From positions 96,001 through 160,000 of the forward strand of contig OZ253449.1 of the NCBI GenBank assembly GCA_965261345.1: DNA of 64,000 nucleotides, given 5' to 3'. The notes under the pieces are model-generated. The model was not told where the DNA came from and did no database searches. It was given only the letters and a program-made list of their open reading frames with translations. The DNA comes from Chloroflexota bacterium (lineage in GTDB: Bacteria; Chloroflexota; UBA11872; VXNJ01). Shown one piece after another: positions 1 through 64,000 of the stretch. Position numbers and translations under genes: made by a program. How positions within the stretch are numbered: the stretch's first letter is position 1; each line of letters opens with the position of its first letter.

Positions 1-741
1 GCCCACAGTCACACCCGCCAGGCTGGCACCAGCGAGCACGATACCCGAAGCCGCGCAACCGAGGCCCGCCGTGGTGGCCACTGACTGCAGCCCACTTCGT
101 ACTGCCTCATCGGGCGAAGTTCTTTCGTTTACGACGTCAAGTGTCTTCTCGACTGCTGTCACGGGCAGTTCAAGCAATCCGCCGGCTATGCACCCTTGGC
201 CCGTTTTGGCCAGCAAAACAAAGCGTCCGGCCTTCAGGCTGGCGCCGGCGTTATGGGCATTTGCGCGTAGCTTTTCTAGGAATTCCATATCCCTGGCGTT
301 GCGGGCCAGGTTCCAGCGCGGAGATTCGAAGACCAGGTTGTCCAGGTCCGCCGCCAATTGGGGATAGTTCTTCACCGACTGCACGTGGCTGAGGTGCCTG
401 TTGTCAAGGAATTCCAAGATCGCGTGCTCGCCGGCTCCCCTAATCCCAGGTGGTATTTTCCCGGCCACTTCCAATGCCGACAACGCGCCCGCCGTCGCCC
501 GGCGGTTCGCCGACGCTGCCCGCAGGGAAAGCCTGATTTTCACGTCATCCATCGTGCCTAAGGTCGATTCAAAGGATTGTTGGCGCAATTGGGCGATGGG
601 TGCCTGTACGGCCGAAACCACCCGTTGCCACAGCCCGACTTCGGAAGTGTCCTGCTCGGCAGGGGTCGCCGAAGACACGCTTGCCCCCAAAAACAACATC
701 AATGCCACGACAATGGCCTTCGCGGTGTCTAGCGGATCCAT
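1..741 (-). CDS. Partial (runs off window) putative secreted/membrane protein with a GHH/HNH-like motif
   Basis: Manual translation from ATG 741: MDPLDTAKAIVVALMLFLGASVSSA (signal-like) ... RHLSHVQSVKNYPQLAADLDNLVFE ... Gly/Ala-rich hydrophobic tail; open to position 1. Confidence 0.6.
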   Translation of the reverse strand, partial: MDPLDTAKAIVVALMLFLGASVSSATPAEQDTSEVGLWQRVVSAVQAPIAQLRQQSFESTLGTMDDVKIRLSLRAASANRRATAGALSALEVAGKIPPGIRGAGEHAILEFLDNRHLSHVQSVKNYPQLAADLDNLVFESPRWNLARNARDMEFLEKLRANAHNAGASLKAGRFVLLAKTGQGCIAGGLLELPVTAVEKTLDVVNERTSPDEAVRSGLQSVATTAGLGCAASGIVLAGASLAGVTVG

Positions 742-1036
742 ATTTGCAAGTTGACCGTTTTTTCAATGTTCGAACGGCATTCACGGGCCGATCGAGCCGT
801 CGCCACCCTCCAACTAGTCGGCCCGAATCAAACCGGTTAGGGATGTGTGCACTGAGTCGGCCCGGGCAAACAAGGAGGTTAGCGACCGGGGTCACTATAG
901 TCAGATGGTCGGACGGCAAATGCGCGCGGCCAGGCTCAAAAATCAAACTCCTGAGGCCGCAGTTACCAAAAATTATTGCAATTATGTCGAGCGTGTACGT
1001 GGGTTGCGGCTCACCGACGTGCGCCCAACCGCTGGT

Positions 1037-1250
1037 TCAGCGGGTGTTGAAACCGTCAGGAGTTAATCCGGCTTGATGGATGATGCCGCGTAGCACCCCG
1101 GCGACGATCTAGCAGTGTCGCAGAACTATGGCGGTGCGGATCGAGTCAACGTCAGATTTGGCAAATTTAACGTGGTTGCCCTTTTGGTTGACCACTCGAA
1201 ATCAGGCGGATCGGAGTTCGCGGATGACTTGCCGATCAGTGAACTGCTCA
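1037..1250 (-). pseudogene. hicA: HicA mRNA interferase pseudogene
   Basis: TDRQVIRELRSA*FRVVNQKGNHVKFAK...TAIVLRHC*IVAGVLRGIIHQAGLTPDGF; two in-frame stops; directly downstream of hicB. Confidence 0.8.
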
Positions 1251-1454
1251 ACTGGCTTTGACCTCGACTTCTACTTCGTAAATCTGCGGGCGCGAAACGA
1301 CGGTTGGCGGTTCGAAATGAAGCTCGAGGGATTCTTTGAGGTTTTCAAGCGATTCTTCAACGGTGGTGCCTTGGCTGGCGACATCAACACCCAGCGCCTG
1401 CGCCACAAACCATTTGTTTTCTTGGCACACGCCGACGTAGAACTTTTGCTTCAT
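1248..1454 (-). CDS. hicB: HicB-family antitoxin
   Basis: 68 aa, WFVAQALGVDVASQGTTVEESLENLKESLELHFE motif. Confidence 0.85.
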   Translation of the reverse strand: MKQKFYVGVCQENKWFVAQALGVDVASQGTTVEESLENLKESLELHFEPPTVVSRPQIYEVEVEVKAS

Positions 1455-1459
1455 TGGCG

Positions 1460-1822
1460 CTACTCCAACACTGCCGGCGGTTCGGAAGGATCCGAGATTG
1501 CCAGCTCAAGCTGAGCGATCAATCCTGGCAAATCCTCCTGGACCGTACTCCAAACTACGTCCAAGTTGATATCGAAATAGGCGTGTACAAGTCGGTTCCG
1601 CATCCCGACTATCCGCTCCCACGGAATCTGCCGCAACTCCCACCGCGTAGGCTCTGTGACCCCAGTCGCCGCTTCACCGACGATTTCTATATCTTTGACC
1701 AACGCAAGCACAAGTTGGCGGTCACGATCAAGGGCTTGGCGAGGCCGATCCCGCGCGAAGGATCGGGCTTCGCGGGCTGCGTCCAGCATATGCCGCAATC
1801 GAATTTGGTCATGCGTGCGCAT
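1460..1822 (-). CDS. HepT/DUF86 HEPN ribonuclease toxin
   Basis: IEIVGEAA and IPWERIVGMRNRLVHAYFDINLDVVW (RX4HXY); overlaps the MNT stop. Confidence 0.9.
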   Translation of the reverse strand: MRTHDQIRLRHMLDAAREARSFARDRPRQALDRDRQLVLALVKDIEIVGEAATGVTEPTRWELRQIPWERIVGMRNRLVHAYFDINLDVVWSTVQEDLPGLIAQLELAISDPSEPPAVLE

Positions 1823-2516
1823 ACTGGACTTCAGCATCATCGAGAACTTGCTCGCGGAAGTAGGGACTCAGATCCTCAGGGGTTCGCAGGTCCACTTTGC
1901 GGCCGCCGAACAATCTCGACAAATCGATCTCGATGCCAGCTATTCCTAGCAGGCCCGGTACCCGACCGGGTTGGAACTCCACCAACACGTCGATGTCGCT
2001 TTCCGAGTGGAAATCGTCTCGCAATGCCGACCCGAATATCGCCAGCCGGCGTATCCCGTGCGCTTTGCAAAGCGATGCCAATTCCTTTTTTGCGATTGAC
2101 ACGTTGGAGGCCACTGACGACACGTTTTCCTTAACGGGATGATGGCCGTCAGCAATACTGTCCGGGGTAGGGCGGTCGCTTCTGCCAACTTTTGCATCCA
2201 ACACCGCGGGTTTTACCGATCGTTCAATCGCTTCGCCAGAGTTGATTTCCGCGGTACGCAATTCAAAGGCCTGCTGCAGATTCATCCAAAATTGCGCGGG
2301 CATCCCAAAATATCGGGCCAGCCTAAGGGCGGTGTCGGCGGTAACGCCCCTTTGACCATTCAAGATTGCGGTGATCCGATTCGCAGGAACCCCCAGGGCG
2401 GTGGCCAATGCGGTGGCCGACATCTCCAACTCGCGCAGTTCTTCGCCCAGTATTTCCCCTGGGTGGACTGGGCGCATCCCATTCTTGTAGGTCAATTCCG
2501 AAACCTCACTTGGCAC
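1809..2516 (-). CDS. HigA-like XRE antitoxin read in frame into an MNT nucleotidyltransferase (MNT alone probably 1809..2114)
   Basis: N-term MRPVHPGEILGEEL...TALRLARYFG..FWMNLQ (HigA); C-term IFGSALRDDF..SDIDVLVEF (GSX10DXD). Confidence 0.8.
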   Translation of the reverse strand: MPSEVSELTYKNGMRPVHPGEILGEELRELEMSATALATALGVPANRITAILNGQRGVTADTALRLARYFGMPAQFWMNLQQAFELRTAEINSGEAIERSVKPAVLDAKVGRSDRPTPDSIADGHHPVKENVSSVASNVSIAKKELASLCKAHGIRRLAIFGSALRDDFHSESDIDVLVEFQPGRVPGLLGIAGIEIDLSRLFGGRKVDLRTPEDLSPYFREQVLDDAEVQYAHA

Positions 2517-2845
2517 ATTCAGAGACTGCGATGCTTTCCGGATATGCCACCGCCATTCCGTCGGGTCCGGCCGACGGCGGACTTTATTCTAAGCATTATG
2601 TCTTACGTAACGGATAACTGCCAGTGGGCCCGTTTCCTCCAATCCAATCCTTTGCGCCAAGGGTTCGTAATTTATATTGACCCCATTTCGCCCGATGAAT
2701 TCCAGCGGACTATGGGGACAATTCGAGCCTTTGTAGGCTGTAGGTACCGATGATTATGGCTTGTGCCCGGGAACCGGCAAGAAACAGCGCGCTTCAAAAA
2801 CTGTCCCAAGACGGCCAGGTTCCACCACTCTCATCACGCCGTCAA

Positions 2846-4261
2846 TTACCCTGGTTGACGAATTCGGCCGCGCCGATTGCGCGAACGCGGCCGCTCGTTG
2901 GGGCTTGACTCGGCAGAGTTCCTTGCGCTCCAGGACCTATGGCGAAACCGAACTCCCAAGCGGCGAGCAATTTCCCGCCACTTTGGCCCATCGTCTTGTG
3001 TGACGAAGGTTACAGCCTTACCCGCTCGGCCCATCCGCCCGGTACGCCCCACCCGGTGCGTAAAAAGCTGTGCCGAATCGGGGAGGTCGAAGTTGATCAC
3101 CTGGCCAATCCCATCAAAATCCAAGCCGCGAGCGGCAACATTGGTGGCTAGCAGAATCGGCGTTTGGCCAGATCGGAAGTTGGCCATTACTCGCTCGCGC
3201 GCTCTTTGACTCAGGTTTCCCTGCAAGGCGCCGACCTGGTAACCCAGTTCGTCGAGTTTGCGGGCCAGCTTCTTAATGCCGTGCTTGGTCCGGCCAAACA
3301 CTATGAGCGACTCACCATCGCGCTCGTCCAGCAGAGTTTGCAGGGCGCTCAATTTTTGGTCACGACCAATCGTGTAGATGAAATGGGTTACGCTGGGTAA
3401 CGCTTGGAGATCTGCATCTACCCTGACTGTGGCTGGATTTTGGAGGTGCTTGGCCGCTGTTCCTGCCACCCAATCTGGCATGGTCGCAGAATAAAGCGCG
3501 GTCTGGCGGTCGGCTGGCGTGCGACTGAGAATCGCCTCTACATCGCGGGCAAATCCCTGGTCCAGCATCTCGTCGGCCTCGTCAAGCACGAAGAATCTGA
3601 CTGCCCGAAGGTCGAGCGTCCCTTGGCGGAGATGATCAAGCGTGCGGCCCGGGGTGCCGACCACGATCTGCGGTCTCCGTCTTAGGGCATTAAATTCCGG
3701 GCGCGCCGAGCGGCCCCCGTACAGCAGCGTCGAACGCAAACGGCGTGGGAGGGCAAACGTGTCAATGACGCTGGCAATTTGAATCGCGAGTTCCCGGGTG
3801 GGGGTGAGAACCAAAGCCTGCACCCCGCGCACGGATGGATCGCAGCACTCAGTTATGGGGAGTGCGAACGCCAAGGTCTTGCCGGATCCGGTTCGTGCCT
3901 GTGCGATGACGTCACGCCCGGCCAGTAACAGCGGAATCGCTTGTTCCTGGATGGGCGTGGGAATTGCAATTTCCATCGACTCAAGGACCGAGTGCGCGGA
4001 CGGGCTCAAACCCATCGCGGCGAACGTTGCCGCGGGTGCGGCACGACCGTTAACGGATGAAGCTGTATCGAATGCCTCAGGCGACGAAATGTTCTCCGGC
4101 GCTGCGCGGCGTAATGCAAAGCACTCCGCGCAGTAAACCGGGCGGCCCGGCCTCGGCCGGAACCGAACGGTCGTCGCGGTGCCGCAATCGGTGCAGACGA
4201 TGGATTGCCGGGATGAGCGCCCCGGCGAGCGAGGCCGCGTGGGGGCGGACACTGGGGACAT
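2846..4261 (-). CDS. DEAD-box RNA helicase with N-terminal CxxC-x17-CxxC zinc ribbon
   Basis: CTDC..RPVYCAEC; Q motif, ARTGSGKT, PTRELA, DEAD, SAT, HRVGRTGR. Confidence 0.95.
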   Translation of the reverse strand: MSPVSAPTRPRSPGRSSRQSIVCTDCGTATTVRFRPRPGRPVYCAECFALRRAAPENISSPEAFDTASSVNGRAAPAATFAAMGLSPSAHSVLESMEIAIPTPIQEQAIPLLLAGRDVIAQARTGSGKTLAFALPITECCDPSVRGVQALVLTPTRELAIQIASVIDTFALPRRLRSTLLYGGRSARPEFNALRRRPQIVVGTPGRTLDHLRQGTLDLRAVRFFVLDEADEMLDQGFARDVEAILSRTPADRQTALYSATMPDWVAGTAAKHLQNPATVRVDADLQALPSVTHFIYTIGRDQKLSALQTLLDERDGESLIVFGRTKHGIKKLARKLDELGYQVGALQGNLSQRARERVMANFRSGQTPILLATNVAARGLDFDGIGQVINFDLPDSAQLFTHRVGRTGRMGRAGKAVTFVTQDDGPKWREIARRLGVRFRHRSWSARNSAESSPNERPRSRNRRGRIRQPG

Positions 4262-4847
4262 CTAGAAGCTGCTTCCTAATTGCTTTGAATTTCATGAGTG
4301 ATCAAGCGCGGGGCGCGCGGGCGAAGGATCCAATGGGTGGGATCCAGTACTGATGCCCTTCGAAAACGTCGGCACCGATACGGGCGCGCTGCGATTGAAC
4401 TAACCGGCGAATGCCGGAGGACTTGACGCGGAATGTCACCAAGGCGGTTGCGATTGACAGTTACATCCCCACGCGGCGCAAGGTCGCGGTAGAGACGTCC
4501 AACGACTCTGCAAGCCACAGTTTCAGTCGCTATCGATGACGACGATGCGCGATCGCGGGCTACTTTGACCCAATGCGCAGTAACGAGGGGCTACGGCGCT
4601 AGGATTACTTCCGCTTATCAAGCCATATATGCATGCAGATTGTCGCAGTTTGAAGGCTTACGCGGGAGAACCTCTGTCACGGCGCCCGTTTGCCAACGCC
4701 GAGCAGCGATTCCAGCAACCCCTGCGATCAACGTCATTTGATTTGTCCGGTTCCAAAATCATCGGCGCGTACCAAGCCAAAGTAAACGGCGATGCCCAGG
4801 CAAGAAAAGAGCAGATCAGGGTCAGGAGCTTGTCTGAGCGATTGGAA

Positions 4848-5164
4848 TTGACGGCACCACTGTCCAGCAACGTCTCAACATCGTCCAGTCCCGGGATGCT
4901 ATGGCGCTCATGCAGCAATACCGCCGGCAGCTTCCCGGCATCGGCGATCAATGAGTCGTCGTCGAAGTCGACTTAAAGGCGCTTGGCGGCTAAGCGATGT
5001 TGACTTAACCAGTGCTCCCCAGCTCTGGGTCTTGTGGTTCTCGACCAACCGATTGCCCCAGTGATGAGAAAAACCTTTCTGCTTATTTGAAATCGTTCTG
5101 CTCAAAAAGATTTCGGTGGGTTGGCGTTGGATTGCAAACAATGATTATGTCTAGTATTCCCTGT
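4848..5164 (+). repeat. 317-bp direct repeat copy 1; decayed IS1380 left end/N-terminus (minus strand) plus a dif-like arm
   Basis: Identical to 9326..9642; minus-strand DFDDDSLIADAG..NRSDKLLTLI resembles AFDDHRLIANAG..NAGAKLQTLV of the IS1380 at 17.6 kb, and the leaders align. Confidence 0.8.
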
Positions 5165-5493
5165 CGTTCGCCACCGGCCCAACGCAAGCAGTTCATCCAC
5201 CGGATACCGGCTCATTCCCAGGTGATGTCATCCTGTCCGCCTCGTAGCTCGCCGCGCGGCATGCGCGCCGCAATTTCAGATCGACCAGAAGATTCCATTC
5301 ATCGCCATCGGTGCCGCCGGCAACTGCCCCGGACGCGAGTTGTCGGAAGCAATCGCCGACGACATCTCTATGTACAACTGCAAAGCAAGCGTCCGGTCGA
5401 CCGGCGCCGGACTACCGAAGATTTTTGCGGCAACAAAACTCGTGCAACTGCGCGGCGGATGCCGAATCAGATTTCCGCAACCGGTTGAGCCTG

Positions 5494-6783
5494 CTAGAAC
5501 CCTTTTTCAGCACACTGGCGATTGATTTCGTCAATGATTTCACATATATGAATCGATTCGGCGATTGTGAACTGAGGCATTTCCTTTAGTCCGGCAGCCA
5601 TGCAGCGGTGTACCGCCTGCGCCTGATAGGTGAAGCCGTGCTGGTTCCCGTGACCCCACGACCAGCCTTTGTAGGAAATCAATTTTTCACCGGTCCAGCG
5701 TGATCCCGACGGCTGGCCCCGATGGATCGGCGCAGGCGTGGGAACCGGGTACTCGAAGCGCTGTACTTGATTAAAGGCACCGCTAGAGGGATTCTGATCC
5801 TGGTTCCAGTGCGTTGGCCGCCAGTCACCAACCCACCCCCTGCTGGACGTATATTCCATCTCGGGCCTGCCTTCGGCTGCGCGATTGCCGCGACGCGGCG
5901 GACGCCCGGTGGCAATGGTCAACGCGGTTGGGTGATGCGCCGGGGATTCGACCGTGATCCGCCCATTGGTGCCCACAAATTGGGTCTCCTCTTTGAACCT
6001 GCCGGTCGACGAGGTAATCACGCCAATGCCTTTCTGCCCGGTGTATTGCAGAACGGCGGCGCTGGGCTGCGCGAGCGCAGTGCCGGCGAAGGAGGTACCT
6101 TGGCCGGATTCAACGCCAGAGTAATCGTGGGGTTGGGGTTTTCTCCCGGCCGCGGCGATAACCGGGAATTCACCCGCACCGAAGCCGGTGACTGCGGGAT
6201 TGAGCGCATAGACTCCATCCGCGTATTCCGATTGCACAACTTTCAATTCCCCGATATCGCCCCGCTCAAGTGCGGCCCTGGCGTGTTCGATGGCCGGAAA
6301 GAAGCGCAGCCACATCCCTTCCCAGCAAACCACACCGGCCTTCTCGGCGGCGGAATATGCTTCTTTTGCCTGTTCCGCAGTTTCAGTAAACGGCTTTTCA
6401 CACAATACGTTCTTACCGGCGGCGATCGCCATCATAAGGTCACGGTAGTGATCCCGGGTTTTGGAAGAGATGTAGACGATATCGACATTGGGGTCATTAC
6501 ACAGCGCTTCATAGGAGTCGTAGGCCGTAGGAATGCCATGAGCGTCGGCGTATGCCCGTGCCCGATCCATATCCCGGGCTGCATTGGCGACTACGGATGC
6601 TCCAGGCACATCCTGTAGTGATTTGACCCAGTCCGATGAAATCGTCGATGCGGTGATGATGCCCCAGCGAAGTTTGTGATGGATTCCATCTTCGTGGGTC
6701 AGTCCAAGACGGATGTCCATGGGGGTATTCATGGGAAACCCGTTGTACATGTACGGGTCCGCGTTGGCGATATCGATGTCCAT
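5494..6783 (-). CDS. Gfo/Idh/MocA family oxidoreductase
   Basis: LRWGII..., NVLCEKP, EGMWLRFFP; likely start ATG 6783. Confidence 0.9.
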   Translation of the reverse strand: MDIDIANADPYMYNGFPMNTPMDIRLGLTHEDGIHHKLRWGIITASTISSDWVKSLQDVPGASVVANAARDMDRARAYADAHGIPTAYDSYEALCNDPNVDIVYISSKTRDHYRDLMMAIAAGKNVLCEKPFTETAEQAKEAYSAAEKAGVVCWEGMWLRFFPAIEHARAALERGDIGELKVVQSEYADGVYALNPAVTGFGAGEFPVIAAAGRKPQPHDYSGVESGQGTSFAGTALAQPSAAVLQYTGQKGIGVITSSTGRFKEETQFVGTNGRITVESPAHHPTALTIATGRPPRRGNRAAEGRPEMEYTSSRGWVGDWRPTHWNQDQNPSSGAFNQVQRFEYPVPTPAPIHRGQPSGSRWTGEKLISYKGWSWGHGNQHGFTYQAQAVHRCMAAGLKEMPQFTIAESIHICEIIDEINRQCAEKGF

Positions 6784-6827
6784 GATGGCTTCTTTCAGTA
6801 GTTGGTGCAATTGCGAGAGTATTGCAC

Positions 6828-8903
6828 CTAGAAACCAGGCCGAAAAGCCCAAAACGCGCGTCGGGGCTCAAACAGATTAGCAATGACCTCGAAGACCTCC
6901 CTGAGGCCGCCAAACCGATTTAGGACACTCTGGATCGATATTTCGTGGGAATTCTGGGCCCATGCAACGATCGCGCCGGCGGCAACCGCATTTTTAAGAC
7001 CCCGCGCCAAATCCCGATTCGCAGGTCCTTCCATTACCGGCGCAGAAGCTACTTCCCGGCCTTCGGCGACCCCGTTCCGATTGCCCTCCATCGCCATCTG
7101 CGCCGCCTCCCGGCCGTTTGCGGCGGCCGCGGTCAGCCCGGCTTCCCGGCCCGGGTCGGTTCCCGAGGGTTTCCTTTTCCACGACTCCCCTTCGGCAAGC
7201 GTTAGGTTGGCCACCGTGGCCGCCATCAGCAGCTGGAACCCGGCAAGTTGCCTGCCAAAGAACCGCGACTGGCGCACGCCCAGCTGGCAGAGCCTGGCCA
7301 GGCGGTGCTCGACGCGGGTTCTAAGGCGCGCGATCTTTAAGCCTTCCTTACTGCGCTGGCGGATGCGGGCCTGCTGCAGCAGGCGTTCCTGGGGATGGAC
7401 GCTGATGCGGCGGTTGGGTTTGGTCGCAGAGCGTATGCAGGATGTCTTGAGTGGACAGGCCGAGCACTGCTCTTTAGCGAAGTGGAAGAGGCCGGCGCGT
7501 GTCTTGGCGCTGCGCCGGGAGCGCGAGCGGCGGTAATCGGAAGTTATCTGCCCGGCTGGGCAGGTGCAGGTTCCCTTTTCCAGATCGATGGCAAAGTCCT
7601 GCTTTACAAAGTAGCGGCTGGCTGGTTTACCCGGCGCCCTGGCGAAGAGGTCGTACCCGGCGTCGGCGAAGTCCTTGCGGGTGTCGCCAGCCCCGTAGGC
7701 GCAGTCGCCGATGACGATCTCGACTTTGGCGGCGGCGTTCTCTTCGGCCTCCCGCACCAGCGCCAGGGCGCCGCAGTTGTCGGGGGCGTTGCCCGGGATC
7801 ACGTCTACCGCGGTTACCAGGCCGGTTGACAAATCTACGGCGATGGCGGCCTTGTGGCCGGCAAAGCGGTTGGTCGAGCTCTTGCGTCCATGGCGCATCT
7901 GCGGATCGTGCGCCGATATGATCCGGTCGCGTCCGCCCCGGACGATCTCCACTTCCTCGCCATCTGCGCCGTCGGCCGAATCCCTGGCCGCGACACCCCT
8001 GTCTCTGACCGCCACCGGGGCGGGATCGACCTCGCCGGCGTCGGTTCCCGCCGGCAGCAGCAGCCGATCGCGGTCGTCGGGAACCGGTTTTGCCGGTTCC
8101 GCGGGGACGCGTTTTACGTCCTGGAGCAGGATCTGCGACAGCAGCTGCGAGCAGGCCAGGATCTTATCGGCGCGCTTATTGTCGGGAGCAGGGGATTCAA
8201 GCGCGCTGCGGGCCCTTGCCAGCAGCGAGTCGGCGTCTCTGACGATCCGCCCCAGGAACCGGCGGCGCTGTTTACGGTCCGGCCAGTCGATGGCGACAGC
8301 GCCCTTCAGGCTCTTGCCGGCATGCAGGTTGTAGCCGTGTTGGCGGGCCCACTCTTTGGGGTCTTGGCCATCCTGTTCGGCCAGGGCGCCGACCAGCAGG
8401 CGGCAGCCGTCCCCGATCAGGTTGTAGGCGTCCCGCACCGCGCCCCTGCCCAGGATGGCGGTGGTATCGATCGCCAGCTTCATGCTCTGGCCCTTGAAGA
8501 AGCCCTTTTTGCGGGCGTGCTGCAGGGAGCGGCGAAATATCCCCCGCGCCCTGCCGTGAACGATCAGCTGCGAGCGAAACAGCTGCAATGTGGACTTGGC
8601 GAACGCGCGTTCTTCCAGCTCGGTCCCCAGCGCCACCTTCCAGCGCAGGTCGTAGTCGGCCCGCTGCTTGGCCTCGTTGTCAGAGACCTTATCGTGGGCC
8701 TGCAGCAGGAGAACGGTGGCCAGCAGCGAGGGCGCCACGCTGGGGCGGCCGTTGTCGGCGCAGTAGAGATCGGCGAAATCTTCGTCTTTGAACAGCTCTC
8801 CCCGCATGCCCGCCAGGCGGCCGTAGAAGGTATCGCGTCCTACGTAGTCAAGGTGCAGGCCGTCGGTCTGGAAGAAGCCCTTTTGGGCATGGGTCCCCAG
8901 CAT
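6828..8903 (-). CDS. IS1182-family transposase
   Basis: YCADNGRPS, AIDTT, GDCAYG, CTCPAG, CSACPLK..C, RTRVEHRLARL. Confidence 0.9.
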   Translation of the reverse strand: MLGTHAQKGFFQTDGLHLDYVGRDTFYGRLAGMRGELFKDEDFADLYCADNGRPSVAPSLLATVLLLQAHDKVSDNEAKQRADYDLRWKVALGTELEERAFAKSTLQLFRSQLIVHGRARGIFRRSLQHARKKGFFKGQSMKLAIDTTAILGRGAVRDAYNLIGDGCRLLVGALAEQDGQDPKEWARQHGYNLHAGKSLKGAVAIDWPDRKQRRRFLGRIVRDADSLLARARSALESPAPDNKRADKILACSQLLSQILLQDVKRVPAEPAKPVPDDRDRLLLPAGTDAGEVDPAPVAVRDRGVAARDSADGADGEEVEIVRGGRDRIISAHDPQMRHGRKSSTNRFAGHKAAIAVDLSTGLVTAVDVIPGNAPDNCGALALVREAEENAAAKVEIVIGDCAYGAGDTRKDFADAGYDLFARAPGKPASRYFVKQDFAIDLEKGTCTCPAGQITSDYRRSRSRRSAKTRAGLFHFAKEQCSACPLKTSCIRSATKPNRRISVHPQERLLQQARIRQRSKEGLKIARLRTRVEHRLARLCQLGVRQSRFFGRQLAGFQLLMAATVANLTLAEGESWKRKPSGTDPGREAGLTAAAANGREAAQMAMEGNRNGVAEGREVASAPVMEGPANRDLARGLKNAVAAGAIVAWAQNSHEISIQSVLNRFGGLREVFEVIANLFEPRRAFWAFRPGF

Positions 8904-9025
8904 GTCTCCACCACCCGGCAATGCTATGTTTTTATCAATGGAAAGGCTCCGCAAGATGCCTGTTGATATTTTATATGTTTGATGACGGATTAGCCCTTTG
9001 TACAGGGGCTTTTCGGCCGGGCTTC
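6831..9025 (-). mobile_element. IS1182-family insertion sequence
   Basis: Terminal IRs gaaaccaggccgaaaagccc / gggcttttcggccgggcttc, each within a CTAG context. Confidence 0.85.
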
Positions 9026-9124
9026 TAGCGTTCAGCGCCTGTGTACCGTGTTGTCGCAGGATTCAGGAAACCATGGGGTACGGCCCATTTATGTCCACGG
9101 AGAGGCACTCGGAGCAGCGGGGGG

Positions 9125-9195
9125 CTCTTTCGGATTCGATCCAGCACCCATCCATTCTTCTCTAGTAACCGAATCGCATCGCGAACTCTCGGCAC
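9125..9195 (-). pseudogene. HicA N-terminal fragment
   Basis: VPRVRDAIRLLEKNGWVLDRIRKS, after which similarity is lost. Confidence 0.5.
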
Positions 9196-9325
9196 TAAGC
9201 ACGCACGTTGGTCATTCTTGATCGATTGGCCGGGCGATTGCAATCCGTCTGTGGGCGGCAACGAATAAGGGCCTGTTGAAACAATCTCGACCTAGACAGG
9301 CCTGAATGCGGTTTCTACCATGGAG

Positions 9326-9642
9326 TTGACGGCACCACTGTCCAGCAACGTCTCAACATCGTCCAGTCCCGGGATGCTATGGCGCTCATGCAGCAATACC
9401 GCCGGCAGCTTCCCGGCATCGGCGATCAATGAGTCGTCGTCGAAGTCGACTTAAAGGCGCTTGGCGGCTAAGCGATGTTGACTTAACCAGTGCTCCCCAG
9501 CTCTGGGTCTTGTGGTTCTCGACCAACCGATTGCCCCAGTGATGAGAAAAACCTTTCTGCTTATTTGAAATCGTTCTGCTCAAAAAGATTTCGGTGGGTT
9601 GGCGTTGGATTGCAAACAATGATTATGTCTAGTATTCCCTGT
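9326..9642 (+). repeat. 317-bp direct repeat copy 2
   Basis: Identical to 4848..5164. Confidence 0.9.
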
Positions 9643-9668
9643 TGAACACAAACTCAATTACGTCAACT
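9641..9668 (+). other. dif-like XerC/XerD site
   Basis: gttgaacacaa-actcaa-ttacgtcaact (11-6-11). Confidence 0.55.
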
Positions 9669-9883
9669 TGAACTCCCGCTCGATCGAGCCCGGTGTGCCG
9701 CAATTCGGAAGTGCGTTCATTGCAATCCAATTGCCGCAATTGAGCGCGGCTCTTTGAACCCAAGTTTTCGCCCAACCAGCGCGATCAATGGCCGGCGCCC
9801 GATTAGCCTGCGGGCGCATTGGCACTGACGGATTGCCGGGAAGATTCGCGGGCCGGGAATCGTACGCCGGCCCCATAAATGAG

Positions 9884-10795
9884 TTACGGCAGAAATTCCC
9901 TGTTCACCTTGGCCACATAGGAGAAGGTCGGGTTTACGAACTGGGTGCAGCGGGCTTCCAACACTTGGCCCAGGAAGAGGTAGGCCTCGCCGCGCGTGAA
10001 ACCGTAGCTATCCTCGAGCCATAGCACCATTTCTGCTAAGGCCGTGCGGAAGGCGTCCTCGGCGGGCCTGGCCATCGCGGTAGTGATGATGTGGGTGTCG
10101 TTGATGATCCGGGGCCAGGTCATCGACTCCGATTTGGGCTCTAGGTCGCACGTTATCCTGACTCGGCCGCCGGCCTCGATTCCGCCGGCCCCGCATATCT
10201 CGCCATCGCCCTGGCGGGCGTGCATGTCGCCGATGTGGAGCAGGGCGCCAGGGACGGAAACTGGCAGGTGGACCGACGCTCCGGTGGTGATCTCCTGGAT
10301 GTCGAAATTGCCGCCCCACTCGCCGGCCCAGGCATTGGTCCAGCGGGAGTGCGCCTGCGCCACGCCTACCATTCCCAGCATCGGGGCGATTGGTATACGC
10401 AGCGAGTCGCTCCAGAGGATGTGGCCTTCCCGTATCTCCACCACCTTTTCCTGACGTCCTATCCCGGTACCGCCCAACCAACCCGGCATGGCGCCATTGG
10501 CGCCCCAGAACCGGGTGAAGCCTATTGGATCAACGTCAATCTCGCCTATGTGGACAACCAGGACTTGACCTGGCTGGGCGCCCTTAACGTAAATGCATCC
10601 GCTGGCGGGATTGCCGGCGCGCAGCTTGCGGTCCAGCTCGTTACGGTCGGGATGATCGTTTAGCCAGGGGCCACGGTTGAGCTGGGTCTCGACCTCGAAT
10701 TCTTCACCGGGTGCGACGTGCAGGGTCGGTTCGTTGTCCGGGCCGATTTCGAAGTACAAGACGTCCTTGGTAGCTTGCTGCATGGTCCACCTCAT
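9884..10795 (-). CDS. Acetamidase/formamidase family protein
   Basis: GCIYVKGAQPG, PMLGMVGVA, GGNFD, PGALLHIGDMHARQGDGEICG. Confidence 0.9.
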   Translation of the reverse strand: MRWTMQQATKDVLYFEIGPDNEPTLHVAPGEEFEVETQLNRGPWLNDHPDRNELDRKLRAGNPASGCIYVKGAQPGQVLVVHIGEIDVDPIGFTRFWGANGAMPGWLGGTGIGRQEKVVEIREGHILWSDSLRIPIAPMLGMVGVAQAHSRWTNAWAGEWGGNFDIQEITTGASVHLPVSVPGALLHIGDMHARQGDGEICGAGGIEAGGRVRITCDLEPKSESMTWPRIINDTHIITTAMARPAEDAFRTALAEMVLWLEDSYGFTRGEAYLFLGQVLEARCTQFVNPTFSYVAKVNREFLP

Positions 10796-10967
10796 AGTTG
10801 CTTTTGGGGGTGATGATTATTTGCGCGGTTGCCACCGTCCACAACGGAGTTGGGTTCGCGATTGGACATTGCCGATCGCTCGCGGCGGGCCGCATCGCCG
10901 TTGGCCAAAAACTCCGGTTCGAGCCGTACCAGGTTTAGCAACTGCCGCCGGGTGGTGCTTCTGCTTC

Positions 10968-10995
10968 ATTTTCTATATTCGCGATTATGTCGAGC
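10968..10995 (+). other. dif-like XerC/XerD site
   Basis: attttctatat-tcgcga-ttatgtcgagc. Confidence 0.55.
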
Positions 10996-11039
10996 GTGTA
11001 CGTGGGTTGCGGCTCACCGACGTGCGCCCAACCGCTGGT

Positions 11040-11200
11040 TCAGAGGGTGTCGAATTCGTCAGGAGGTAACCCTGCTTGACGAATGAAGCTGCCTAAAGTC
11101 CCAACTGCGATCTCGCGGTGGCGCGGAACTATAGCAGTGCGGACCGAGTCGCCGTCGGATTTGGCAAATAACGTTGCTGTGCTTTTGGCTAACCGCTCGA
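11040..11200 (-). pseudogene. hicA: HicA 3' remnant truncated by IS256
   Basis: FAKSDGDSVRTAIVPRHREIAVGTLGSFIRQAGLPPDEF*; paralog of 1037..1250. Confidence 0.75.
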
Positions 11201-12953
11201 GGACGTGTCCCACGGTGTGGTGTAACTAAGCCGTCCTCTACGTTTAGGGGTTCGGCAGCTGCAACTCTGCAGAGTTGCAGCTGCCGGCAGGGCCGGCAGA
11301 TGGTTGCTGGGGCTTGCTGGGGGAGTTTCGAGTCCTTGGCTGTGACGGCGACTGCCGGTAAGGCGTCCATCATTTTGCCAGTTGCGACCATGGCGCGGTC
11401 GTGGTCATATGGGCTTCCATGGGTCCGAAGGCCGGCCCCGGCCCGTAACGGCTCGCATTCGGGCTCACCGGGCCGGGTTTGTTGGGAAAGTCGGCCCAAT
11501 TCGACGCTAGTGATCCTTATTTAGGCCCAGCTAGCGCCAAGCCGGGCGCACGACCTTCCATTTCCCTGGAGGGCGCTACGGCCCCCGGCGGCGGTTGCTA
11601 CCCCGCCGGCAATGCCAGCGGGGACTGCCTCTCTCCCGGAGATGGGGGTTGGCCGATTAAGGCCATCGAGTGCCTGGACATATAGCGGCGCTCGGATGCG
11701 AGCCATTCGTCGTTCTGCTCAATTAGGACCGCTCCGATAAGGCGCAGGACCGAGTCATCGTCGGGGAAGAGCTGTACTACCCGGGTGCGGCGCTTTAGCT
11801 CGCCCATAACGCGCTCTAGGGGATTGGTGGACCAGATCTTGCGCCAGTGCGAAGGCGGGAAGGCGGTGTAGGCAGTCAGGGCGATCTCGGAGTCCTCGAG
11901 GATCGTGGACAGTTCCGGATACTTGCGCTCTAAGCGATCGGCGAAATCTCCGAAGGCGTCCATGGCGCTCTGCTTGTCAGCCTGCCCAAACAACGACGCC
12001 AGTCCGGCTGCCACCAGCCCGCGGTCGCCGCTTCTGACCCTTGGCAGAAGATTGCGCCCAAAGTGTGTCCTGCACGTCTGCCAGGCGGCCTCGGGAATAA
12101 GCTTTGTCACCGCGTTGCCGATGGCTTGGTTCCCATCGGAGATCACCAGCCGCACGCCGGATAGACCGCGCGTTACCAGGGAGGCGATCAAGTCCTCCCA
12201 GAAGCCCTGCGCTTCGCTGTGGCCGATTGCAAGCCCCAGCAGCTCGCGATGGCCGTTCTCGTTTATGGCCATTGCTATGCCCACCGCCCGCGACCTTACC
12301 GCATGCGCGTTTCGGGCTTTTACGTAGGTGGCGTCGAGATAGAGGTACGGGAAGGTCGTATGCGCGAGATCGCGTTCGCGGAAGGCATTGACCAGCTCGT
12401 CGATGCCTTTGCAGATCCTTGACACCTCGGACCTGGAGATCCCGGCGTTTACTCCCATCGCCTCCACCAGCTTGTCGACCTTGCGGGTGGAGACGCCCTT
12501 GCTGTAGGCGGTCATGATGACGCCGTAGAGGGCCTGGTCGATGCGGCGCCGCCGCTCCAAGAACTCGGGGTAGTAGCTGCCTTGGCGCAGCTTGGGCAGG
12601 GCAATCTCGATGTCGCCCGCCCGGGTGGAGAGGGTGCGCTTGCGCGAGCCATCAAAGCCGATTGCGACGCTCGCCGTTGCGCTCGTGCGGTTTGGCGCCG
12701 ATGTTTTCGGCCAGGCCGGCGTCAATAAGTTCCTGGTAGGCGTGCCGTACGGCGCTGCGGACGAATTCGCTGCTGTCAAACCCTTGCTTGGCGATAAGGG
12801 CAAGCAAGGTCTGATAATCAAGTTGGGCCATCGATGGTTCCTCGACGAAGTAAGTGAATTGACTCCGTAGAGGTTTACACGAGGGCCCTTTGTCATCGCG
12901 TTGGCTTAGTTGATCAAGCGGGTGCTCTTACACCACTCCAGGGGACGTGATCC
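11201..12953 (-). mobile_element. IS256-family insertion sequence
   Basis: Imperfect IRs ggacgtgtcccacggtgtggtgtaa / ttacaccactccaggggacgtgatcc; no target duplication. Confidence 0.85.
11598..12831 (-). pseudogene. IS256 transposase, frameshifted near 12655
   Basis: RBS gagga + ATG 12831 MAQLDYQ...ERNGERRNR, then a shift to GSRKRTLSTRAG; YLYLDATY, VISDG, WQTCRTHF, STNPLER. Confidence 0.85.
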
Positions 12954-14170
12954 TACCGCCCACCAGGCGTGCATCATCGATGGGGACGCCAATGACCATG
13001 GCCAGCAGAGCTTTGCGCACTCCGGCCAGGGTCTTGGGGAAATGGCTGCCTGGCTGGCGGATTGCACCGCTGCGGACCCCGAATCCATCGCCATTGCGAT
13101 CGAGGTGCCGCATGGAGCGGTTGTGGAGAGTCTGCTGCTTTCCGGCTTTGCGGTCTTCTCGATCAACCCGAAGCAGTCCGATCGCTTTCGCGACCGTAGC
13201 TCGCCGGCCGGAGCCAAGGATGATCGGCGTGATGCCCGGGTATTGGCCGATGCCCTGCGGACCGACCGAGCCAGCTTCCGGCGCCTGGAGCTGCCCGACC
13301 CGCGGGTGGTCGAGCTGCGGGATCTAACCCGCATCGTTGAGGACCTGACCCGCCAGCGAACCCGACTGAGCAATCGCATTCGCCAGCAGCTGGGCCGCTA
13401 CTACCCGCAATTTGCGGAGTTGAGCAACAACCTGACGGAAATCTGGCTGCTCGAACTGTGGCGCATGGCGCCGACACCGGCTAAGGCCCAGGCTTTGCGC
13501 AAAGCTCGTGTCGCCCGGCTGCTCAAGCGCAATCGTATCCGCCGCATTGATGCTGGCGGCGTTTTGGAGATACTGCGCCAACCGGCCTTGCGGGTTGCCC
13601 CGGGAACGATGGAAGGCGCCGTCCGGCGGATAGGCGTCATGGTTGAGCAGATTCTGTTGGTCAAGCATCAGATCTCTGATGCCAATAGCCAACTTGATCA
13701 GACGATCGAGGCCCTGGCCGAGAGCGAGTCGCAAACCGGTGGCGGGCAGCGCGACGTGGCCATCCTCAAATCCATGCCTGGAGTTGGCAGGATGGTCCTC
13801 GCCACGCTACTGGCGGAAGCACATGAGCTTCTTCGACGAAGGGATTATCCGGCCTTGCGCTGCTTTAGCGGCAATGCTCCGGTCACCAGGCGTTCCGGCA
13901 AGAGCATGATGGTGGTGCGCCGTAGGGCCTACCACCATCGTGTCGGCCAGGCGATGTGGCACTGGTCGCGCATCGCCATCATTCGTGACCCGGGCTCTCG
14001 ACGCAAGTACGATGCCTTGCGAGCGCGCGGTCACAGCCATGCCAGATCGCTGCGGACGGTGGGCGATCGGTTATTGGCGGTTGCCTGCGCCATGCTGGAA
14101 AGTCAGACGTTATACCAGGCTAATCACCAGGGAGGCAGCGCCCAACCAGCTTGACAAATAGTAGAGAGTC
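12954..14170 (+). mobile_element. IS110-family element, 5' end removed by IS256; transposase remnant to 14154
   Basis: IAIEVP, AKDDRRDA, SMPGVG, APVTRRSGK; the N-terminal GID motif is missing; right end ttgacaaatagtagagagtc. Confidence 0.85.
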
Positions 14171-16092
14171 GAACAGCCAGGCAAACTGGAGTATGGACGC
14201 GGGTGAAAGTCCCGCTGGCAAAGGGCTGGCCGCCCATGCCGAACCGCGAGCCGTGCGCAGGCCGTCGCGAGACGGTCGGTGAAGCGTCGGTAGCGGGGCA
14301 TGCGGGCCGGGCTATCGAGCGCCGAAATACCGGTTCGGAGCGCCGAGACCGTGATTCTGGTCGAAGGCAACACCGACAGCGGCGATATTGGCAAGTCGCT
14401 GATCTGGGCTCCGCGGCGTCGAAGAACTCGCGCACGTATGCACGTCCATCCCCGGGACCTGGGAGACCTGTCCAGCGCCCCAACGCACTCGCAGCATTGG
14501 GGCCGCATCGGGAAGGAAGGAGTTTCGCAATCCGATGATGCACGCCGGACAGAAGTCTGATGCGGCCATAGTACCTGCGAAGGCGGCGAACAATGGGGCG
14601 TAAAACCCCGGCGGAGCCGCCGGAGGAAAGGGCCGCAAGCAAGAGGAACGCGCCAGGCACCGGCACGGACTACACCCAGGGGTGGGTTCCCGTGTCACCC
14701 GGAGCCGAACGCGTACGGCAACACGCCAAAGAGAACCCAGAGGGAAAACTCACCGCGCTCTTACACCACATAGACCTTGACGCGCTAAGGGATGCGTTCT
14801 ACGGGCTAAAACCCAATGCCGCTCCCGGCGCCGACGGGATCACGTGGAGGATGTACGAGGAAAACCTGGAAGAGAAACTTCTCGACCTTAAAGACCGCGT
14901 GCACAAAGGAGCATACCGAGCGACCCCCGTCCTGCGGGTAGCGATACCCAAACCGGACGGCGGGAAGCGAGCGCTTGGAATCGCATCCATAGAGGACAAG
15001 ATCCTGCAGCGGGCGGTGTGTCAACAGATCCTTGACCCGATCTATGAATCGGAGTTCGCCGGGTTCGCATACGGGTTCCGGCCAAAAAGATCAGCGCACG
15101 ACGCGCTGGACGCCCTGGCCTACGCCATCGAACGGAGAAAAGTCAACTGGATTCTTGACGCCGACATAAAAGGCTTCTTCGACCATCTCGACCGCGAGCG
15201 ACTCATCTCGTTCCTGGGAGAGCGAATCGGAGACAACCGCGTCCTGCGCCTAATCCGCAAATGGCTGAGCACCGGAGTAATGGAAGCCGGAGAACTATCC
15301 GACAGCGTGCAGGGAACACCGCAAGGGGCGCCGATATCGCCGCTGCTTGCCAACGTGTACCTGCACAAAGTCCTGGACTCATGGTTTGCCAAGGAATGGC
15401 GACCCAAAAGGGCCAGCGGCGAGGTCTACATCGTCAGGTATGCCGATGACTTCGTCCTGGGATTTGAGTACCGCAGCGATGCGGTCAGATTTGCAAAGGA
15501 TTTGCGAGACAGGCTAGAAGAGTACGGATTAGAGCTTGCAGCCCACAAGACCCGCCTGATCGAGTTCGGCAGATACGCGATCGAGAATCGCCGCCAGCGT
15601 AACGACAGCCGTCCGGAGACTTTTGACTTCCTCGGCCTAACGCATTACTGCCGGACGATGAGCAACGGAAAGTTCGGACTGGGACGCAAGCCCATCGCCA
15701 AGCGCGTCAGACGCACCCTGAAGGCGATCAAGGAACGACTACGCATGCGCATGCACGACGATCCCGCGCAGACCGGGCAATGGCTCGGGTTGGTGCTGCG
15801 GGGCTGGCTCGGCTATTACGCCGTCCCAACCAGCTCCACGTACCTGAGGAGTTTCAAATATGAACTCGAGCGCCAGTGGTTACGCAGCCTGCGCCGCCGG
15901 TCGCAGCATGATCGATTCCCATGGGGGCGCCTGCGCGCATTGAGCACTGCCCATCTCCCAACCGTCTCCATCCTCCACCCATGGCCCGCCGACCGTTTTG
16001 CCGTCAAACACTCAAGCTAAGAGCCCGGTGCGTTAACGCGCATGCCGGGATCCGTGCGGGGGGCACCGGGTAACCGGTGTTCCTACCGCGAA
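14171..16092 (+). mobile_element. Group II intron copy 1 (IIB-like, no endonuclease domain)
   Basis: D5 gagcccggtgcgttaacgcgcatgccgggatc, D6 with bulged A, RT ORF; ends GAACAG...CCGCGAA. Confidence 0.9.
14593..16020 (+). CDS. ltrA: Group II intron reverse transcriptase/maturase
   Basis: IPKPDGGKRALGI, YGFRP, DADIKGFFD, GTPQG, YADD, FDFLG. Confidence 0.95.
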   Translation: MGRKTPAEPPEERAASKRNAPGTGTDYTQGWVPVSPGAERVRQHAKENPEGKLTALLHHIDLDALRDAFYGLKPNAAPGADGITWRMYEENLEEKLLDLKDRVHKGAYRATPVLRVAIPKPDGGKRALGIASIEDKILQRAVCQQILDPIYESEFAGFAYGFRPKRSAHDALDALAYAIERRKVNWILDADIKGFFDHLDRERLISFLGERIGDNRVLRLIRKWLSTGVMEAGELSDSVQGTPQGAPISPLLANVYLHKVLDSWFAKEWRPKRASGEVYIVRYADDFVLGFEYRSDAVRFAKDLRDRLEEYGLELAAHKTRLIEFGRYAIENRRQRNDSRPETFDFLGLTHYCRTMSNGKFGLGRKPIAKRVRRTLKAIKERLRMRMHDDPAQTGQWLGLVLRGWLGYYAVPTSSTYLRSFKYELERQWLRSLRRRSQHDRFPWGRLRALSTAHLPTVSILHPWPADRFAVKHSS

Positions 16093-17728
16093 CACCGAAC
16101 CGGCGGCATTCCGCCCCCATACCGCCTTTGTCCAGGCTTTCCGGCGCAATGGACCGCGTCATGCGGCCGGACCGGGAGTCGACTGCGCCAGCATTGCGGC
16201 GCGGCGGGCAGATTTCGGGCCCCGGAGCCGAGCCCGGCACGCATTGCTCCAATGCCGGCGCCCACCCCGCAGGCAGATCCTTCACGATCTGGCGGTCAGG
16301 TGGGTAGCGGCAGCGACCGCAGCCTTGATAGCGCCAGTTCGAACGTCTCCGCCCAGGGCCATGACCCGGGCAGATGCAGGGTGAACCTCCGCGCCGAGCG
16401 GGTGATGCGGCCGGGCATGGCGATGAACCGGCGCCGCAGGGTGGGGGTGGTAACGATTTTTTTCTCCCCGATGCCGATCCCGGCGGTCCAGCGGCAAAGG
16501 TTATGCGCCATTACCTGCACCGCCAGCCAGGCGGCGTTGGCGTTAAAGCATCCCGACGGCAGATGATTGAGGCCGACTCCGTATTTGAGATCGCGGATTA
16601 CGTTCTCGACTTCGGCGTGGCGACGGTGGTCGGCCTCCAACTCAAGCATCGCCCCTTGCCGGTCGGTGATGAAGGCGTGGTAGGAGTACCTGGTAAGCAG
16701 CGCCAGCTGCGACCCTGGGGCGGGCCTTACCCGCCTCACGATCAGGCGCACGGGTTCTTTACCCTGGAACGGGGCGTAGCGCAGTTCGGCTGCGTCGGCC
16801 CCGCCGTCGAGCCAGTACGGGATCGGGGTCCAGTCATCCTGCGGTATCTGCTCTAGCCGACGCCGCAGGTGCTTCTCAAGGCGCGCGGTCACTTAAGAAG
16901 CGCACGTCCAGGTTGCGGCAGGCGCTCACGAACCTGCCACTGTAGAACCCCGCGTCGGCCCTTACGGTTAGCTGCCCGCCCGCTCCGGCATGGCGGACCC
17001 TGGAGATCGTCTCGGTTAGGAAATGGGCCGCTCCCCTTCCGGCATAGGCGCGGCCTTCGCGCAGACGGCACATGAGCACCTCGCCCGACCCTGCGGCGAT
17101 CGCCAATAGCGGGTGATACCCCCGCACCCCGCTGTAGGCGTGCCGGCGGGCGCCCTGCTTGAGGAGTCCGTAGGTCTCGCACACGGTCGAGTCGAGATCT
17201 ATGGTCAGGGGACCCGGGCCGGGGCCAGCCCCGGCCTGCCAGGCGCTTCGAAGCAGCTCGCGGCCGACGCGGTCCAGTTGGCGCACGTGTCCCCACCTGA
17301 AACCGCGCAGGAACGTCCCCAGGGTGGAAGGGGCCTTGACCTTAAAGCCCAGCACCCGGCCGGTGTCGCCCGACCGCAGGGCGTCAGCGTCGTTAATGCA
17401 GTCCCCGCCCCCGAGGGCGGAGGCGACCAGCGTTTGCAGCTTCGCGCCCGCGTTGGCGCGGCCCGAGGCGCTCCCAAGGTCCAGATATTCGTCGGTGAGC
17501 TCGCCCAGCCGCAGACGGCGGGCCAGAGTCAGCGGCAGCAGCAGTCCGGCATTGGCGATGAGGCGGTGATCGTCGAAGGCGGTCCGGATGCGGTCGGGGC
17601 CAGGAATTGGTAGCAGCTAGAAAGTGCTCGCTGATTCTGGGTTGTTTTGTTGGTAAAAAACAACTTCCCCAGATATGAGAGAGCACTTTTTACTATTTTC
17701 GGGCCTTAACTGCCGTGATATTTCGGTG
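16093..17728 (-). mobile_element. IS1380-family element with frameshifted transposase (about 16296..17616, shift near 16885); both tips replaced by introns
   Basis: TIDLDST, GYHPL, VRADAGFY, HRRHAEVENVIRDLK, HLPSGCFNANAAWL; both ends begin caccgaa. Confidence 0.85.
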
Positions 17729-19657
17729 TTCGCGGTAGGAACACCGGTTACCCGGTGCCCCCCGCACGGATCCCGGCGTGCGCGTTAACGCACCGGGCTC
17801 TTAGCTTGAGTGTTTGACGGCAAAACGGTCGGCGGGCCATGGGTGGAGGATGGAGACGGTTGGGAGATGGGCAGTGCTCAATGCGCGCAGGCGCCCCCAT
17901 GGGAATCGATCATGCTGCGACCGGCGGCGCAGGCTGCGTAACCACTGGCGCTCGAGTTCATATTTGAAACTCCTCAGGTACGTGGAGCTGGTTGGGACGG
18001 CGTAATAGTTGAGCCAGCCCCGCAGCACCATCCCGAGCCATTGCCCGGTCTGCATCGGATCATCGTGCATGCGCATACGCAGCTTCTCTTTGATCGCCTT
18101 CAGGGTGCGTCTGACGCGCTTGGCGATGGGCTTGCGTCCCAGTCCGAACTTTCCGTTGCTCATCGTCCGGCAGTAATGCGTTAGGCCGAGGAAGTCAAAA
18201 GTCTCCGGCCGTCTTTCGCCTCGTTGGCGGCGGTTGTGCGCCGCTTGCCGGCCGAACTCGATCAGGCGGGTCTTGTGGGCTGCAAGCTCTAATCCGTACT
18301 CTTCTAGCCTGTCTCGCAAATCCTTTGCAAATCTGACCGCATCGCTGCGGTACTCAAATCCCAGGACGAAGTCATCGGCATACCTGACGATGTAGACCTC
18401 GCCGCTGGCCCTTTTGGGTCGCCATTCCTTGGCAAACCATGAGTCCAGGACTTTGTGCAGGTACACGTTGGCAAGCAGCGGCGATATCGGCGCCCCTTGC
18501 GGTGTTCCCTGCACGCTGTCGGATAGTTCTCCGGCTTCCATTACTCCGGTGCTCAGCCATTTGCGGATTAGGCGCAGGACGCGGTTGTCTCCGATTCGCT
18601 CTCCCAGGAACGAGATGAGTCGCTCGCGGTCGAGATGGTCGAAGAAGCCTTTTATGTCGGCGTCAAGAATCCAGTTGACTTTTCTCCGTTCGATGGCGTA
18701 GGCCAGGGCGTCCAGCGCGTCGTGCGCTGATCTTTTTGGCCGGAACCCGTATGCGAACCCGGCGAACTCCGATTCATAGATCGGGTCAAGGATCTGTTGA
18801 CACACCGCCCGCTGCAGGATCTTGTCCTCTATGGATGCGATTCCAAGCGCTCGCTTCCCGCCGTCCGGTTTGGGTATCGCTACCCGCAGGACGGGGGTCG
18901 CTCGGTATGCTCCTTTGTGCACGCGGTCTTTAAGGTCGAGAAGTTTCTCTTCCAGGTTTTCCTCGTACATCCTCCACGTGATCCCGTCGGCGCCGGGAGC
19001 GGCATTGGGTTTTAGCCCGTAGAACGCATCCCTTAGCGCGTCAAGGTCTATGTGGTGTAAGAGCGCGGTGAGTTTTCCCTCTGGGTTCTCTTTGGCGTGT
19101 TGCCGTACGCGTTCGGCTCCGGGTGACACGGGAACCCACCCCTGGGTGTAGTCCGTGCCGGTGCCTGGCGCGTTCCTCTTGCTTGCGGCCCTTTCCTCCG
19201 GCGGCTCCGCCGGGGTTTTACGCCCCATTGTTCGCCGCCTTCGCAGGTACTATGGCCGCATCAGACCCCTGTCCGGCGTGCATCATCGGCTACGGATACC
19301 TCCTTCCCGATGCGACCCCGGATCTGCGAGTGAACCGGGGTAATGCGCAGATCTCCCAGTTCCCGGCCCGGGACTTACGTACGTACATGAGTTCTTTGAC
19401 ACCGTCGAGCCCGGCTGACGGCTGGCCATCTATTGCCGCCGCCGGTGTTGCCTTCGACAAGATCAAGAGTCTCGGCGCTCGGGACAAACCCGATGTTTCG
19501 GTGCTCCATAGCTCTGTCCGCACGCTCCGCTGCCGACGCTTCACGGGTAACCTCGCGGTTACCCGCGCACGGCTCGCGGGCTGATGTGGGCTGGCTCTCG
19601 CCCTTCATCCCGGGAGACTTTCACTCCTTGTCCTGGTACCAGTTGGACTGGCTGTTC
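17729..19657 (-). mobile_element. Group II intron copy 2
   Basis: Same D5/D6 and ends as copy 1, inverted. Confidence 0.9.
17801..19228 (-). CDS. ltrA: Group II intron reverse transcriptase/maturase
   Basis: Near-identical to 14593..16020; YADD. Confidence 0.95.
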   Translation of the reverse strand: MGRKTPAEPPEERAASKRNAPGTGTDYTQGWVPVSPGAERVRQHAKENPEGKLTALLHHIDLDALRDAFYGLKPNAAPGADGITWRMYEENLEEKLLDLKDRVHKGAYRATPVLRVAIPKPDGGKRALGIASIEDKILQRAVCQQILDPIYESEFAGFAYGFRPKRSAHDALDALAYAIERRKVNWILDADIKGFFDHLDRERLISFLGERIGDNRVLRLIRKWLSTGVMEAGELSDSVQGTPQGAPISPLLANVYLHKVLDSWFAKEWRPKRASGEVYIVRYADDFVLGFEYRSDAVRFAKDLRDRLEEYGLELAAHKTRLIEFGRQAAHNRRQRGERRPETFDFLGLTHYCRTMSNGKFGLGRKPIAKRVRRTLKAIKEKLRMRMHDDPMQTGQWLGMVLRGWLNYYAVPTSSTYLRSFKYELERQWLRSLRRRSQHDRFPWGRLRALSTAHLPTVSILHPWPADRFAVKHSS

Positions 19658-19776
19658 TGACCTGTTCGGGCGAGTACTTTCGCTTCGCCATTGCTGTCCC
19701 CTTGTATGTTCCAAATGGGAAGTCCCGGGTGCGGTAGGGCGCATTCCCTCTGGTACCAATGAGGGGGAGCCGGCCA
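19658..19776 (-). mobile_element. IS3 left-end fragment containing a ~49-bp IS110 left-end footprint (19701..19749)
   Basis: IRL tggccggctccccctcattggtaccag and orfA start MAKRKYSPEQV; the insert matches 46481..46530. Confidence 0.8.
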
Positions 19777-19777
19777 A

Positions 19778-20083
19778 GTGGCCTCCAACGTGTCAATCGC
19801 AAAAGAGGAATTGGCATCGCTTTGCAAAGCGCACGGGATACGCCGGCTGGCGATATTCGGGTCGGCATTGCGAGACGATTTCCACTCGGAAAGCGACATC
19901 GACGTGTTGGTGGAGTTCCAACCCGGTCGGGTACCGGGCCTGCTAGGAATAGCTGGCATCGAGATCGATTTGTCGAGATTGTTCGGCGGCCGCAAAGTGG
20001 ACCTGCGAACCCCTGAGGATCTGAGTCCCTACTTCCGCGAGCAAGTTCTCGATGATGCTGAAGTCCAGTATGCGCACGCATGA
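19778..20083 (+). CDS. MNT nucleotidyltransferase antitoxin (duplicate of 1809..2114)
   Basis: One substitution seen relative to the first copy. Confidence 0.9.
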   Translation: MASNVSIAKEELASLCKAHGIRRLAIFGSALRDDFHSESDIDVLVEFQPGRVPGLLGIAGIEIDLSRLFGGRKVDLRTPEDLSPYFREQVLDDAEVQYAHA

Positions 20084-20252
20084 CCAAATTCGATTGCGGC
20101 ATATGCTGGACGCAGCCCGCGAAGCCCGATCCTTCGCGCGGGATCGGCCTCGCCAAGCCCTTGATCGTGACCGCCAACTTGTGCTTGCGTTGGTCAAAGA
20201 TATAGAAATCGTCGGTGAAGCGGCGACTGGGGTCACAGAGCCTACGCGGTGG
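20070..20252 (+). pseudogene. HepT/DUF86 5' half, truncated by IS3
   Basis: Identical to the first copy up to EPTRW, then IS3 IRL. Confidence 0.85.
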
Positions 20253-21618
20253 TGGCCGGCTCCCCCTCATTGGTACCAGAGGGAATGTGAATAATCTGGT
20301 TCCAACGAAAGGGGACTGCAATGGCGAAGCGCAAGTACTCGCCCGAACAGATCATCAACAAGCTCCGGGCCATAGAGCTAGGCATCGCCCAGGGCGACAC
20401 CGTCGAGCAGAGCTGCCGCCAGGCGGCGATCAACGTCCAGACCTATTACCGCTGGCGCTCCCGCTACGGGGGAATGACGCTCGCCGAGGCCAAGGAGAAC
20501 AAGCGCCTGCGCGAGGAGAACAAGCGCTTAAAACACGCGGTGGCCGATCTAACGCTCGACAACCAGATCCTTCAATGAGAGGCCTTAAGGAAACTTCTAA
20601 GCCCGGAGCGGCGGCGCAAGTGCGTCGACCACGTCCGGGCCAAGTTCCCGGTGTCTGAACGAAGAGCCTGCCGGGTGCTGGGCCAATCGCGCCGCACCCA
20701 GCGCTACATCCCAAAACCCGATCCGGAAGAGGACAACCTCACCGCCGAGATCAGGACGCTCTCCCTCAAGCACCCCCGCTATGGCTACAAGCGCATCACC
20801 GCCCTGCTTAAACGCTCGGGCTGGAAACTGAACCGCAAGCGGGTCCTGCGCATCTGGCGCGCGCAGGGCCTTAAGGTCCCGATCCGAAAGGTCAAGAAGT
20901 CGCGCCTCTGGCTTTAAGAACGGACGCTCTACGCGGCTTATGGCCGAGCGCCCGAATCACGTCTGGGCCTACGACTTTGCTTAACCAGCGCACCGAGGAC
21001 GGCAGACCGCTGCGGATCCTGACCGTGGTCGATGAGTTCACCCGCGTGGCCTTAGCGGCCCGGGCGGCCCGATCCTTCCCCGCCCGGGACGTGATCGAGA
21101 CAATCGCCGACCTCATGCTCATCCACGGGGTCCCCGAGCACATCCGCTCTGACAACGGCCCCGAATTTACTGCCAAAGCGATAAGGCAATGGCTATCGGC
21201 AAACCAGGTCAAGACCGTCTACATCAAGCCCGGAGCACCATGGGAGAACGCCTATGCCGAATCCTTCATCTCCAGGGTGAGGGACGAACTCCTGGAGCGC
21301 GAGATCTTCTACACCCTCGAAGAAGCCAGGGTGATGCTGGAGCGCTTCCGGATCGACTACAACAGCGTGCGTCCGCACTCGGCGCTCGGCTACCTATCGC
21401 CCCTGGAAGCGATCGCGGCGGCGGCGTGATGGAGTACCTGCAAGTTGCCATCCGGCTGCTGCCGGCCGGCCTCATCGACGGCCTGGCGTCCGTCTTCGTG
21501 GGTGCTACGGGCGGCCGCAATATCAGCTTCGCCGCCAGCTCTCCTGCAGGCGAGCTGGCGGCACTCTCCCACAAGACAATGTCTCAAACCACCTGGTACC
21601 AAAACCGGGGACCTGCCA
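20253..21618 (+). mobile_element. IS3-family element (orfA 20321..20578; orfB about 20575..21429, disrupted near 20915)
   Basis: TG..CA IRs; HPRYGYKRI, VWAYDF, VDEFTR, IRSDNGPEF, PWENAYAESF, YNSVRPHSALGY. Confidence 0.9.
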
Positions 21619-22151
21619 CCAGCAATCATCCTTCGACGTCAGCCGGGTCCGTTTACCCCATCGTGGAAATACAACCGATTGCGCACGGTGACTTCAGCCA
21701 AGTGCGGGCCACGATCAAGATAAGTACTTTGAAACTTGGCGAGACCATAACTGCTTTGCCAAGGTTGCTTCCGCAGCTTGGCGTGCCGACGGATGCTGTT
21801 GGCGTGGTAGTGCCCATAAGTTTTGCGCCCGAACCTCTGCCGGTAAGACTGATTGCCACGCCCCCACCTGCGTTCTTGTTCCCAAATCAATCGAGACAAT
21901 TGGATTCAGAAGTTCAACCGGTTTCGACTGCAGTACCGAATGGTGAGTCTGGTGAAATTACTATCACCAAAGTCGCGAATCAACCACGATCCGAATCGGA
22001 ATTGGTCGCAGATTCGTATGTGGAAACGCCCGAACCAGCAGTCGCCAGTGAATCGGACTGGGATTCAAATCGTGTTGCGGCGTTTTGGCTTTCAGCCTTC
22101 GCGTTGATTGCGATGGCATATTTTCTAAGAAAACGGCTGCGGAACTCATAA
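21619..22151 (+). pseudogene. 3' part of a membrane-anchored protein cut by IS3
   Basis: Open frame ending in a TM helix + basic tail (FWLSAFALIAMAYFLRKRLRNS); the N-terminus is IS3 sequence. Confidence 0.5.
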
Positions 22152-22524
22152 TCCCTGCTCTACTTTTTGGATACAGTGATCGCCGGGATGCTCCAGACTC
22201 ACTTTCGCTGAGTTGCGACAGATTGACTCCAACATTGAACCCGTTCCGCAAAAAGGCAACTGCCGAAGCCGCGCGGGAACTCGCCGGCGCGATCAGCACG
22301 TAAGAACCGCCGGAACCCTGTCGCCGACGCTATTGCTGGTCAGCGGGAGTGACATTGTCGCTGAGCGACGTCATTCATGGACGATAGATTGTGGACCTTC
22401 GCCAGAAACTCAACCCGGGAATGGCAAGCCGAGTCGGCTGCACGTTATACCTAACCCCTAAAATCCAACGCGTATCTCATTTGGGATAGATTTGGAAAAG
22501 GACAGGGCTGGACGGAATTGTTTC

Positions 22525-22782
22525 ATGGCTAAATCTGCGATGATCCGCGCCAGGGTTGAGCCAGGCTTGAAGAGTGAAGTAGAGGGAGTTTTTTCCGAAC
22601 TTGGATTGTCCGCTACCGAGGCGATCACGCTTTTTTACAAGCAAGTTGCGATTCACCATGGATTGCCATTCCCGGTTCGAATTCCAAATGCCGCAACTAT
22701 TGCGGCAATAAACGATGCTCGCGGCGGCGTGAACCTTATTGAATATTCGGGATTTGACGAATTAGTCGCGGACGTTGAGTGA
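22525..22782 (+). CDS. RelB/DinJ-family antitoxin
   Basis: MAKSAMIRARVEPGLK..LGLSATEAITLFYKQV...GLPFPVRIPN. Confidence 0.9.
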   Translation: MAKSAMIRARVEPGLKSEVEGVFSELGLSATEAITLFYKQVAIHHGLPFPVRIPNAATIAAINDARGGVNLIEYSGFDELVADVE

Positions 22783-23053
22783 AGCGAAACGGCTCCGCAC
22801 GACTCGGCAATTCCGAAAAGACTTACGGACAGTTAGCAGGCGAGGCAAGGATCTTGAACGATTGCGCACATTCGTAGAGTGCATCCAGCACGGACAATCA
22901 TTGCCGGCCGCAAGCCAACCCCACCGATTGATTGGAAATTTGTCAGGGTTTTGGGAGTGCCACCTCGAACCTGACTGGCTATTGATTAGGCAAGAAGACG
23001 ATACAACGGTGCATTTGGTCCGCACAGGCGCCCATTCAGACCTTTTCGAGTAG
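22775..23053 (+). CDS. yafQ: YafQ-family toxin
   Basis: FRKDL, HRLIGN, WECHLEPDWLLI, RTGAHSDLF. Confidence 0.9.
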   Translation: MSEAKRLRTTRQFRKDLRTVSRRGKDLERLRTFVECIQHGQSLPAASQPHRLIGNLSGFWECHLEPDWLLIRQEDDTTVHLVRTGAHSDLFE

Positions 23054-23213
23054 ACGGTCAAATTGAACGGCGATCGGGCCTGATTTCGAGCGCTCGTCGA
23101 CGAGCTGTGATCACCGGTTTGTTTTGACCCACCCAGATTGATTGTTCTGGAGCTTGGCTTTCCTCCGCACAACACTGCTTGGCCCAATCGACCGTATGCC
23201 CGTATAGTCACGC

Positions 23214-23570
23214 GTGAAGACTGCAATTTCACTTTTTGGTGGAATTTTGGGAAACGCCGCCCAAACGTCCGCCTGGCTCGGGACCGTACCCAGCGGCTTA
23301 ATGGCGCTCGTGCTTGCCGGATTCATCGCCAAGCACGACAGTGACGATGTCACGGCGCAACTCAATGCCGTTTACAGCGAAACTTCCGGCAGCCTTGATC
23401 CGGCAATCAGGGGTATTCAAGCGCTCTCAATGGATAACGATCGATGGTGATCGGGAGGAGAGAAACGTGGTGGGCGAACTTTCCCGAACCTCAAGGGATC
23501 CGATCCTGGATTCACACCCAGGTTGTTTCTCGATCAACTTCATTCAAATGACCGCTTGTCATGTCCACCG
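23214..23570 (+). pseudogene. Decayed ChpI/MazE-like antitoxin (23214..23450) plus MazF/PemK 5' remnant
   Basis: MKTAISL...VTAQLNAVY..SLDP..IQALS..W, followed by overlapping MVIGRRETWWANFPEPQG. Confidence 0.6.
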
Positions 23571-23739
23571 GGGCGACTTCCTTGGATTGGGTCGATGAAA
23601 TTGCCGGCACCTGTCCAATTGCGTCAGATGCAATCCGGCGATGCCATAGTGGAAATCGCCGCGTTGAAAAAACCGACGACGTAGGCCCTCTTCACCTGCA
23701 GTGCGCTTAGCATGACTGGCCGAATCAGTACATCAGGGG

Positions 23740-23767
23740 ATTTGAACTAATAGGGGTTATGTCGAAC
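23740..23767 (+). other. dif-like XerC/XerD site
   Basis: atttgaactaa-tagggg-ttatgtcgaac. Confidence 0.65.
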
Positions 23768-23884
23768 TCCGGCGCCCGCGTTTCCCCATCGCAGCTCGCA
23801 GCGGCGCTTCGGGATTGCGCCGATCCATCAACTACCCAGTTGCGTGAACTGACACCCGCCTAAACGCGAATCCTGAAAAACATT

Positions 23885-24178
23885 TCAATCGATTCGCGCA
23901 GTGGCAAACCGCCCGACTTCGATCTTCTTGGATCTTGCTTTCGCCAGATCGCAGGCGGCTTGTAGGCCAAGCCATGTTTCCGGGGTCGAACCAAAACCCT
24001 TTGCCAGGCGAATGGCCATTTCTACCGAAACCCCGGCCTTCTCATTAACCAGCTCCGAGAGCGTTTGACGGGATACGCCAAGTCCTTTGGCAGCCCTGGT
24101 TATTGATAGGCTCAACGGCGCAAGGCATTCGTGCCTGACGATTTCGCCAGGGTGCGGCGGGTTATTCATCGGCACCAT
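23885..24178 (-). CDS. higA: HigA antitoxin
   Basis: [44 protein letters not shown]. Confidence 0.9.
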   Translation of the reverse strand: MVPMNNPPHPGEIVRHECLAPLSLSITRAAKGLGVSRQTLSELVNEKAGVSVEMAIRLAKGFGSTPETWLGLQAACDLAKARSKKIEVGRFATARID

Positions 24179-24185
24179 TTCCCCC

Positions 24186-24290
24186 TTAGTGGTAGTCGAT
24201 GTAATCGACATCATGAGCGTTGCCGTCGATGAACCTGAAAGTTACTCGCCAATTCGCCGTTAAGGAAACGGTACTAACCCGTGCTGGTGC
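24186..24290 (-). pseudogene. higB: HigB toxin C-terminal remnant
   Basis: SLTANWRVTFRFIDGNAHDVDYIDYH*; no recognisable N-terminus. Confidence 0.75.
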
Positions 24291-24377
24291 GACAAACGTG
24301 CATGCAATGTATCGCGCAATGATACACTTTGCATAGAATGACCGCATTTGAGGCACCGCTTTGCTTGAGGACCGGCA

Positions 24378-24614
24378 ATGCCCACGGTGGCAATAGAGGG
24401 CCAGGTTCGCTTCATCGTTAATACCAGGGAACATAGTTTTGAACCCCCGCACGTGCACGTCTGGGTAGGCAATGAAGATGTTTGCCGCATTGAACTCAAT
24501 GGCGGTACCTTCATGGAAGCACCCCCGCCCGGAACACGCAGGGAGATAACGAGAGCCTATGCGAGATTTGCCGCGGAAATCAAAAAGACTTGGGACCAAA
24601 TCCATGGAGGGTAG
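24378..24614 (+). CDS. DUF4160-family putative toxin
   Basis: MPTV..RFIVNTREH..EPPHVHV..WDQIHG. Confidence 0.8.
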   Translation: MPTVAIEGQVRFIVNTREHSFEPPHVHVWVGNEDVCRIELNGGTFMEAPPPGTRREITRAYARFAAEIKKTWDQIHGG

Positions 24615-24617
24615 AAA

Positions 24618-25121
24618 ATGGCCGTCGTTCTAGTCAGAAATGCCAATCGAATGATGACGATTGCCAGCTTAACCGAGGAAGGCATCAAGCTGGGCTTTGC
24701 AGATGGGTCCAGGGGCGTCATTCCATACGGCGATGTCCCCGAAATCAGGGAGCGCGCAGCCATCTCCGGCATTGAGTTGCCGAATCCCTACGAAATGGTC
24801 ATAAAGACTGCCCGCGGCGAACAGGTTGAGATCCCCTGGGACTTTGCCCGACACTACTGTGACAAGTCATATCGACCAACGATCGAAGCAATTGCCATGC
24901 AGGGAAGGCAGGTCCTGGGCGAACGCATACGCCAATCCAGACAATCCAGCGGTTTAACGCAAGAGCGTCTCGCGCGCGCGGCAAATATCGGGCGCGTAAC
25001 CCTGGTGCGGTTGGAAAAGGGAGAGCAAACACCTAGGCTCAAGACCCTTGATGCGATTGCCAACGCCTTAGGGACTCGCGCAGCTGATCTACTTGTCGAT
25101 CCCGAGTGGCTTGACCGATAA
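24618..25121 (+). CDS. DUF2442-like domain fused to XRE HTH (putative antitoxin)
   Basis: IKLGFADG N-term; GERIRQSRQSSGLTQERLARAANIGRVTLVRLEKG. Confidence 0.7.
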   Translation: MAVVLVRNANRMMTIASLTEEGIKLGFADGSRGVIPYGDVPEIRERAAISGIELPNPYEMVIKTARGEQVEIPWDFARHYCDKSYRPTIEAIAMQGRQVLGERIRQSRQSSGLTQERLARAANIGRVTLVRLEKGEQTPRLKTLDAIANALGTRAADLLVDPEWLDR

Positions 25122-25316
25122 CTTTCGACAAGCCGTAGAAATTTGGGGCGGTCACCAGATCAAGCCAGCAACCGCTCATCAAGGGTCCCCACATCTTCGA
25201 TATAGCCGTCAGTACTTGCCCGGCACCCTTGTCAAATTTGGTCGCTTGAGTGGCAAGTTTCCAGATCACCCCGCCCAATTTCCGGTGATTTGCTCGAAGT
25301 ATTACGGGTGTTCGCG

Positions 25317-25344
25317 ATTTGTCATAGTGAGTATTATGACTACT
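25317..25344 (+). other. dif-like XerC/XerD site
   Basis: atttgtcatag-tgagta-ttatgactact. Confidence 0.55.
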
Positions 25345-25430
25345 AAAAAACCCCATCCGGCCATGCAGTTGGCCGCAATTCGCCAACGAAGTCAATTTCG
25401 TAGACAACCTCTAAGGAAGCGTCTGTGCCG

Positions 25431-25571
25431 ATGAAATGCCCTCCTCACCCAGGCGAAATCGTGAGGCGGGAACGCCTGGAGCCATTTGGCTTATCCGTTA
25501 CGAGGGCCGCCAAAGGATTGGGAGTTTCGCCGCGATTTTCCCGCCGATGGCTCGGAACCAAGCCAGCATGA
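25431..25571 (+). pseudogene. HigA 5' remnant
   Basis: [33 protein letters not shown], then decay. Confidence 0.7.
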
Positions 25572-26128
25572 GCTTATCTCTGAATCGTTTCTGCGGCCTC
25601 AAGAATTCCGCTCGCGTCGGCCGGAAGTCACCGTCCGCATGCCCGAGCATTCCCTAGGGGAGGCCGACCAGGCGGACTTTGACCGCCTGGGGCCGGTAAT
25701 TGACCGGAGCCGCAACCGCACTGATCGGGCGTCGCCCGGGACCTTGTTCAGTGTCAAGTCAGGACAATGAAGCTCATAGGGATTACGTCTAGTAGTGATC
25801 ATCGCTCGGCTTTAGCCACGGGTCAATCTGCTGGGTGCGAGCGTGCGGCACCTATGGATGGCATTGAGCCGCTGTCCGCCTGTCGGACGAGCGATTGTTT
25901 TTACTTGGTGAGATATTGTTTCCGCATCACCACACGACTTGCTCCCGACGGTGGGGCCACGATATTTGGTGTGCGCAATCCGGTCGGAAGTTTTTCGACA
26001 ACATCATATCGTGCATCAACGGATCTAAGCCTGCTTTGTTTGGATCGCAAATCTGATACCCTCGATAACCCGGCAATCAATGACGCACGGCGTGAGATTC
26101 ATATCCACCAATTAACTGAAGAATTCAA

Positions 26129-26374
26129 ATGTCGGAGGACAGCAACCGTCACGTGGTCACTAATCCTGAAGGTGGGTGGGATGTCGTCAAGCCGAACGCG
26201 GATCGGTCGTCAGCTTATCTGCAAACGCAAGCTGATGCGGTTGAGCTCACGCGCGAAATCGTAGAGAACTTTGGCGGGGGCGAAGTCGTGATTCACCGCC
26301 GCGATGGCCGGATCCGGGATTCCGATACAGTTCCGCCCGGGAACGACCCTAACCCGCCACGCGACTCTCGTTAA
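26129..26374 (+). CDS. DUF2188-family protein
   Basis: HVVTNPEGGWDV..TQADA..GGEVVIHRRDGRIRDSDT..NDPNPPRD. Confidence 0.85.
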   Translation: MSEDSNRHVVTNPEGGWDVVKPNADRSSAYLQTQADAVELTREIVENFGGGEVVIHRRDGRIRDSDTVPPGNDPNPPRDSR

Positions 26375-26635
26375 TCGGTCGCCAATTAGAAGTGCCGAGT
26401 GACTAACCTAGCGGCTGAGATTCGGTAGTGACATTGGTCTGCCGACTCTCGGCGAATCTGTCAGAGTGATGGGCCAGTTCGAACTGGAGCAATCCTATTG
26501 GCTGGTTTCCTTGCAGGCGGTGGCATTCGTGCGTGAACGGATCGTTTCTGCGCCGGCCCTTTCGCCGAATTGAATCAATTGTGGTTGAGGTGAACCGATT
26601 CAACGGCAAGTCGCGATTCGAGCCGAGAGATCCAC

Positions 26636-27553
26636 TTGGGACAACATAAAAACCCACAAGAGTATTGGCGGCATTTCGGGAGTCCACCCGGCAAACGCAT
26701 GATCTGGCAATTTGACACGAAAATTCTGAAATATTCCAATCGCCCAATTCCAATCAAGAATGTCGCGCAAGCACGCAATTACTATTCGCCAGTTGACGAA
26801 AAAATGCTGGCTGAATTGATTGAAGCTCCTGCCCACGGGCCACTAAACAAGCTCCGCAACCGAGAGGACCTTAACCCCGACGATCGCTCGAGCGTTGCGT
26901 GGTACATAAACGCGATGGTTCGGCGGGGGCCGCGCGCCCGAAATCATTTGCTGGAAGTATTACCAACCGAATTCAGCGCCTATCGTAAACGACTAATTGC
27001 AAATCTCGACCAGATGATTGAGCGGTACGGACATACCAGTGCCGAATGGATCAACGCACTTGATCAATTGAGTGAACGCATCCTTCGCGGCGACGTTTCT
27101 GACAAGGACGACTTAATCAGGTCGCAGTATTTGGTGGGAAAAGTCGCACTTGCCGTCTTTCATATGCAATGGGTGATAGTCCATTCGAATCGAACTGGTG
27201 AGTTCATAACCAATGACAACCCGGTGTTTTTTACTGAAGGGATCGGCTTGGGGCACCCACAAGCAGAATTGACTCTTCCGCTGTCGCCGCGCACGGCGTT
27301 GCATGCGTCGTGGCGAGGACGGGAATTCGGGCTCGAACATGCATCAGCGACTCAAAATCAACTGGTGAAAGAGATTAATCGACGGACGGTATATGTTGCG
27401 GATCGCATGTTGTACTCACGCGGTAAGCACGATTGGTTAGCGGCAATCGCCGCAAAAAAGCCAAATGTCTTGCTGAAGCCCCTGTACTTTGGACATCCTG
27501 GATTCCAACCAGTTGAAATCCCGGACGAGGACCAATATGCTAGCGTGATTTGA
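26636..27553 (+). CDS. DUF4238-family protein
   Basis: QHxxPQxY N-term, FITNDNPV, LPLSP, EINRRT. Confidence 0.75.
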   Translation: MGQHKNPQEYWRHFGSPPGKRMIWQFDTKILKYSNRPIPIKNVAQARNYYSPVDEKMLAELIEAPAHGPLNKLRNREDLNPDDRSSVAWYINAMVRRGPRARNHLLEVLPTEFSAYRKRLIANLDQMIERYGHTSAEWINALDQLSERILRGDVSDKDDLIRSQYLVGKVALAVFHMQWVIVHSNRTGEFITNDNPVFFTEGIGLGHPQAELTLPLSPRTALHASWRGREFGLEHASATQNQLVKEINRRTVYVADRMLYSRGKHDWLAAIAAKKPNVLLKPLYFGHPGFQPVEIPDEDQYASVI

Positions 27554-27672
27554 GCTCAAATCCGAACGGCGCAGCCTAGTGCAACGAAGTGAAATGCCGC
27601 AACGAACCGCGTCATCTGAACTTTCGATTGGTCCTCAGCAGACAGCGTCCGTTTTTCATAATCGCAATTATG

Positions 27673-29596
27673 GAACAGCCAGGCTAACTGGCATGGGACA
27701 GGGGTGCAAGTCCCCCGTGCTGTAAAGAAGGGAGCCATTCTGCAGCACTCTGCGAGTCATGCGCTGATCGCCGCGAGGCGGTTGGTGAAGCGTTGACAGC
27801 AGCGCGTGTGGGCGGGGCGATCGAGCGCCGCAACCTTTACATTCCGGAGCGCCGAGGCTTTCATATTGGTCGAAGGCAACACCTGCTGCGACGACAAATG
27901 GCCAGTCGCAGTTTGGGCTCCGCGGCGTCAAAGAACCCAGGCACGCACGTACGTCTCCTGCCGGGACCTGGGAGATCTGCCAGGTGCCCCGCCATCTCGC
28001 ACGACGGGGCCGCATCGGGGAGGGAGGCAACCGTAGCTGATGATGCACGCCGGGCAGAAGTCTGACGCGGCCGTAGTAGCTGTGAAGTCGGCGAACAAGG
28101 GAGAGCGATCTCCGGCGGAGTCGATAGAGCCAAGGGCCGCGACCAAGAGAAATCCGCAACGCCCGGCACGGGCCGAACCCAGAGTCGGGTAACCGTGTCA
28201 CTCGGAGCCGAGCGGATACGGCAATACGTTAAGGCAAATCCCGGAGGAAAACTCACCGCGCTCCTGCACCACTTAACCCCCGAAACGCTCTTTGCGGCCT
28301 ACTTTGCGCTCAAGCCGAACGCGGCCCCCGGCGCCGACGGGATAACGTGGCAGATGTACGGGGAAGGACTGACAGATAACCTGTCCGGCCTTCACCAACG
28401 CTTGCACAAAGGAGCGTACCGGGCGGCCCCCGTCCTAAGGGTGGAAATACCCAAACCGGACGGCGGAGTGCGAAAGCTCGGAATCGCATCCCTGGAAGAC
28501 AAAATCCTCCAGCGGGCGGTGACAGACAACCTCCTGAACCCGATCTACGAATCGGAGTTCGCGGGATTTAGCTACGGGTTCAGGCCCAATCGCTCAGCCC
28601 ACGATGCGCTGGACGCGCTCGCCTACGTAATAGGGCAACGCCGGGTCAACTGGGTAGCTGAGGTGGACATCAAGGGGTTCTTCGACAATATCGATCGGGA
28701 ACAGCTAATGGCGTTCCTGCAAGATCGCATCGCAGACCGCAGAGTCCTGCGCCTCATCCGAAAGTGGCTCGCCGCCGGTGTCCTTGACAACGGACTAAAG
28801 GTCGACCCCGCACGGGGCACACCGCAGGGAGCGCCGATATCGCCGCTGCTTGCCAACGTGTACCTGCTTGGGTGGGCTCGACCAATGGTTCGCGCGACAG
28901 TGGCGGCCGCAGAAAGCCATCGGCCAGGCCTACATGGTCAGATACGCCGATGACTTCGTACTGGGATTTGAGCACCGCCAAGATGCGGAGAGGTTCCTTA
29001 GGGACCTAGAGGAGCGGTTCACGAAATACGGACTGGAGTTGCACCCCGAGAAGACGCGCCTGATCGAGTTCGGCAAAAACGCGGCGCGTAACCACCGCCG
29101 GAGAGGCGAGCGACGACCGGAGACCTTTGACTTCCTCGGTCTGACGCACTACTGCCGAACGACTCGAACCGGACGCTTCGGACTGGGACGCAAGCCATCG
29201 TCCAAACGCGTTCGCCGCACCCTGAATGCGTTAAAGAACGCGCTGCGCTGGCGCATGCACGACGATCCGGTGGAAACCGGTCAATGGCTCGGAAGAGTAC
29301 TTCGTGGCTGGCTCGGCTACTACGCCGTCCCCACAAGCTACAAATCCCTGGACCAGTTCAAGCGCGCCCTGCAGTGGCTTTGGCTCCGCACTCTGCGCCG
29401 CCAGTCGCAAACCGCAAACTTTGCGTGGGAGCGGCTAGAAGCGATGTGTGAACAGCTTTGGCCCCGCATCCGCATCATCCACCCATGGCCCGCCACACGC
29501 TTTGCCGTCACCCACTCAAGGTAAGAGCCGGATGCGCTAACGCGCACGTCCGGATCCGTGCGGGGGGAGATCGGTAACGATCTTCCCTACCGCGAA
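27673..29596 (+). mobile_element. Group II intron copy 3 (divergent), inserted in a dif-like site
   Basis: GAACAGCCAG start, D5 gagccggatgcgctaacgcgcacgtccggatc, end cctaccgcgaa. Confidence 0.9.
28195..29524 (+). pseudogene. ltrA: Intron RT/maturase, frameshifted near 28870
   Basis: GTPQG..LANVYL in one frame, LDQWF..YADD in another. Confidence 0.85.
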
Positions 29597-29687
29597 TCTT
29601 GCTCCATTAATCGCGTAGCGCAGATTTGGCCAGCTTGCGTCCCGGGTTCGAGAGCAATCGCTCCGGTGAATCAATTCGCGATCGGAA

Positions 29688-30026
29688 TCAAACCTTTTCG
29701 ACAATCGCAACCGACCTAACTTCAAGTTGCACGCCCTCGTGTTCTTGGATTTGGTTAATCACTTCGAACAGGTTTTTGGCATGCGGGTTGCCATTCGATC
29801 CGAACATGCGCATTAGGCTCTTGGGCGATTTATGCGTGCGAGCGCCCAGTTCCTCAAACCCTATAGTGGCGTTTATGTAATCGCGCAGTAGGACTTTCCC
29901 TGCGTCGATTTCTCCGCCCAGCAAACATTGGACGCCCTCGTTCAATAACCCTTCCCGAAACAAGGGATCGACTATTGCCCGGGCTTGCACCGTTTCCTTG
30001 AATTCACGCGTAAGAGCCACTCTCAT
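29688..30026 (-). CDS. Addiction-module antidote / HTH protein
   Basis: ALTREFKETVQARA..LRDYINATIGFEEL..KSLMRMFG..GNP. Confidence 0.85.
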   Translation of the reverse strand: MRVALTREFKETVQARAIVDPLFREGLLNEGVQCLLGGEIDAGKVLLRDYINATIGFEELGARTHKSPKSLMRMFGSNGNPHAKNLFEVINQIQEHEGVQLEVRSVAIVEKV

Positions 30027-30349
30027 TCCCTCCGATTTCGATTCCTGAAATCCTGCCAATTCGCTTTGGCCGTCGCAATGTCTGATTGCTGGCGCGCCTT
30101 AGTGCCTCCGCCGAGCAAAATGACCACCGTTTTCCCTTCACGACCGAAATAAATCCTGTAGCCAGGACCAGTATGGATGCGGAATTCCGTTACTCCGCCG
30201 CCAACTCCCTTCGTATTTGAGAGGTTGCCAGTGGCCATTCTGGTTAATCCGGTTGTGATCTTTATTGCTGCCTGGGAATCCAGCCCTGCGAACCATCGGC
30301 CGAATGGACTCCGACCCGTATCGTCCAAGTATTCGCGAAGCTCAGACAT
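30023..30349 (-). CDS. RelE/ParE-family (HigB-like) toxin
   Basis: GRSPFGRWF..GNLS..VGGGV.EFRI..GPGYRIYF..LLGGGTK..QQSDI. Confidence 0.9.
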   Translation of the reverse strand: MSELREYLDDTGRSPFGRWFAGLDSQAAIKITTGLTRMATGNLSNTKGVGGGVTEFRIHTGPGYRIYFGREGKTVVILLGGGTKARQQSDIATAKANWQDFRNRNRRE

Positions 30350-30355
30350 CGATAG

Positions 30356-30377
30356 ATGGTAACATATCCGTTACCAT
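30356..30377. promoter_or_regulatory. Palindromic TA operator
   Basis: atggtaac-atatcc-gttaccat immediately upstream of the toxin start. Confidence 0.6.
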
Positions 30378-30447
30378 GCTGAGTGAAATAGATCAGCGCA
30401 CCTTGAACTGCGAAGGAAGTTGGCTACAAGCCATTTGAGCGCCGCTG

Positions 30448-30475
30448 GTTCGACCTAATCGCCATTATGTCTTGT
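30448..30475 (+). other. dif-like XerC/XerD site
   Basis: gttcgacctaa-tcgcca-ttatgtcttgt. Confidence 0.65.
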
Positions 30476-30585
30476 AACTTAACGCCGTCATCTCCGCTTG
30501 TTGATTGATGAATGATTCCATTTGCTCTCGAGCATGGGACGGTGACTGCGAATAAACTGCGGACTTGTGATCAGACGAGCTTTCG

Positions 30586-31443
30586 TCAACTCTCGTCGTT
30601 GAACCGTTCGTCTTCGTCTTCGCTGTCGGACGAAGAGTTCGCCAATCGCGCAAACAACGACGAGAGGTATTCAAAAGTGCCCGATACAGAGCTATTTGAC
30701 GGCAATCCAGTTAGCGCTTGGCCCAGTTCGTTTAGAGCTACAAAGAGAGTGAAATCTGCCGCGACCAGCGGATGTTCATCTATTCCATCCCTGGACGCAT
30801 CTCCTAGCCCCATTTGCTCGCGAACCTCTGCCAATTCCGCCTTGGCCACTAGGATCAATAGCGCTGCATTGGCGGTCTTGCCCATAAGATGGTCCGGCAC
30901 TAATGGTCCCGGCTCTGTCCCCGGGTATCCGCCGTTGCGCTCAAGAATTGACCGAACTCGGTGATGAACTTCATCGAATGACGTGAAAGACCCACCGTAA
31001 TCGACTATCAAATGTTCGTCGCGACCGTTGATGACGTGAATCCGACCGTGAATCATAATTTCGACATCGGATCTGTCGGAATCGCGCGCCAAATTGCGAA
31101 CAAATCTCGCAAGAACCGCAAAAAGCTCGCCCAATATGCCATGGTCAACAACCAGCAGCGCAGGTAATTGCAATTCATCCGACTTGAGAACGGCCTCAGC
31201 ATACTTGTCGTCGGGAATCAAAGCAGCTACAACCGAGCCACGCGGAAGACTGTCTTTAATACTTCGCAACAATTCACTTGTGTATTGCGGGAAGAGTTCC
31301 AATAGTTCATCGCCGAGTTCAGCGCGGCTTGGGATGGCGATCACTTTTGCGACCTTGGCGTCCCGGGCATTGGCATGGTCAACAGGTAGAGTGGCGATCA
31401 ATTCCTCTAATGACATTCGTGCTTTCCCGACCGAAATATTCAT
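30586..31443 (-). CDS. Hypothetical protein
   Basis: 285-aa ORF with protein-like composition; no motif recognised. Confidence 0.6.
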   Translation of the reverse strand: MNISVGKARMSLEELIATLPVDHANARDAKVAKVIAIPSRAELGDELLELFPQYTSELLRSIKDSLPRGSVVAALIPDDKYAEAVLKSDELQLPALLVVDHGILGELFAVLARFVRNLARDSDRSDVEIMIHGRIHVINGRDEHLIVDYGGSFTSFDEVHHRVRSILERNGGYPGTEPGPLVPDHLMGKTANAALLILVAKAELAEVREQMGLGDASRDGIDEHPLVAADFTLFVALNELGQALTGLPSNSSVSGTFEYLSSLFARLANSSSDSEDEDERFNDES

Positions 31444-31763
31444 CTTTCAGGCTGCTTTGTGAGACGGGTGAGCCGCTGATTGTTCATGGCCATAAGGCGT
31501 CGTTCGACCCATCGCTCTCCTGACCGCAACCCAACTGAACCCATAATTGCATTGGGAATACAGTCGTGGTCTTAGCAGTGGTTTTGATTGAACTCTCGGA
31601 TCGGGGCGAAAAGTGGCGGGGAATATTGGAATTTTGGCCTGAATGATGGACGATTCAACCGCACAATATATTGGAACTGGGTCAACCGACGAACAGCCAA
31701 ATCGATCTGTGCTTAGCTCTGCACCGGGAACACTTAGCGATTGGACCTTTCCACACGGGAAAA

Positions 31764-32147
31764 ATGCGAGTGACTGCAAATTTGACGGAATTGATTCGAA
31801 ACGCTCCCTGGCGAGAGGCAATCACCTACCGTGACACCTGGCCCCACGAATATGTGTTGACGGAGAAAGACGGCCAACAGGCGCTCTTGGAAGCCGTTTG
31901 CCAGCGGTTCCGCGCCGGAGAGGGTGTGTCCGGCCGATTCTTCCGCATGCAGAACACGTACCTGTTCATTGGTGACTACAAGTACTGGTTGATGACCCAT
32001 TGGGACAAGATCGAACCAGGAATCAATTACGTCCTAAACCGCGCGCTACTTTACCGGGACCGCAGGGACTTCGTGATCCAGCCAGGTGACACCGGACGGC
32101 CGGAGGACTATCCCACCTGTCCCGCTCACCCGAGTTCACCTGATTGA
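31764..32147 (+). CDS. Hypothetical protein
   Basis: WREAITYRDTWPHEY..YLFIGDYKYW..LNRA. Confidence 0.65.
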   Translation: MRVTANLTELIRNAPWREAITYRDTWPHEYVLTEKDGQQALLEAVCQRFRAGEGVSGRFFRMQNTYLFIGDYKYWLMTHWDKIEPGINYVLNRALLYRDRRDFVIQPGDTGRPEDYPTCPAHPSSPD

Positions 32148-32185
32148 AAATAAAAAGACAGAATCCATGCTCGGAATGTAGCAGG

Positions 32186-33595
32186 ATGGGTCGCTAGATC
32201 TCTAAAAAAGTAGGGCCCAATCCGGCGGGATTCAAATCCCTGCTGCGACACGTAGACGACGCTTTCAATATACGGCGGCGCAACCGCATACGCCTGCTAT
32301 CGGAGCTGACCCCCCGCCTGCAGGCGGCCCGCAGAGTCGAGCGCGAGCTGGACCGACATCTGGCGCGCAGGTTCAACGTTTTCAAATACTTGCGTACTGA
32401 CGAACTCGGGCTCTCCCGCATCATCGCGGACCTGCTTGATCCGACCGCCGAGCATGGGCAGGGGACGGCCTTCTTGGAGGCGATGCTGGAAGCCCTGCCT
32501 GAAACGCGCGATCTGTCCGCGACGTTTCGGGCAACCGCCACCAACCCGATCAAAGTGGTCACGGAGCGCCAGACGCCTCAAGGCCGACGCATCGACGTCA
32601 GCGTGGACATTCCGACCGGTAACGGGCCGTTTTGCCTTGCATTCGAAAACAAGCCGTACGCCGAAGATCAACCCTGCCAGATAGCCGATTACTTGAAGTT
32701 TCTCAAGCGGACGTACGAAAGGCGATTCCTGCTTGTGTACGTGCCGCCCGACGAACGCGAGCCTGATGAAGTCAGCCTCCCGGCGAAAGATCGCGAGAAG
32801 TGGCGCGGGCACTTTCGGGTGATGCCGTATTTCGGAGGCGATACGTCGCTTGAGGACTGGATTGAAGCATGCCGCAAACGCTGTGGCGCCGAGCGGTTGA
32901 ATTGGTTTCTACAGCAAACACAGACGTTCTGCCGACAGCGATTTGGAGAATCGACCATGACGACCGACGCCGAAACGCGCGAAATACGCGAATACTTGTA
33001 TTCGAACCCAGGCCAGATTCAAGCTGCGCTCGCCATCCACGATGCATGGCCAATCATTCGGGATGAGGTGTGCAAACGGTTTCTGGTTCATCTTCGCGAC
33101 AAAATCGAGCTTCGCTTGAAGCAAGCCCTGCCCGACTTCGCCGGTGACCTCCAAGTACGGCACAACTACGGAGGCGACAAGCAGCATTCAAACTTCCTGT
33201 TCTTCGGGCTCAACGACCGACCGAAATACGAAATCGGGTTCCAATCCCATGCCAGACAGGGTCCGAACGGCTGGTTGTGGGGCATCAAGGCACCGCGGCC
33301 GATTGGCGAGATGACTGCTGGGGAGACAGACTATCGCGAAGCGATTAAAGCTGCGCTCATTAAAGGCAGTCTTTCGCTCGCCAACTCGAAAGATCCGTAT
33401 TTGTGGCCGCAATATGAATATCTTCCGCAGTACCGCGATTGGAACTCTCTGGTATCCGAATTACATAAAGAACTTGAAAATGGGGCCAGCCCGATAACTG
33501 ATTTCTGCGTCGACGGGCTGATCAATATCGCCGCAATTGCCATCCCGGCAATTAATGACGTGGCAAGCGGCAGCCTGCCGGGTTTAAATGACTGA
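32186..33595 (+). CDS. PD-(D/E)XK nuclease family protein (ATG 32186 followed by TAG at codon 4; alternative start 32390)
   Basis: FNVF, ELGLSRIIADLLDP..HGQG..FL, RRIDV, FENKPYAEDQPCQIADY. Confidence 0.8.
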
Positions 33596-33688
33596 ACACG
33601 GCTGGGGCCAAAGAACGATTTGGCAGGGTAAATTGGTGATCCCAATAAAAAAACTGCGGCATCGTCTCGGCCACGCGAATTCCCTTAA

Positions 33689-34900
33689 GGCAACTCTGAA
33701 TAAGTCTCCGCCAACCCCGGCCGGCTATCCGGCTCTGGGCTGAATCGGATATCTGATCCAAAATCAGAACATGACATCTGGCAGAGTTGGAACCCCGACC
33801 GTGTCCGAACGCACCTTCGCCGACGTCGCATTCGAGAGCAAGAAGCGCAAGACCGGGCGCGAACTCTTCCTTGACCGCCTTGACAGCCTGGTCCCCTGGT
33901 CAGAGCTGGAAGATCTGATTGGACCCGTATATCCCACGGCCGGCAACGGCCGCCGTCCCTACCCATTGGGAAAGATGCTGCGCGTGCATGTGGCGCAGAT
34001 AACCCACAACCTCTCCGCTCCAGCGATGGAGGACGCTCTCTACGACATTGAGTCGGTGCGCCGATTCTGCGGCTTTGCATTGGATGGACCGTTGCCCGAC
34101 GAGACCACCATCCTCAACTTCCGTCGCCGCCTGGAGGAGAACGGCCTGGCCGCAAAGATCTTCCAGCGCATCATCGACCACCTTGCCGCCAAGGGCGTGC
34201 GGCTGCAGCAGGGAACCATCGGCGACGCCACCATCATCGCCGCGCCGTCCTCGACCAAGAACCGCGCAAAGAAACGCGATCCCGAGATGCGTTCCGCCAA
34301 GTAAGGGCAATCAGTGGCACTTCGGCCTGAAGGCCCATATCGGGGTGGACTCTGGATCGGGAATCGTCCACTCCCTTGTCACCACCCCGGCCAACGTGCA
34401 CGACCTGAATGTGGCCGGATTCCTGCTCACCGGTAAAGAGAAGACCGTATGGGGAGACGCCGGTTACCAGGGGATTGAGGAGAGGCTGCCGGAGGAGGAG
34501 GTCGAGTTCAGGATCGCCATGCGCAAGGGGAAGCGCAAACTCCTCGACTAAGAATTCTGACCAGGAGCGAGCCGAGCAGGCGAAGTCATCGATGCGCGCC
34601 AGGGTGGAGCACCCGTTCTACGATCTCAAGCGCTGGTTTGGCTACGGGAAGGCCAGGTACCGCGGGCCCTACAAGAACACCCAGCGCCTGCTGCTGCTGG
34701 CCGGGCTATCCAACCTGCTGCGGGCCGAAAAGCTGCTGGCGGCGTAACTTGTCCTGGGATCATTGCGCCCAAAACGGGATGAGAATCCCGGGTTTGCGAC
34801 TGTATTTGGTGTCGCAGGAGACCAAATGCTCTGATCCCGGCTTCAAAATCGGCGAATATGGCCAGGAACGTCGGCGGGCGCCCACTTATTCAGACTTTCC
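33689..34900 (+). mobile_element. IS5-family element with frameshifted transposase (33771..34747)
   Basis: IRs ggcaactctgaataag / cttattcagactttcc; [37 protein letters not shown]. Confidence 0.9.
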
Positions 34901-35026
34901 TTTGCGCGGCGCCCGGTTTGTCGCGGCGCGCGGCCGGCCTGTGGCCTGCGGCGCCTTTGTTGGCCTCCCCACCGGGTCCTGGTGGTCCATGATCTTCGCG
35001 CAGCGAGTCCTTCGTCCACGACCGAA

Positions 35027-35422
35027 TCAGCGCGAAGTTCGAACCCACGCGATGCCATCGACGTGTTCGAAGTGCTGATCGGCGGAAACCAAATCGGCGC
35101 CCGTTTCCATGGCATGGGCCGCTACCCATACATCGTTGGTAGGAATCGGTCGCCCCTTTGCCTTCAACGCAATCATGATTCGCGAATAGCGATCAGCGGT
35201 TACCGCACCCACCGGTACGAACGAAACGAATGGACGTTGCAGGAACGACCGAAGCTCGGCAAGGTTTTGTTCAAAGCGTCGCCCTCGACGAAAGCCATAT
35301 AGTTGCTCACCTACAACGATTGCTGAAAGCAGCACCTCTTCTGCAGTCGATACCAAGTCTCGGATTTCACCATTTCCACGCATGAACCCGGAATATGCAT
35401 TGGAATCGAGCAGAAGCCTCAC
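35027..35422 (-). CDS. vapC: VapC PIN-domain toxin
   Basis: LLDSNAY, KGRPIPTNDVWVAAHA, SADQHF. Confidence 0.9.
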   Translation of the reverse strand: MRLLLDSNAYSGFMRGNGEIRDLVSTAEEVLLSAIVVGEQLYGFRRGRRFEQNLAELRSFLQRPFVSFVPVGAVTADRYSRIMIALKAKGRPIPTNDVWVAAHAMETGADLVSADQHFEHVDGIAWVRTSR

Positions 35423-35685
35423 TTCCAGGCACCTTCGTCCACCGTCTCGAAATCCTCAAGGGCGGTGTCGAATCTCTCTGCTTCCTCCTGGCTCCAAACT
35501 CCGAAAAGGTCGTCTAAAGCAGTGCCGATGGCGTTGGGGTTTGCCTGGGCCGTGTCGGCAATACCGGCGCCTTTCTTGAGCAGCTTCAAGGCGGCCTTAT
35601 TGAGCGAGATCCCTTCCCGCTTAGCAAGCTGGCGGAGAATGGCGTCAACTTCATCATCCAAACCCCTGATGGTAAGTTGATTGAT
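35419..35685 (-). CDS. FitA/VapB-like RHH antitoxin (start uncertain)
   Basis: NQLTIRGLDDEV..LAKREGISLN; overlaps vapC start. Confidence 0.75.
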   Translation of the reverse strand: MNQLTIRGLDDEVDAILRQLAKREGISLNKAALKLLKKGAGIADTAQANPNAIGTALDDLFGVWSQEEAERFDTALEDFETVDEGAWK

Positions 35686-35769
35686 TTGATCATTCCTTAG
35701 TGCGAGTCACAATGTGAGTCATTATGATGTATTTGGCGATCGCCAATTCTCCGATCGAGAACTAAAGAT

Positions 35770-36130
35770 CCGCTTGCTTGGGCTGGTCGATGCCTGCGCC
35801 ACCCTGCGCCGCCGCATTTACAGACCGGTTACTGGGCCAGGAAGCATCCCACATCAAGTGGCAAGTGGGGCCGGCGGTCCTGACGCGGCCCCGAACGGAT
35901 TTACGCCGTGCACGCTCCATCACAGAGCTCTCGACGCCGACGCCCTGGGATCGGCGCGGAAATCCGACTCTTCTGTTCTGATCTTGGTCTCCAGCGAGGC
36001 CAAAGACAGGATGTAGAAAGGCTGCAGCTCGTCGGATATTGGAGCAAGGCACTGCGGCGACGGCAACACCCTTGGGGCGCGCCTGGCGCGAATTTATTGC
36101 CTGGCACCGCGAGGGAGTTTCACAGGGTCC
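35770..36130 (+). pseudogene. HNH restriction endonuclease remnant
   Basis: Fragments EASHIKW, GGPD..PNG..CTLHHRALD, WHRE across frames. Confidence 0.65.
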
Positions 36131-36579
36131 GCGATGCCAGAGCGAAAGCGGGCCCCGCTGCGCACCGCGAACCTGGCGGTGGCCAATATTTCGTGCCACG
36201 GGTTTTGGGCAGGGCAACGCATGGTGAACGCCGACCCCAGGTTTTTCGCCTGCGCCGTTACGTTGCCCGAGATTTACTGCAACCTGAATTACAGTTGGCT
36301 GCCGCCTGACGTGCGAGCCAATAGAACTAGATTGGATTGAACCACGTGCTGGCCGCTCGCCTTGCTTCGGAATGCGCCGGACTTTCCATCGGTTACATTT
36401 CGGGGCGCAAAACTGGGCGGTGCGTCAAAAAGTTGCAGGGTGCGTCAGAAAATATTGGACGTTGCGGAAATCTTCATTTGATTTACTGGACTCAAACAAT
36501 TTGGGTTGGCTCTTAGCCGCTACATCAACCCACGAACATCAGGCCGCAAATCAAACTGTAACCCGGCCCAATAGGTGAA

Positions 36580-38346
36580 TTGAAGCACGTGCCAGACGAC
36601 CTTCCAACAGTTTCCGAAAGAGCGATTCTGTCCTGGGCTGGCCCTCTGGATTTTCGGCTCGGGCGGGTCATATCTTCTGATGGCCAGATCTTGCATCAGA
36701 AGCGCTCCGCTAACGTAATCGAAGCCCTCTGCCGGGAGATTTCGCCCCGTCCCTACCGGGTACGCGTGGTGCTGTCCGGTAACGATATTGAAAGTGCGTC
36801 CTGCACGTGCTCTATCGGCGAAACGGGTCACTGCCCCCACGTGGCCGCCACCCTAATTGCCTACTCAAAGGACCCGGAGAGATTCGGCGTGGCGGTTGGC
36901 CTAGACGCCGCCCTGGAACGCCGCAGCAAATCCGAGCTGATCGAACTAATCAATCGGCTACTCGCGCTGCGACCGGGTTTGGAGGACTTCCCGGAAACAT
37001 TTTTGGCAACAAGACACCCGGACCAAGGCCTGCTTGATCCGGCAACCTGTCGTCGATACGCGTCATTTGCATTTCAGGTTAGACATTGCGACTACGACAG
37101 TGCAATAGTGGCCGCGGACGATCTCGAAAGATCGCTCGAACAAGGCGACGAATACCTGGCGCTTGAGGACTTTCGCAGCGCACTCATCGTTTATTCGGCA
37201 ATTGCGGCCGGGATTCTCGATTGTTCCGAGATAGTTACGGTCCTGGTTGACTGTGACAACGGCGAGTTGGCGGCAGCGCTGAATCACTGCATTACAGGCT
37301 TGGCGAAGGGCCTGGCCGGCGCTGCAGGCGATGCCGCGATCAGGAACAAGGCCCTGCGAACGCTGCTGGAGTTGCACCTGCACGATGTCATCTACAGCGA
37401 CTCACTGTTCGCCGGCAAATCAGGTGCGTTGATCAAAGAGCATGCTTCCGGCATTGAAAAGGCATTGCTGACCGCCTGGATCCGGGCGGACATGCCCGTT
37501 GGGCTTACGTGGCCCGACCATATCGATCGCCAGTTGCGTGGCAGATTCTTACTGGAATTGGCGCAAGGGGAGTTGGATGAGGACGCCTGCCTTCAAATTT
37601 GCCGGGAGAGCGGGCTCGCAATCGAGTTGGCCGATCGCCTGCTGCAGATGGGTCGACTTGACGACGCCCTTGACGCCATTGGGATGGCTTGGGGCCCAGA
37701 ATTGCCAGAACTTGGAGAATTATTCGATCGCCACGGTAAAGCGCATTCGATCGAGCCCTCGCTTCATGAATGCTTTGAGTCGAGTCGAGATTCCAATCTT
37801 GCCGAGTGGCTCAAGACCCATTACATCGGGTATCGAAAGTATTCGAGAGCTCTACCGATAGCGGAATTCCTATTTGAACGCGATCCCGGTGCCTCCGGAT
37901 ATCGGGAGTTACGCGAGCTTGCACTGCATGCTGGGCAATGGGAAAACATCCGATTGCATGCACTGCATGGAATATCGACCTCAGGCCAGATCAATGCGCT
38001 TGCAAACGAATACATCGATGAAGGCGAAGTTGAACCGGCGCTTGAATTAGCTGGGCACGCGTACCTTGGTGCTCATGTCATGAAGCGGCTAATTCGGGCT
38101 GTGGAGGCAGTCGCAACGACGAGCCTCAGAGAAGCGCCCTCCTATTTCCGTTGCTTGGCAGAAATTTACATCGAACTCCGTGGCCGCAAGAATTACAAGC
38201 AAGCGTGCAGGCAACTGATCAGCATGCGTGACTTGCTCCGGCGCCTCGGACGCGATTCGGATTGGCAAGGCTTCCTCGCTGAACTGCGGCGCGGCACTCG
38301 AAATAGGCCTGCATTACAAGATGAGATGTTGCGTTCCGGGTTGTAA
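36580..38346 (+). CDS. SWIM zinc-finger protein with helical repeats
   Basis: PYRVRV..CTCSIGETGHCPHVAA; C-term RKNYKQA..NRPALQDEM. Confidence 0.85.
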   Translation: MKHVPDDLPTVSERAILSWAGPLDFRLGRVISSDGQILHQKRSANVIEALCREISPRPYRVRVVLSGNDIESASCTCSIGETGHCPHVAATLIAYSKDPERFGVAVGLDAALERRSKSELIELINRLLALRPGLEDFPETFLATRHPDQGLLDPATCRRYASFAFQVRHCDYDSAIVAADDLERSLEQGDEYLALEDFRSALIVYSAIAAGILDCSEIVTVLVDCDNGELAAALNHCITGLAKGLAGAAGDAAIRNKALRTLLELHLHDVIYSDSLFAGKSGALIKEHASGIEKALLTAWIRADMPVGLTWPDHIDRQLRGRFLLELAQGELDEDACLQICRESGLAIELADRLLQMGRLDDALDAIGMAWGPELPELGELFDRHGKAHSIEPSLHECFESSRDSNLAEWLKTHYIGYRKYSRALPIAEFLFERDPGASGYRELRELALHAGQWENIRLHALHGISTSGQINALANEYIDEGEVEPALELAGHAYLGAHVMKRLIRAVEAVATTSLREAPSYFRCLAEIYIELRGRKNYKQACRQLISMRDLLRRLGRDSDWQGFLAELRRGTRNRPALQDEMLRSGL

Positions 38347-39868
38347 CCAACAAGTGGATATAGACATTCACACGGGAATCGTTGTGGCAGGTCCCCGGTT
38401 TTGGTACCAGGTGGTTTGAGACATTGTCTTGTGGGAGGGTGCCGCCAGCTCTCCTGCAGGAGAGCTGGCGGCGAAGCTGATATTGCGGCCGCCCGTAGCA
38501 CCCACGAAGACGGACGCCAGGCCGTCGATGAGGCCGGCCGGCAGCAGCCGGATGGCAACTTGCAGGTACTCCATCACGCCGCCGCCTCGATCGCTTCCAG
38601 GGGCGATAGGTAGCCGAGCGCACTGTGCGGACGCACGCTGTTGTAGTCGATCCGGAAGCGCTCCAGCATCACCCTGGCTTCTTCGAGGGTGTAGAAGATC
38701 TCGCGCTCCAGGAGTTCGTCCCTCACCCTGGAGATGAAGGATTCGGCATAGGCGTTCTCCCATGGTGCTCCGGGCTTGATGTAGACGGTCTTGACCTGGT
38801 TTGCCGATAGCCATTGCCTTATCGCTTTGGCAGTAAATTCGGGGCCGTTGTCAGAGCGGATGTGCTCGGGGACCCCGCGGATGAGCATGAGGTCGGCGAT
38901 TGTCTCGATCACGTCCCGGGCAGGGAAGGATCGGGCCGCCCGGGCCGCTAAGGCCACGCGGGTGAACTCATCGACCACGGTAAGGATCCGCAGTGGTCTG
39001 CCGTCCTCGGTGCGCTGGTTAAGCAAAGTCGTAGGCCCAGACGTGATTCGGGCGCTCGGCCATAAGCCGCGTAGAGCGTCCGTTCTTAAAGCCAGAGGCG
39101 CGACTTCTTGACCTTTCGGATCGGGACTTTTAGTCCCTCCCGGCGCCAGATGCGCAGTACCCGCTTGCGGTTGACCTTCCAGCCCGAGCGTTTAAGCAGG
39201 GCGGTGATGCGCGCGCCAGATGCGCAATACCCGTTTGCGGTTCAGTTTCCAGCCCGGAGTGTTTAAGCAGGGCGGCTGATGCGCTTGTAGCCATAGGCTG
39301 GGGGTGCTTCCCGTCCGAGGGAAAGCATCCTGATCTCGGCGGTGAGGTTGTCCTCTTCCGGATCGGGTTTTGGGATGTAGCGCTGGGTGCGGCGCGATTG
39401 GCCCAGCACCCGGCAGGCCCTTCTTTCGGAGACCTTGAAGATGCGGACTGCCCGGACGGCTGGTGCCGGGGGTTTGACCACCTCGGCATAGCGCGCGACG
39501 CACTTGCGGCCTCGCTCCGGGCTTACCAATTTCCTTAAGGCCCCTCTTTGAAGGATCTGGTTGTCGAGCGTTAAATCGGCCACCGCGTGTTTTAAGCGCT
39601 TGTTCTCCTCGCGGCAGGCGCTAGCGGGGTTCGGTCTGTTCTCCTTGGCATCCTGATCTCGGCGGTGAGGTTGTCCTTTTCCGGATCGGGTTTTCGTATG
39701 GCCCAGCACCCCGCCCTTCGTTCGGAGACCTTAGCGGGAGCGCCAGCGGTAATAGGCCTCTCATTGAAGGTCTGGACGTTGATCGCCGCCTTGGCGGCAG
39801 CTCTGCTCGACCGTGTCGCCCTGGGCGATCGCCCTGGGCGCCCAGCTCTATGGCCCGGAGCTTGTTGA

Positions 39869-41800
39869 TTCACGGTAGGAACACCGGTTGCCCGATGCCC
39901 CCCGTACAGATCCCGGCGTGCGCGTTAACGCACCGGGCTCCTAGCTTGAGTATCTAACGGCAAAGCGCTGGGCGGGCCATGGGTGGCGGATTTGGACGGG
40001 CGGCCAGAGTTGGTCGCAAAGCTGGCTGATGCGCTCCCAGGTGGTGCGATCTTTGTCCGAGCGACGCTGCAGGGTGCGTTTCCAATGCCATTGCAGCCGT
40101 TGGCGGAATCGACAAAGGGACGGATAACTGGTGGGGACGGCGTAATAGTTGAGCCATCCGTTCAGCACCATCCCGAGCCATTGCCCGGTCTGCATCGGAT
40201 CATCGTGCATGCGCATACGCAGCTTCTCTTTGATCGCCTTCAGGGTGCGTCGTACTCGCTTGGCGATGGGCTTGCGTCCCAGTTTGAAGCCGCCGCTGCG
40301 GGTTCTTGAGCAGTAGTGCGTTAGGCCGAGGAAGTCAAAAGTCTCCGGACGGCTGTCGTTACGCTGGCGGCGATTCTCGATCGCGTATCTGCCGAACTCG
40401 ATCAGGCGGGTCTTGTGGGCTGCAAGCTCTAATCCGTACTCTTCTAGCCTGTCTCGCAAATCCTTTGCAAATCTGACCGCATCGCTGCGGTACTCAAATC
40501 CCAGGACGAAGTCATCGGCATACCTGACGATGTAGACCTCGCCGCTGGCCCTTTTGGGTCGCCATTCCTTGGCAAACCATGAGTCCAGGACTTTGTGCAG
40601 GTACACGTTGGCAAGCAGCGGCGATATCGGCGCCCCTTGCGGTGTTCCCTGCACGCTGTCGGATAGTTCTCCGGCTTCCATTACTCCGGTGCTCAGCCAT
40701 TTGCGGATTAGGCGCAGGACGCGGTTGTCTCCGATTCGCTCTCCCAGGAACGAGATGAGTCGCTCGCGGTCGAGATGGTCGAAGAAGCCTTTTATGTCGG
40801 CGTCAAGAATCCAGTTGACTTTTCTCCGTTCGATGGCGTAGGCCAGGGCGTCCAGCGCGTCGTGCGCTGATCTTTTTGGCCGGAACCCGTATGCGAACCC
40901 GGCGAACTCCGATTCATAGATCGGGTCAAGGATCTGTTGACACACCGCCCGCTGCAGGATCTTGTCCTCTATGGATGCGATTCCAAGCGCTCGCTTCCCG
41001 CCGTCCGGTTTGGGTATCGCTACCCGCAGGACGGGGGTCGCTCGGTATGCTCCTTTGTGCACGCGGTCTTTAAGGTCGAGAAGTTTCTCTTCCAGGTTTT
41101 CCTCGTACATCCTCCACGTGATCCCGTCGGCGCCGGGAGCGGCATTGGGTTTTAGCCCGTAGAACGCATCCCTTAGCGCGTCAAGGTCTATGTGGTGTAA
41201 GAGCGCGGTGAGTTTTCCCTCTGGGTTCTCTTTGGCGTGTTGCCGTACGCGTTCGGCTCCGGGTGACACGGGAACCCACCCCTGGGTGTAGTCCGTGCCG
41301 GTGCCTGGCGCGTTCCTCTTGCTTGCGGCCCTTTCCTCCGGCGGCTCCGCCGGGGTTTTACGCCCCATTGTTCGCCGCCTTCGCAGGTACTATGGCCGCA
41401 TCAGACTTCTGCACATCGTGCATCATCGGATTGCGAAACTCCTTCCTTCCCGATGCGGCCCCGGATCTGCGAGTGAACCGGGGTAATGCGCAGATCTCCC
41501 AGTTCCCGGCCCGGGACTTACGTACGTACATGAGTTCTTTGACACCGTCGAGCCCGGCTGACGGCTGGCCATCTATTGCCGCCGCCGGTGTTGCCTTCGA
41601 CCAGAATCACGGTCTCGGCGCTCGGGACAAACCCGATGTTTCGGTGCTCCATAGCTCTGTCCGCACGCTCCGCTGCCGACGCTTCACCGACCGTCTCGCG
41701 ACGGCCTGCGCACGGCTCGCGGGCTGATGTGGGCTGGCTCTCGCCCTTCATCCCGGGAGACTTTCACTCCTTGTCCTGGTACCAGTTGGACTGGCTGTTC
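39869..41800 (-). mobile_element. Group II intron copy 4, in IS3 orfA
   Basis: Removal restores GAA CAA GTC A|TC AAC AAG (EQVINK, versus EQIINK in the intact IS3). Confidence 0.92.
39941..41368 (-). CDS. ltrA: Group II intron reverse transcriptase/maturase
   Basis: YADD; N-terminal two thirds identical to copies 1 and 2. Confidence 0.95.
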   Translation of the reverse strand: MGRKTPAEPPEERAASKRNAPGTGTDYTQGWVPVSPGAERVRQHAKENPEGKLTALLHHIDLDALRDAFYGLKPNAAPGADGITWRMYEENLEEKLLDLKDRVHKGAYRATPVLRVAIPKPDGGKRALGIASIEDKILQRAVCQQILDPIYESEFAGFAYGFRPKRSAHDALDALAYAIERRKVNWILDADIKGFFDHLDRERLISFLGERIGDNRVLRLIRKWLSTGVMEAGELSDSVQGTPQGAPISPLLANVYLHKVLDSWFAKEWRPKRASGEVYIVRYADDFVLGFEYRSDAVRFAKDLRDRLEEYGLELAAHKTRLIEFGRYAIENRRQRNDSRPETFDFLGLTHYCSRTRSGGFKLGRKPIAKRVRRTLKAIKEKLRMRMHDDPMQTGQWLGMVLNGWLNYYAVPTSYPSLCRFRQRLQWHWKRTLQRRSDKDRTTWERISQLCDQLWPPVQIRHPWPAQRFAVRYSS

Positions 41801-42103
41801 TGACTTGTTCGGGCGAGTACTTTCGCTTCGCCATTGCTGTCCCTTTTCGTTGGAACCAGATTATTCACATTCCCTCTGGTACCAATGAGGCAATTGTCTT
41901 GATTGTCAATTCCGGCAGAGGTGGGGTCAGAGGGGTCCAGGAGAAAGGGGAGGATAGATCCAGCGCCCCGACCGCGGTTCATAGTGACCGCAGCCCGATC
42001 GACAGGCGATAACCGGATGCGTAATCGCCGCAATAGCCCGATCCCGGGCATGGCTTCGCCAGGGACCTTGCCCGCAAGAGCGATCGGACCTGCCCGGCGT
42101 TCA

Positions 42104-43323
<1,220 letters not shown>

Positions 43324-43510
43324 TTAGAGCAACACACGTAAAAGGATATGCGCACATGACCCAACTGTGGAAGTCGTTGTGGATCGCCTGGATCAGGATA
43401 TATCATCCCTTATACAGGCTGGCGTCGATCGTCAATTGGCAGGCGTCGCCGGTTGTCGGATCGGGCTATGGTTGCGTAACAGCTTTATCATTACTCTTTC
43501 AGGAAGGACG

Positions 43511-43969
43511 ATGCCGATGTCTGCCGCCAATGATCCCAAGATCGAGTTCCTGCGAAGCTGCGGGGCGCTCAATCCCCATCCCGAGCGGGTGGGCGACGAA
43601 CTCTTCGCCGGGCATGACTTCTTCGACCCGCGCGATCTTTGCCAGGTGCGTTACGAGATGCTGCGGCGGGTGTTTGTCGATGAACGTAGGGTGTCTGACA
43701 GCGCCCGTCTCTACGGTTACTCCCGCCCGACCTGGTACAACGTCGCCCGGGTCTACCGGGTCGGCGGCCTGGCCGGACTCCTATCCGAGCGCCCCGGTCC
43801 GCGTAAAGCGCGCAAGCTGGTCCCCGAGATCGTTTTGTTCATTGAGCAGGTGCGACGGGAGCACCCCGGTCTGGGGGCGGCGGCGCTGGCGCGGTTGGTC
43901 AACGAGCATTTCGGCGTATCGGTGCACCGCTGCAGCATCGAGCGGGCGTTGCGGCGCGCAAAAAATTAA
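43511..43969 (+). CDS. Helix-turn-helix protein
   Basis: GALNPHPERV.D.LF..DFFDPRDL.QVRYEMLRRV, YGYSRPTWY, GLAGLL..RPGPR. Confidence 0.85.
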   Translation: MPMSAANDPKIEFLRSCGALNPHPERVGDELFAGHDFFDPRDLCQVRYEMLRRVFVDERRVSDSARLYGYSRPTWYNVARVYRVGGLAGLLSERPGPRKARKLVPEIVLFIEQVRREHPGLGAAALARLVNEHFGVSVHRCSIERALRRAKN

Positions 43970-44406
43970 CCATCCCGGACCAGAGTCCGGGTACAGCACC
44001 GCAGCCGCCGGTCGCCGCCTACGAGAAACTGCGCCGCCAGGCGCTCGCTCCCGACGGGGGCTCGGACTGGCGCAGCCTGGCGATCATCCGCCGACGAGGG
44101 ATCCCGGCCTGGCTGGCCCGGCGTCCCGCATCCACGGCCCCGGGGCCATCGTCGCCGCACCGGGCCGGATCGGCCGAACTGCTCGACATCCTGCTGGGAT
44201 TGGCGCTGGGATCGGAGTCCGGCGGTGATCGATCAGATGCAACGCAGGGTGACCGCGCAGCATCTTGCCCGCCGGGCCTTCCTGTACGTGCGGCAGTCAA
44301 CCCTGCGGCAGGTGATGGAGAACCGGGAGAGCACCCGCCGCCAGTACGATCTGCGCCGCCGGGCGCGTTCGCTGGGCTGGGCGCCGGAGCAGATCTGCGT
44401 CATTGA
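43960..44406 (+). CDS. Small domain in the -1 frame, probably reached by frameshifting
   Basis: AAYEKLRRQAL..SLAIIRRRGIPAWL; no start codon before this motif. Confidence 0.55.
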   Translation, partial: KKLTIPDQSPGTAPQPPVAAYEKLRRQALAPDGGSDWRSLAIIRRRGIPAWLARRPASTAPGPSSPHRAGSAELLDILLGLALGSESGGDRSDATQGDRAASCPPGLPVRAAVNPAAGDGEPGEHPPPVRSAPPGAFAGLGAGADLRH

Positions 44407-46298
44407 CTCGGACCTGGGGCGGTCGGGAGCCGACTCGGACCGCAAGGGTTTCCAGCGTCTGGTCAGCGAGGTGTCGCTGGGGCGGGCCGGGATCGTGCTG
44501 GGCCTGGAGGTCTCGCGCCTGGCGCGCAACAACGCCGACTGGCATCGCCTGCTGGAGCTGTGCGCGCAGTCAGACACATTGATCCTGGACGAGGATGGGA
44601 TCTACAGCCCGGCCCAGTACAACGACCGCCTGCTGCTGGGCCTTAAAGGCACCATGTCGGAGGCCGAGCTGCACGTGATGAAGGCCCGCCTGCTGGGCGG
44701 AGTGCGGGCCAAGGCCGAGCGCGGCGAGCTGCGCTGCCGGCTGCCGGTGGGCTTTGTCTACGATCCGCTGGATAGGGTCGCGCTCGATCCCGACGCCCAG
44801 GTACGCGACACCCTAAAGACGTTCTTTACCGTCTACGAGCGCACCGGTTCGGCGCGGGCGGTGGTCGTCTACTTCAACACTCGCTCGCTCTCCTTCCCGA
44901 CGCGCCCCTACCACGGGCCGCGCAAGGACGAACTCTTCTGGGACCAGCTCACCCACGCGCGCGCCATCCTGGTCCTGTCACAACCCGCGCTACGCCGGAG
45001 CGTTCGCCTGGGGGCGCTATCGCACCCGGCGCGTCAACGGACGCGACCGCAGGGTACGGACGCCCCGGGACGAGTGGAGGGTGCTGATCACCGATCACCA
45101 CCCCGGTTACATCACCTGGGAGCGGTTCGAGCGCAACCAGGAGACGCTCTCGCGGTCGGCCCGTTCCTGGAGGCGCGAGGGCCAGGGCGGTCCGCCGCGC
45201 GAGGGATCGGCGCTCCTGCAGGGCATTGCCGTCTGCGGGAAATGCGGCAAACGCATGACGACCCACTATGACAATCGCGGCCGGCAACTCAGGCCCCGCT
45301 ATGTCTGTCGCCGCGAGGGCGTCGACAAGGGGCTGCCGGTCTGCCAGTCGGTTCCCGGGACGGCGATCGATGCGGCGGTCGCGGAGCTGGTGCTCGAACT
45401 TATGAATCCGCAGATGCTCGAGTTGGCGCTCTCGGCCCAGGACGAGCTGCGGCGGCGCATTCACGAGGCCGATGCATTGCGGGCCAAGGCGGTGCAGCGG
45501 CTGGAGGAGGAGGTCGACCTGGCGGGGCGACGCCATCGGATGGCCGATCCGTCCAACCGCCTGGTAGTCGATGTGCTCGAGGCCGAGTGGAACGCCTGCC
45601 TGCTGCGCCTGCAGGACGCGTCAGACGAGCAGGCCAGGCAGCGCGAGCAGGACCGGGCCGAGCTGAGCGAGCGCCAGCGCAAGCGGATCAAGGCCCTGGC
45701 GACCGACTTCCCGGCGCTCTGGAGCGACCCGGCAACCCCGGCAAAGCAGCGCAAGCGCATGCTTGGCCACCTGATCGCCGATGTGACCATCGTCAAGAGT
45801 GGGGAGATCGGCGTGGGGGTGCGCCTGCGCGGCGGCGCTGACCGCCGGTTTAAGCTTCCCCTGCCGCTGTCGGCAGCCGATCGGTACCGCACCGACCCGG
45901 GCGTGGTTGCCCTGCTCGATCAACTGCTGGCGGATCACTCCTATGCCGAGATCGCCGCGATCCTTAACCAGCGCGGCGTCCGCACCGGGCGTGGCAACGC
46001 CTTCAACGCCAGGAAGGTCTACGTGCTGCGGCGCGATCACGATCTCAAGACCAGGTATGAGCGACGGCGCGATCTGGGTCTGCTCACCGGCCGCGAGGTG
46101 GCGGCGCTCCTGGGTATAGCACCGACTATGGTCAACGGCCTGCGGCGGAGTGGACGCCTGCAGGGCGCAAACACCGGTGGCAACCGCTGGCTTTACGAGA
46201 GGCCCGCCAACCTGGGCGAACTACGATCAAGCATCCGCCGACCGGTCAGATCACCAGCCGACGGTTGCGAGTCGAACGAGGTGCAGTATGCAAGGTGA
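44225..46298 (+). CDS. Large serine recombinase (about 690 aa; apparent extra T near 44978)
   Basis: YVRQST, DLGRSG, EVSRLARN, L(H)NPRYAG, CGKCG..YVC zinc ribbon, C-terminal HTH. Confidence 0.9.
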
Positions 46299-46339
46299 TC
46301 CTTGGCAACGTCGACGCCCACATACACGTCCTCGCGCAT

Positions 46340-46528
46340 GCAAAACTCCCTATAGTTACTCTCAGCGCTACGCCCTTCCTTGCAAATTCGGGGTCACGCC
46401 CACCAAGGCAATTGTTCGGGGTCTATGCGCCGGGAGATCCGGGTGCGGCGAGCGTGCTTCATTACGGTCTCAACGGACCAAGGGGAATGCGTCCTACCGC
46501 ACCCGGGACTTCCCATTTGGAACATACA
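46340..46528 (-). ncRNA. Putative IS110 bridge RNA region
   Basis: Structured left non-coding end; guides cattcccct and taatgaag match the element's flanks. Confidence 0.65.
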
Positions 46529-46699
46529 AGGGGAGCAGGCCACGTTGACGGTGGCCGATTCGGGACATATTGACGATTGCGATGGCCGGTGCGCAGCGAG
46601 AAGACGCCCGTCGCGGGGCCCGATCGGCCCCAATCCGGGTCGATCAGCCGGGTCGGTGACGGATGCGGATCAGGTCCGTTCCGACACAAATTGGGCCGG

Positions 46700-47848
46700 T
46701 CATTGATCGGTGACCTCACAGGCCCCGCTTTTTGTGGATATGATTCCCGGGGGCCAATCGGCGTCTAAACGGAACACGCCGCGCACGCATCGCTCTCCAT
46801 CATGCACGACTAATTCGCTGTCTGTGCTCGATGCGTGCCCAAGTGCTCGCAGCTCTTTCGGCACCCGATCATCCACATATGGATTCAAGTAGAGGCAGGC
46901 GGTAGCGTTCGCAACCGTCCATGGGGCAAGATCGCGAAACATCATTAGGCCATTCAACTCACTGTTTCGAATCTGACCCTGATAGTTATCGAACCACAAT
47001 CCTTGCCCGGTTCGAACCATTCCCTCTGGGATCAGTTCGTCGTCTGCGCTGTTCTTCCTCAATCGCAAAGCCTCGGAACCAAACAATGCGGCGATTTCGG
47101 CCCGATTCAAATCGGCGCTCCGTATGTTGGCCGCAACAACCAGCGGATGCTGAAGGCCCGTGTACTTGTGCGACTTCTTGTCGACCGCTTTACGTAGGCC
47201 CATTTCGGGATTCCGATCGGACATTCGCGAAGGAGCAATTACGATCAGCGAACATGTGGATGATCTCGGCACCGCCTCCAATTCGAGGCGCCAGTTACCG
47301 TACTTGATATCGACCGCTATGCAGTGCTTGAAGCCGCTTGCCCAATTCACCGCTTGAGGATCGAGGCTCTTTAACCAATTGATGACGCTACGCCTGATGG
47401 GTTTCAAAGGCGGGGCCATTTTTAGCTCGCCTACAACTCCCACGTGCAATCCGATCCCTGCAGGTGCTTCTTGGCCCAGCTCATTGAGCGTGTTGAGTAC
47501 CGGCTTTTCAAGTGGCGGGGTCGCAAATGGTTGCTCCAGGTACGTAGCCTCAACAAAAGCGGTTCCGCTGGCACCCGAGACTAGGAAATCGGGCGCCGAA
47601 CCGCCGTCGAGTTTCGGCCCAACTTCCACCGACATCCCGAGGCGAAGAAACAATTCGTGCAAGAAGAGCTCAAAAAACGCGCCGTCGTGATTCGTGTCCC
47701 CGCTTCTAAATCGGGCGCGCAAATCACCTCGTGGATCCGGAAACCGCGCATACCAGCGCTCAAGCTCTTCGCGGACGGTCTGCATGTAGCGCTTTGGCGA
47801 ACGATTCACCCTCTCAAACCGCGAAACGGGTTCAATTTCGTCAATCAT
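46700..47848 (-). CDS. Putative PD-(D/E)XK-like nuclease
   Basis: GAFFELFLHELF..PDFLV..FVEAT pattern. Confidence 0.6.
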   Translation of the reverse strand: MIDEIEPVSRFERVNRSPKRYMQTVREELERWYARFPDPRGDLRARFRSGDTNHDGAFFELFLHELFLRLGMSVEVGPKLDGGSAPDFLVSGASGTAFVEATYLEQPFATPPLEKPVLNTLNELGQEAPAGIGLHVGVVGELKMAPPLKPIRRSVINWLKSLDPQAVNWASGFKHCIAVDIKYGNWRLELEAVPRSSTCSLIVIAPSRMSDRNPEMGLRKAVDKKSHKYTGLQHPLVVAANIRSADLNRAEIAALFGSEALRLRKNSADDELIPEGMVRTGQGLWFDNYQGQIRNSELNGLMMFRDLAPWTVANATACLYLNPYVDDRVPKELRALGHASSTDSELVVHDGERCVRGVFRLDADWPPGIISTKSGACEVTDQ

Positions 47849-48451
47849 TTCGGTGCAATCGAGGCGGTCGAATAGATGGCGGGCGTTATTGATTCGAAGG
47901 CGCCTTTCAATTGGTGCGGACGATAGCAAGCCTAACGCCGGTTACACGAATATCGTGTGGAATCATCGGCTTTTTCGTGGCTGAAATGGTGATGGACGAT
48001 CTTGCAATTCGACGGGGGCCACGCCCGAATATTGATTCACCAAATCTCGCGACATCATCGTGATACTCGCCAGTGGACCTCGACGGTCAACACCTGGAAG
48101 TGACTGAAGGCAATCACGCATCGAATCTGCGACCAGATTCCTCAAAACGATTAAGTCCTATGGCAAATTTGGGTAGATTTAATTTGCGGTATCGAACCAT
48201 TGGATTTCTCGCGCAATATCTCCTGGTCGGGAGCGCGCAGGTTGCTACATGATTTCCGCTGCTGCTTACCGACGCCTATTGAAGGTTCGATCGCACATTT
48301 GCGGCCGACACCATACCAATGAATCTTGCGGCTCAAATCGGGCGGCGGGCAGCGTTAGCGACCTGGACGTCAAGTCGAGGTCGTGGAAGGGCATTCCCGG
48401 CGACGACATGGCCGTGTTGCGCTTTGGGCGCACGGGTGTGAACGTTGGCAG

Positions 48452-48479
48452 ATTGACGATAATAGGAGTTAAGTCTACG
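48452..48479 (+). other. dif-like XerC/XerD site
   Basis: attgacgataa-taggag-ttaagtctacg. Confidence 0.55.
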
Positions 48480-48633
48480 CCCCGGACGATTTCACGTTAA
48501 TCCGCACGACCTTTGAAAACTGGGCAATTGCTGGCTTACAACTTTTTACTGAGGACGAATCCCTTCATCTGTACCACAAGCAGCGCGAATTCACATCTAG
48601 GTCATTTCAAGAAATGCGAGAGGTTGTTTCGAA

Positions 48634-49992
48634 TTAAGCGCTTTGCTTTGAGCGAGTCAATAACGCGTCGACGGCAAGTCGTTGGTCGGCGTCAGCTTTA
48701 CCGCCTGGGAAGAGCACGCCTTCGTCAACCAGTACTTGTGTTGGGTCTCGCTTATCCGTAGGGTCTGACCAGTTGAAGTTGTCTGAAACCGATCCGTCGG
48801 AATTAAGCACTCTGTACCCCCCGGAGCAATCCCCGCATGTGGCAATGTGTCTCCCGACAGCAATAGGAGAACTCTCAACCAACTTGGCCAAATCGCCGTA
48901 CGTAGTCCACTCCCCAGATCGCACTTCGTTCAGTAGTTTGTGAAGTGCATCCCAATCCCGCCTAATTCCCCGGGCCCAACTAAACCCCGCCAATTCAGCG
49001 AGCGACTTCCCGCTCCTCGATTGCCAAGCTTCGGGCCCGTTGATAACAGCGAGCAATTCTCCTGTGGCCCTTACTCCGATTTCCTTTGCCAGTCCGGTTG
49101 GACTCCAATTCTTGCCGTCGATCGACCAAGTCAATGGCAAGCGGGAGTGGTTACGCCATGTTGCTAAGGCTCGCCCCGGCTTTTCTGCCAGCCAGTTAGC
49201 GATTTTTGGCCGCATTCTCACCGGGAAAGCTTCGACAACCAAGTCTAATTGCACACCATCGTCAAGCAAGCCGCCGTCAACAATTTTCTTGGTTGCAGTT
49301 GCCTCTCGACGGCTACGCGTCCTCTCCCGAACACCCCCTGGCGGTACTGGATTAACGACGAATTCTTCGGCATCGGGAATAGGCCACGTTTGCGATACCG
49401 TGAGCACGATTTCTTTACCAGTTTTCCAGGCGCCAAATTCGATTAGCGACACATCTATTCCCATTTCTGTCAACCACACGGCGCTTGCCGAGACCTGTGG
49501 TGGGAAGCCCTCCGCCATCAAAATGATCCTGGGTCGTTTCAGTAATTCAGGATCGAAATCTCCTCCGATGTGGTCCTCGAGAATTCCGCGGGCTTCGTCT
49601 TCACTGACCTGTGATTCACCAACGTCAGTCAGGTATCGGGCGTGACAGGCAGCAAGCGTCGAGGAATTGAACCGGCTCGCCATGGCTGCATATTTGATCG
49701 CTTGAGTCTCCACAAAATCGGGAGCCAATCCACGCTTCAATTCGGTTACAACGAGTCTTCCGTCCTCGTCGATCCCCAACAGGTCAAGGCGATCTAGCGG
49801 TCGGCTATTGCGACTTTGCCAAGAACTGAATTCGAGGGCAACTATACGCACTGAGTCGCCAAGTATTTTTGGATTTTCTCGGACCCACTCTTGCAAGTGT
49901 GTTCGTTCGCGAAAACCCGCATCCGCTAGCGAAATTCGCTGTGAGGGTAGAGCATTTCCCGATTCAATCGTGAAGACTTGTTCGTCTCCCAA
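48634..49992 (-). CDS. NucS-like nuclease + RAMA-like + alkyltransferase-like (ATL) fusion
   Basis: ERTHLQEW, RLDLLGID..LVVTELKR..QAIKYAA; SPTGLA..NGPEAW..GKSLAEL; WTTYGDLA..AVG..YRVLNSDG. Confidence 0.75.
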   Translation of the reverse strand: MGDEQVFTIESGNALPSQRISLADAGFRERTHLQEWVRENPKILGDSVRIVALEFSSWQSRNSRPLDRLDLLGIDEDGRLVVTELKRGLAPDFVETQAIKYAAMASRFNSSTLAACHARYLTDVGESQVSEDEARGILEDHIGGDFDPELLKRPRIILMAEGFPPQVSASAVWLTEMGIDVSLIEFGAWKTGKEIVLTVSQTWPIPDAEEFVVNPVPPGGVRERTRSRREATATKKIVDGGLLDDGVQLDLVVEAFPVRMRPKIANWLAEKPGRALATWRNHSRLPLTWSIDGKNWSPTGLAKEIGVRATGELLAVINGPEAWQSRSGKSLAELAGFSWARGIRRDWDALHKLLNEVRSGEWTTYGDLAKLVESSPIAVGRHIATCGDCSGGYRVLNSDGSVSDNFNWSDPTDKRDPTQVLVDEGVLFPGGKADADQRLAVDALLTRSKQSA

Positions 49993-50113
49993 GTTAAATC
50001 CCCTTTGACCAACTGCGCGGTAGATTCGGTCCGCAGAAATTCATTGCCAAACCGATTATTGGCCAACGAGTTGGATTCATTCTGGCCCACGACAACGATG
50101 CGCTTGTAACCGT

Positions 50114-52525
<2,412 letters not shown>

Positions 52526-52987
52526 GGGATCCCACTTGATCGCGTCGTAACCCATCTCGACCATGCTCAGTGCGGCTGCCGCGCCCTCGGCGGGATCGGT
52601 CGTCCCTCGCTTGAACCAACCGTTGGCGTAGGTGCGCAGGCGATCGCGGACCTTGCCGCCGAGGAGTTCGTATACGGGAACCCCCAGGGCCTTGCCCTTA
52701 ATGTCCCATAGCGCCTGGTCGATACCGGCGAGCGCCGACATGCTCACCGCCCCACCGCTCCAATAGGTCCCGCGGTGAATAGCCAACCAGATTTTTTCAA
52801 TCTGCATCGGGTCGCGGCCGATAAGGCCCTTGGCCAGTTCAGTCACCTCGGCCCGGACTGATGTTTCGCGGTTTTCGGTGCTGGCTTCCCCCCAGCCGGT
52901 GATCCCGGCATCGGTTTCGATCTTGATAAATAGCCAGTTGTGGTGGCCGCCGGCGGTGACGATGGTGGAGATATTGCTGATCAGCAT
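52526..52987 (-). pseudogene. Mandelate racemase/galactonate dehydratase family, truncated by IS110
   Basis: FIKIETDAGITGWGE, IDQALWDIKGKALGVPVYELLGG, AIKWDP, then IS. Confidence 0.9.
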
Positions 52988-53279
52988 TGCGTTTCGGCTC
53001 GCATTGGCGTTGGTGGACCCGCCTCAAATTATTGGGCCAATATGCCGCCACCGCATCGCTTTCGCAGCGCCGCGGCTAAGGGGTAGCCAATTTTCCCGGC
53101 AGAATCCGATGGCGACGCAACGGTTCGCCGGCCAGCCTGGCCGATCGGGGCATACATGTACGGAAAGTGCGGCGTGTTTACGACGCGCCGTATCGCCGGA
53201 ATCCGTGGCTGCAAAGAATTTGCGATGGTTGTCTCGGAATTGATTCGCACAGTGCATCAATCAATCGCCCACAAAAGGT

Positions 53280-53951
53280 TCATCCACTCTCGCGCCTAGA
53301 TCCCGGATTTGCGAGCCAGGCAAAGTCGAAGTCGGTGAGGCGGTCGATAGCGTAGTCGGCGGCGGAGACGCCCATTCCGGCGGTGGACTCGGTTCGGACG
53401 GCAACGGCGATCATGCCGGCGGCTTTGGCCGAAGCGATGCCGGAAGGGGTGTCATCTAAGGTGAGATATCGCTCCGGGGGTATGCCGAGCTTTTCAGCGG
53501 AGAGCAGGTAGAGGTCGGGGGCGGGCTTGGTGGCGGCGACCATGTCCGAGGTGGCAATGGCCTCAAAAGCGTCGGCGACGCCAAGCCGATTGAGGATGAT
53601 ATCGGCCCATTTAGTTGTGGATCCCGTGGCCAGGCCGATTCGGACGCCCCGTTCCTTAAGACCGGCGAGCAGCCATCCGAGGCCCTCGGCGGCGACGGCG
53701 TTGGCGGCGAGTATTTCGGCTACGGCATCGTCGTAAGCGGGAATCCAGTCGTCGACATTCCCAGCGAGGTTGAAACGGTCGATTAAGAAGAGCCAGGTGT
53801 ACCTGAGGCTCCTGCCCATCACAGCGCGGTGGTCATCGTCGGTGGGGGTGAGACCTTCCTGCCTCAGGACAACGTTTATGGCCTGGGCGTAGAGAGGTTC
53901 GCTATCGGTGATGACTCCGTCCATGTCAAAGATGACGGCGTGTTCGATCAA
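53280..53951 (-). CDS. HAD-family phosphatase
   Basis: IFDMDGVITDSE, KPAPDLY, DDTPSGI. Confidence 0.9.
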   Translation of the reverse strand: MIEHAVIFDMDGVITDSEPLYAQAINVVLRQEGLTPTDDDHRAVMGRSLRYTWLFLIDRFNLAGNVDDWIPAYDDAVAEILAANAVAAEGLGWLLAGLKERGVRIGLATGSTTKWADIILNRLGVADAFEAIATSDMVAATKPAPDLYLLSAEKLGIPPERYLTLDDTPSGIASAKAAGMIAVAVRTESTAGMGVSAADYAIDRLTDFDFAWLANPGSRRESG

Positions 53952-54044
53952 GAAATCTCGTGGGTGTACAACGGGGTCTTTAAGCCCTGAAAGAGCTCAC
54001 TGAACGACCATTCAATTGGATTACGAGGGTATTGCAGCAGCCTT

Positions 54045-54464
54045 TCACAGCACCCGGAAGCCCTCCAGCTGCGCGGCTATTGCCAATCGATCATCGTTGG
54101 TCACAAAGTCGAGAGTTTCCGGCGTGTTGTCGGCAGCAATTAGGGCAGCTGCCAACTGCAATGCATCTGCGGCGCGCAAAGAGTGGATCCGAAGAAGTCT
54201 CATTGCGATTCGTCGCACTTGGTCGACTGGGGGAATTTGGACCCAGTGCGTTGCAAAGTGGTCCAGATTTGACACCAATTGGGTAAGGGTGGCAACGTCA
54301 ATCAATTGCTCTCGCTGGAGCCGATTCAACGCAGAAGCGCACTCCACCAAACTCCCCCACCATGTAACAACGCCTCGATCACTCCGAAGTACCTCTCGCC
54401 TTGCAGTGCTGGTCGATTCGTTGACCAAAAGGGGCAATAGGCCGGACGAGTCCCAATATTTCAC
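54045..54464 (-). CDS. vapC: VapC PIN-domain toxin
   Basis: YWDSSGL, LRAADALQLAAA, FVTNDDRL. Confidence 0.9.
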   Translation of the reverse strand: MKYWDSSGLLPLLVNESTSTARREVLRSDRGVVTWWGSLVECASALNRLQREQLIDVATLTQLVSNLDHFATHWVQIPPVDQVRRIAMRLLRIHSLRAADALQLAAALIAADNTPETLDFVTNDDRLAIAAQLEGFRVL

Positions 54465-54760
54465 CGGGATTCCCCACGCTCCTCAACGATGTAATCGCTG
54501 GCGTCGACGCCTTCAGGAAGGTTCGGGCGAGGAGTGGCGAGGAATCTCTCAACGTCAATTAAATTCCGCGGAGGAACTGCCAATCCTCTGGCCGCCAATG
54601 ATTTGACCCGGTCGCCGTCTGGCACATCGGCCAGACTGCATGGGTCGATTCGCGCCACTGGCTTGCCGCGGTGAGTGATAACTACGGTCTCGCCTTGCCG
54701 AACTTCTTCGATCAGTGCGCTCAAGCTGGCACGGGCTTGGCTCACGCTCACATTCTTCAT
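54461..54760 (-). CDS. Phd/YefM antitoxin
   Basis: VSVSQARASLS..VRQGETVVITHRGKPVARI. Confidence 0.9.
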   Translation of the reverse strand: MKNVSVSQARASLSALIEEVRQGETVVITHRGKPVARIDPCSLADVPDGDRVKSLAARGLAVPPRNLIDVERFLATPRPNLPEGVDASDYIVEERGESR

Positions 54761-55210
54761 CTGTACCAATAGGCTTTTACGTGTTAGCTAAATACGCTCA
54801 CAGTAATTGTAGTGACAGAACTTGAGGCGTGAGATCCAATGCGGATTCGCCGGTTTATTGAGCTTGGCAACAGCGTCGAAATCCGGGGTGCCGCAATCGG
54901 GATGCGCCGGCAAGTTCAGCCCTCTATTGACGCTAATTGCCTTGAGGTGCCGAGCAATCTCAATTGGGTCGAATCCCGACGAATCGGAGGGTTGCGAACT
55001 GAATTGAACGAATCATTGTTGTAATGATTAGGTTGAATGCGATGGTCAAGACCCTGGAGTCAATCCGCTTGACGGCGGCCTGCGGCGCAATGCCTAGGGA
55101 TGGCGTGTGGTGCAACAGCACTTTGTTGGAACCCTGGAAACGTTACGATTCTGTGAAGTAACTGATAAAGACTCGGGTCAATTGGACCCGACGCTGAGGC
55201 AGGGCCAGTC

Positions 55211-55828
55211 ATGAGCAGCGTCATTTACTGCCTCCAGAACCCGGCAATGCCGGACCTTGTCAAGATTGGCAAAACCTCTATTGACATCGAGCAAAGACTG
55301 CGCTCGCTCGACAATACGAGCATCCTTCTGCCGTTTGAATGCGTTCTCGCGTTAGAGGTGGAAGCGTCTGATGAAGCCGAGCGCTTGTTGCACGAAGTTT
55401 TCGGCGACCACCGGATCGGCAAAGCCCGCGAGTTCTTTGCGGCAAACCCAAGTCGAGTAATGGCAGCTATGCGTCTTATCAAGGGCGTTGACGTAACGCC
55501 GACGCCTGATTACTCTGACGATCCAGATACTGGCCGCGCGGTTGAGGCAGCTCACAAGATCCGGGAGGCGTTTAACTTCCGGATGGTTGGCATCGAACCG
55601 GGTACCGAAATCTATTTCCGAGCCAACGCCGACGATGACGGATCGATTACGGCCACAGTCCACTCTCCCAATCGCATCGTTTTTGAAGGCGAGCAAACCT
55701 CGCTATCAGCCGCTGCCATAAGAATCCAACAAGGCCGTGGATACAAAGGAAGTAGCGCTGCGGGGCCAAGCTATTGATATATAGATAGCGAATCCTTAGA
55801 CGAGCGCCGCAGCCGCATGGGACGTTAA
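55211..55828 (+). CDS. T5orf172/GIY-YIG protein with RAMA-like C-terminus; premature TGA at 55775
   Basis: VIYCLQNPAMPDLVKIGKT..RL..L, E..LH, REFF; SLSAAA..GPSY*Y..ESLDERR. Confidence 0.8.
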
Positions 55829-56313
55829 GGGGTAGATTCCAACATCGACCCAGGTGTGGCTTTCGGCTCGCTACAGCGGCAATCGCCTACTGTCATCGAT
55901 GAGCGGTGAGCAAACCACTGCGCCGTGGTCGGATATGCCTTGCCCAGCTCCAATCAACGGAGCTAGCGTGAGCTTCTCTGGGTGTGATTCGAATTCCTCG
56001 TCTGAATCGATCGAAGCGTCGACAGCCGCCTCGGTTTCCCTCAGCGCGGGCGAAAACCTCCAGCATGCGGCAGCATACGACCGCAAATGCATGCCCGCCG
56101 ACCAGACCAATTAATTTTTCGGTAGCACCCAATCGAAGGGGCGTAAGCTGATCTCGACCGATTGTGACCGGCTTGGCCAAACGGCGAATCGGGGCTCCAA
56201 AACCGCTACCGGCGCCCCGGGCGGAGGCGCCCATCGCGCTTCGACGGACCGGGGCGCTTGATGTACAGTTTGGAAAGTACCTGCCATAACGTAAAGGTGT
56301 CCAGGAGGAAGCA

Positions 56314-57474
56314 GTGGGGGAAGCTGGGTCTGCATACCGGCCGCTGGCGGAAATGCGCCAGGATCTGCGCGTCAAGTGGTATCGCTGCCCAATTGAGCAC
56401 CGCGTCTTGCGGGAACTCTCGCGGCGCAGCGATTTAAAGGGGTTTGCCCAGGCCGGTGGACATCTCGCCCTCTTTCTGGCCACCGGCGCGCTGACCTATT
56501 TCCTGTGGTTGCAGGAAATATGGATTGCGTTTCTGGCGGCGCTGTTCTTGCACGGAACGGTAGCCAGCTTCTGGAATGGGGTCGCCGGCCACGAGTTAAC
56601 GCACGGCTCGGTTTTCAAGACCAAGTGGCTAAACAAGCTATTCCTATATACGTTCACCACCATCAGTTGGTTCGACCCGTTCGATTACTCCGCCAGCCAT
56701 ACCTATCACCACCGCTACACCCTTCACCCCGAGGGCGATCGCGAAGTCCTGTTGCCGCAAAGCCCCACCGTTGGCAGGACTTTCCTGATCCAGCTATTAA
56801 CCGTGAATCTCTTCACCCATCCCGGACGCTCGCTTTCCAAGGGCGGGCTGATCGCAACCATCCTGTGCACGGCCCGCTCGGCCCTGGGGCCGGCCGGCTC
56901 GAATTTGTTCTTTCACAACGAGTGGCTCGATTCGGTGCACCGGGACCAACCGCGCCAGCATATGCGATCTGCCTGGTTCTCACGCTGGCAACTCCTTTTC
57001 CACAGTGCGGTGCTGGTGGTCTCGATCGCGACCGGCCAATGGGTGTGGGTGCTCCTGCTCAGCGTGGCCTCGTATATCGGAAACTGGGGTCGTTACGCCT
57101 GCGTGATGGCGCAGCACTGCGGTCTCATGGACAACACGCCCGACTTCCGCAAGTGCGTGCGCTCGATGACCATGATCTGGCCGCTGGAATTTCTTTACTG
57201 GAACATGAACTGGCACCTTGAGCACCACATGTACGCCGGCGTGCCGTGCTACAACCTCAAGAAACTGCACAAGGCAATCGCCCACGACATGCCCAAGCCG
57301 CGCACCCTGGTCAGCGCCTGGCGGGAGATGCGCCATGTATGGGACCGCCAGCAGGAAGACCCGGACTACCAGTTCGACACTCCCCTGCCGGAAGGGGCCG
57401 GGCGGGTCGGCCGCGACAAATCAAATGCGCTTGAGGCTTCAATCGGCGATTTGGCGCCCAAAGAGCTGGCCTGA
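56314..57474 (+). CDS. Fatty-acid-desaturase-family membrane di-iron protein
   Basis: His boxes HELTH, HTYHH, HLEHH. Confidence 0.9.
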   Translation: MGEAGSAYRPLAEMRQDLRVKWYRCPIEHRVLRELSRRSDLKGFAQAGGHLALFLATGALTYFLWLQEIWIAFLAALFLHGTVASFWNGVAGHELTHGSVFKTKWLNKLFLYTFTTISWFDPFDYSASHTYHHRYTLHPEGDREVLLPQSPTVGRTFLIQLLTVNLFTHPGRSLSKGGLIATILCTARSALGPAGSNLFFHNEWLDSVHRDQPRQHMRSAWFSRWQLLFHSAVLVVSIATGQWVWVLLLSVASYIGNWGRYACVMAQHCGLMDNTPDFRKCVRSMTMIWPLEFLYWNMNWHLEHHMYAGVPCYNLKKLHKAIAHDMPKPRTLVSAWREMRHVWDRQQEDPDYQFDTPLPEGAGRVGRDKSNALEASIGDLAPKELA

Positions 57475-57759
57475 TCGTTTCAACCGGCTGCCGCGTCCGC
57501 GCCGCGGACGGTGTTGACGCGAGCGCGCCCCTTTTTGGCAGACTTGGCTTAGATGACCGAGTCCCTTCCCGCAGCGGCCGATAGACCAAATTGCCGGGGG
57601 ACCGTGCAACTGCTTTGGCGACGGCCGCCGGATTTATATTTGGCATAAGGAAACCACGGATGTGGAACAAAGTGTTGGCGGTTGTGGACCCGTCCGAAAA
57701 GGGTTGCACCCTTTTAGCCGGCGTCGCCACAACCTGGTCGGAGCGAAGCGGGAGCGAAT

Positions 57760-58923
57760 ATGAATACGGCGGAAGATTCTGATTACCGGCCGCTGGCTGA
57801 CGTGCGCAAGAGCCTGCGGATCGAATGGTACCGGTCCCCGATCGACCGGACCGTCTTAAAGGAACTTTCGCGCCGCAGCGACTTCCAGGGTTGGGTGCAG
57901 GCCGGAGGCCACTTGGGCCTTTTTGCGTTCTTGGGTGCCCTGACCTACTTTTTCTGGTGGCACCAGATCTGGGTCGGATTCGCGCTGGCGCTATTTATCC
58001 ACGGCACGATCGGGAGCTTTTTCGTCGGCGTCGCCCCGCACGAGCTCGGCCACGGATCGGTGTTTCGGACCAAATGGCTAAACAGGTGGTTTAACTACGT
58101 CTTTTGCATGCTGGGTTGGTATGACCCCTTCGATTACAACGCCAGCCACACGTTTCACCACCGCTACACCCTGCACCCCGACGGCGACCGCGAGGTGCTG
58201 CTGCCGCTCAAGCCGACGGTGGGCAAATTCTTCCTGCTGCAGTTGTTTACGGTAAATTTCTTCACGCAGCCGGGACGGACCCTTGCCAAAGGGGGCCTGA
58301 TTTCGACCATCATCTTCACGGTCCGCACCGCATTGGGCCTGCACGGTCCGCAAGAAATCCCCTCCAATGAATGGTTAAAAGCGGTCCACGCCGACCAGCC
58401 GGCCGAATTCCGCAAGTCGATCCTCTGGGCTCGCTGGCAGCTGGCATTCCATGCCGCGATCGCGGTGGTCGCCGTCGCGACGGGGCAGTGGGTTTTGCCG
58501 ATCATCCTCACCTTCTTCCCCTTCATCGCCAACTGGGCCCAGTACTTCGTCGGCCTTCCCATGCACTGCGGGTTGAAGGACAATACGCCCGACTTTCGCA
58601 AGTGCGTTCGCAATATGACCGTAATTTGGCCGCTCGAATTTATCTATTGGCGCATGAACTGGCATCTTATACACCACATGTACGCCGGGGTGCCGTGCTA
58701 CAACCTCAAGAAGCTACATCAGGCAATCTCGAGTGACGTGCCCGAACCGCATACCCTGATCAGCGCCTGGCGCGAGATGTTCTACATTTGGGACCGCCAA
58801 AAGGAAGACCCCGACTACCAGTTCGACACGCCCCTGCCGGCGACCGCGAGACGGATCCGCGAAGACCCGCAAGACGAACTGGACAGGTCAATCGGCGACC
58901 TGGCGCCCGAAGGCCTGCGCTAG
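57760..58923 (+). CDS. Fatty-acid-desaturase-family paralog
   Basis: HELGH, HTFHH, HLIHH. Confidence 0.9.
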   Translation: MNTAEDSDYRPLADVRKSLRIEWYRSPIDRTVLKELSRRSDFQGWVQAGGHLGLFAFLGALTYFFWWHQIWVGFALALFIHGTIGSFFVGVAPHELGHGSVFRTKWLNRWFNYVFCMLGWYDPFDYNASHTFHHRYTLHPDGDREVLLPLKPTVGKFFLLQLFTVNFFTQPGRTLAKGGLISTIIFTVRTALGLHGPQEIPSNEWLKAVHADQPAEFRKSILWARWQLAFHAAIAVVAVATGQWVLPIILTFFPFIANWAQYFVGLPMHCGLKDNTPDFRKCVRNMTVIWPLEFIYWRMNWHLIHHMYAGVPCYNLKKLHQAISSDVPEPHTLISAWREMFYIWDRQKEDPDYQFDTPLPATARRIREDPQDELDRSIGDLAPEGLR

Positions 58924-59089
58924 AGAGAGATTTTCGGGCGCATAGCGCTCAACCTCCGATTACCCTGGCGTGGATACGCCGGCACAGTTCGGTTGGCGCG
59001 CCGATGGCGGCGGGGATCGCGTACTTGGCCTTGGTTAGGTGGCTGTTGGCCTTCTCTATCGGCAGCCGGACTATTGGCCAGGGGGTTTC

Positions 59090-59870
<781 letters not shown>

Positions 59871-59945
59871 TCAAGGTTGAGATTGGCGTCGGGTCCAATC
59901 GGAAATTCGCGTCAAATCCTGGGGCGCGGACGGCACTGATCAGGG

Positions 59946-60359
59946 TTACCGGGCTGCGCTGGCGCTCTCGAATGAGATCACTATCAGCTGCCGCAGCACC
60001 TGCGCGTCAACGTCCGCCAATTTGTTTATGTAAAGACATGCTGTGCTCGTGCGGTGCTTTCCGAGCCGGTCCATAAGTTGTTGATGGCCTTCGCGACCAT
60101 CGATGATGTAAAGCGTCAGGTTTTGCTTGCGCGGCGAAAAGCCGGTCAGGAACATATCGCCCTCGCGGCCCGATTCGTATTTGTAGTGGTAGTCGCCGAA
60201 CCCGATGATGCTCGGACCCCACATATCCGGTTCCAGACCGGTTATTTCCCGCATCATTTCCAGTACTTTTAATCCGTCCTCGCGCCGCCGCCGGTTCTGG
60301 ATCGCGGCCAGGAATTCATCGACGCTGGCGCCGGTCTTGCGGGTCTTGTTTTCAGCCAC
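59946..60359 (-). CDS. DUF1801-family protein
   Basis: MWGPSIIGFGDYHYKYESGREGD..GFSPRK..CLYINKL. Confidence 0.9.
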   Translation of the reverse strand: MAENKTRKTGASVDEFLAAIQNRRRREDGLKVLEMMREITGLEPDMWGPSIIGFGDYHYKYESGREGDMFLTGFSPRKQNLTLYIIDGREGHQQLMDRLGKHRTSTACLYINKLADVDAQVLRQLIVISFESASAAR

Positions 60360-60529
60360 GGGCCTGCAATCGTTTCCTTTTTACCACCTCAGGTCCGGGA
60401 GCCTTCAAGAGGGTCCCTGGTCCCAATCCGGCCAATCGCGGCGAAGTCGGTTCACGCAAATCTCGACCGGCGCTTCGCATATTGCGGTCCGGTCAGCAAT
60501 CGGCCAGCTGCGGATTTGCAGAAAATTCA

Positions 60530-61601
60530 CTACTGCAGCGCACCGGCTGCGGCGATAGGCCATTCTTCGGCCACCGCACCGTCGCGGCATGCATAGATCG
60601 TTCGGTGCAGCAGCACGGTGCTGTCGGAATAGTGCGGGATGACCTGAATCCGATCCCCGACCTGCAGCCGCTCGCCGCCATCCCGGGCCAGGCTCATATG
60701 CTCGGCGCTAAGCCCCGAACATTGCCAACCGGGCGGGCTCACCACCATCGGATTGCCGGTGTGCCGGCCGGTTGCCTTCCAACCGGCATCGCCGGCCGCC
60801 CGCTGCGGATTGGCGGCCGATATCACCTGGCAGATCAGACTTAGCGCGCGGCGGTGGCCCTCTACACCCATTTGCTCGTAGGTCACATCCATCAATGCGG
60901 CTCCGCCCGCCTGCAGTTCGGTGAGCACCCCTTGGGCGAGCACGAACCGATAGTTGCCGCTGCTGCCGCCGGACAGTACCCCGATCTCGTGGCCTGCTTC
61001 CTGGCACAGGTCGCCGGCGTTATTGAGGATGGCGGCCGAATTTGCGGCCTCGCGTTCCATTTCTTCTTCCGGCATGTGCATCACGTGGCCTTCATAACCC
61101 ATCAGGCCACGCAAGCGAACCCCGGAAAGATCGGATACGAGGCTTGCACAGCGGAGGCGCTTCTGCTGGCGTAACGCCACAACGGTGCAGGTTCACGTCG
61201 ATGTCCACCAGCACGTCGATAACGACTCCGGCGGCCGTGTCCGCGGCCCCAATTTCCCGGATATTGCTTTCATCCTCGGCGGCAACGCAAAGGGTTGCCG
61301 ACCGCGCCACCTCGATGAGGCGCTCGATCTTGGCCTTGCCGATGACCTCGTTGGCAATGAGGATGTCACTGACCCCGCCCCGGACCATCACCAGTGCCTC
61401 GGAGGCCTTGGCGCAGGTTATTCCGACCGCGCCGGCTTCTATCAGGCGCAGCGCCAGGGCCGGCGCCTTGGAGGCTTTAACGTGCGGGCGCCAAACAATG
61501 CCGGCATCGGTACAACTGGCCACCATCAAGCGCGCATTGTGGTCCAGCGCGTCCAGGTCCAACAGCAACGCGGGCGTGTCCAGTTCCTGCGGCGTTCTCA
61601 T
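60530..61601 (-). pseudogene. DSD1/D-threonine-aldolase-like PLP enzyme, frameshifted near 61170
   Basis: LDTPALLLDL, WRPHVK, HRCGV, GLMGYEGH, ELQAG. Confidence 0.85.
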
Positions 61602-62005
61602 CTCTGCCCCCGGTCGTGGCAATCGTAACGGAGGCGCGCGCCCTGGATTACCGGCCGGGCGCCGCCACCCACGTCGATCACCGGGGCCGACTGCGGCTTC
61701 TCCACGTTGGCAATCTACAGGACCGAGGCCCATCCCACGGTGGCATAGGCCAATTCCCGGGCCATGGCCCAAGGCGCGCCGATTGCGAATGACCAACTCT
61801 GGGGCCCAGGTTATGAGGCGGGATCACACGTCCCCGGGGACCCGGCTCCCGAGCCGGAATCCGGAATGACGGTGGGGCGAGCCTATGGTAAATTGACAGG
61901 GCGCGAAGGCTCGGTTACGCTGCGTGGTGCCCCAGCCTCGAACGACCGGGGGGCCGGGACCGGAGCTTTGCGCCGAGCTGCGGCTACCCATCACAGACAC
62001 GAGGT

Positions 62006-63079
62006 ATGTCGATGAGAGACGGACCAATGGCTGGGAAGGTGCAGACCGTTCAAGGGCCGATGGCCCCCGATGAACTGGGTATAACGCTCGCGCACGAGCA
62101 CCTGCTGATCGACCTGTCGCCAACCTACAACCCGCCCACCGGGGCCAGCGATCTTGACTTTTGGGAGAAACCGGTCTCAATCGAGACGTTGGGCCGCATC
62201 CGGCACCACTCCTCGCGCAATAGGGACAACACGATCCTGAGCGACATCCCCACCGCCGTGGACGAGATCAACCTATACCGGCAGTACGGGGGCGGGTCGC
62301 TCGTCGAGGCCACCAGCAACGGCATCGCACGCGACCCCCTCGGGCTGGCCCGAATCTCCCGTGCAACCGGTGTGAACGTGATAATGGGGTCATCGTACTA
62401 CGTAGACGCCACACATCCGCCCGATATGGACAGCCGCAGCGAGGAGGCTATCCAGGAGGAGATAGTGCGGGATGTAAACGACGGGGCGCAGGGTACGGCC
62501 ATACGGTCCGGCGTCATCGGGGAGATCGGTTGCTCGTGGCCCCTGACGGACAACGAGCGGAAGGTACTGCGCGCCTCGGCTCGCGCCCAGCGGATGACCG
62601 GAGCCCCGCTTCTCATACATCCCGGAAGGGACGAGACCGCGCCGCTGGAGATCCTAGAGGTACTAGATGAGGCGGGCGCCGACCTCAGTCGGACCATCAT
62701 GGGACACCTAGACCGCACCGTGTTTCTGCGAGAAATCCTGGGCCGGATCGCCGAATCGGGATGCTACCTGGAATGGGATCTGTTCGGCAGGGAGGAATCC
62801 CTGTACGCTTTCAACCCCAACATCGACATGCCCAGCGACGCCAAGCGGATGGACGACATCGCGTGGGCCGCGTCGAAAGGCCACGGCCGGAAGATCGTGG
62901 TGGCCCACGACATCTGCTCAAAGTACCGGCTCCACCGGTACGGTGGCCACGGATACTACTATCTGCTGGGCAACATAGCCCCAAGGATGAGCGCGCGCGG
63001 ATTCCCGTCCGAGCTGGTGGACGACATATTCGTCAACAACCCCCGCGACATCCTGACGTTTGTCGAGCCGCGGACCTGA
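62006..63079 (+). CDS. Phosphotriesterase-family protein
   Basis: LGITLAHEHL, GVIGEIG, IHPG, MGHLDR, AHDIC. Confidence 0.92.
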   Translation: MSMRDGPMAGKVQTVQGPMAPDELGITLAHEHLLIDLSPTYNPPTGASDLDFWEKPVSIETLGRIRHHSSRNRDNTILSDIPTAVDEINLYRQYGGGSLVEATSNGIARDPLGLARISRATGVNVIMGSSYYVDATHPPDMDSRSEEAIQEEIVRDVNDGAQGTAIRSGVIGEIGCSWPLTDNERKVLRASARAQRMTGAPLLIHPGRDETAPLEILEVLDEAGADLSRTIMGHLDRTVFLREILGRIAESGCYLEWDLFGREESLYAFNPNIDMPSDAKRMDDIAWAASKGHGRKIVVAHDICSKYRLHRYGGHGYYYLLGNIAPRMSARGFPSELVDDIFVNNPRDILTFVEPRT

Positions 63080-63106
63080 GATTCCACGCCGTTGACACCC
63101 CTGTAC

Positions 63107-64000
<894 letters not shown>

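Follow-up and report, generated by a model that had tools for sequence, protein, structure and literature searches.

A 64,000-nucleotide stretch of a Chloroflexota chromosome (the window) carries a row of short motifs resembling dif, the XerC/XerD site, and raises the question of what they do between its genes. Near the replication terminus of this chromosome, such look-alikes separate dozens of small modules, which hold toxin-antitoxin pairs, defence genes or enzymes. Because modules are swapped exactly at these sites, the cell's own Xer enzymes probably do the shuffling, much like integrons. The region is likely to represent host-Xer-dependent cassette arrays, to which Acinetobacter dif modules and IMEX elements are the closest known relatives.

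Dif-like sites in the window

The first-pass annotation had described co-oriented dif-like 11-6-11 motifs in the window. The letters it quoted are present at 13/13 positions, 11 to 12 of the 13 sites are credible, and their common orientation is borne out. The sites are listed below in window coordinates, with arm mismatches counted against the true dif of the genome.

965..992, + strand: dif-like site ACCAAAAATTA-TTGCAA-TTATGTCGAGC; left 5, right 3 mismatches
2579..2606, + strand: half-site, right arm TTATGTCTTAC (2 mismatches), left arm unrecognisable
5128..5155, + strand: half-site TGGATTGCAAA-CAATGA-TTATGTCTAGT; right arm 1 mismatch
9606-9633: identical copy of half-site 5128
9641..9668, + strand: dif-like site GTTGAACACAA-ACTCAA-TTACGTCAACT; left 4, right 3 mismatches
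10968..10995, + strand: dif-like site ATTTTCTATAT-TCGCGA-TTATGTCGAGC; left 5, right 3 mismatches
23740..23767, + strand: dif-like site ATTTGAACTAA-TAGGGG-TTATGTCGAAC; left 3, right 2 mismatches
25317..25344, + strand: dif-like site ATTTGTCATAG-TGAGTA-TTATGACTACT; left 3, right 2 mismatches
25766..25793, + strand: dif-like site AATGAAGCTCA-TAGGGA-TTACGTCTAGT; left 6, right 2 mismatches
27651..27672, + strand: interrupted site GTTTTTCATAA-TCGCAA-TTATG (left arm, spacer, first 5 nt of right arm)
29597-29602: remaining right-arm part TCTTGC of site 27651, 3' of an intron
30448..30475, + strand: dif-like site GTTCGACCTAA-TCGCCA-TTATGTCTTGT; left 3, right 2 mismatches
48452..48479, + strand: dif-like site ATTGACGATAA-TAGGAG-TTAAGTCTACG; left 4, right 3 mismatches

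Among the sites first annotated as weaker, those at 965 and 25766 hold up with two arms, while 2579 and 5128/9606 retain the right arm only. The two half-site copies sit in a 322-nt repeat (4843-5165 = 9321-9643), and a congeneric species, G003, has a site homologous to that at 5128. The candidate inverted site at 47925..47952 (- strand) falls away: its approximately 12 arm mismatches are at chance level, and it is absent from both the dif-match and the right-arm lists.

Genome-wide, 36 two-arm 11-6-11 sites match the true dif with up to 7 arm mismatches; three control genomes generated by an order-3 Markov model gave 3, 2 and 4. Over the first 300 kb of the genome, the right arm with no more than 2 mismatches is found 34 times on the + strand and 8 times on the - strand. 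Within the window alone, the right arm TTATGTCTAAT has 9 matches at this threshold (8 +, 1 -), compared with 4.4 +/- 2.4 in 100 shuffles, 5 of which reached 9. The excess over chance is thus strong for the whole genome and weak for the window by itself.

Modules between the sites

Each module begins within one site, taking in its spacer and right arm, and stops with the left arm of the following site. Those examined measure 0.4-4 kb, with genes on both strands, and Pfam searches found no replication or transfer genes in them. The following modules and other elements lie between the sites of the window, most of them assigned by Pfam.

993..2578, - strand: module with HepT-like RNase (1460-1840), HTH-nucleotidyltransferase (1809-2516) and a small DUF7387-like ORF (1248-1454)
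2846..4261, - strand: DEAD-box helicase with zinc finger
5494..8954, - strand: GFO/IDH/MocA oxidoreductase (5494-6852), then a DDE transposase IS (6828-8954)
9884..10795, - strand: acetamidase/formamidase-like gene
23768..25316: module with HTH_3 (23885-24214, -), DUF4160 (24378-24614, +) and HTH_3 (24618-25121, +)
25794..27650, + strand: module with DUF2188 (26129-26374) and DUF4238 (26636-27553)
27673..29596, + strand: degenerate group II intron splitting site 27651 after TTATG (RVT_1, RF02005, RF00029)
29603..30447, - strand: module with two small ORFs (29688-30059 and 30023-30349)
44225-45271: serine recombinase gene (Resolvase domain)

The sites do bound small modules, as first proposed, and the toxin-antitoxin and defence content then ascribed to these applies only in part, given the helicase, oxidoreductase and formamidase-like genes. 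The last has a paralogue left of dif (genome 2385153-2386127, 89.6% identity). ORF 30023-30349 has a weak Gp49/HigB-like match, at 22 bits against a cut-off of 23.9. The annotated interruption of site 27651 is exact: the site is cut after TTATG by the group II intron, whose RT ORF spans 28195-28953, and TCTTGC resumes directly beyond it.

The primary dif and site polarity

The chromosome (2.39 Mb, assembled as one contig) has its true dif, ATTAGACATAA-TCATTA-TTATGTCTAAT, at genome 1555-1582. It lies approximately 10 kb off the point opposite dnaA (at 1,188,163) and near the cumulative GC-skew maximum; the window is 96-160 kb away from it. Both arms are perfectly palindromic, making this dif atypical and unusual for a two-recombinase XerC/XerD site. 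It is single-copy, with 0-1 mismatch, in each of three congeners (G002, G003 and G006). The DNA around it is stable across species: a 24-kb block spanning dif is common to this genome (G000) and G002 at 96.4% identity, the adjoining hydantoinase-type genes are syntenic in 4/4 species, and G006 differs beside dif only over about 2 kb. These comparisons lend no support to recent integration at the primary dif.

By sequence comparison, both arms of the secondary sites derive from the organism's own dif, and conservation drops off beyond the 28 bp. The arm pointing away from dif is well conserved as TTATGTC[T/G]A.[T/C], and the dif-facing arm is degenerate. Arm matches within +/-200 kb of dif in the four genomes are distributed as follows.

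Left of dif, at most 2 mismatches: left-arm type 42, right-arm type 16
Right of dif, at most 2 mismatches: left-arm type 6, right-arm type 58
Left of dif, at most 1 mismatch: left-arm type 11, right-arm type 1
Right of dif, at most 1 mismatch: left-arm type 0, right-arm type 18

Counted over both sides of dif in the four species, 105 arm matches have the better-conserved arm pointing outwards and 25 have it pointing inwards. The window covers only part of a far larger dif-centred structure, mirror-symmetric and common to the genus. Six-base-pair spacers recur as the classes TCGCMA, TAGGGR, TAATGA, TGAGTA, TGGTAA and TCAGTA; the tcgcNa and taggNN groups noticed at first correspond to real TCGCNA and TAGGGN groups that recur in relatives. 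In matches of the expected polarity, the spacer begins with T in 58/105 and ends with A in 63/105.

Polarity is also what lends some weight to a reading in which the motif is no recombination site, acting instead as an HTH antitoxin operator, a promoter element or a KOPS-like motif that orients FtsK. The core TTATGTC is polar outside the arrays too (45 in array orientation vs 16 in the other), where it lies mostly in coding DNA, and is the most polar among 210 7-mers of the same composition; many modules encode HTH proteins. However, spacer classes and a second arm are unexpected for KOPS, the sites separate modules of unrelated content, and many independent comparisons place homology breakpoints inside the 28 bp, a position for which an operator or orienting motif does not account. 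This explanation is highly improbable.

Crossover signatures inside the sites

Homology of duplicated and inter-species copies starts and stops inside the sites, a signature of site-specific recombination. Within the genome, the segment 51338-55152 recurs at 91810-95646 (97.7% identity) and 75918-76882 at 166312-167282 (90% identity), and both ends of each pair break at sites. The module 25794..27650 recurs at genome 189140-190967 with 99.9% identity, one end breaking at the same site. A further duplicate, which pairs site 965 with its copy at 10968, also breaks at a site at one end, the homology starting in the spacer/right arm.

Comparison with relatives likewise reveals that homology of specific modules breaks inside sites. 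The module of the first duplicate is found in G003 (94% identity) between a third pair of neighbours and breaks again inside sites. G003 also has the module 29603..30447, with 91% identity, and the homology stops in site 30448: left arm, spacer and TTATG are the same and divergence follows. A contig of run X5 matches the window from 30459 rightwards only. Modules common to G003 are 90-98% identical, against a median of 74.8% for HSPs of 500 nt or longer, and modules appear from these comparisons to have spread horizontally between species.

Two cases extend to the flanks. One TAATGA-class site occurs with four flank combinations: a/b in G003, a/g and d/b in G000, and d/g in G002. Site 1610079 of G002 is an exact hybrid of two G000 sites, its left flank and left arm matching the reverse complement of site 69884 and its spacer, right arm and right flank matching site 2379025. 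The reciprocal junction of a simple inversion between 2379025 and 69884 was not found in +/-200 kb of G002, so that the proposed inversion is incomplete. A general inter-species test is weak: HSP ends fall -20 to +29 from the site centre in 14/127 cases vs 35/523 random windows, and for HSPs of at least 85% identity with ends within +/-15, the counts are 6/23 vs 5/73.

These breakpoints bear on whether the sites are fossil scars, that is, inactive remnants of IMEX integrations at dif later rearranged by IS elements, introns or homologous recombination, the array being without mobility or function today. In 67/105 polar arm matches the second arm is not recognisable, with at least 7 mismatches, and many of these may be dead scars or chance. 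The region is crowded with IS elements and group II introns, dif-adjacent DNA is stable between species, and junction heterogeneity is absent from the assembled contigs, which cannot reveal rare junctions. Against this stand the duplicates of 99.9% and 97.7% identity and the modules shared with G003 at well above the 75% background identity, all of which end in sites, as well as a distal arm that stays conserved out to 200 kb from dif. The four-way reassortment and the hybrid site reveal that exchange was reciprocal and took place at the site rather than at IS ends. Fossil scars are accordingly an unlikely explanation.

Recombinases and proposed mechanism

No tyrosine recombinase had been noticed in the window, and this proved correct; genome-wide, PF00589 has only two matches, both Xer-like, whose best NCBIfam matches are XerD and XerC. 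G002 and G003 have two matches each and G006 three, and 3/4 genomes carry no other tyrosine recombinase gene. FtsK with its gamma domain is present.

Real recombination sites might still be worked by a different enzyme, a serine or unrecognised recombinase. Xer action is itself deduced from sequence, and the genome has four Resolvase-domain genes, namely the window copy and three 696-aa copies. Yet the window copy is split over two overlapping ORFs, the arms and 11-6-11 geometry copy the species' own dif, and in four species the arrays have dif at their centre and are polar with respect to it. Crossover by serine recombinases takes place at a 2-bp core, and their sites are not expected to resemble dif. 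Such an enzyme is very unlikely.

We return to the host Xer proteins. The array is large and module-bearing, occupies both sides of dif, and bounds each module with a dif-derived 28-bp 11-6-11 site. From the sequences we infer that Xer is the catalyst, that spacer class governs the choice of partner, and that integration at dif founded the arrays, which later grew at secondary sites. XerD-like and XerC-like host proteins would bind the secondary sites and carry out strand exchange within the spacer or at its edge, pairing sites whose spacers belong to one class. Such exchange would insert, excise, duplicate, invert or swap modules, also between species. Spacers of neighbouring sites usually differ, so simple excision, with a complete Xer reaction joining the two sites that flank a module, is not expected. 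Unlike spacers would prevent collapse of the array.

Comparison with known systems

Plasmid dif modules of Acinetobacter are bounded by pdif (XerC/XerD) sites (PMC13141974), and a 'chromosomal dif module island' is described for Acinetobacter sp. M10 (PMC12907356). The first-pass likening of the right arms to a XerD arm is upheld, as 9/11 positions of the conserved arm agree with the XerD-binding arm TTATGTTAAAT given in Table 1 of PMC13141974. As far as the cited text describes them, the two systems share 28-bp 11-6-11 look-alikes of the host dif with one arm better conserved, rows of small modules that are often toxin-antitoxin pairs such as higBA and have no integrase of their own, and crossovers inside sites at which spacer identity appears to matter. 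In those accounts, the Acinetobacter sites alternate (C/D, D/C), as do C and D modules, whereas here they are co-oriented per side and mirrored across dif. The present arrays are also chromosomal, extend over hundreds of kilobases with the primary dif of the terminus at their centre, and belong to a Chloroflexota genus rather than a gammaproteobacterium, in a one-contig assembly without a known plasmid partner.

IMEX include CTXphi, VGJphi and TLCphi of Vibrio cholerae, the gonococcal genetic island and LME-1 of Legionella (PMC9226527, PMC6744903, PMC5357621; see also 10.64898/2026.06.12.731946 and 10.1101/2021.09.12.459815). In IMEX, host Xer recombinases replace an element-encoded integrase, as they probably do in the present arrays, and integration leaves a dif-like site with one degenerate arm and tandem arrays beside dif. 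By analogy, the polarity observed here would be the product expected of serial integration at dif. IMEX are phages, satellites or large islands that encode replication or transfer functions of their own, unlike the modules examined here; here, no recent integration at the primary dif is seen, a search for the XafT/DUF3653 activator found none, and far more sites are spread over both sides of dif.

Sedentary chromosomal integrons and CALINs are IntI/attC cassette arrays. They resemble the present structure in their long chromosomal row of small 1-2-gene cassettes rich in toxin-antitoxin pairs, in the recombination site split between adjacent cassettes, and in cassettes that are duplicated and common to several species. 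The original proposal of a chromosomal, integron-like cassette array built by host Xer recombinases stands in its chromosomal location, dif-derived sites and breakpoints, and "integron-like" is to be taken as analogy only. The two PF00589 matches are Xer-like with weak integron-integrase scores and no integron integrase is present, the 28-bp dif-derived sites are not attC, there is no attI or Pc platform, and the array has genes on both strands and is anchored on dif. Relative to Acinetobacter modules and IMEX, the arrays differ in their chromosomal location, their centring on dif, the common orientation of sites on each side and their Chloroflexota host genus.

A candidate dif at the replication terminus

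The source genome (G000) is a single contig of 2,393,548 bp with 61.6% GC. dnaA is located at 1,188,163, and the cumulative GC skew has its minimum at 1.18 Mb and its maximum at 2.36 Mb, which indicates that the record begins at the terminus. An 11-6-11 sequence (arm, spacer, arm) with perfectly palindromic arms, ATTAGACATAA-TCATTA-TTATGTCTAAT, is found at 1555-1582, 10 kb from the point opposite dnaA. It occurs as a single copy, with 0-1 mismatch, in three complete genomes of the same genus (G002, G003 and G006), and its core, ACATAA-N6-TTATGT, is present in 5/6 other genus members and in 0/50 genomes from other genera of the order. This site is taken as dif. The first-pass annotation had left the true dif and the skew terminus to be located, and the candidate lies near the terminus by both GC skew and the position of dnaA. 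For comparison, the dif predictions of Kono et al. cover just three Dehalococcoides genomes.

The DNA beside dif is well conserved. A stretch of 24 kb spanning it is common to G000 and G002 at 96.4% identity, and the adjoining hydantoinase-type genes are syntenic in all four species; the sole such difference is a ~2-kb stretch in G006. Given this conservation, the primary dif shows no sign of recent integration, the G006 stretch excepted.

The palindromic arms of dif coexist with two Xer paralogues in G000. A two-armed secondary site with the spacer TTACCA is kept in four species (G000 2355775; G003 1696124; G006 214314; C5:23529 in G005, a further relative) and lies 39-56 kb from dif where dif is known. 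The dif spacer of G006 appears reversed relative to its flanks, on a basis that includes the position of this TTACCA site.

Number, polarity and spacers of the dif-like sites

The first-pass annotation had read dif-like motifs at 13 positions of the window, and the quoted letters are present at every one. Each position of G000 was scored against both dif arms, with three order-3 Markov genomes as controls. At a threshold of seven or fewer mismatches, G000 holds 36 dif-like sites and the controls hold 3, 2 and 4, so the original observation is confirmed both in its letters and in a genome-wide excess. These mismatch counts against an independently defined dif replaced weight matrices built from seeded sites or from relatives, which were dropped because the arm used for selection dominated their signal. 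A search for a separate XerC-type consensus in the degenerate arm found none, site selection there being circular.

The sites fall into three clusters, at 55-218 kb (with the window, 96,001-160,000, inside), across dif at 2.33-2.375 Mb, and at 1.295-1.34 Mb. Right arms with at most two mismatches number 34 on the plus strand and 8 on the minus strand in the first 300 kb. The window alone has nine (eight on the plus strand) against 4.4 +/- 2.4 in shuffled sequences, nine or more being reached in 5/100 shuffles, a count that is suggestive rather than decisive against chance. Chance origin of the sites is rejected on the genome-wide excess over the Markov controls, the strand bias and the polarity of the arms.

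This polarity is organized around dif: the conserved arm is directed away from it on either side in all four genomes. Allowing up to two mismatches, 42 left-arm and 16 right-arm matches are found to the left of dif, versus 6 and 58 to its right; at one mismatch or fewer, the corresponding counts are 11 and 1, and 0 and 18. Over the four genomes, 105 arm matches have the expected polarity and 25 the opposite one, six of the latter being the second arm of two-armed sites. The second arm is absent in two thirds of the polar matches. Such polarity fits serial integration at dif, whereas the interspecies conservation of the adjoining DNA does not point that way.

Several spacers recur: TCGCCA (7), TAATGA (6), TCAGTA (5), TCGCAA (5), CAATGA (4), TGGTAA (4) and TAGGGG (3). 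The first base is T in 58/105 spacers and the last base A in 63/105. The same classes recur in the relatives, and adjacent sites usually bear unlike spacers.

The heptamer TTATGTC is still polar about dif outside the arrays (45 vs 16 in G000, the strongest bias among 210 7-mers of the same composition), as is TTATGTCT (9 vs 0). Most such extra-array copies fall in coding DNA and lack a second arm; three or four of them are intron copies.

Modules of the window

Sixty window ORFs were scanned with Pfam, and many small ORFs had no family. A codon-model gene caller misses genes of the low-GC islands, and the modules between sites were therefore annotated from ORFs and Pfam.

Features of the window (window coordinates; modules assigned by Pfam)
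1460-2516: HepT and HTH-nucleotidyltransferase, site-bounded
2846-4261: DEAD-box helicase, site-bounded
5494-6852: oxidoreductase, site-bounded
9884-10795: formamidase-like gene, site-bounded
23885-24214: HTH_3 protein, site-bounded
24378-25121: DUF4160 and HTH protein, site-bounded
26129-27553: DUF2188 and DUF4238, site-bounded
29688-30349: Gp49-like pair (weak match), site-bounded
35027-35661: PIN and RHH toxin-antitoxin pair, no site found beside the pair
14171-16092; 17729-19657; 27673-29596; 39869-41801: copies of a group II intron family

Genes lie on either strand, within as well as between modules, and IS256, IS110, IS3 and DDE elements and introns are interspersed among them. A 1.9-kb group II intron (27673-29596) separates the TTATG of site 27651 (sites are named by their window start) from the TCTTGC that completes it. 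The intron assignment is supported by RVT_1, RF02005, RF00029 and nine genomic copies with mapped ends; the "475-aa IS" of which the window has three copies belongs to this same family. The copy in site 27651 is the most diverged of the nine (73% to the others), which sit in other targets.

Crossovers within the genome

Duplicated segments of G000 break at dif-like sites, either at both ends or at one. The genome carries two copies, 97.7% identical, of a 3.8-kb segment (51338-55152 and 91810-95646) between unrelated neighbors, with homology running from the spacer of one site to the left arm or spacer of the next. The same break pattern is found at each end of a 0.97-kb segment present twice at 90% (75918-76882 and 166312-167282). 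Copies downstream of sites 965 and 10968 have a common start at the spacer/right arm, and the DUF2188-DUF4238 module is duplicated at 99.9% (window 25845-27672 and genome 189140-190967), its copies sharing the terminal site with right arms that differ beyond it. In the copies compared, homology switches fall inside the spacer or at its edge. In the comparisons between species, the spacers of the recombinant joints equal those of the putative parents, which are present-day sequences, or are one base off (CCCCTA vs CCTCTA; TAATGA vs CAATGA). Neither side of the spacer is claimed as the place of exchange, since the cases that bear on it are contradictory or ambiguous.

A 322-nt direct repeat (99.7%; window 4843-5165 and 9321-9643) has the oxidoreductase gene and an IS between its copies. 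It holds the half-site 5128/9606, which has a good right arm only, and in its second copy site 9641 follows the half-site after 7 nt.

Exchange between species

G003 also carries the 3.8-kb and 0.97-kb modules (94% and 97% identity), mirror-inverted across dif, with different neighbors and with breaks inside sites. A module at window 29607-30469 matches G003 at 91%, with homology that stops after the TTATG of site 30448. G000-G003 HSPs have a median identity of 74.8%, and these far higher values point to recent movement of the shared modules. In G002, the site at 1610079 is an exact hybrid that passes, within its spacer, from the sequence of G000 site 69884 (opposite strand) to that of site 2379025. 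One site of the TAATGA class has two left and two right flanks, and every pairing of them occurs (in G003, twice in G000, and in G002).

The first-pass annotation had proposed a comparison of relatives for breakpoints at the spacers. Such breakpoints are seen in the individual modules and the hybrid site. The unselected interspecies test is weak: HSP ends fall at sites in 14/127 cases versus 35/523 for random windows, and in 6/23 versus 5/73 among HSPs at or above 85% identity. The G000-G006 pair is too diverged for breakpoint mapping, its HSPs having a median identity of 72.6% and none reaching 88%. A simple inversion between G000 and G002 was dropped, as its reciprocal junction was not found in the G002 stretch examined around dif. 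Public read data were confined to Logan contigs, X1, X3 and X4 being one sample, probably the source. A 1660-nt contig from X5 matches 30459-32006, beginning with the first base of the spacer in site 30448, and carries 31 and 69 letters at its ends outside the match; the observation is no more than suggestive, and contigs break at repeats too. No joint between sites appears in these contigs, which would not show rare ones.

Recombinases and accessory factors

Two ORFs of G000 match PF00589, and they are its only tyrosine recombinases. Both are Xer-like: NCBIfam matches them best to XerD (210 bits) and XerC (143 bits), in each case under the equivalog cut-off, and integron-integrase models give 58-64 bits against cut-offs of at least 265. 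The XerD-like protein is encoded at genome 723702-724613 and the XerC-like one at 2124295-2125302, each on the minus strand. The PF00589 counts in G002, G003 and G006 are 2, 2 and 3. Pfam scans of the window ORFs found no tyrosine recombinase, as the first-pass annotation had stated. G000 encodes an FtsK that has a gamma domain, and an XafT-like activator (DUF3653), looked for in this genome, is absent. In PMC13141974, the XerD-binding arm of Acinetobacter pdif sites equals the conserved arm at 9/11 positions.

Four serine recombinase genes are found in G000, one of them in the window (44225-45271).

Serine recombinase genes of G000
Window 44225-46298: large serine recombinase gene in high-GC DNA, broken into two overlapping ORFs
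Window 45081-46298: ORF with zinc ribbon and Recombinase domain
Window 44225-45271: ORF with Resolvase domain
Genome 34669, 38811 and 1056222: three intact 696-aa copies

A site-bounded inverted repeat outside the window

In the 1.295-1.34 Mb site cluster, at 1330320-1337021, a second, inverted copy of the last ~1.5 kb of a Type ISP restriction-modification gene lies 2 kb further downstream; the copies agree in blocks of 100%, 92%, 91% and 76% identity and are separated by an IS3. Two inverted dif-like sites with the common spacer TGAGAT, at 1331934 and 1336994, coincide with the outer ends of the pair. From this arrangement, the segment may be invertible, swapping the specificity domain. The cluster also contains a TIR gene and a gene for a reverse transcriptase.

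Interpretation and comparison with known systems

The Xer-site cassette reading is supported in substance, with the Xer-like enzymes as candidates. Parts of the model are opposed by the conserved DNA around dif, the missing reciprocal junction, the weakness of the unselected breakpoint test, the one-armed matches, the unlike spacers of neighboring sites and read data limited to contigs. Judged from sequence comparison, the dif-like sites are quite likely Xer-type recombination sites where modules are reassorted; any particular pathway of module movement is put forward with less confidence. A wider and more tentative picture, to which as a whole slightly less than an even chance is given, is an integrase-less "Xer integron". 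Here, the housekeeping Xer system of this Chloroflexota genus would maintain mirror-polar arrays radiating from dif over at least a tenth of the chromosome, capturing, duplicating, inverting and exchanging modules between species, with spacer classes serving as heterospecific addresses. The modules moved would be toxin-antitoxin, defence and metabolic ones, and the same type of site may flip the Type ISP specificity domain elsewhere in G000. If true, a chromosomal array centered on dif and polar about it, in a phylum far from the known cases and with clear crossover signatures and interspecies exchange, would show that the universal dimer-resolution machinery can double as a general gene-capture system without a dedicated integrase. 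It would also offer testable models for the stabilization of arrays by spacer heterology, the pile-up of accessory and defence genes at replication termini, and the working of a perfectly palindromic dif with two Xer paralogues.

To our knowledge, Xer-dependent module shuffling is documented almost only in Acinetobacter plasmids, and Xer-exploiting integration in only a few phages and islands. A literature search that covered few subscription journals found no description of polar dif-centered cassette arrays, no such system in Chloroflexi, and nothing comparable beyond Acinetobacter and known IMEX hosts.

The Acinetobacter dif modules resemble the present ones in their 28-bp 11-6-11 sites matching the host's own dif (here 36 vs 2-4 in controls), the crossover inside the site and the toxin-antitoxin-rich content. 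Their partner sites share an identical or nearly identical 6-bp spacer, a rule that the joints described here may also follow. According to PMC13141974 and PMC12907356, those modules are plasmid-borne or in one reported chromosomal island, and have inversely oriented flanking sites with alternating C/D modules, whereas the sites described here are co-oriented on each side and mirrored across dif. IMEX (integrative mobile elements exploiting Xer) are alike in their use of host Xer and in arrays that build up beside dif. On integrating at the primary chromosomal dif, they keep dif at one flank and a dif-like site at the other. The likeness extends to the lack of an element-encoded integrase here, judged from PF00589 across the genome and from Pfam scans of window ORFs. 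IMEX are self-replicating or transferable elements, whereas among the 60 window ORFs scanned none inside site-bounded modules matches a phage, plasmid-replication or conjugation family.

The attC sites of integrons are longer imperfect palindromes with paired core sites, and integron cassettes are mostly co-oriented and promoterless. Compared with integrons and CALINs, the first-pass proposal of an integron-like cassette array is an analogy. G000 has no IntI-type integrase, and module genes lie on both strands rather than in co-oriented cassettes. The sites appear not to be attC: conservation is limited to the 28-bp dif-like unit, and the arms of this unit are those of dif itself.
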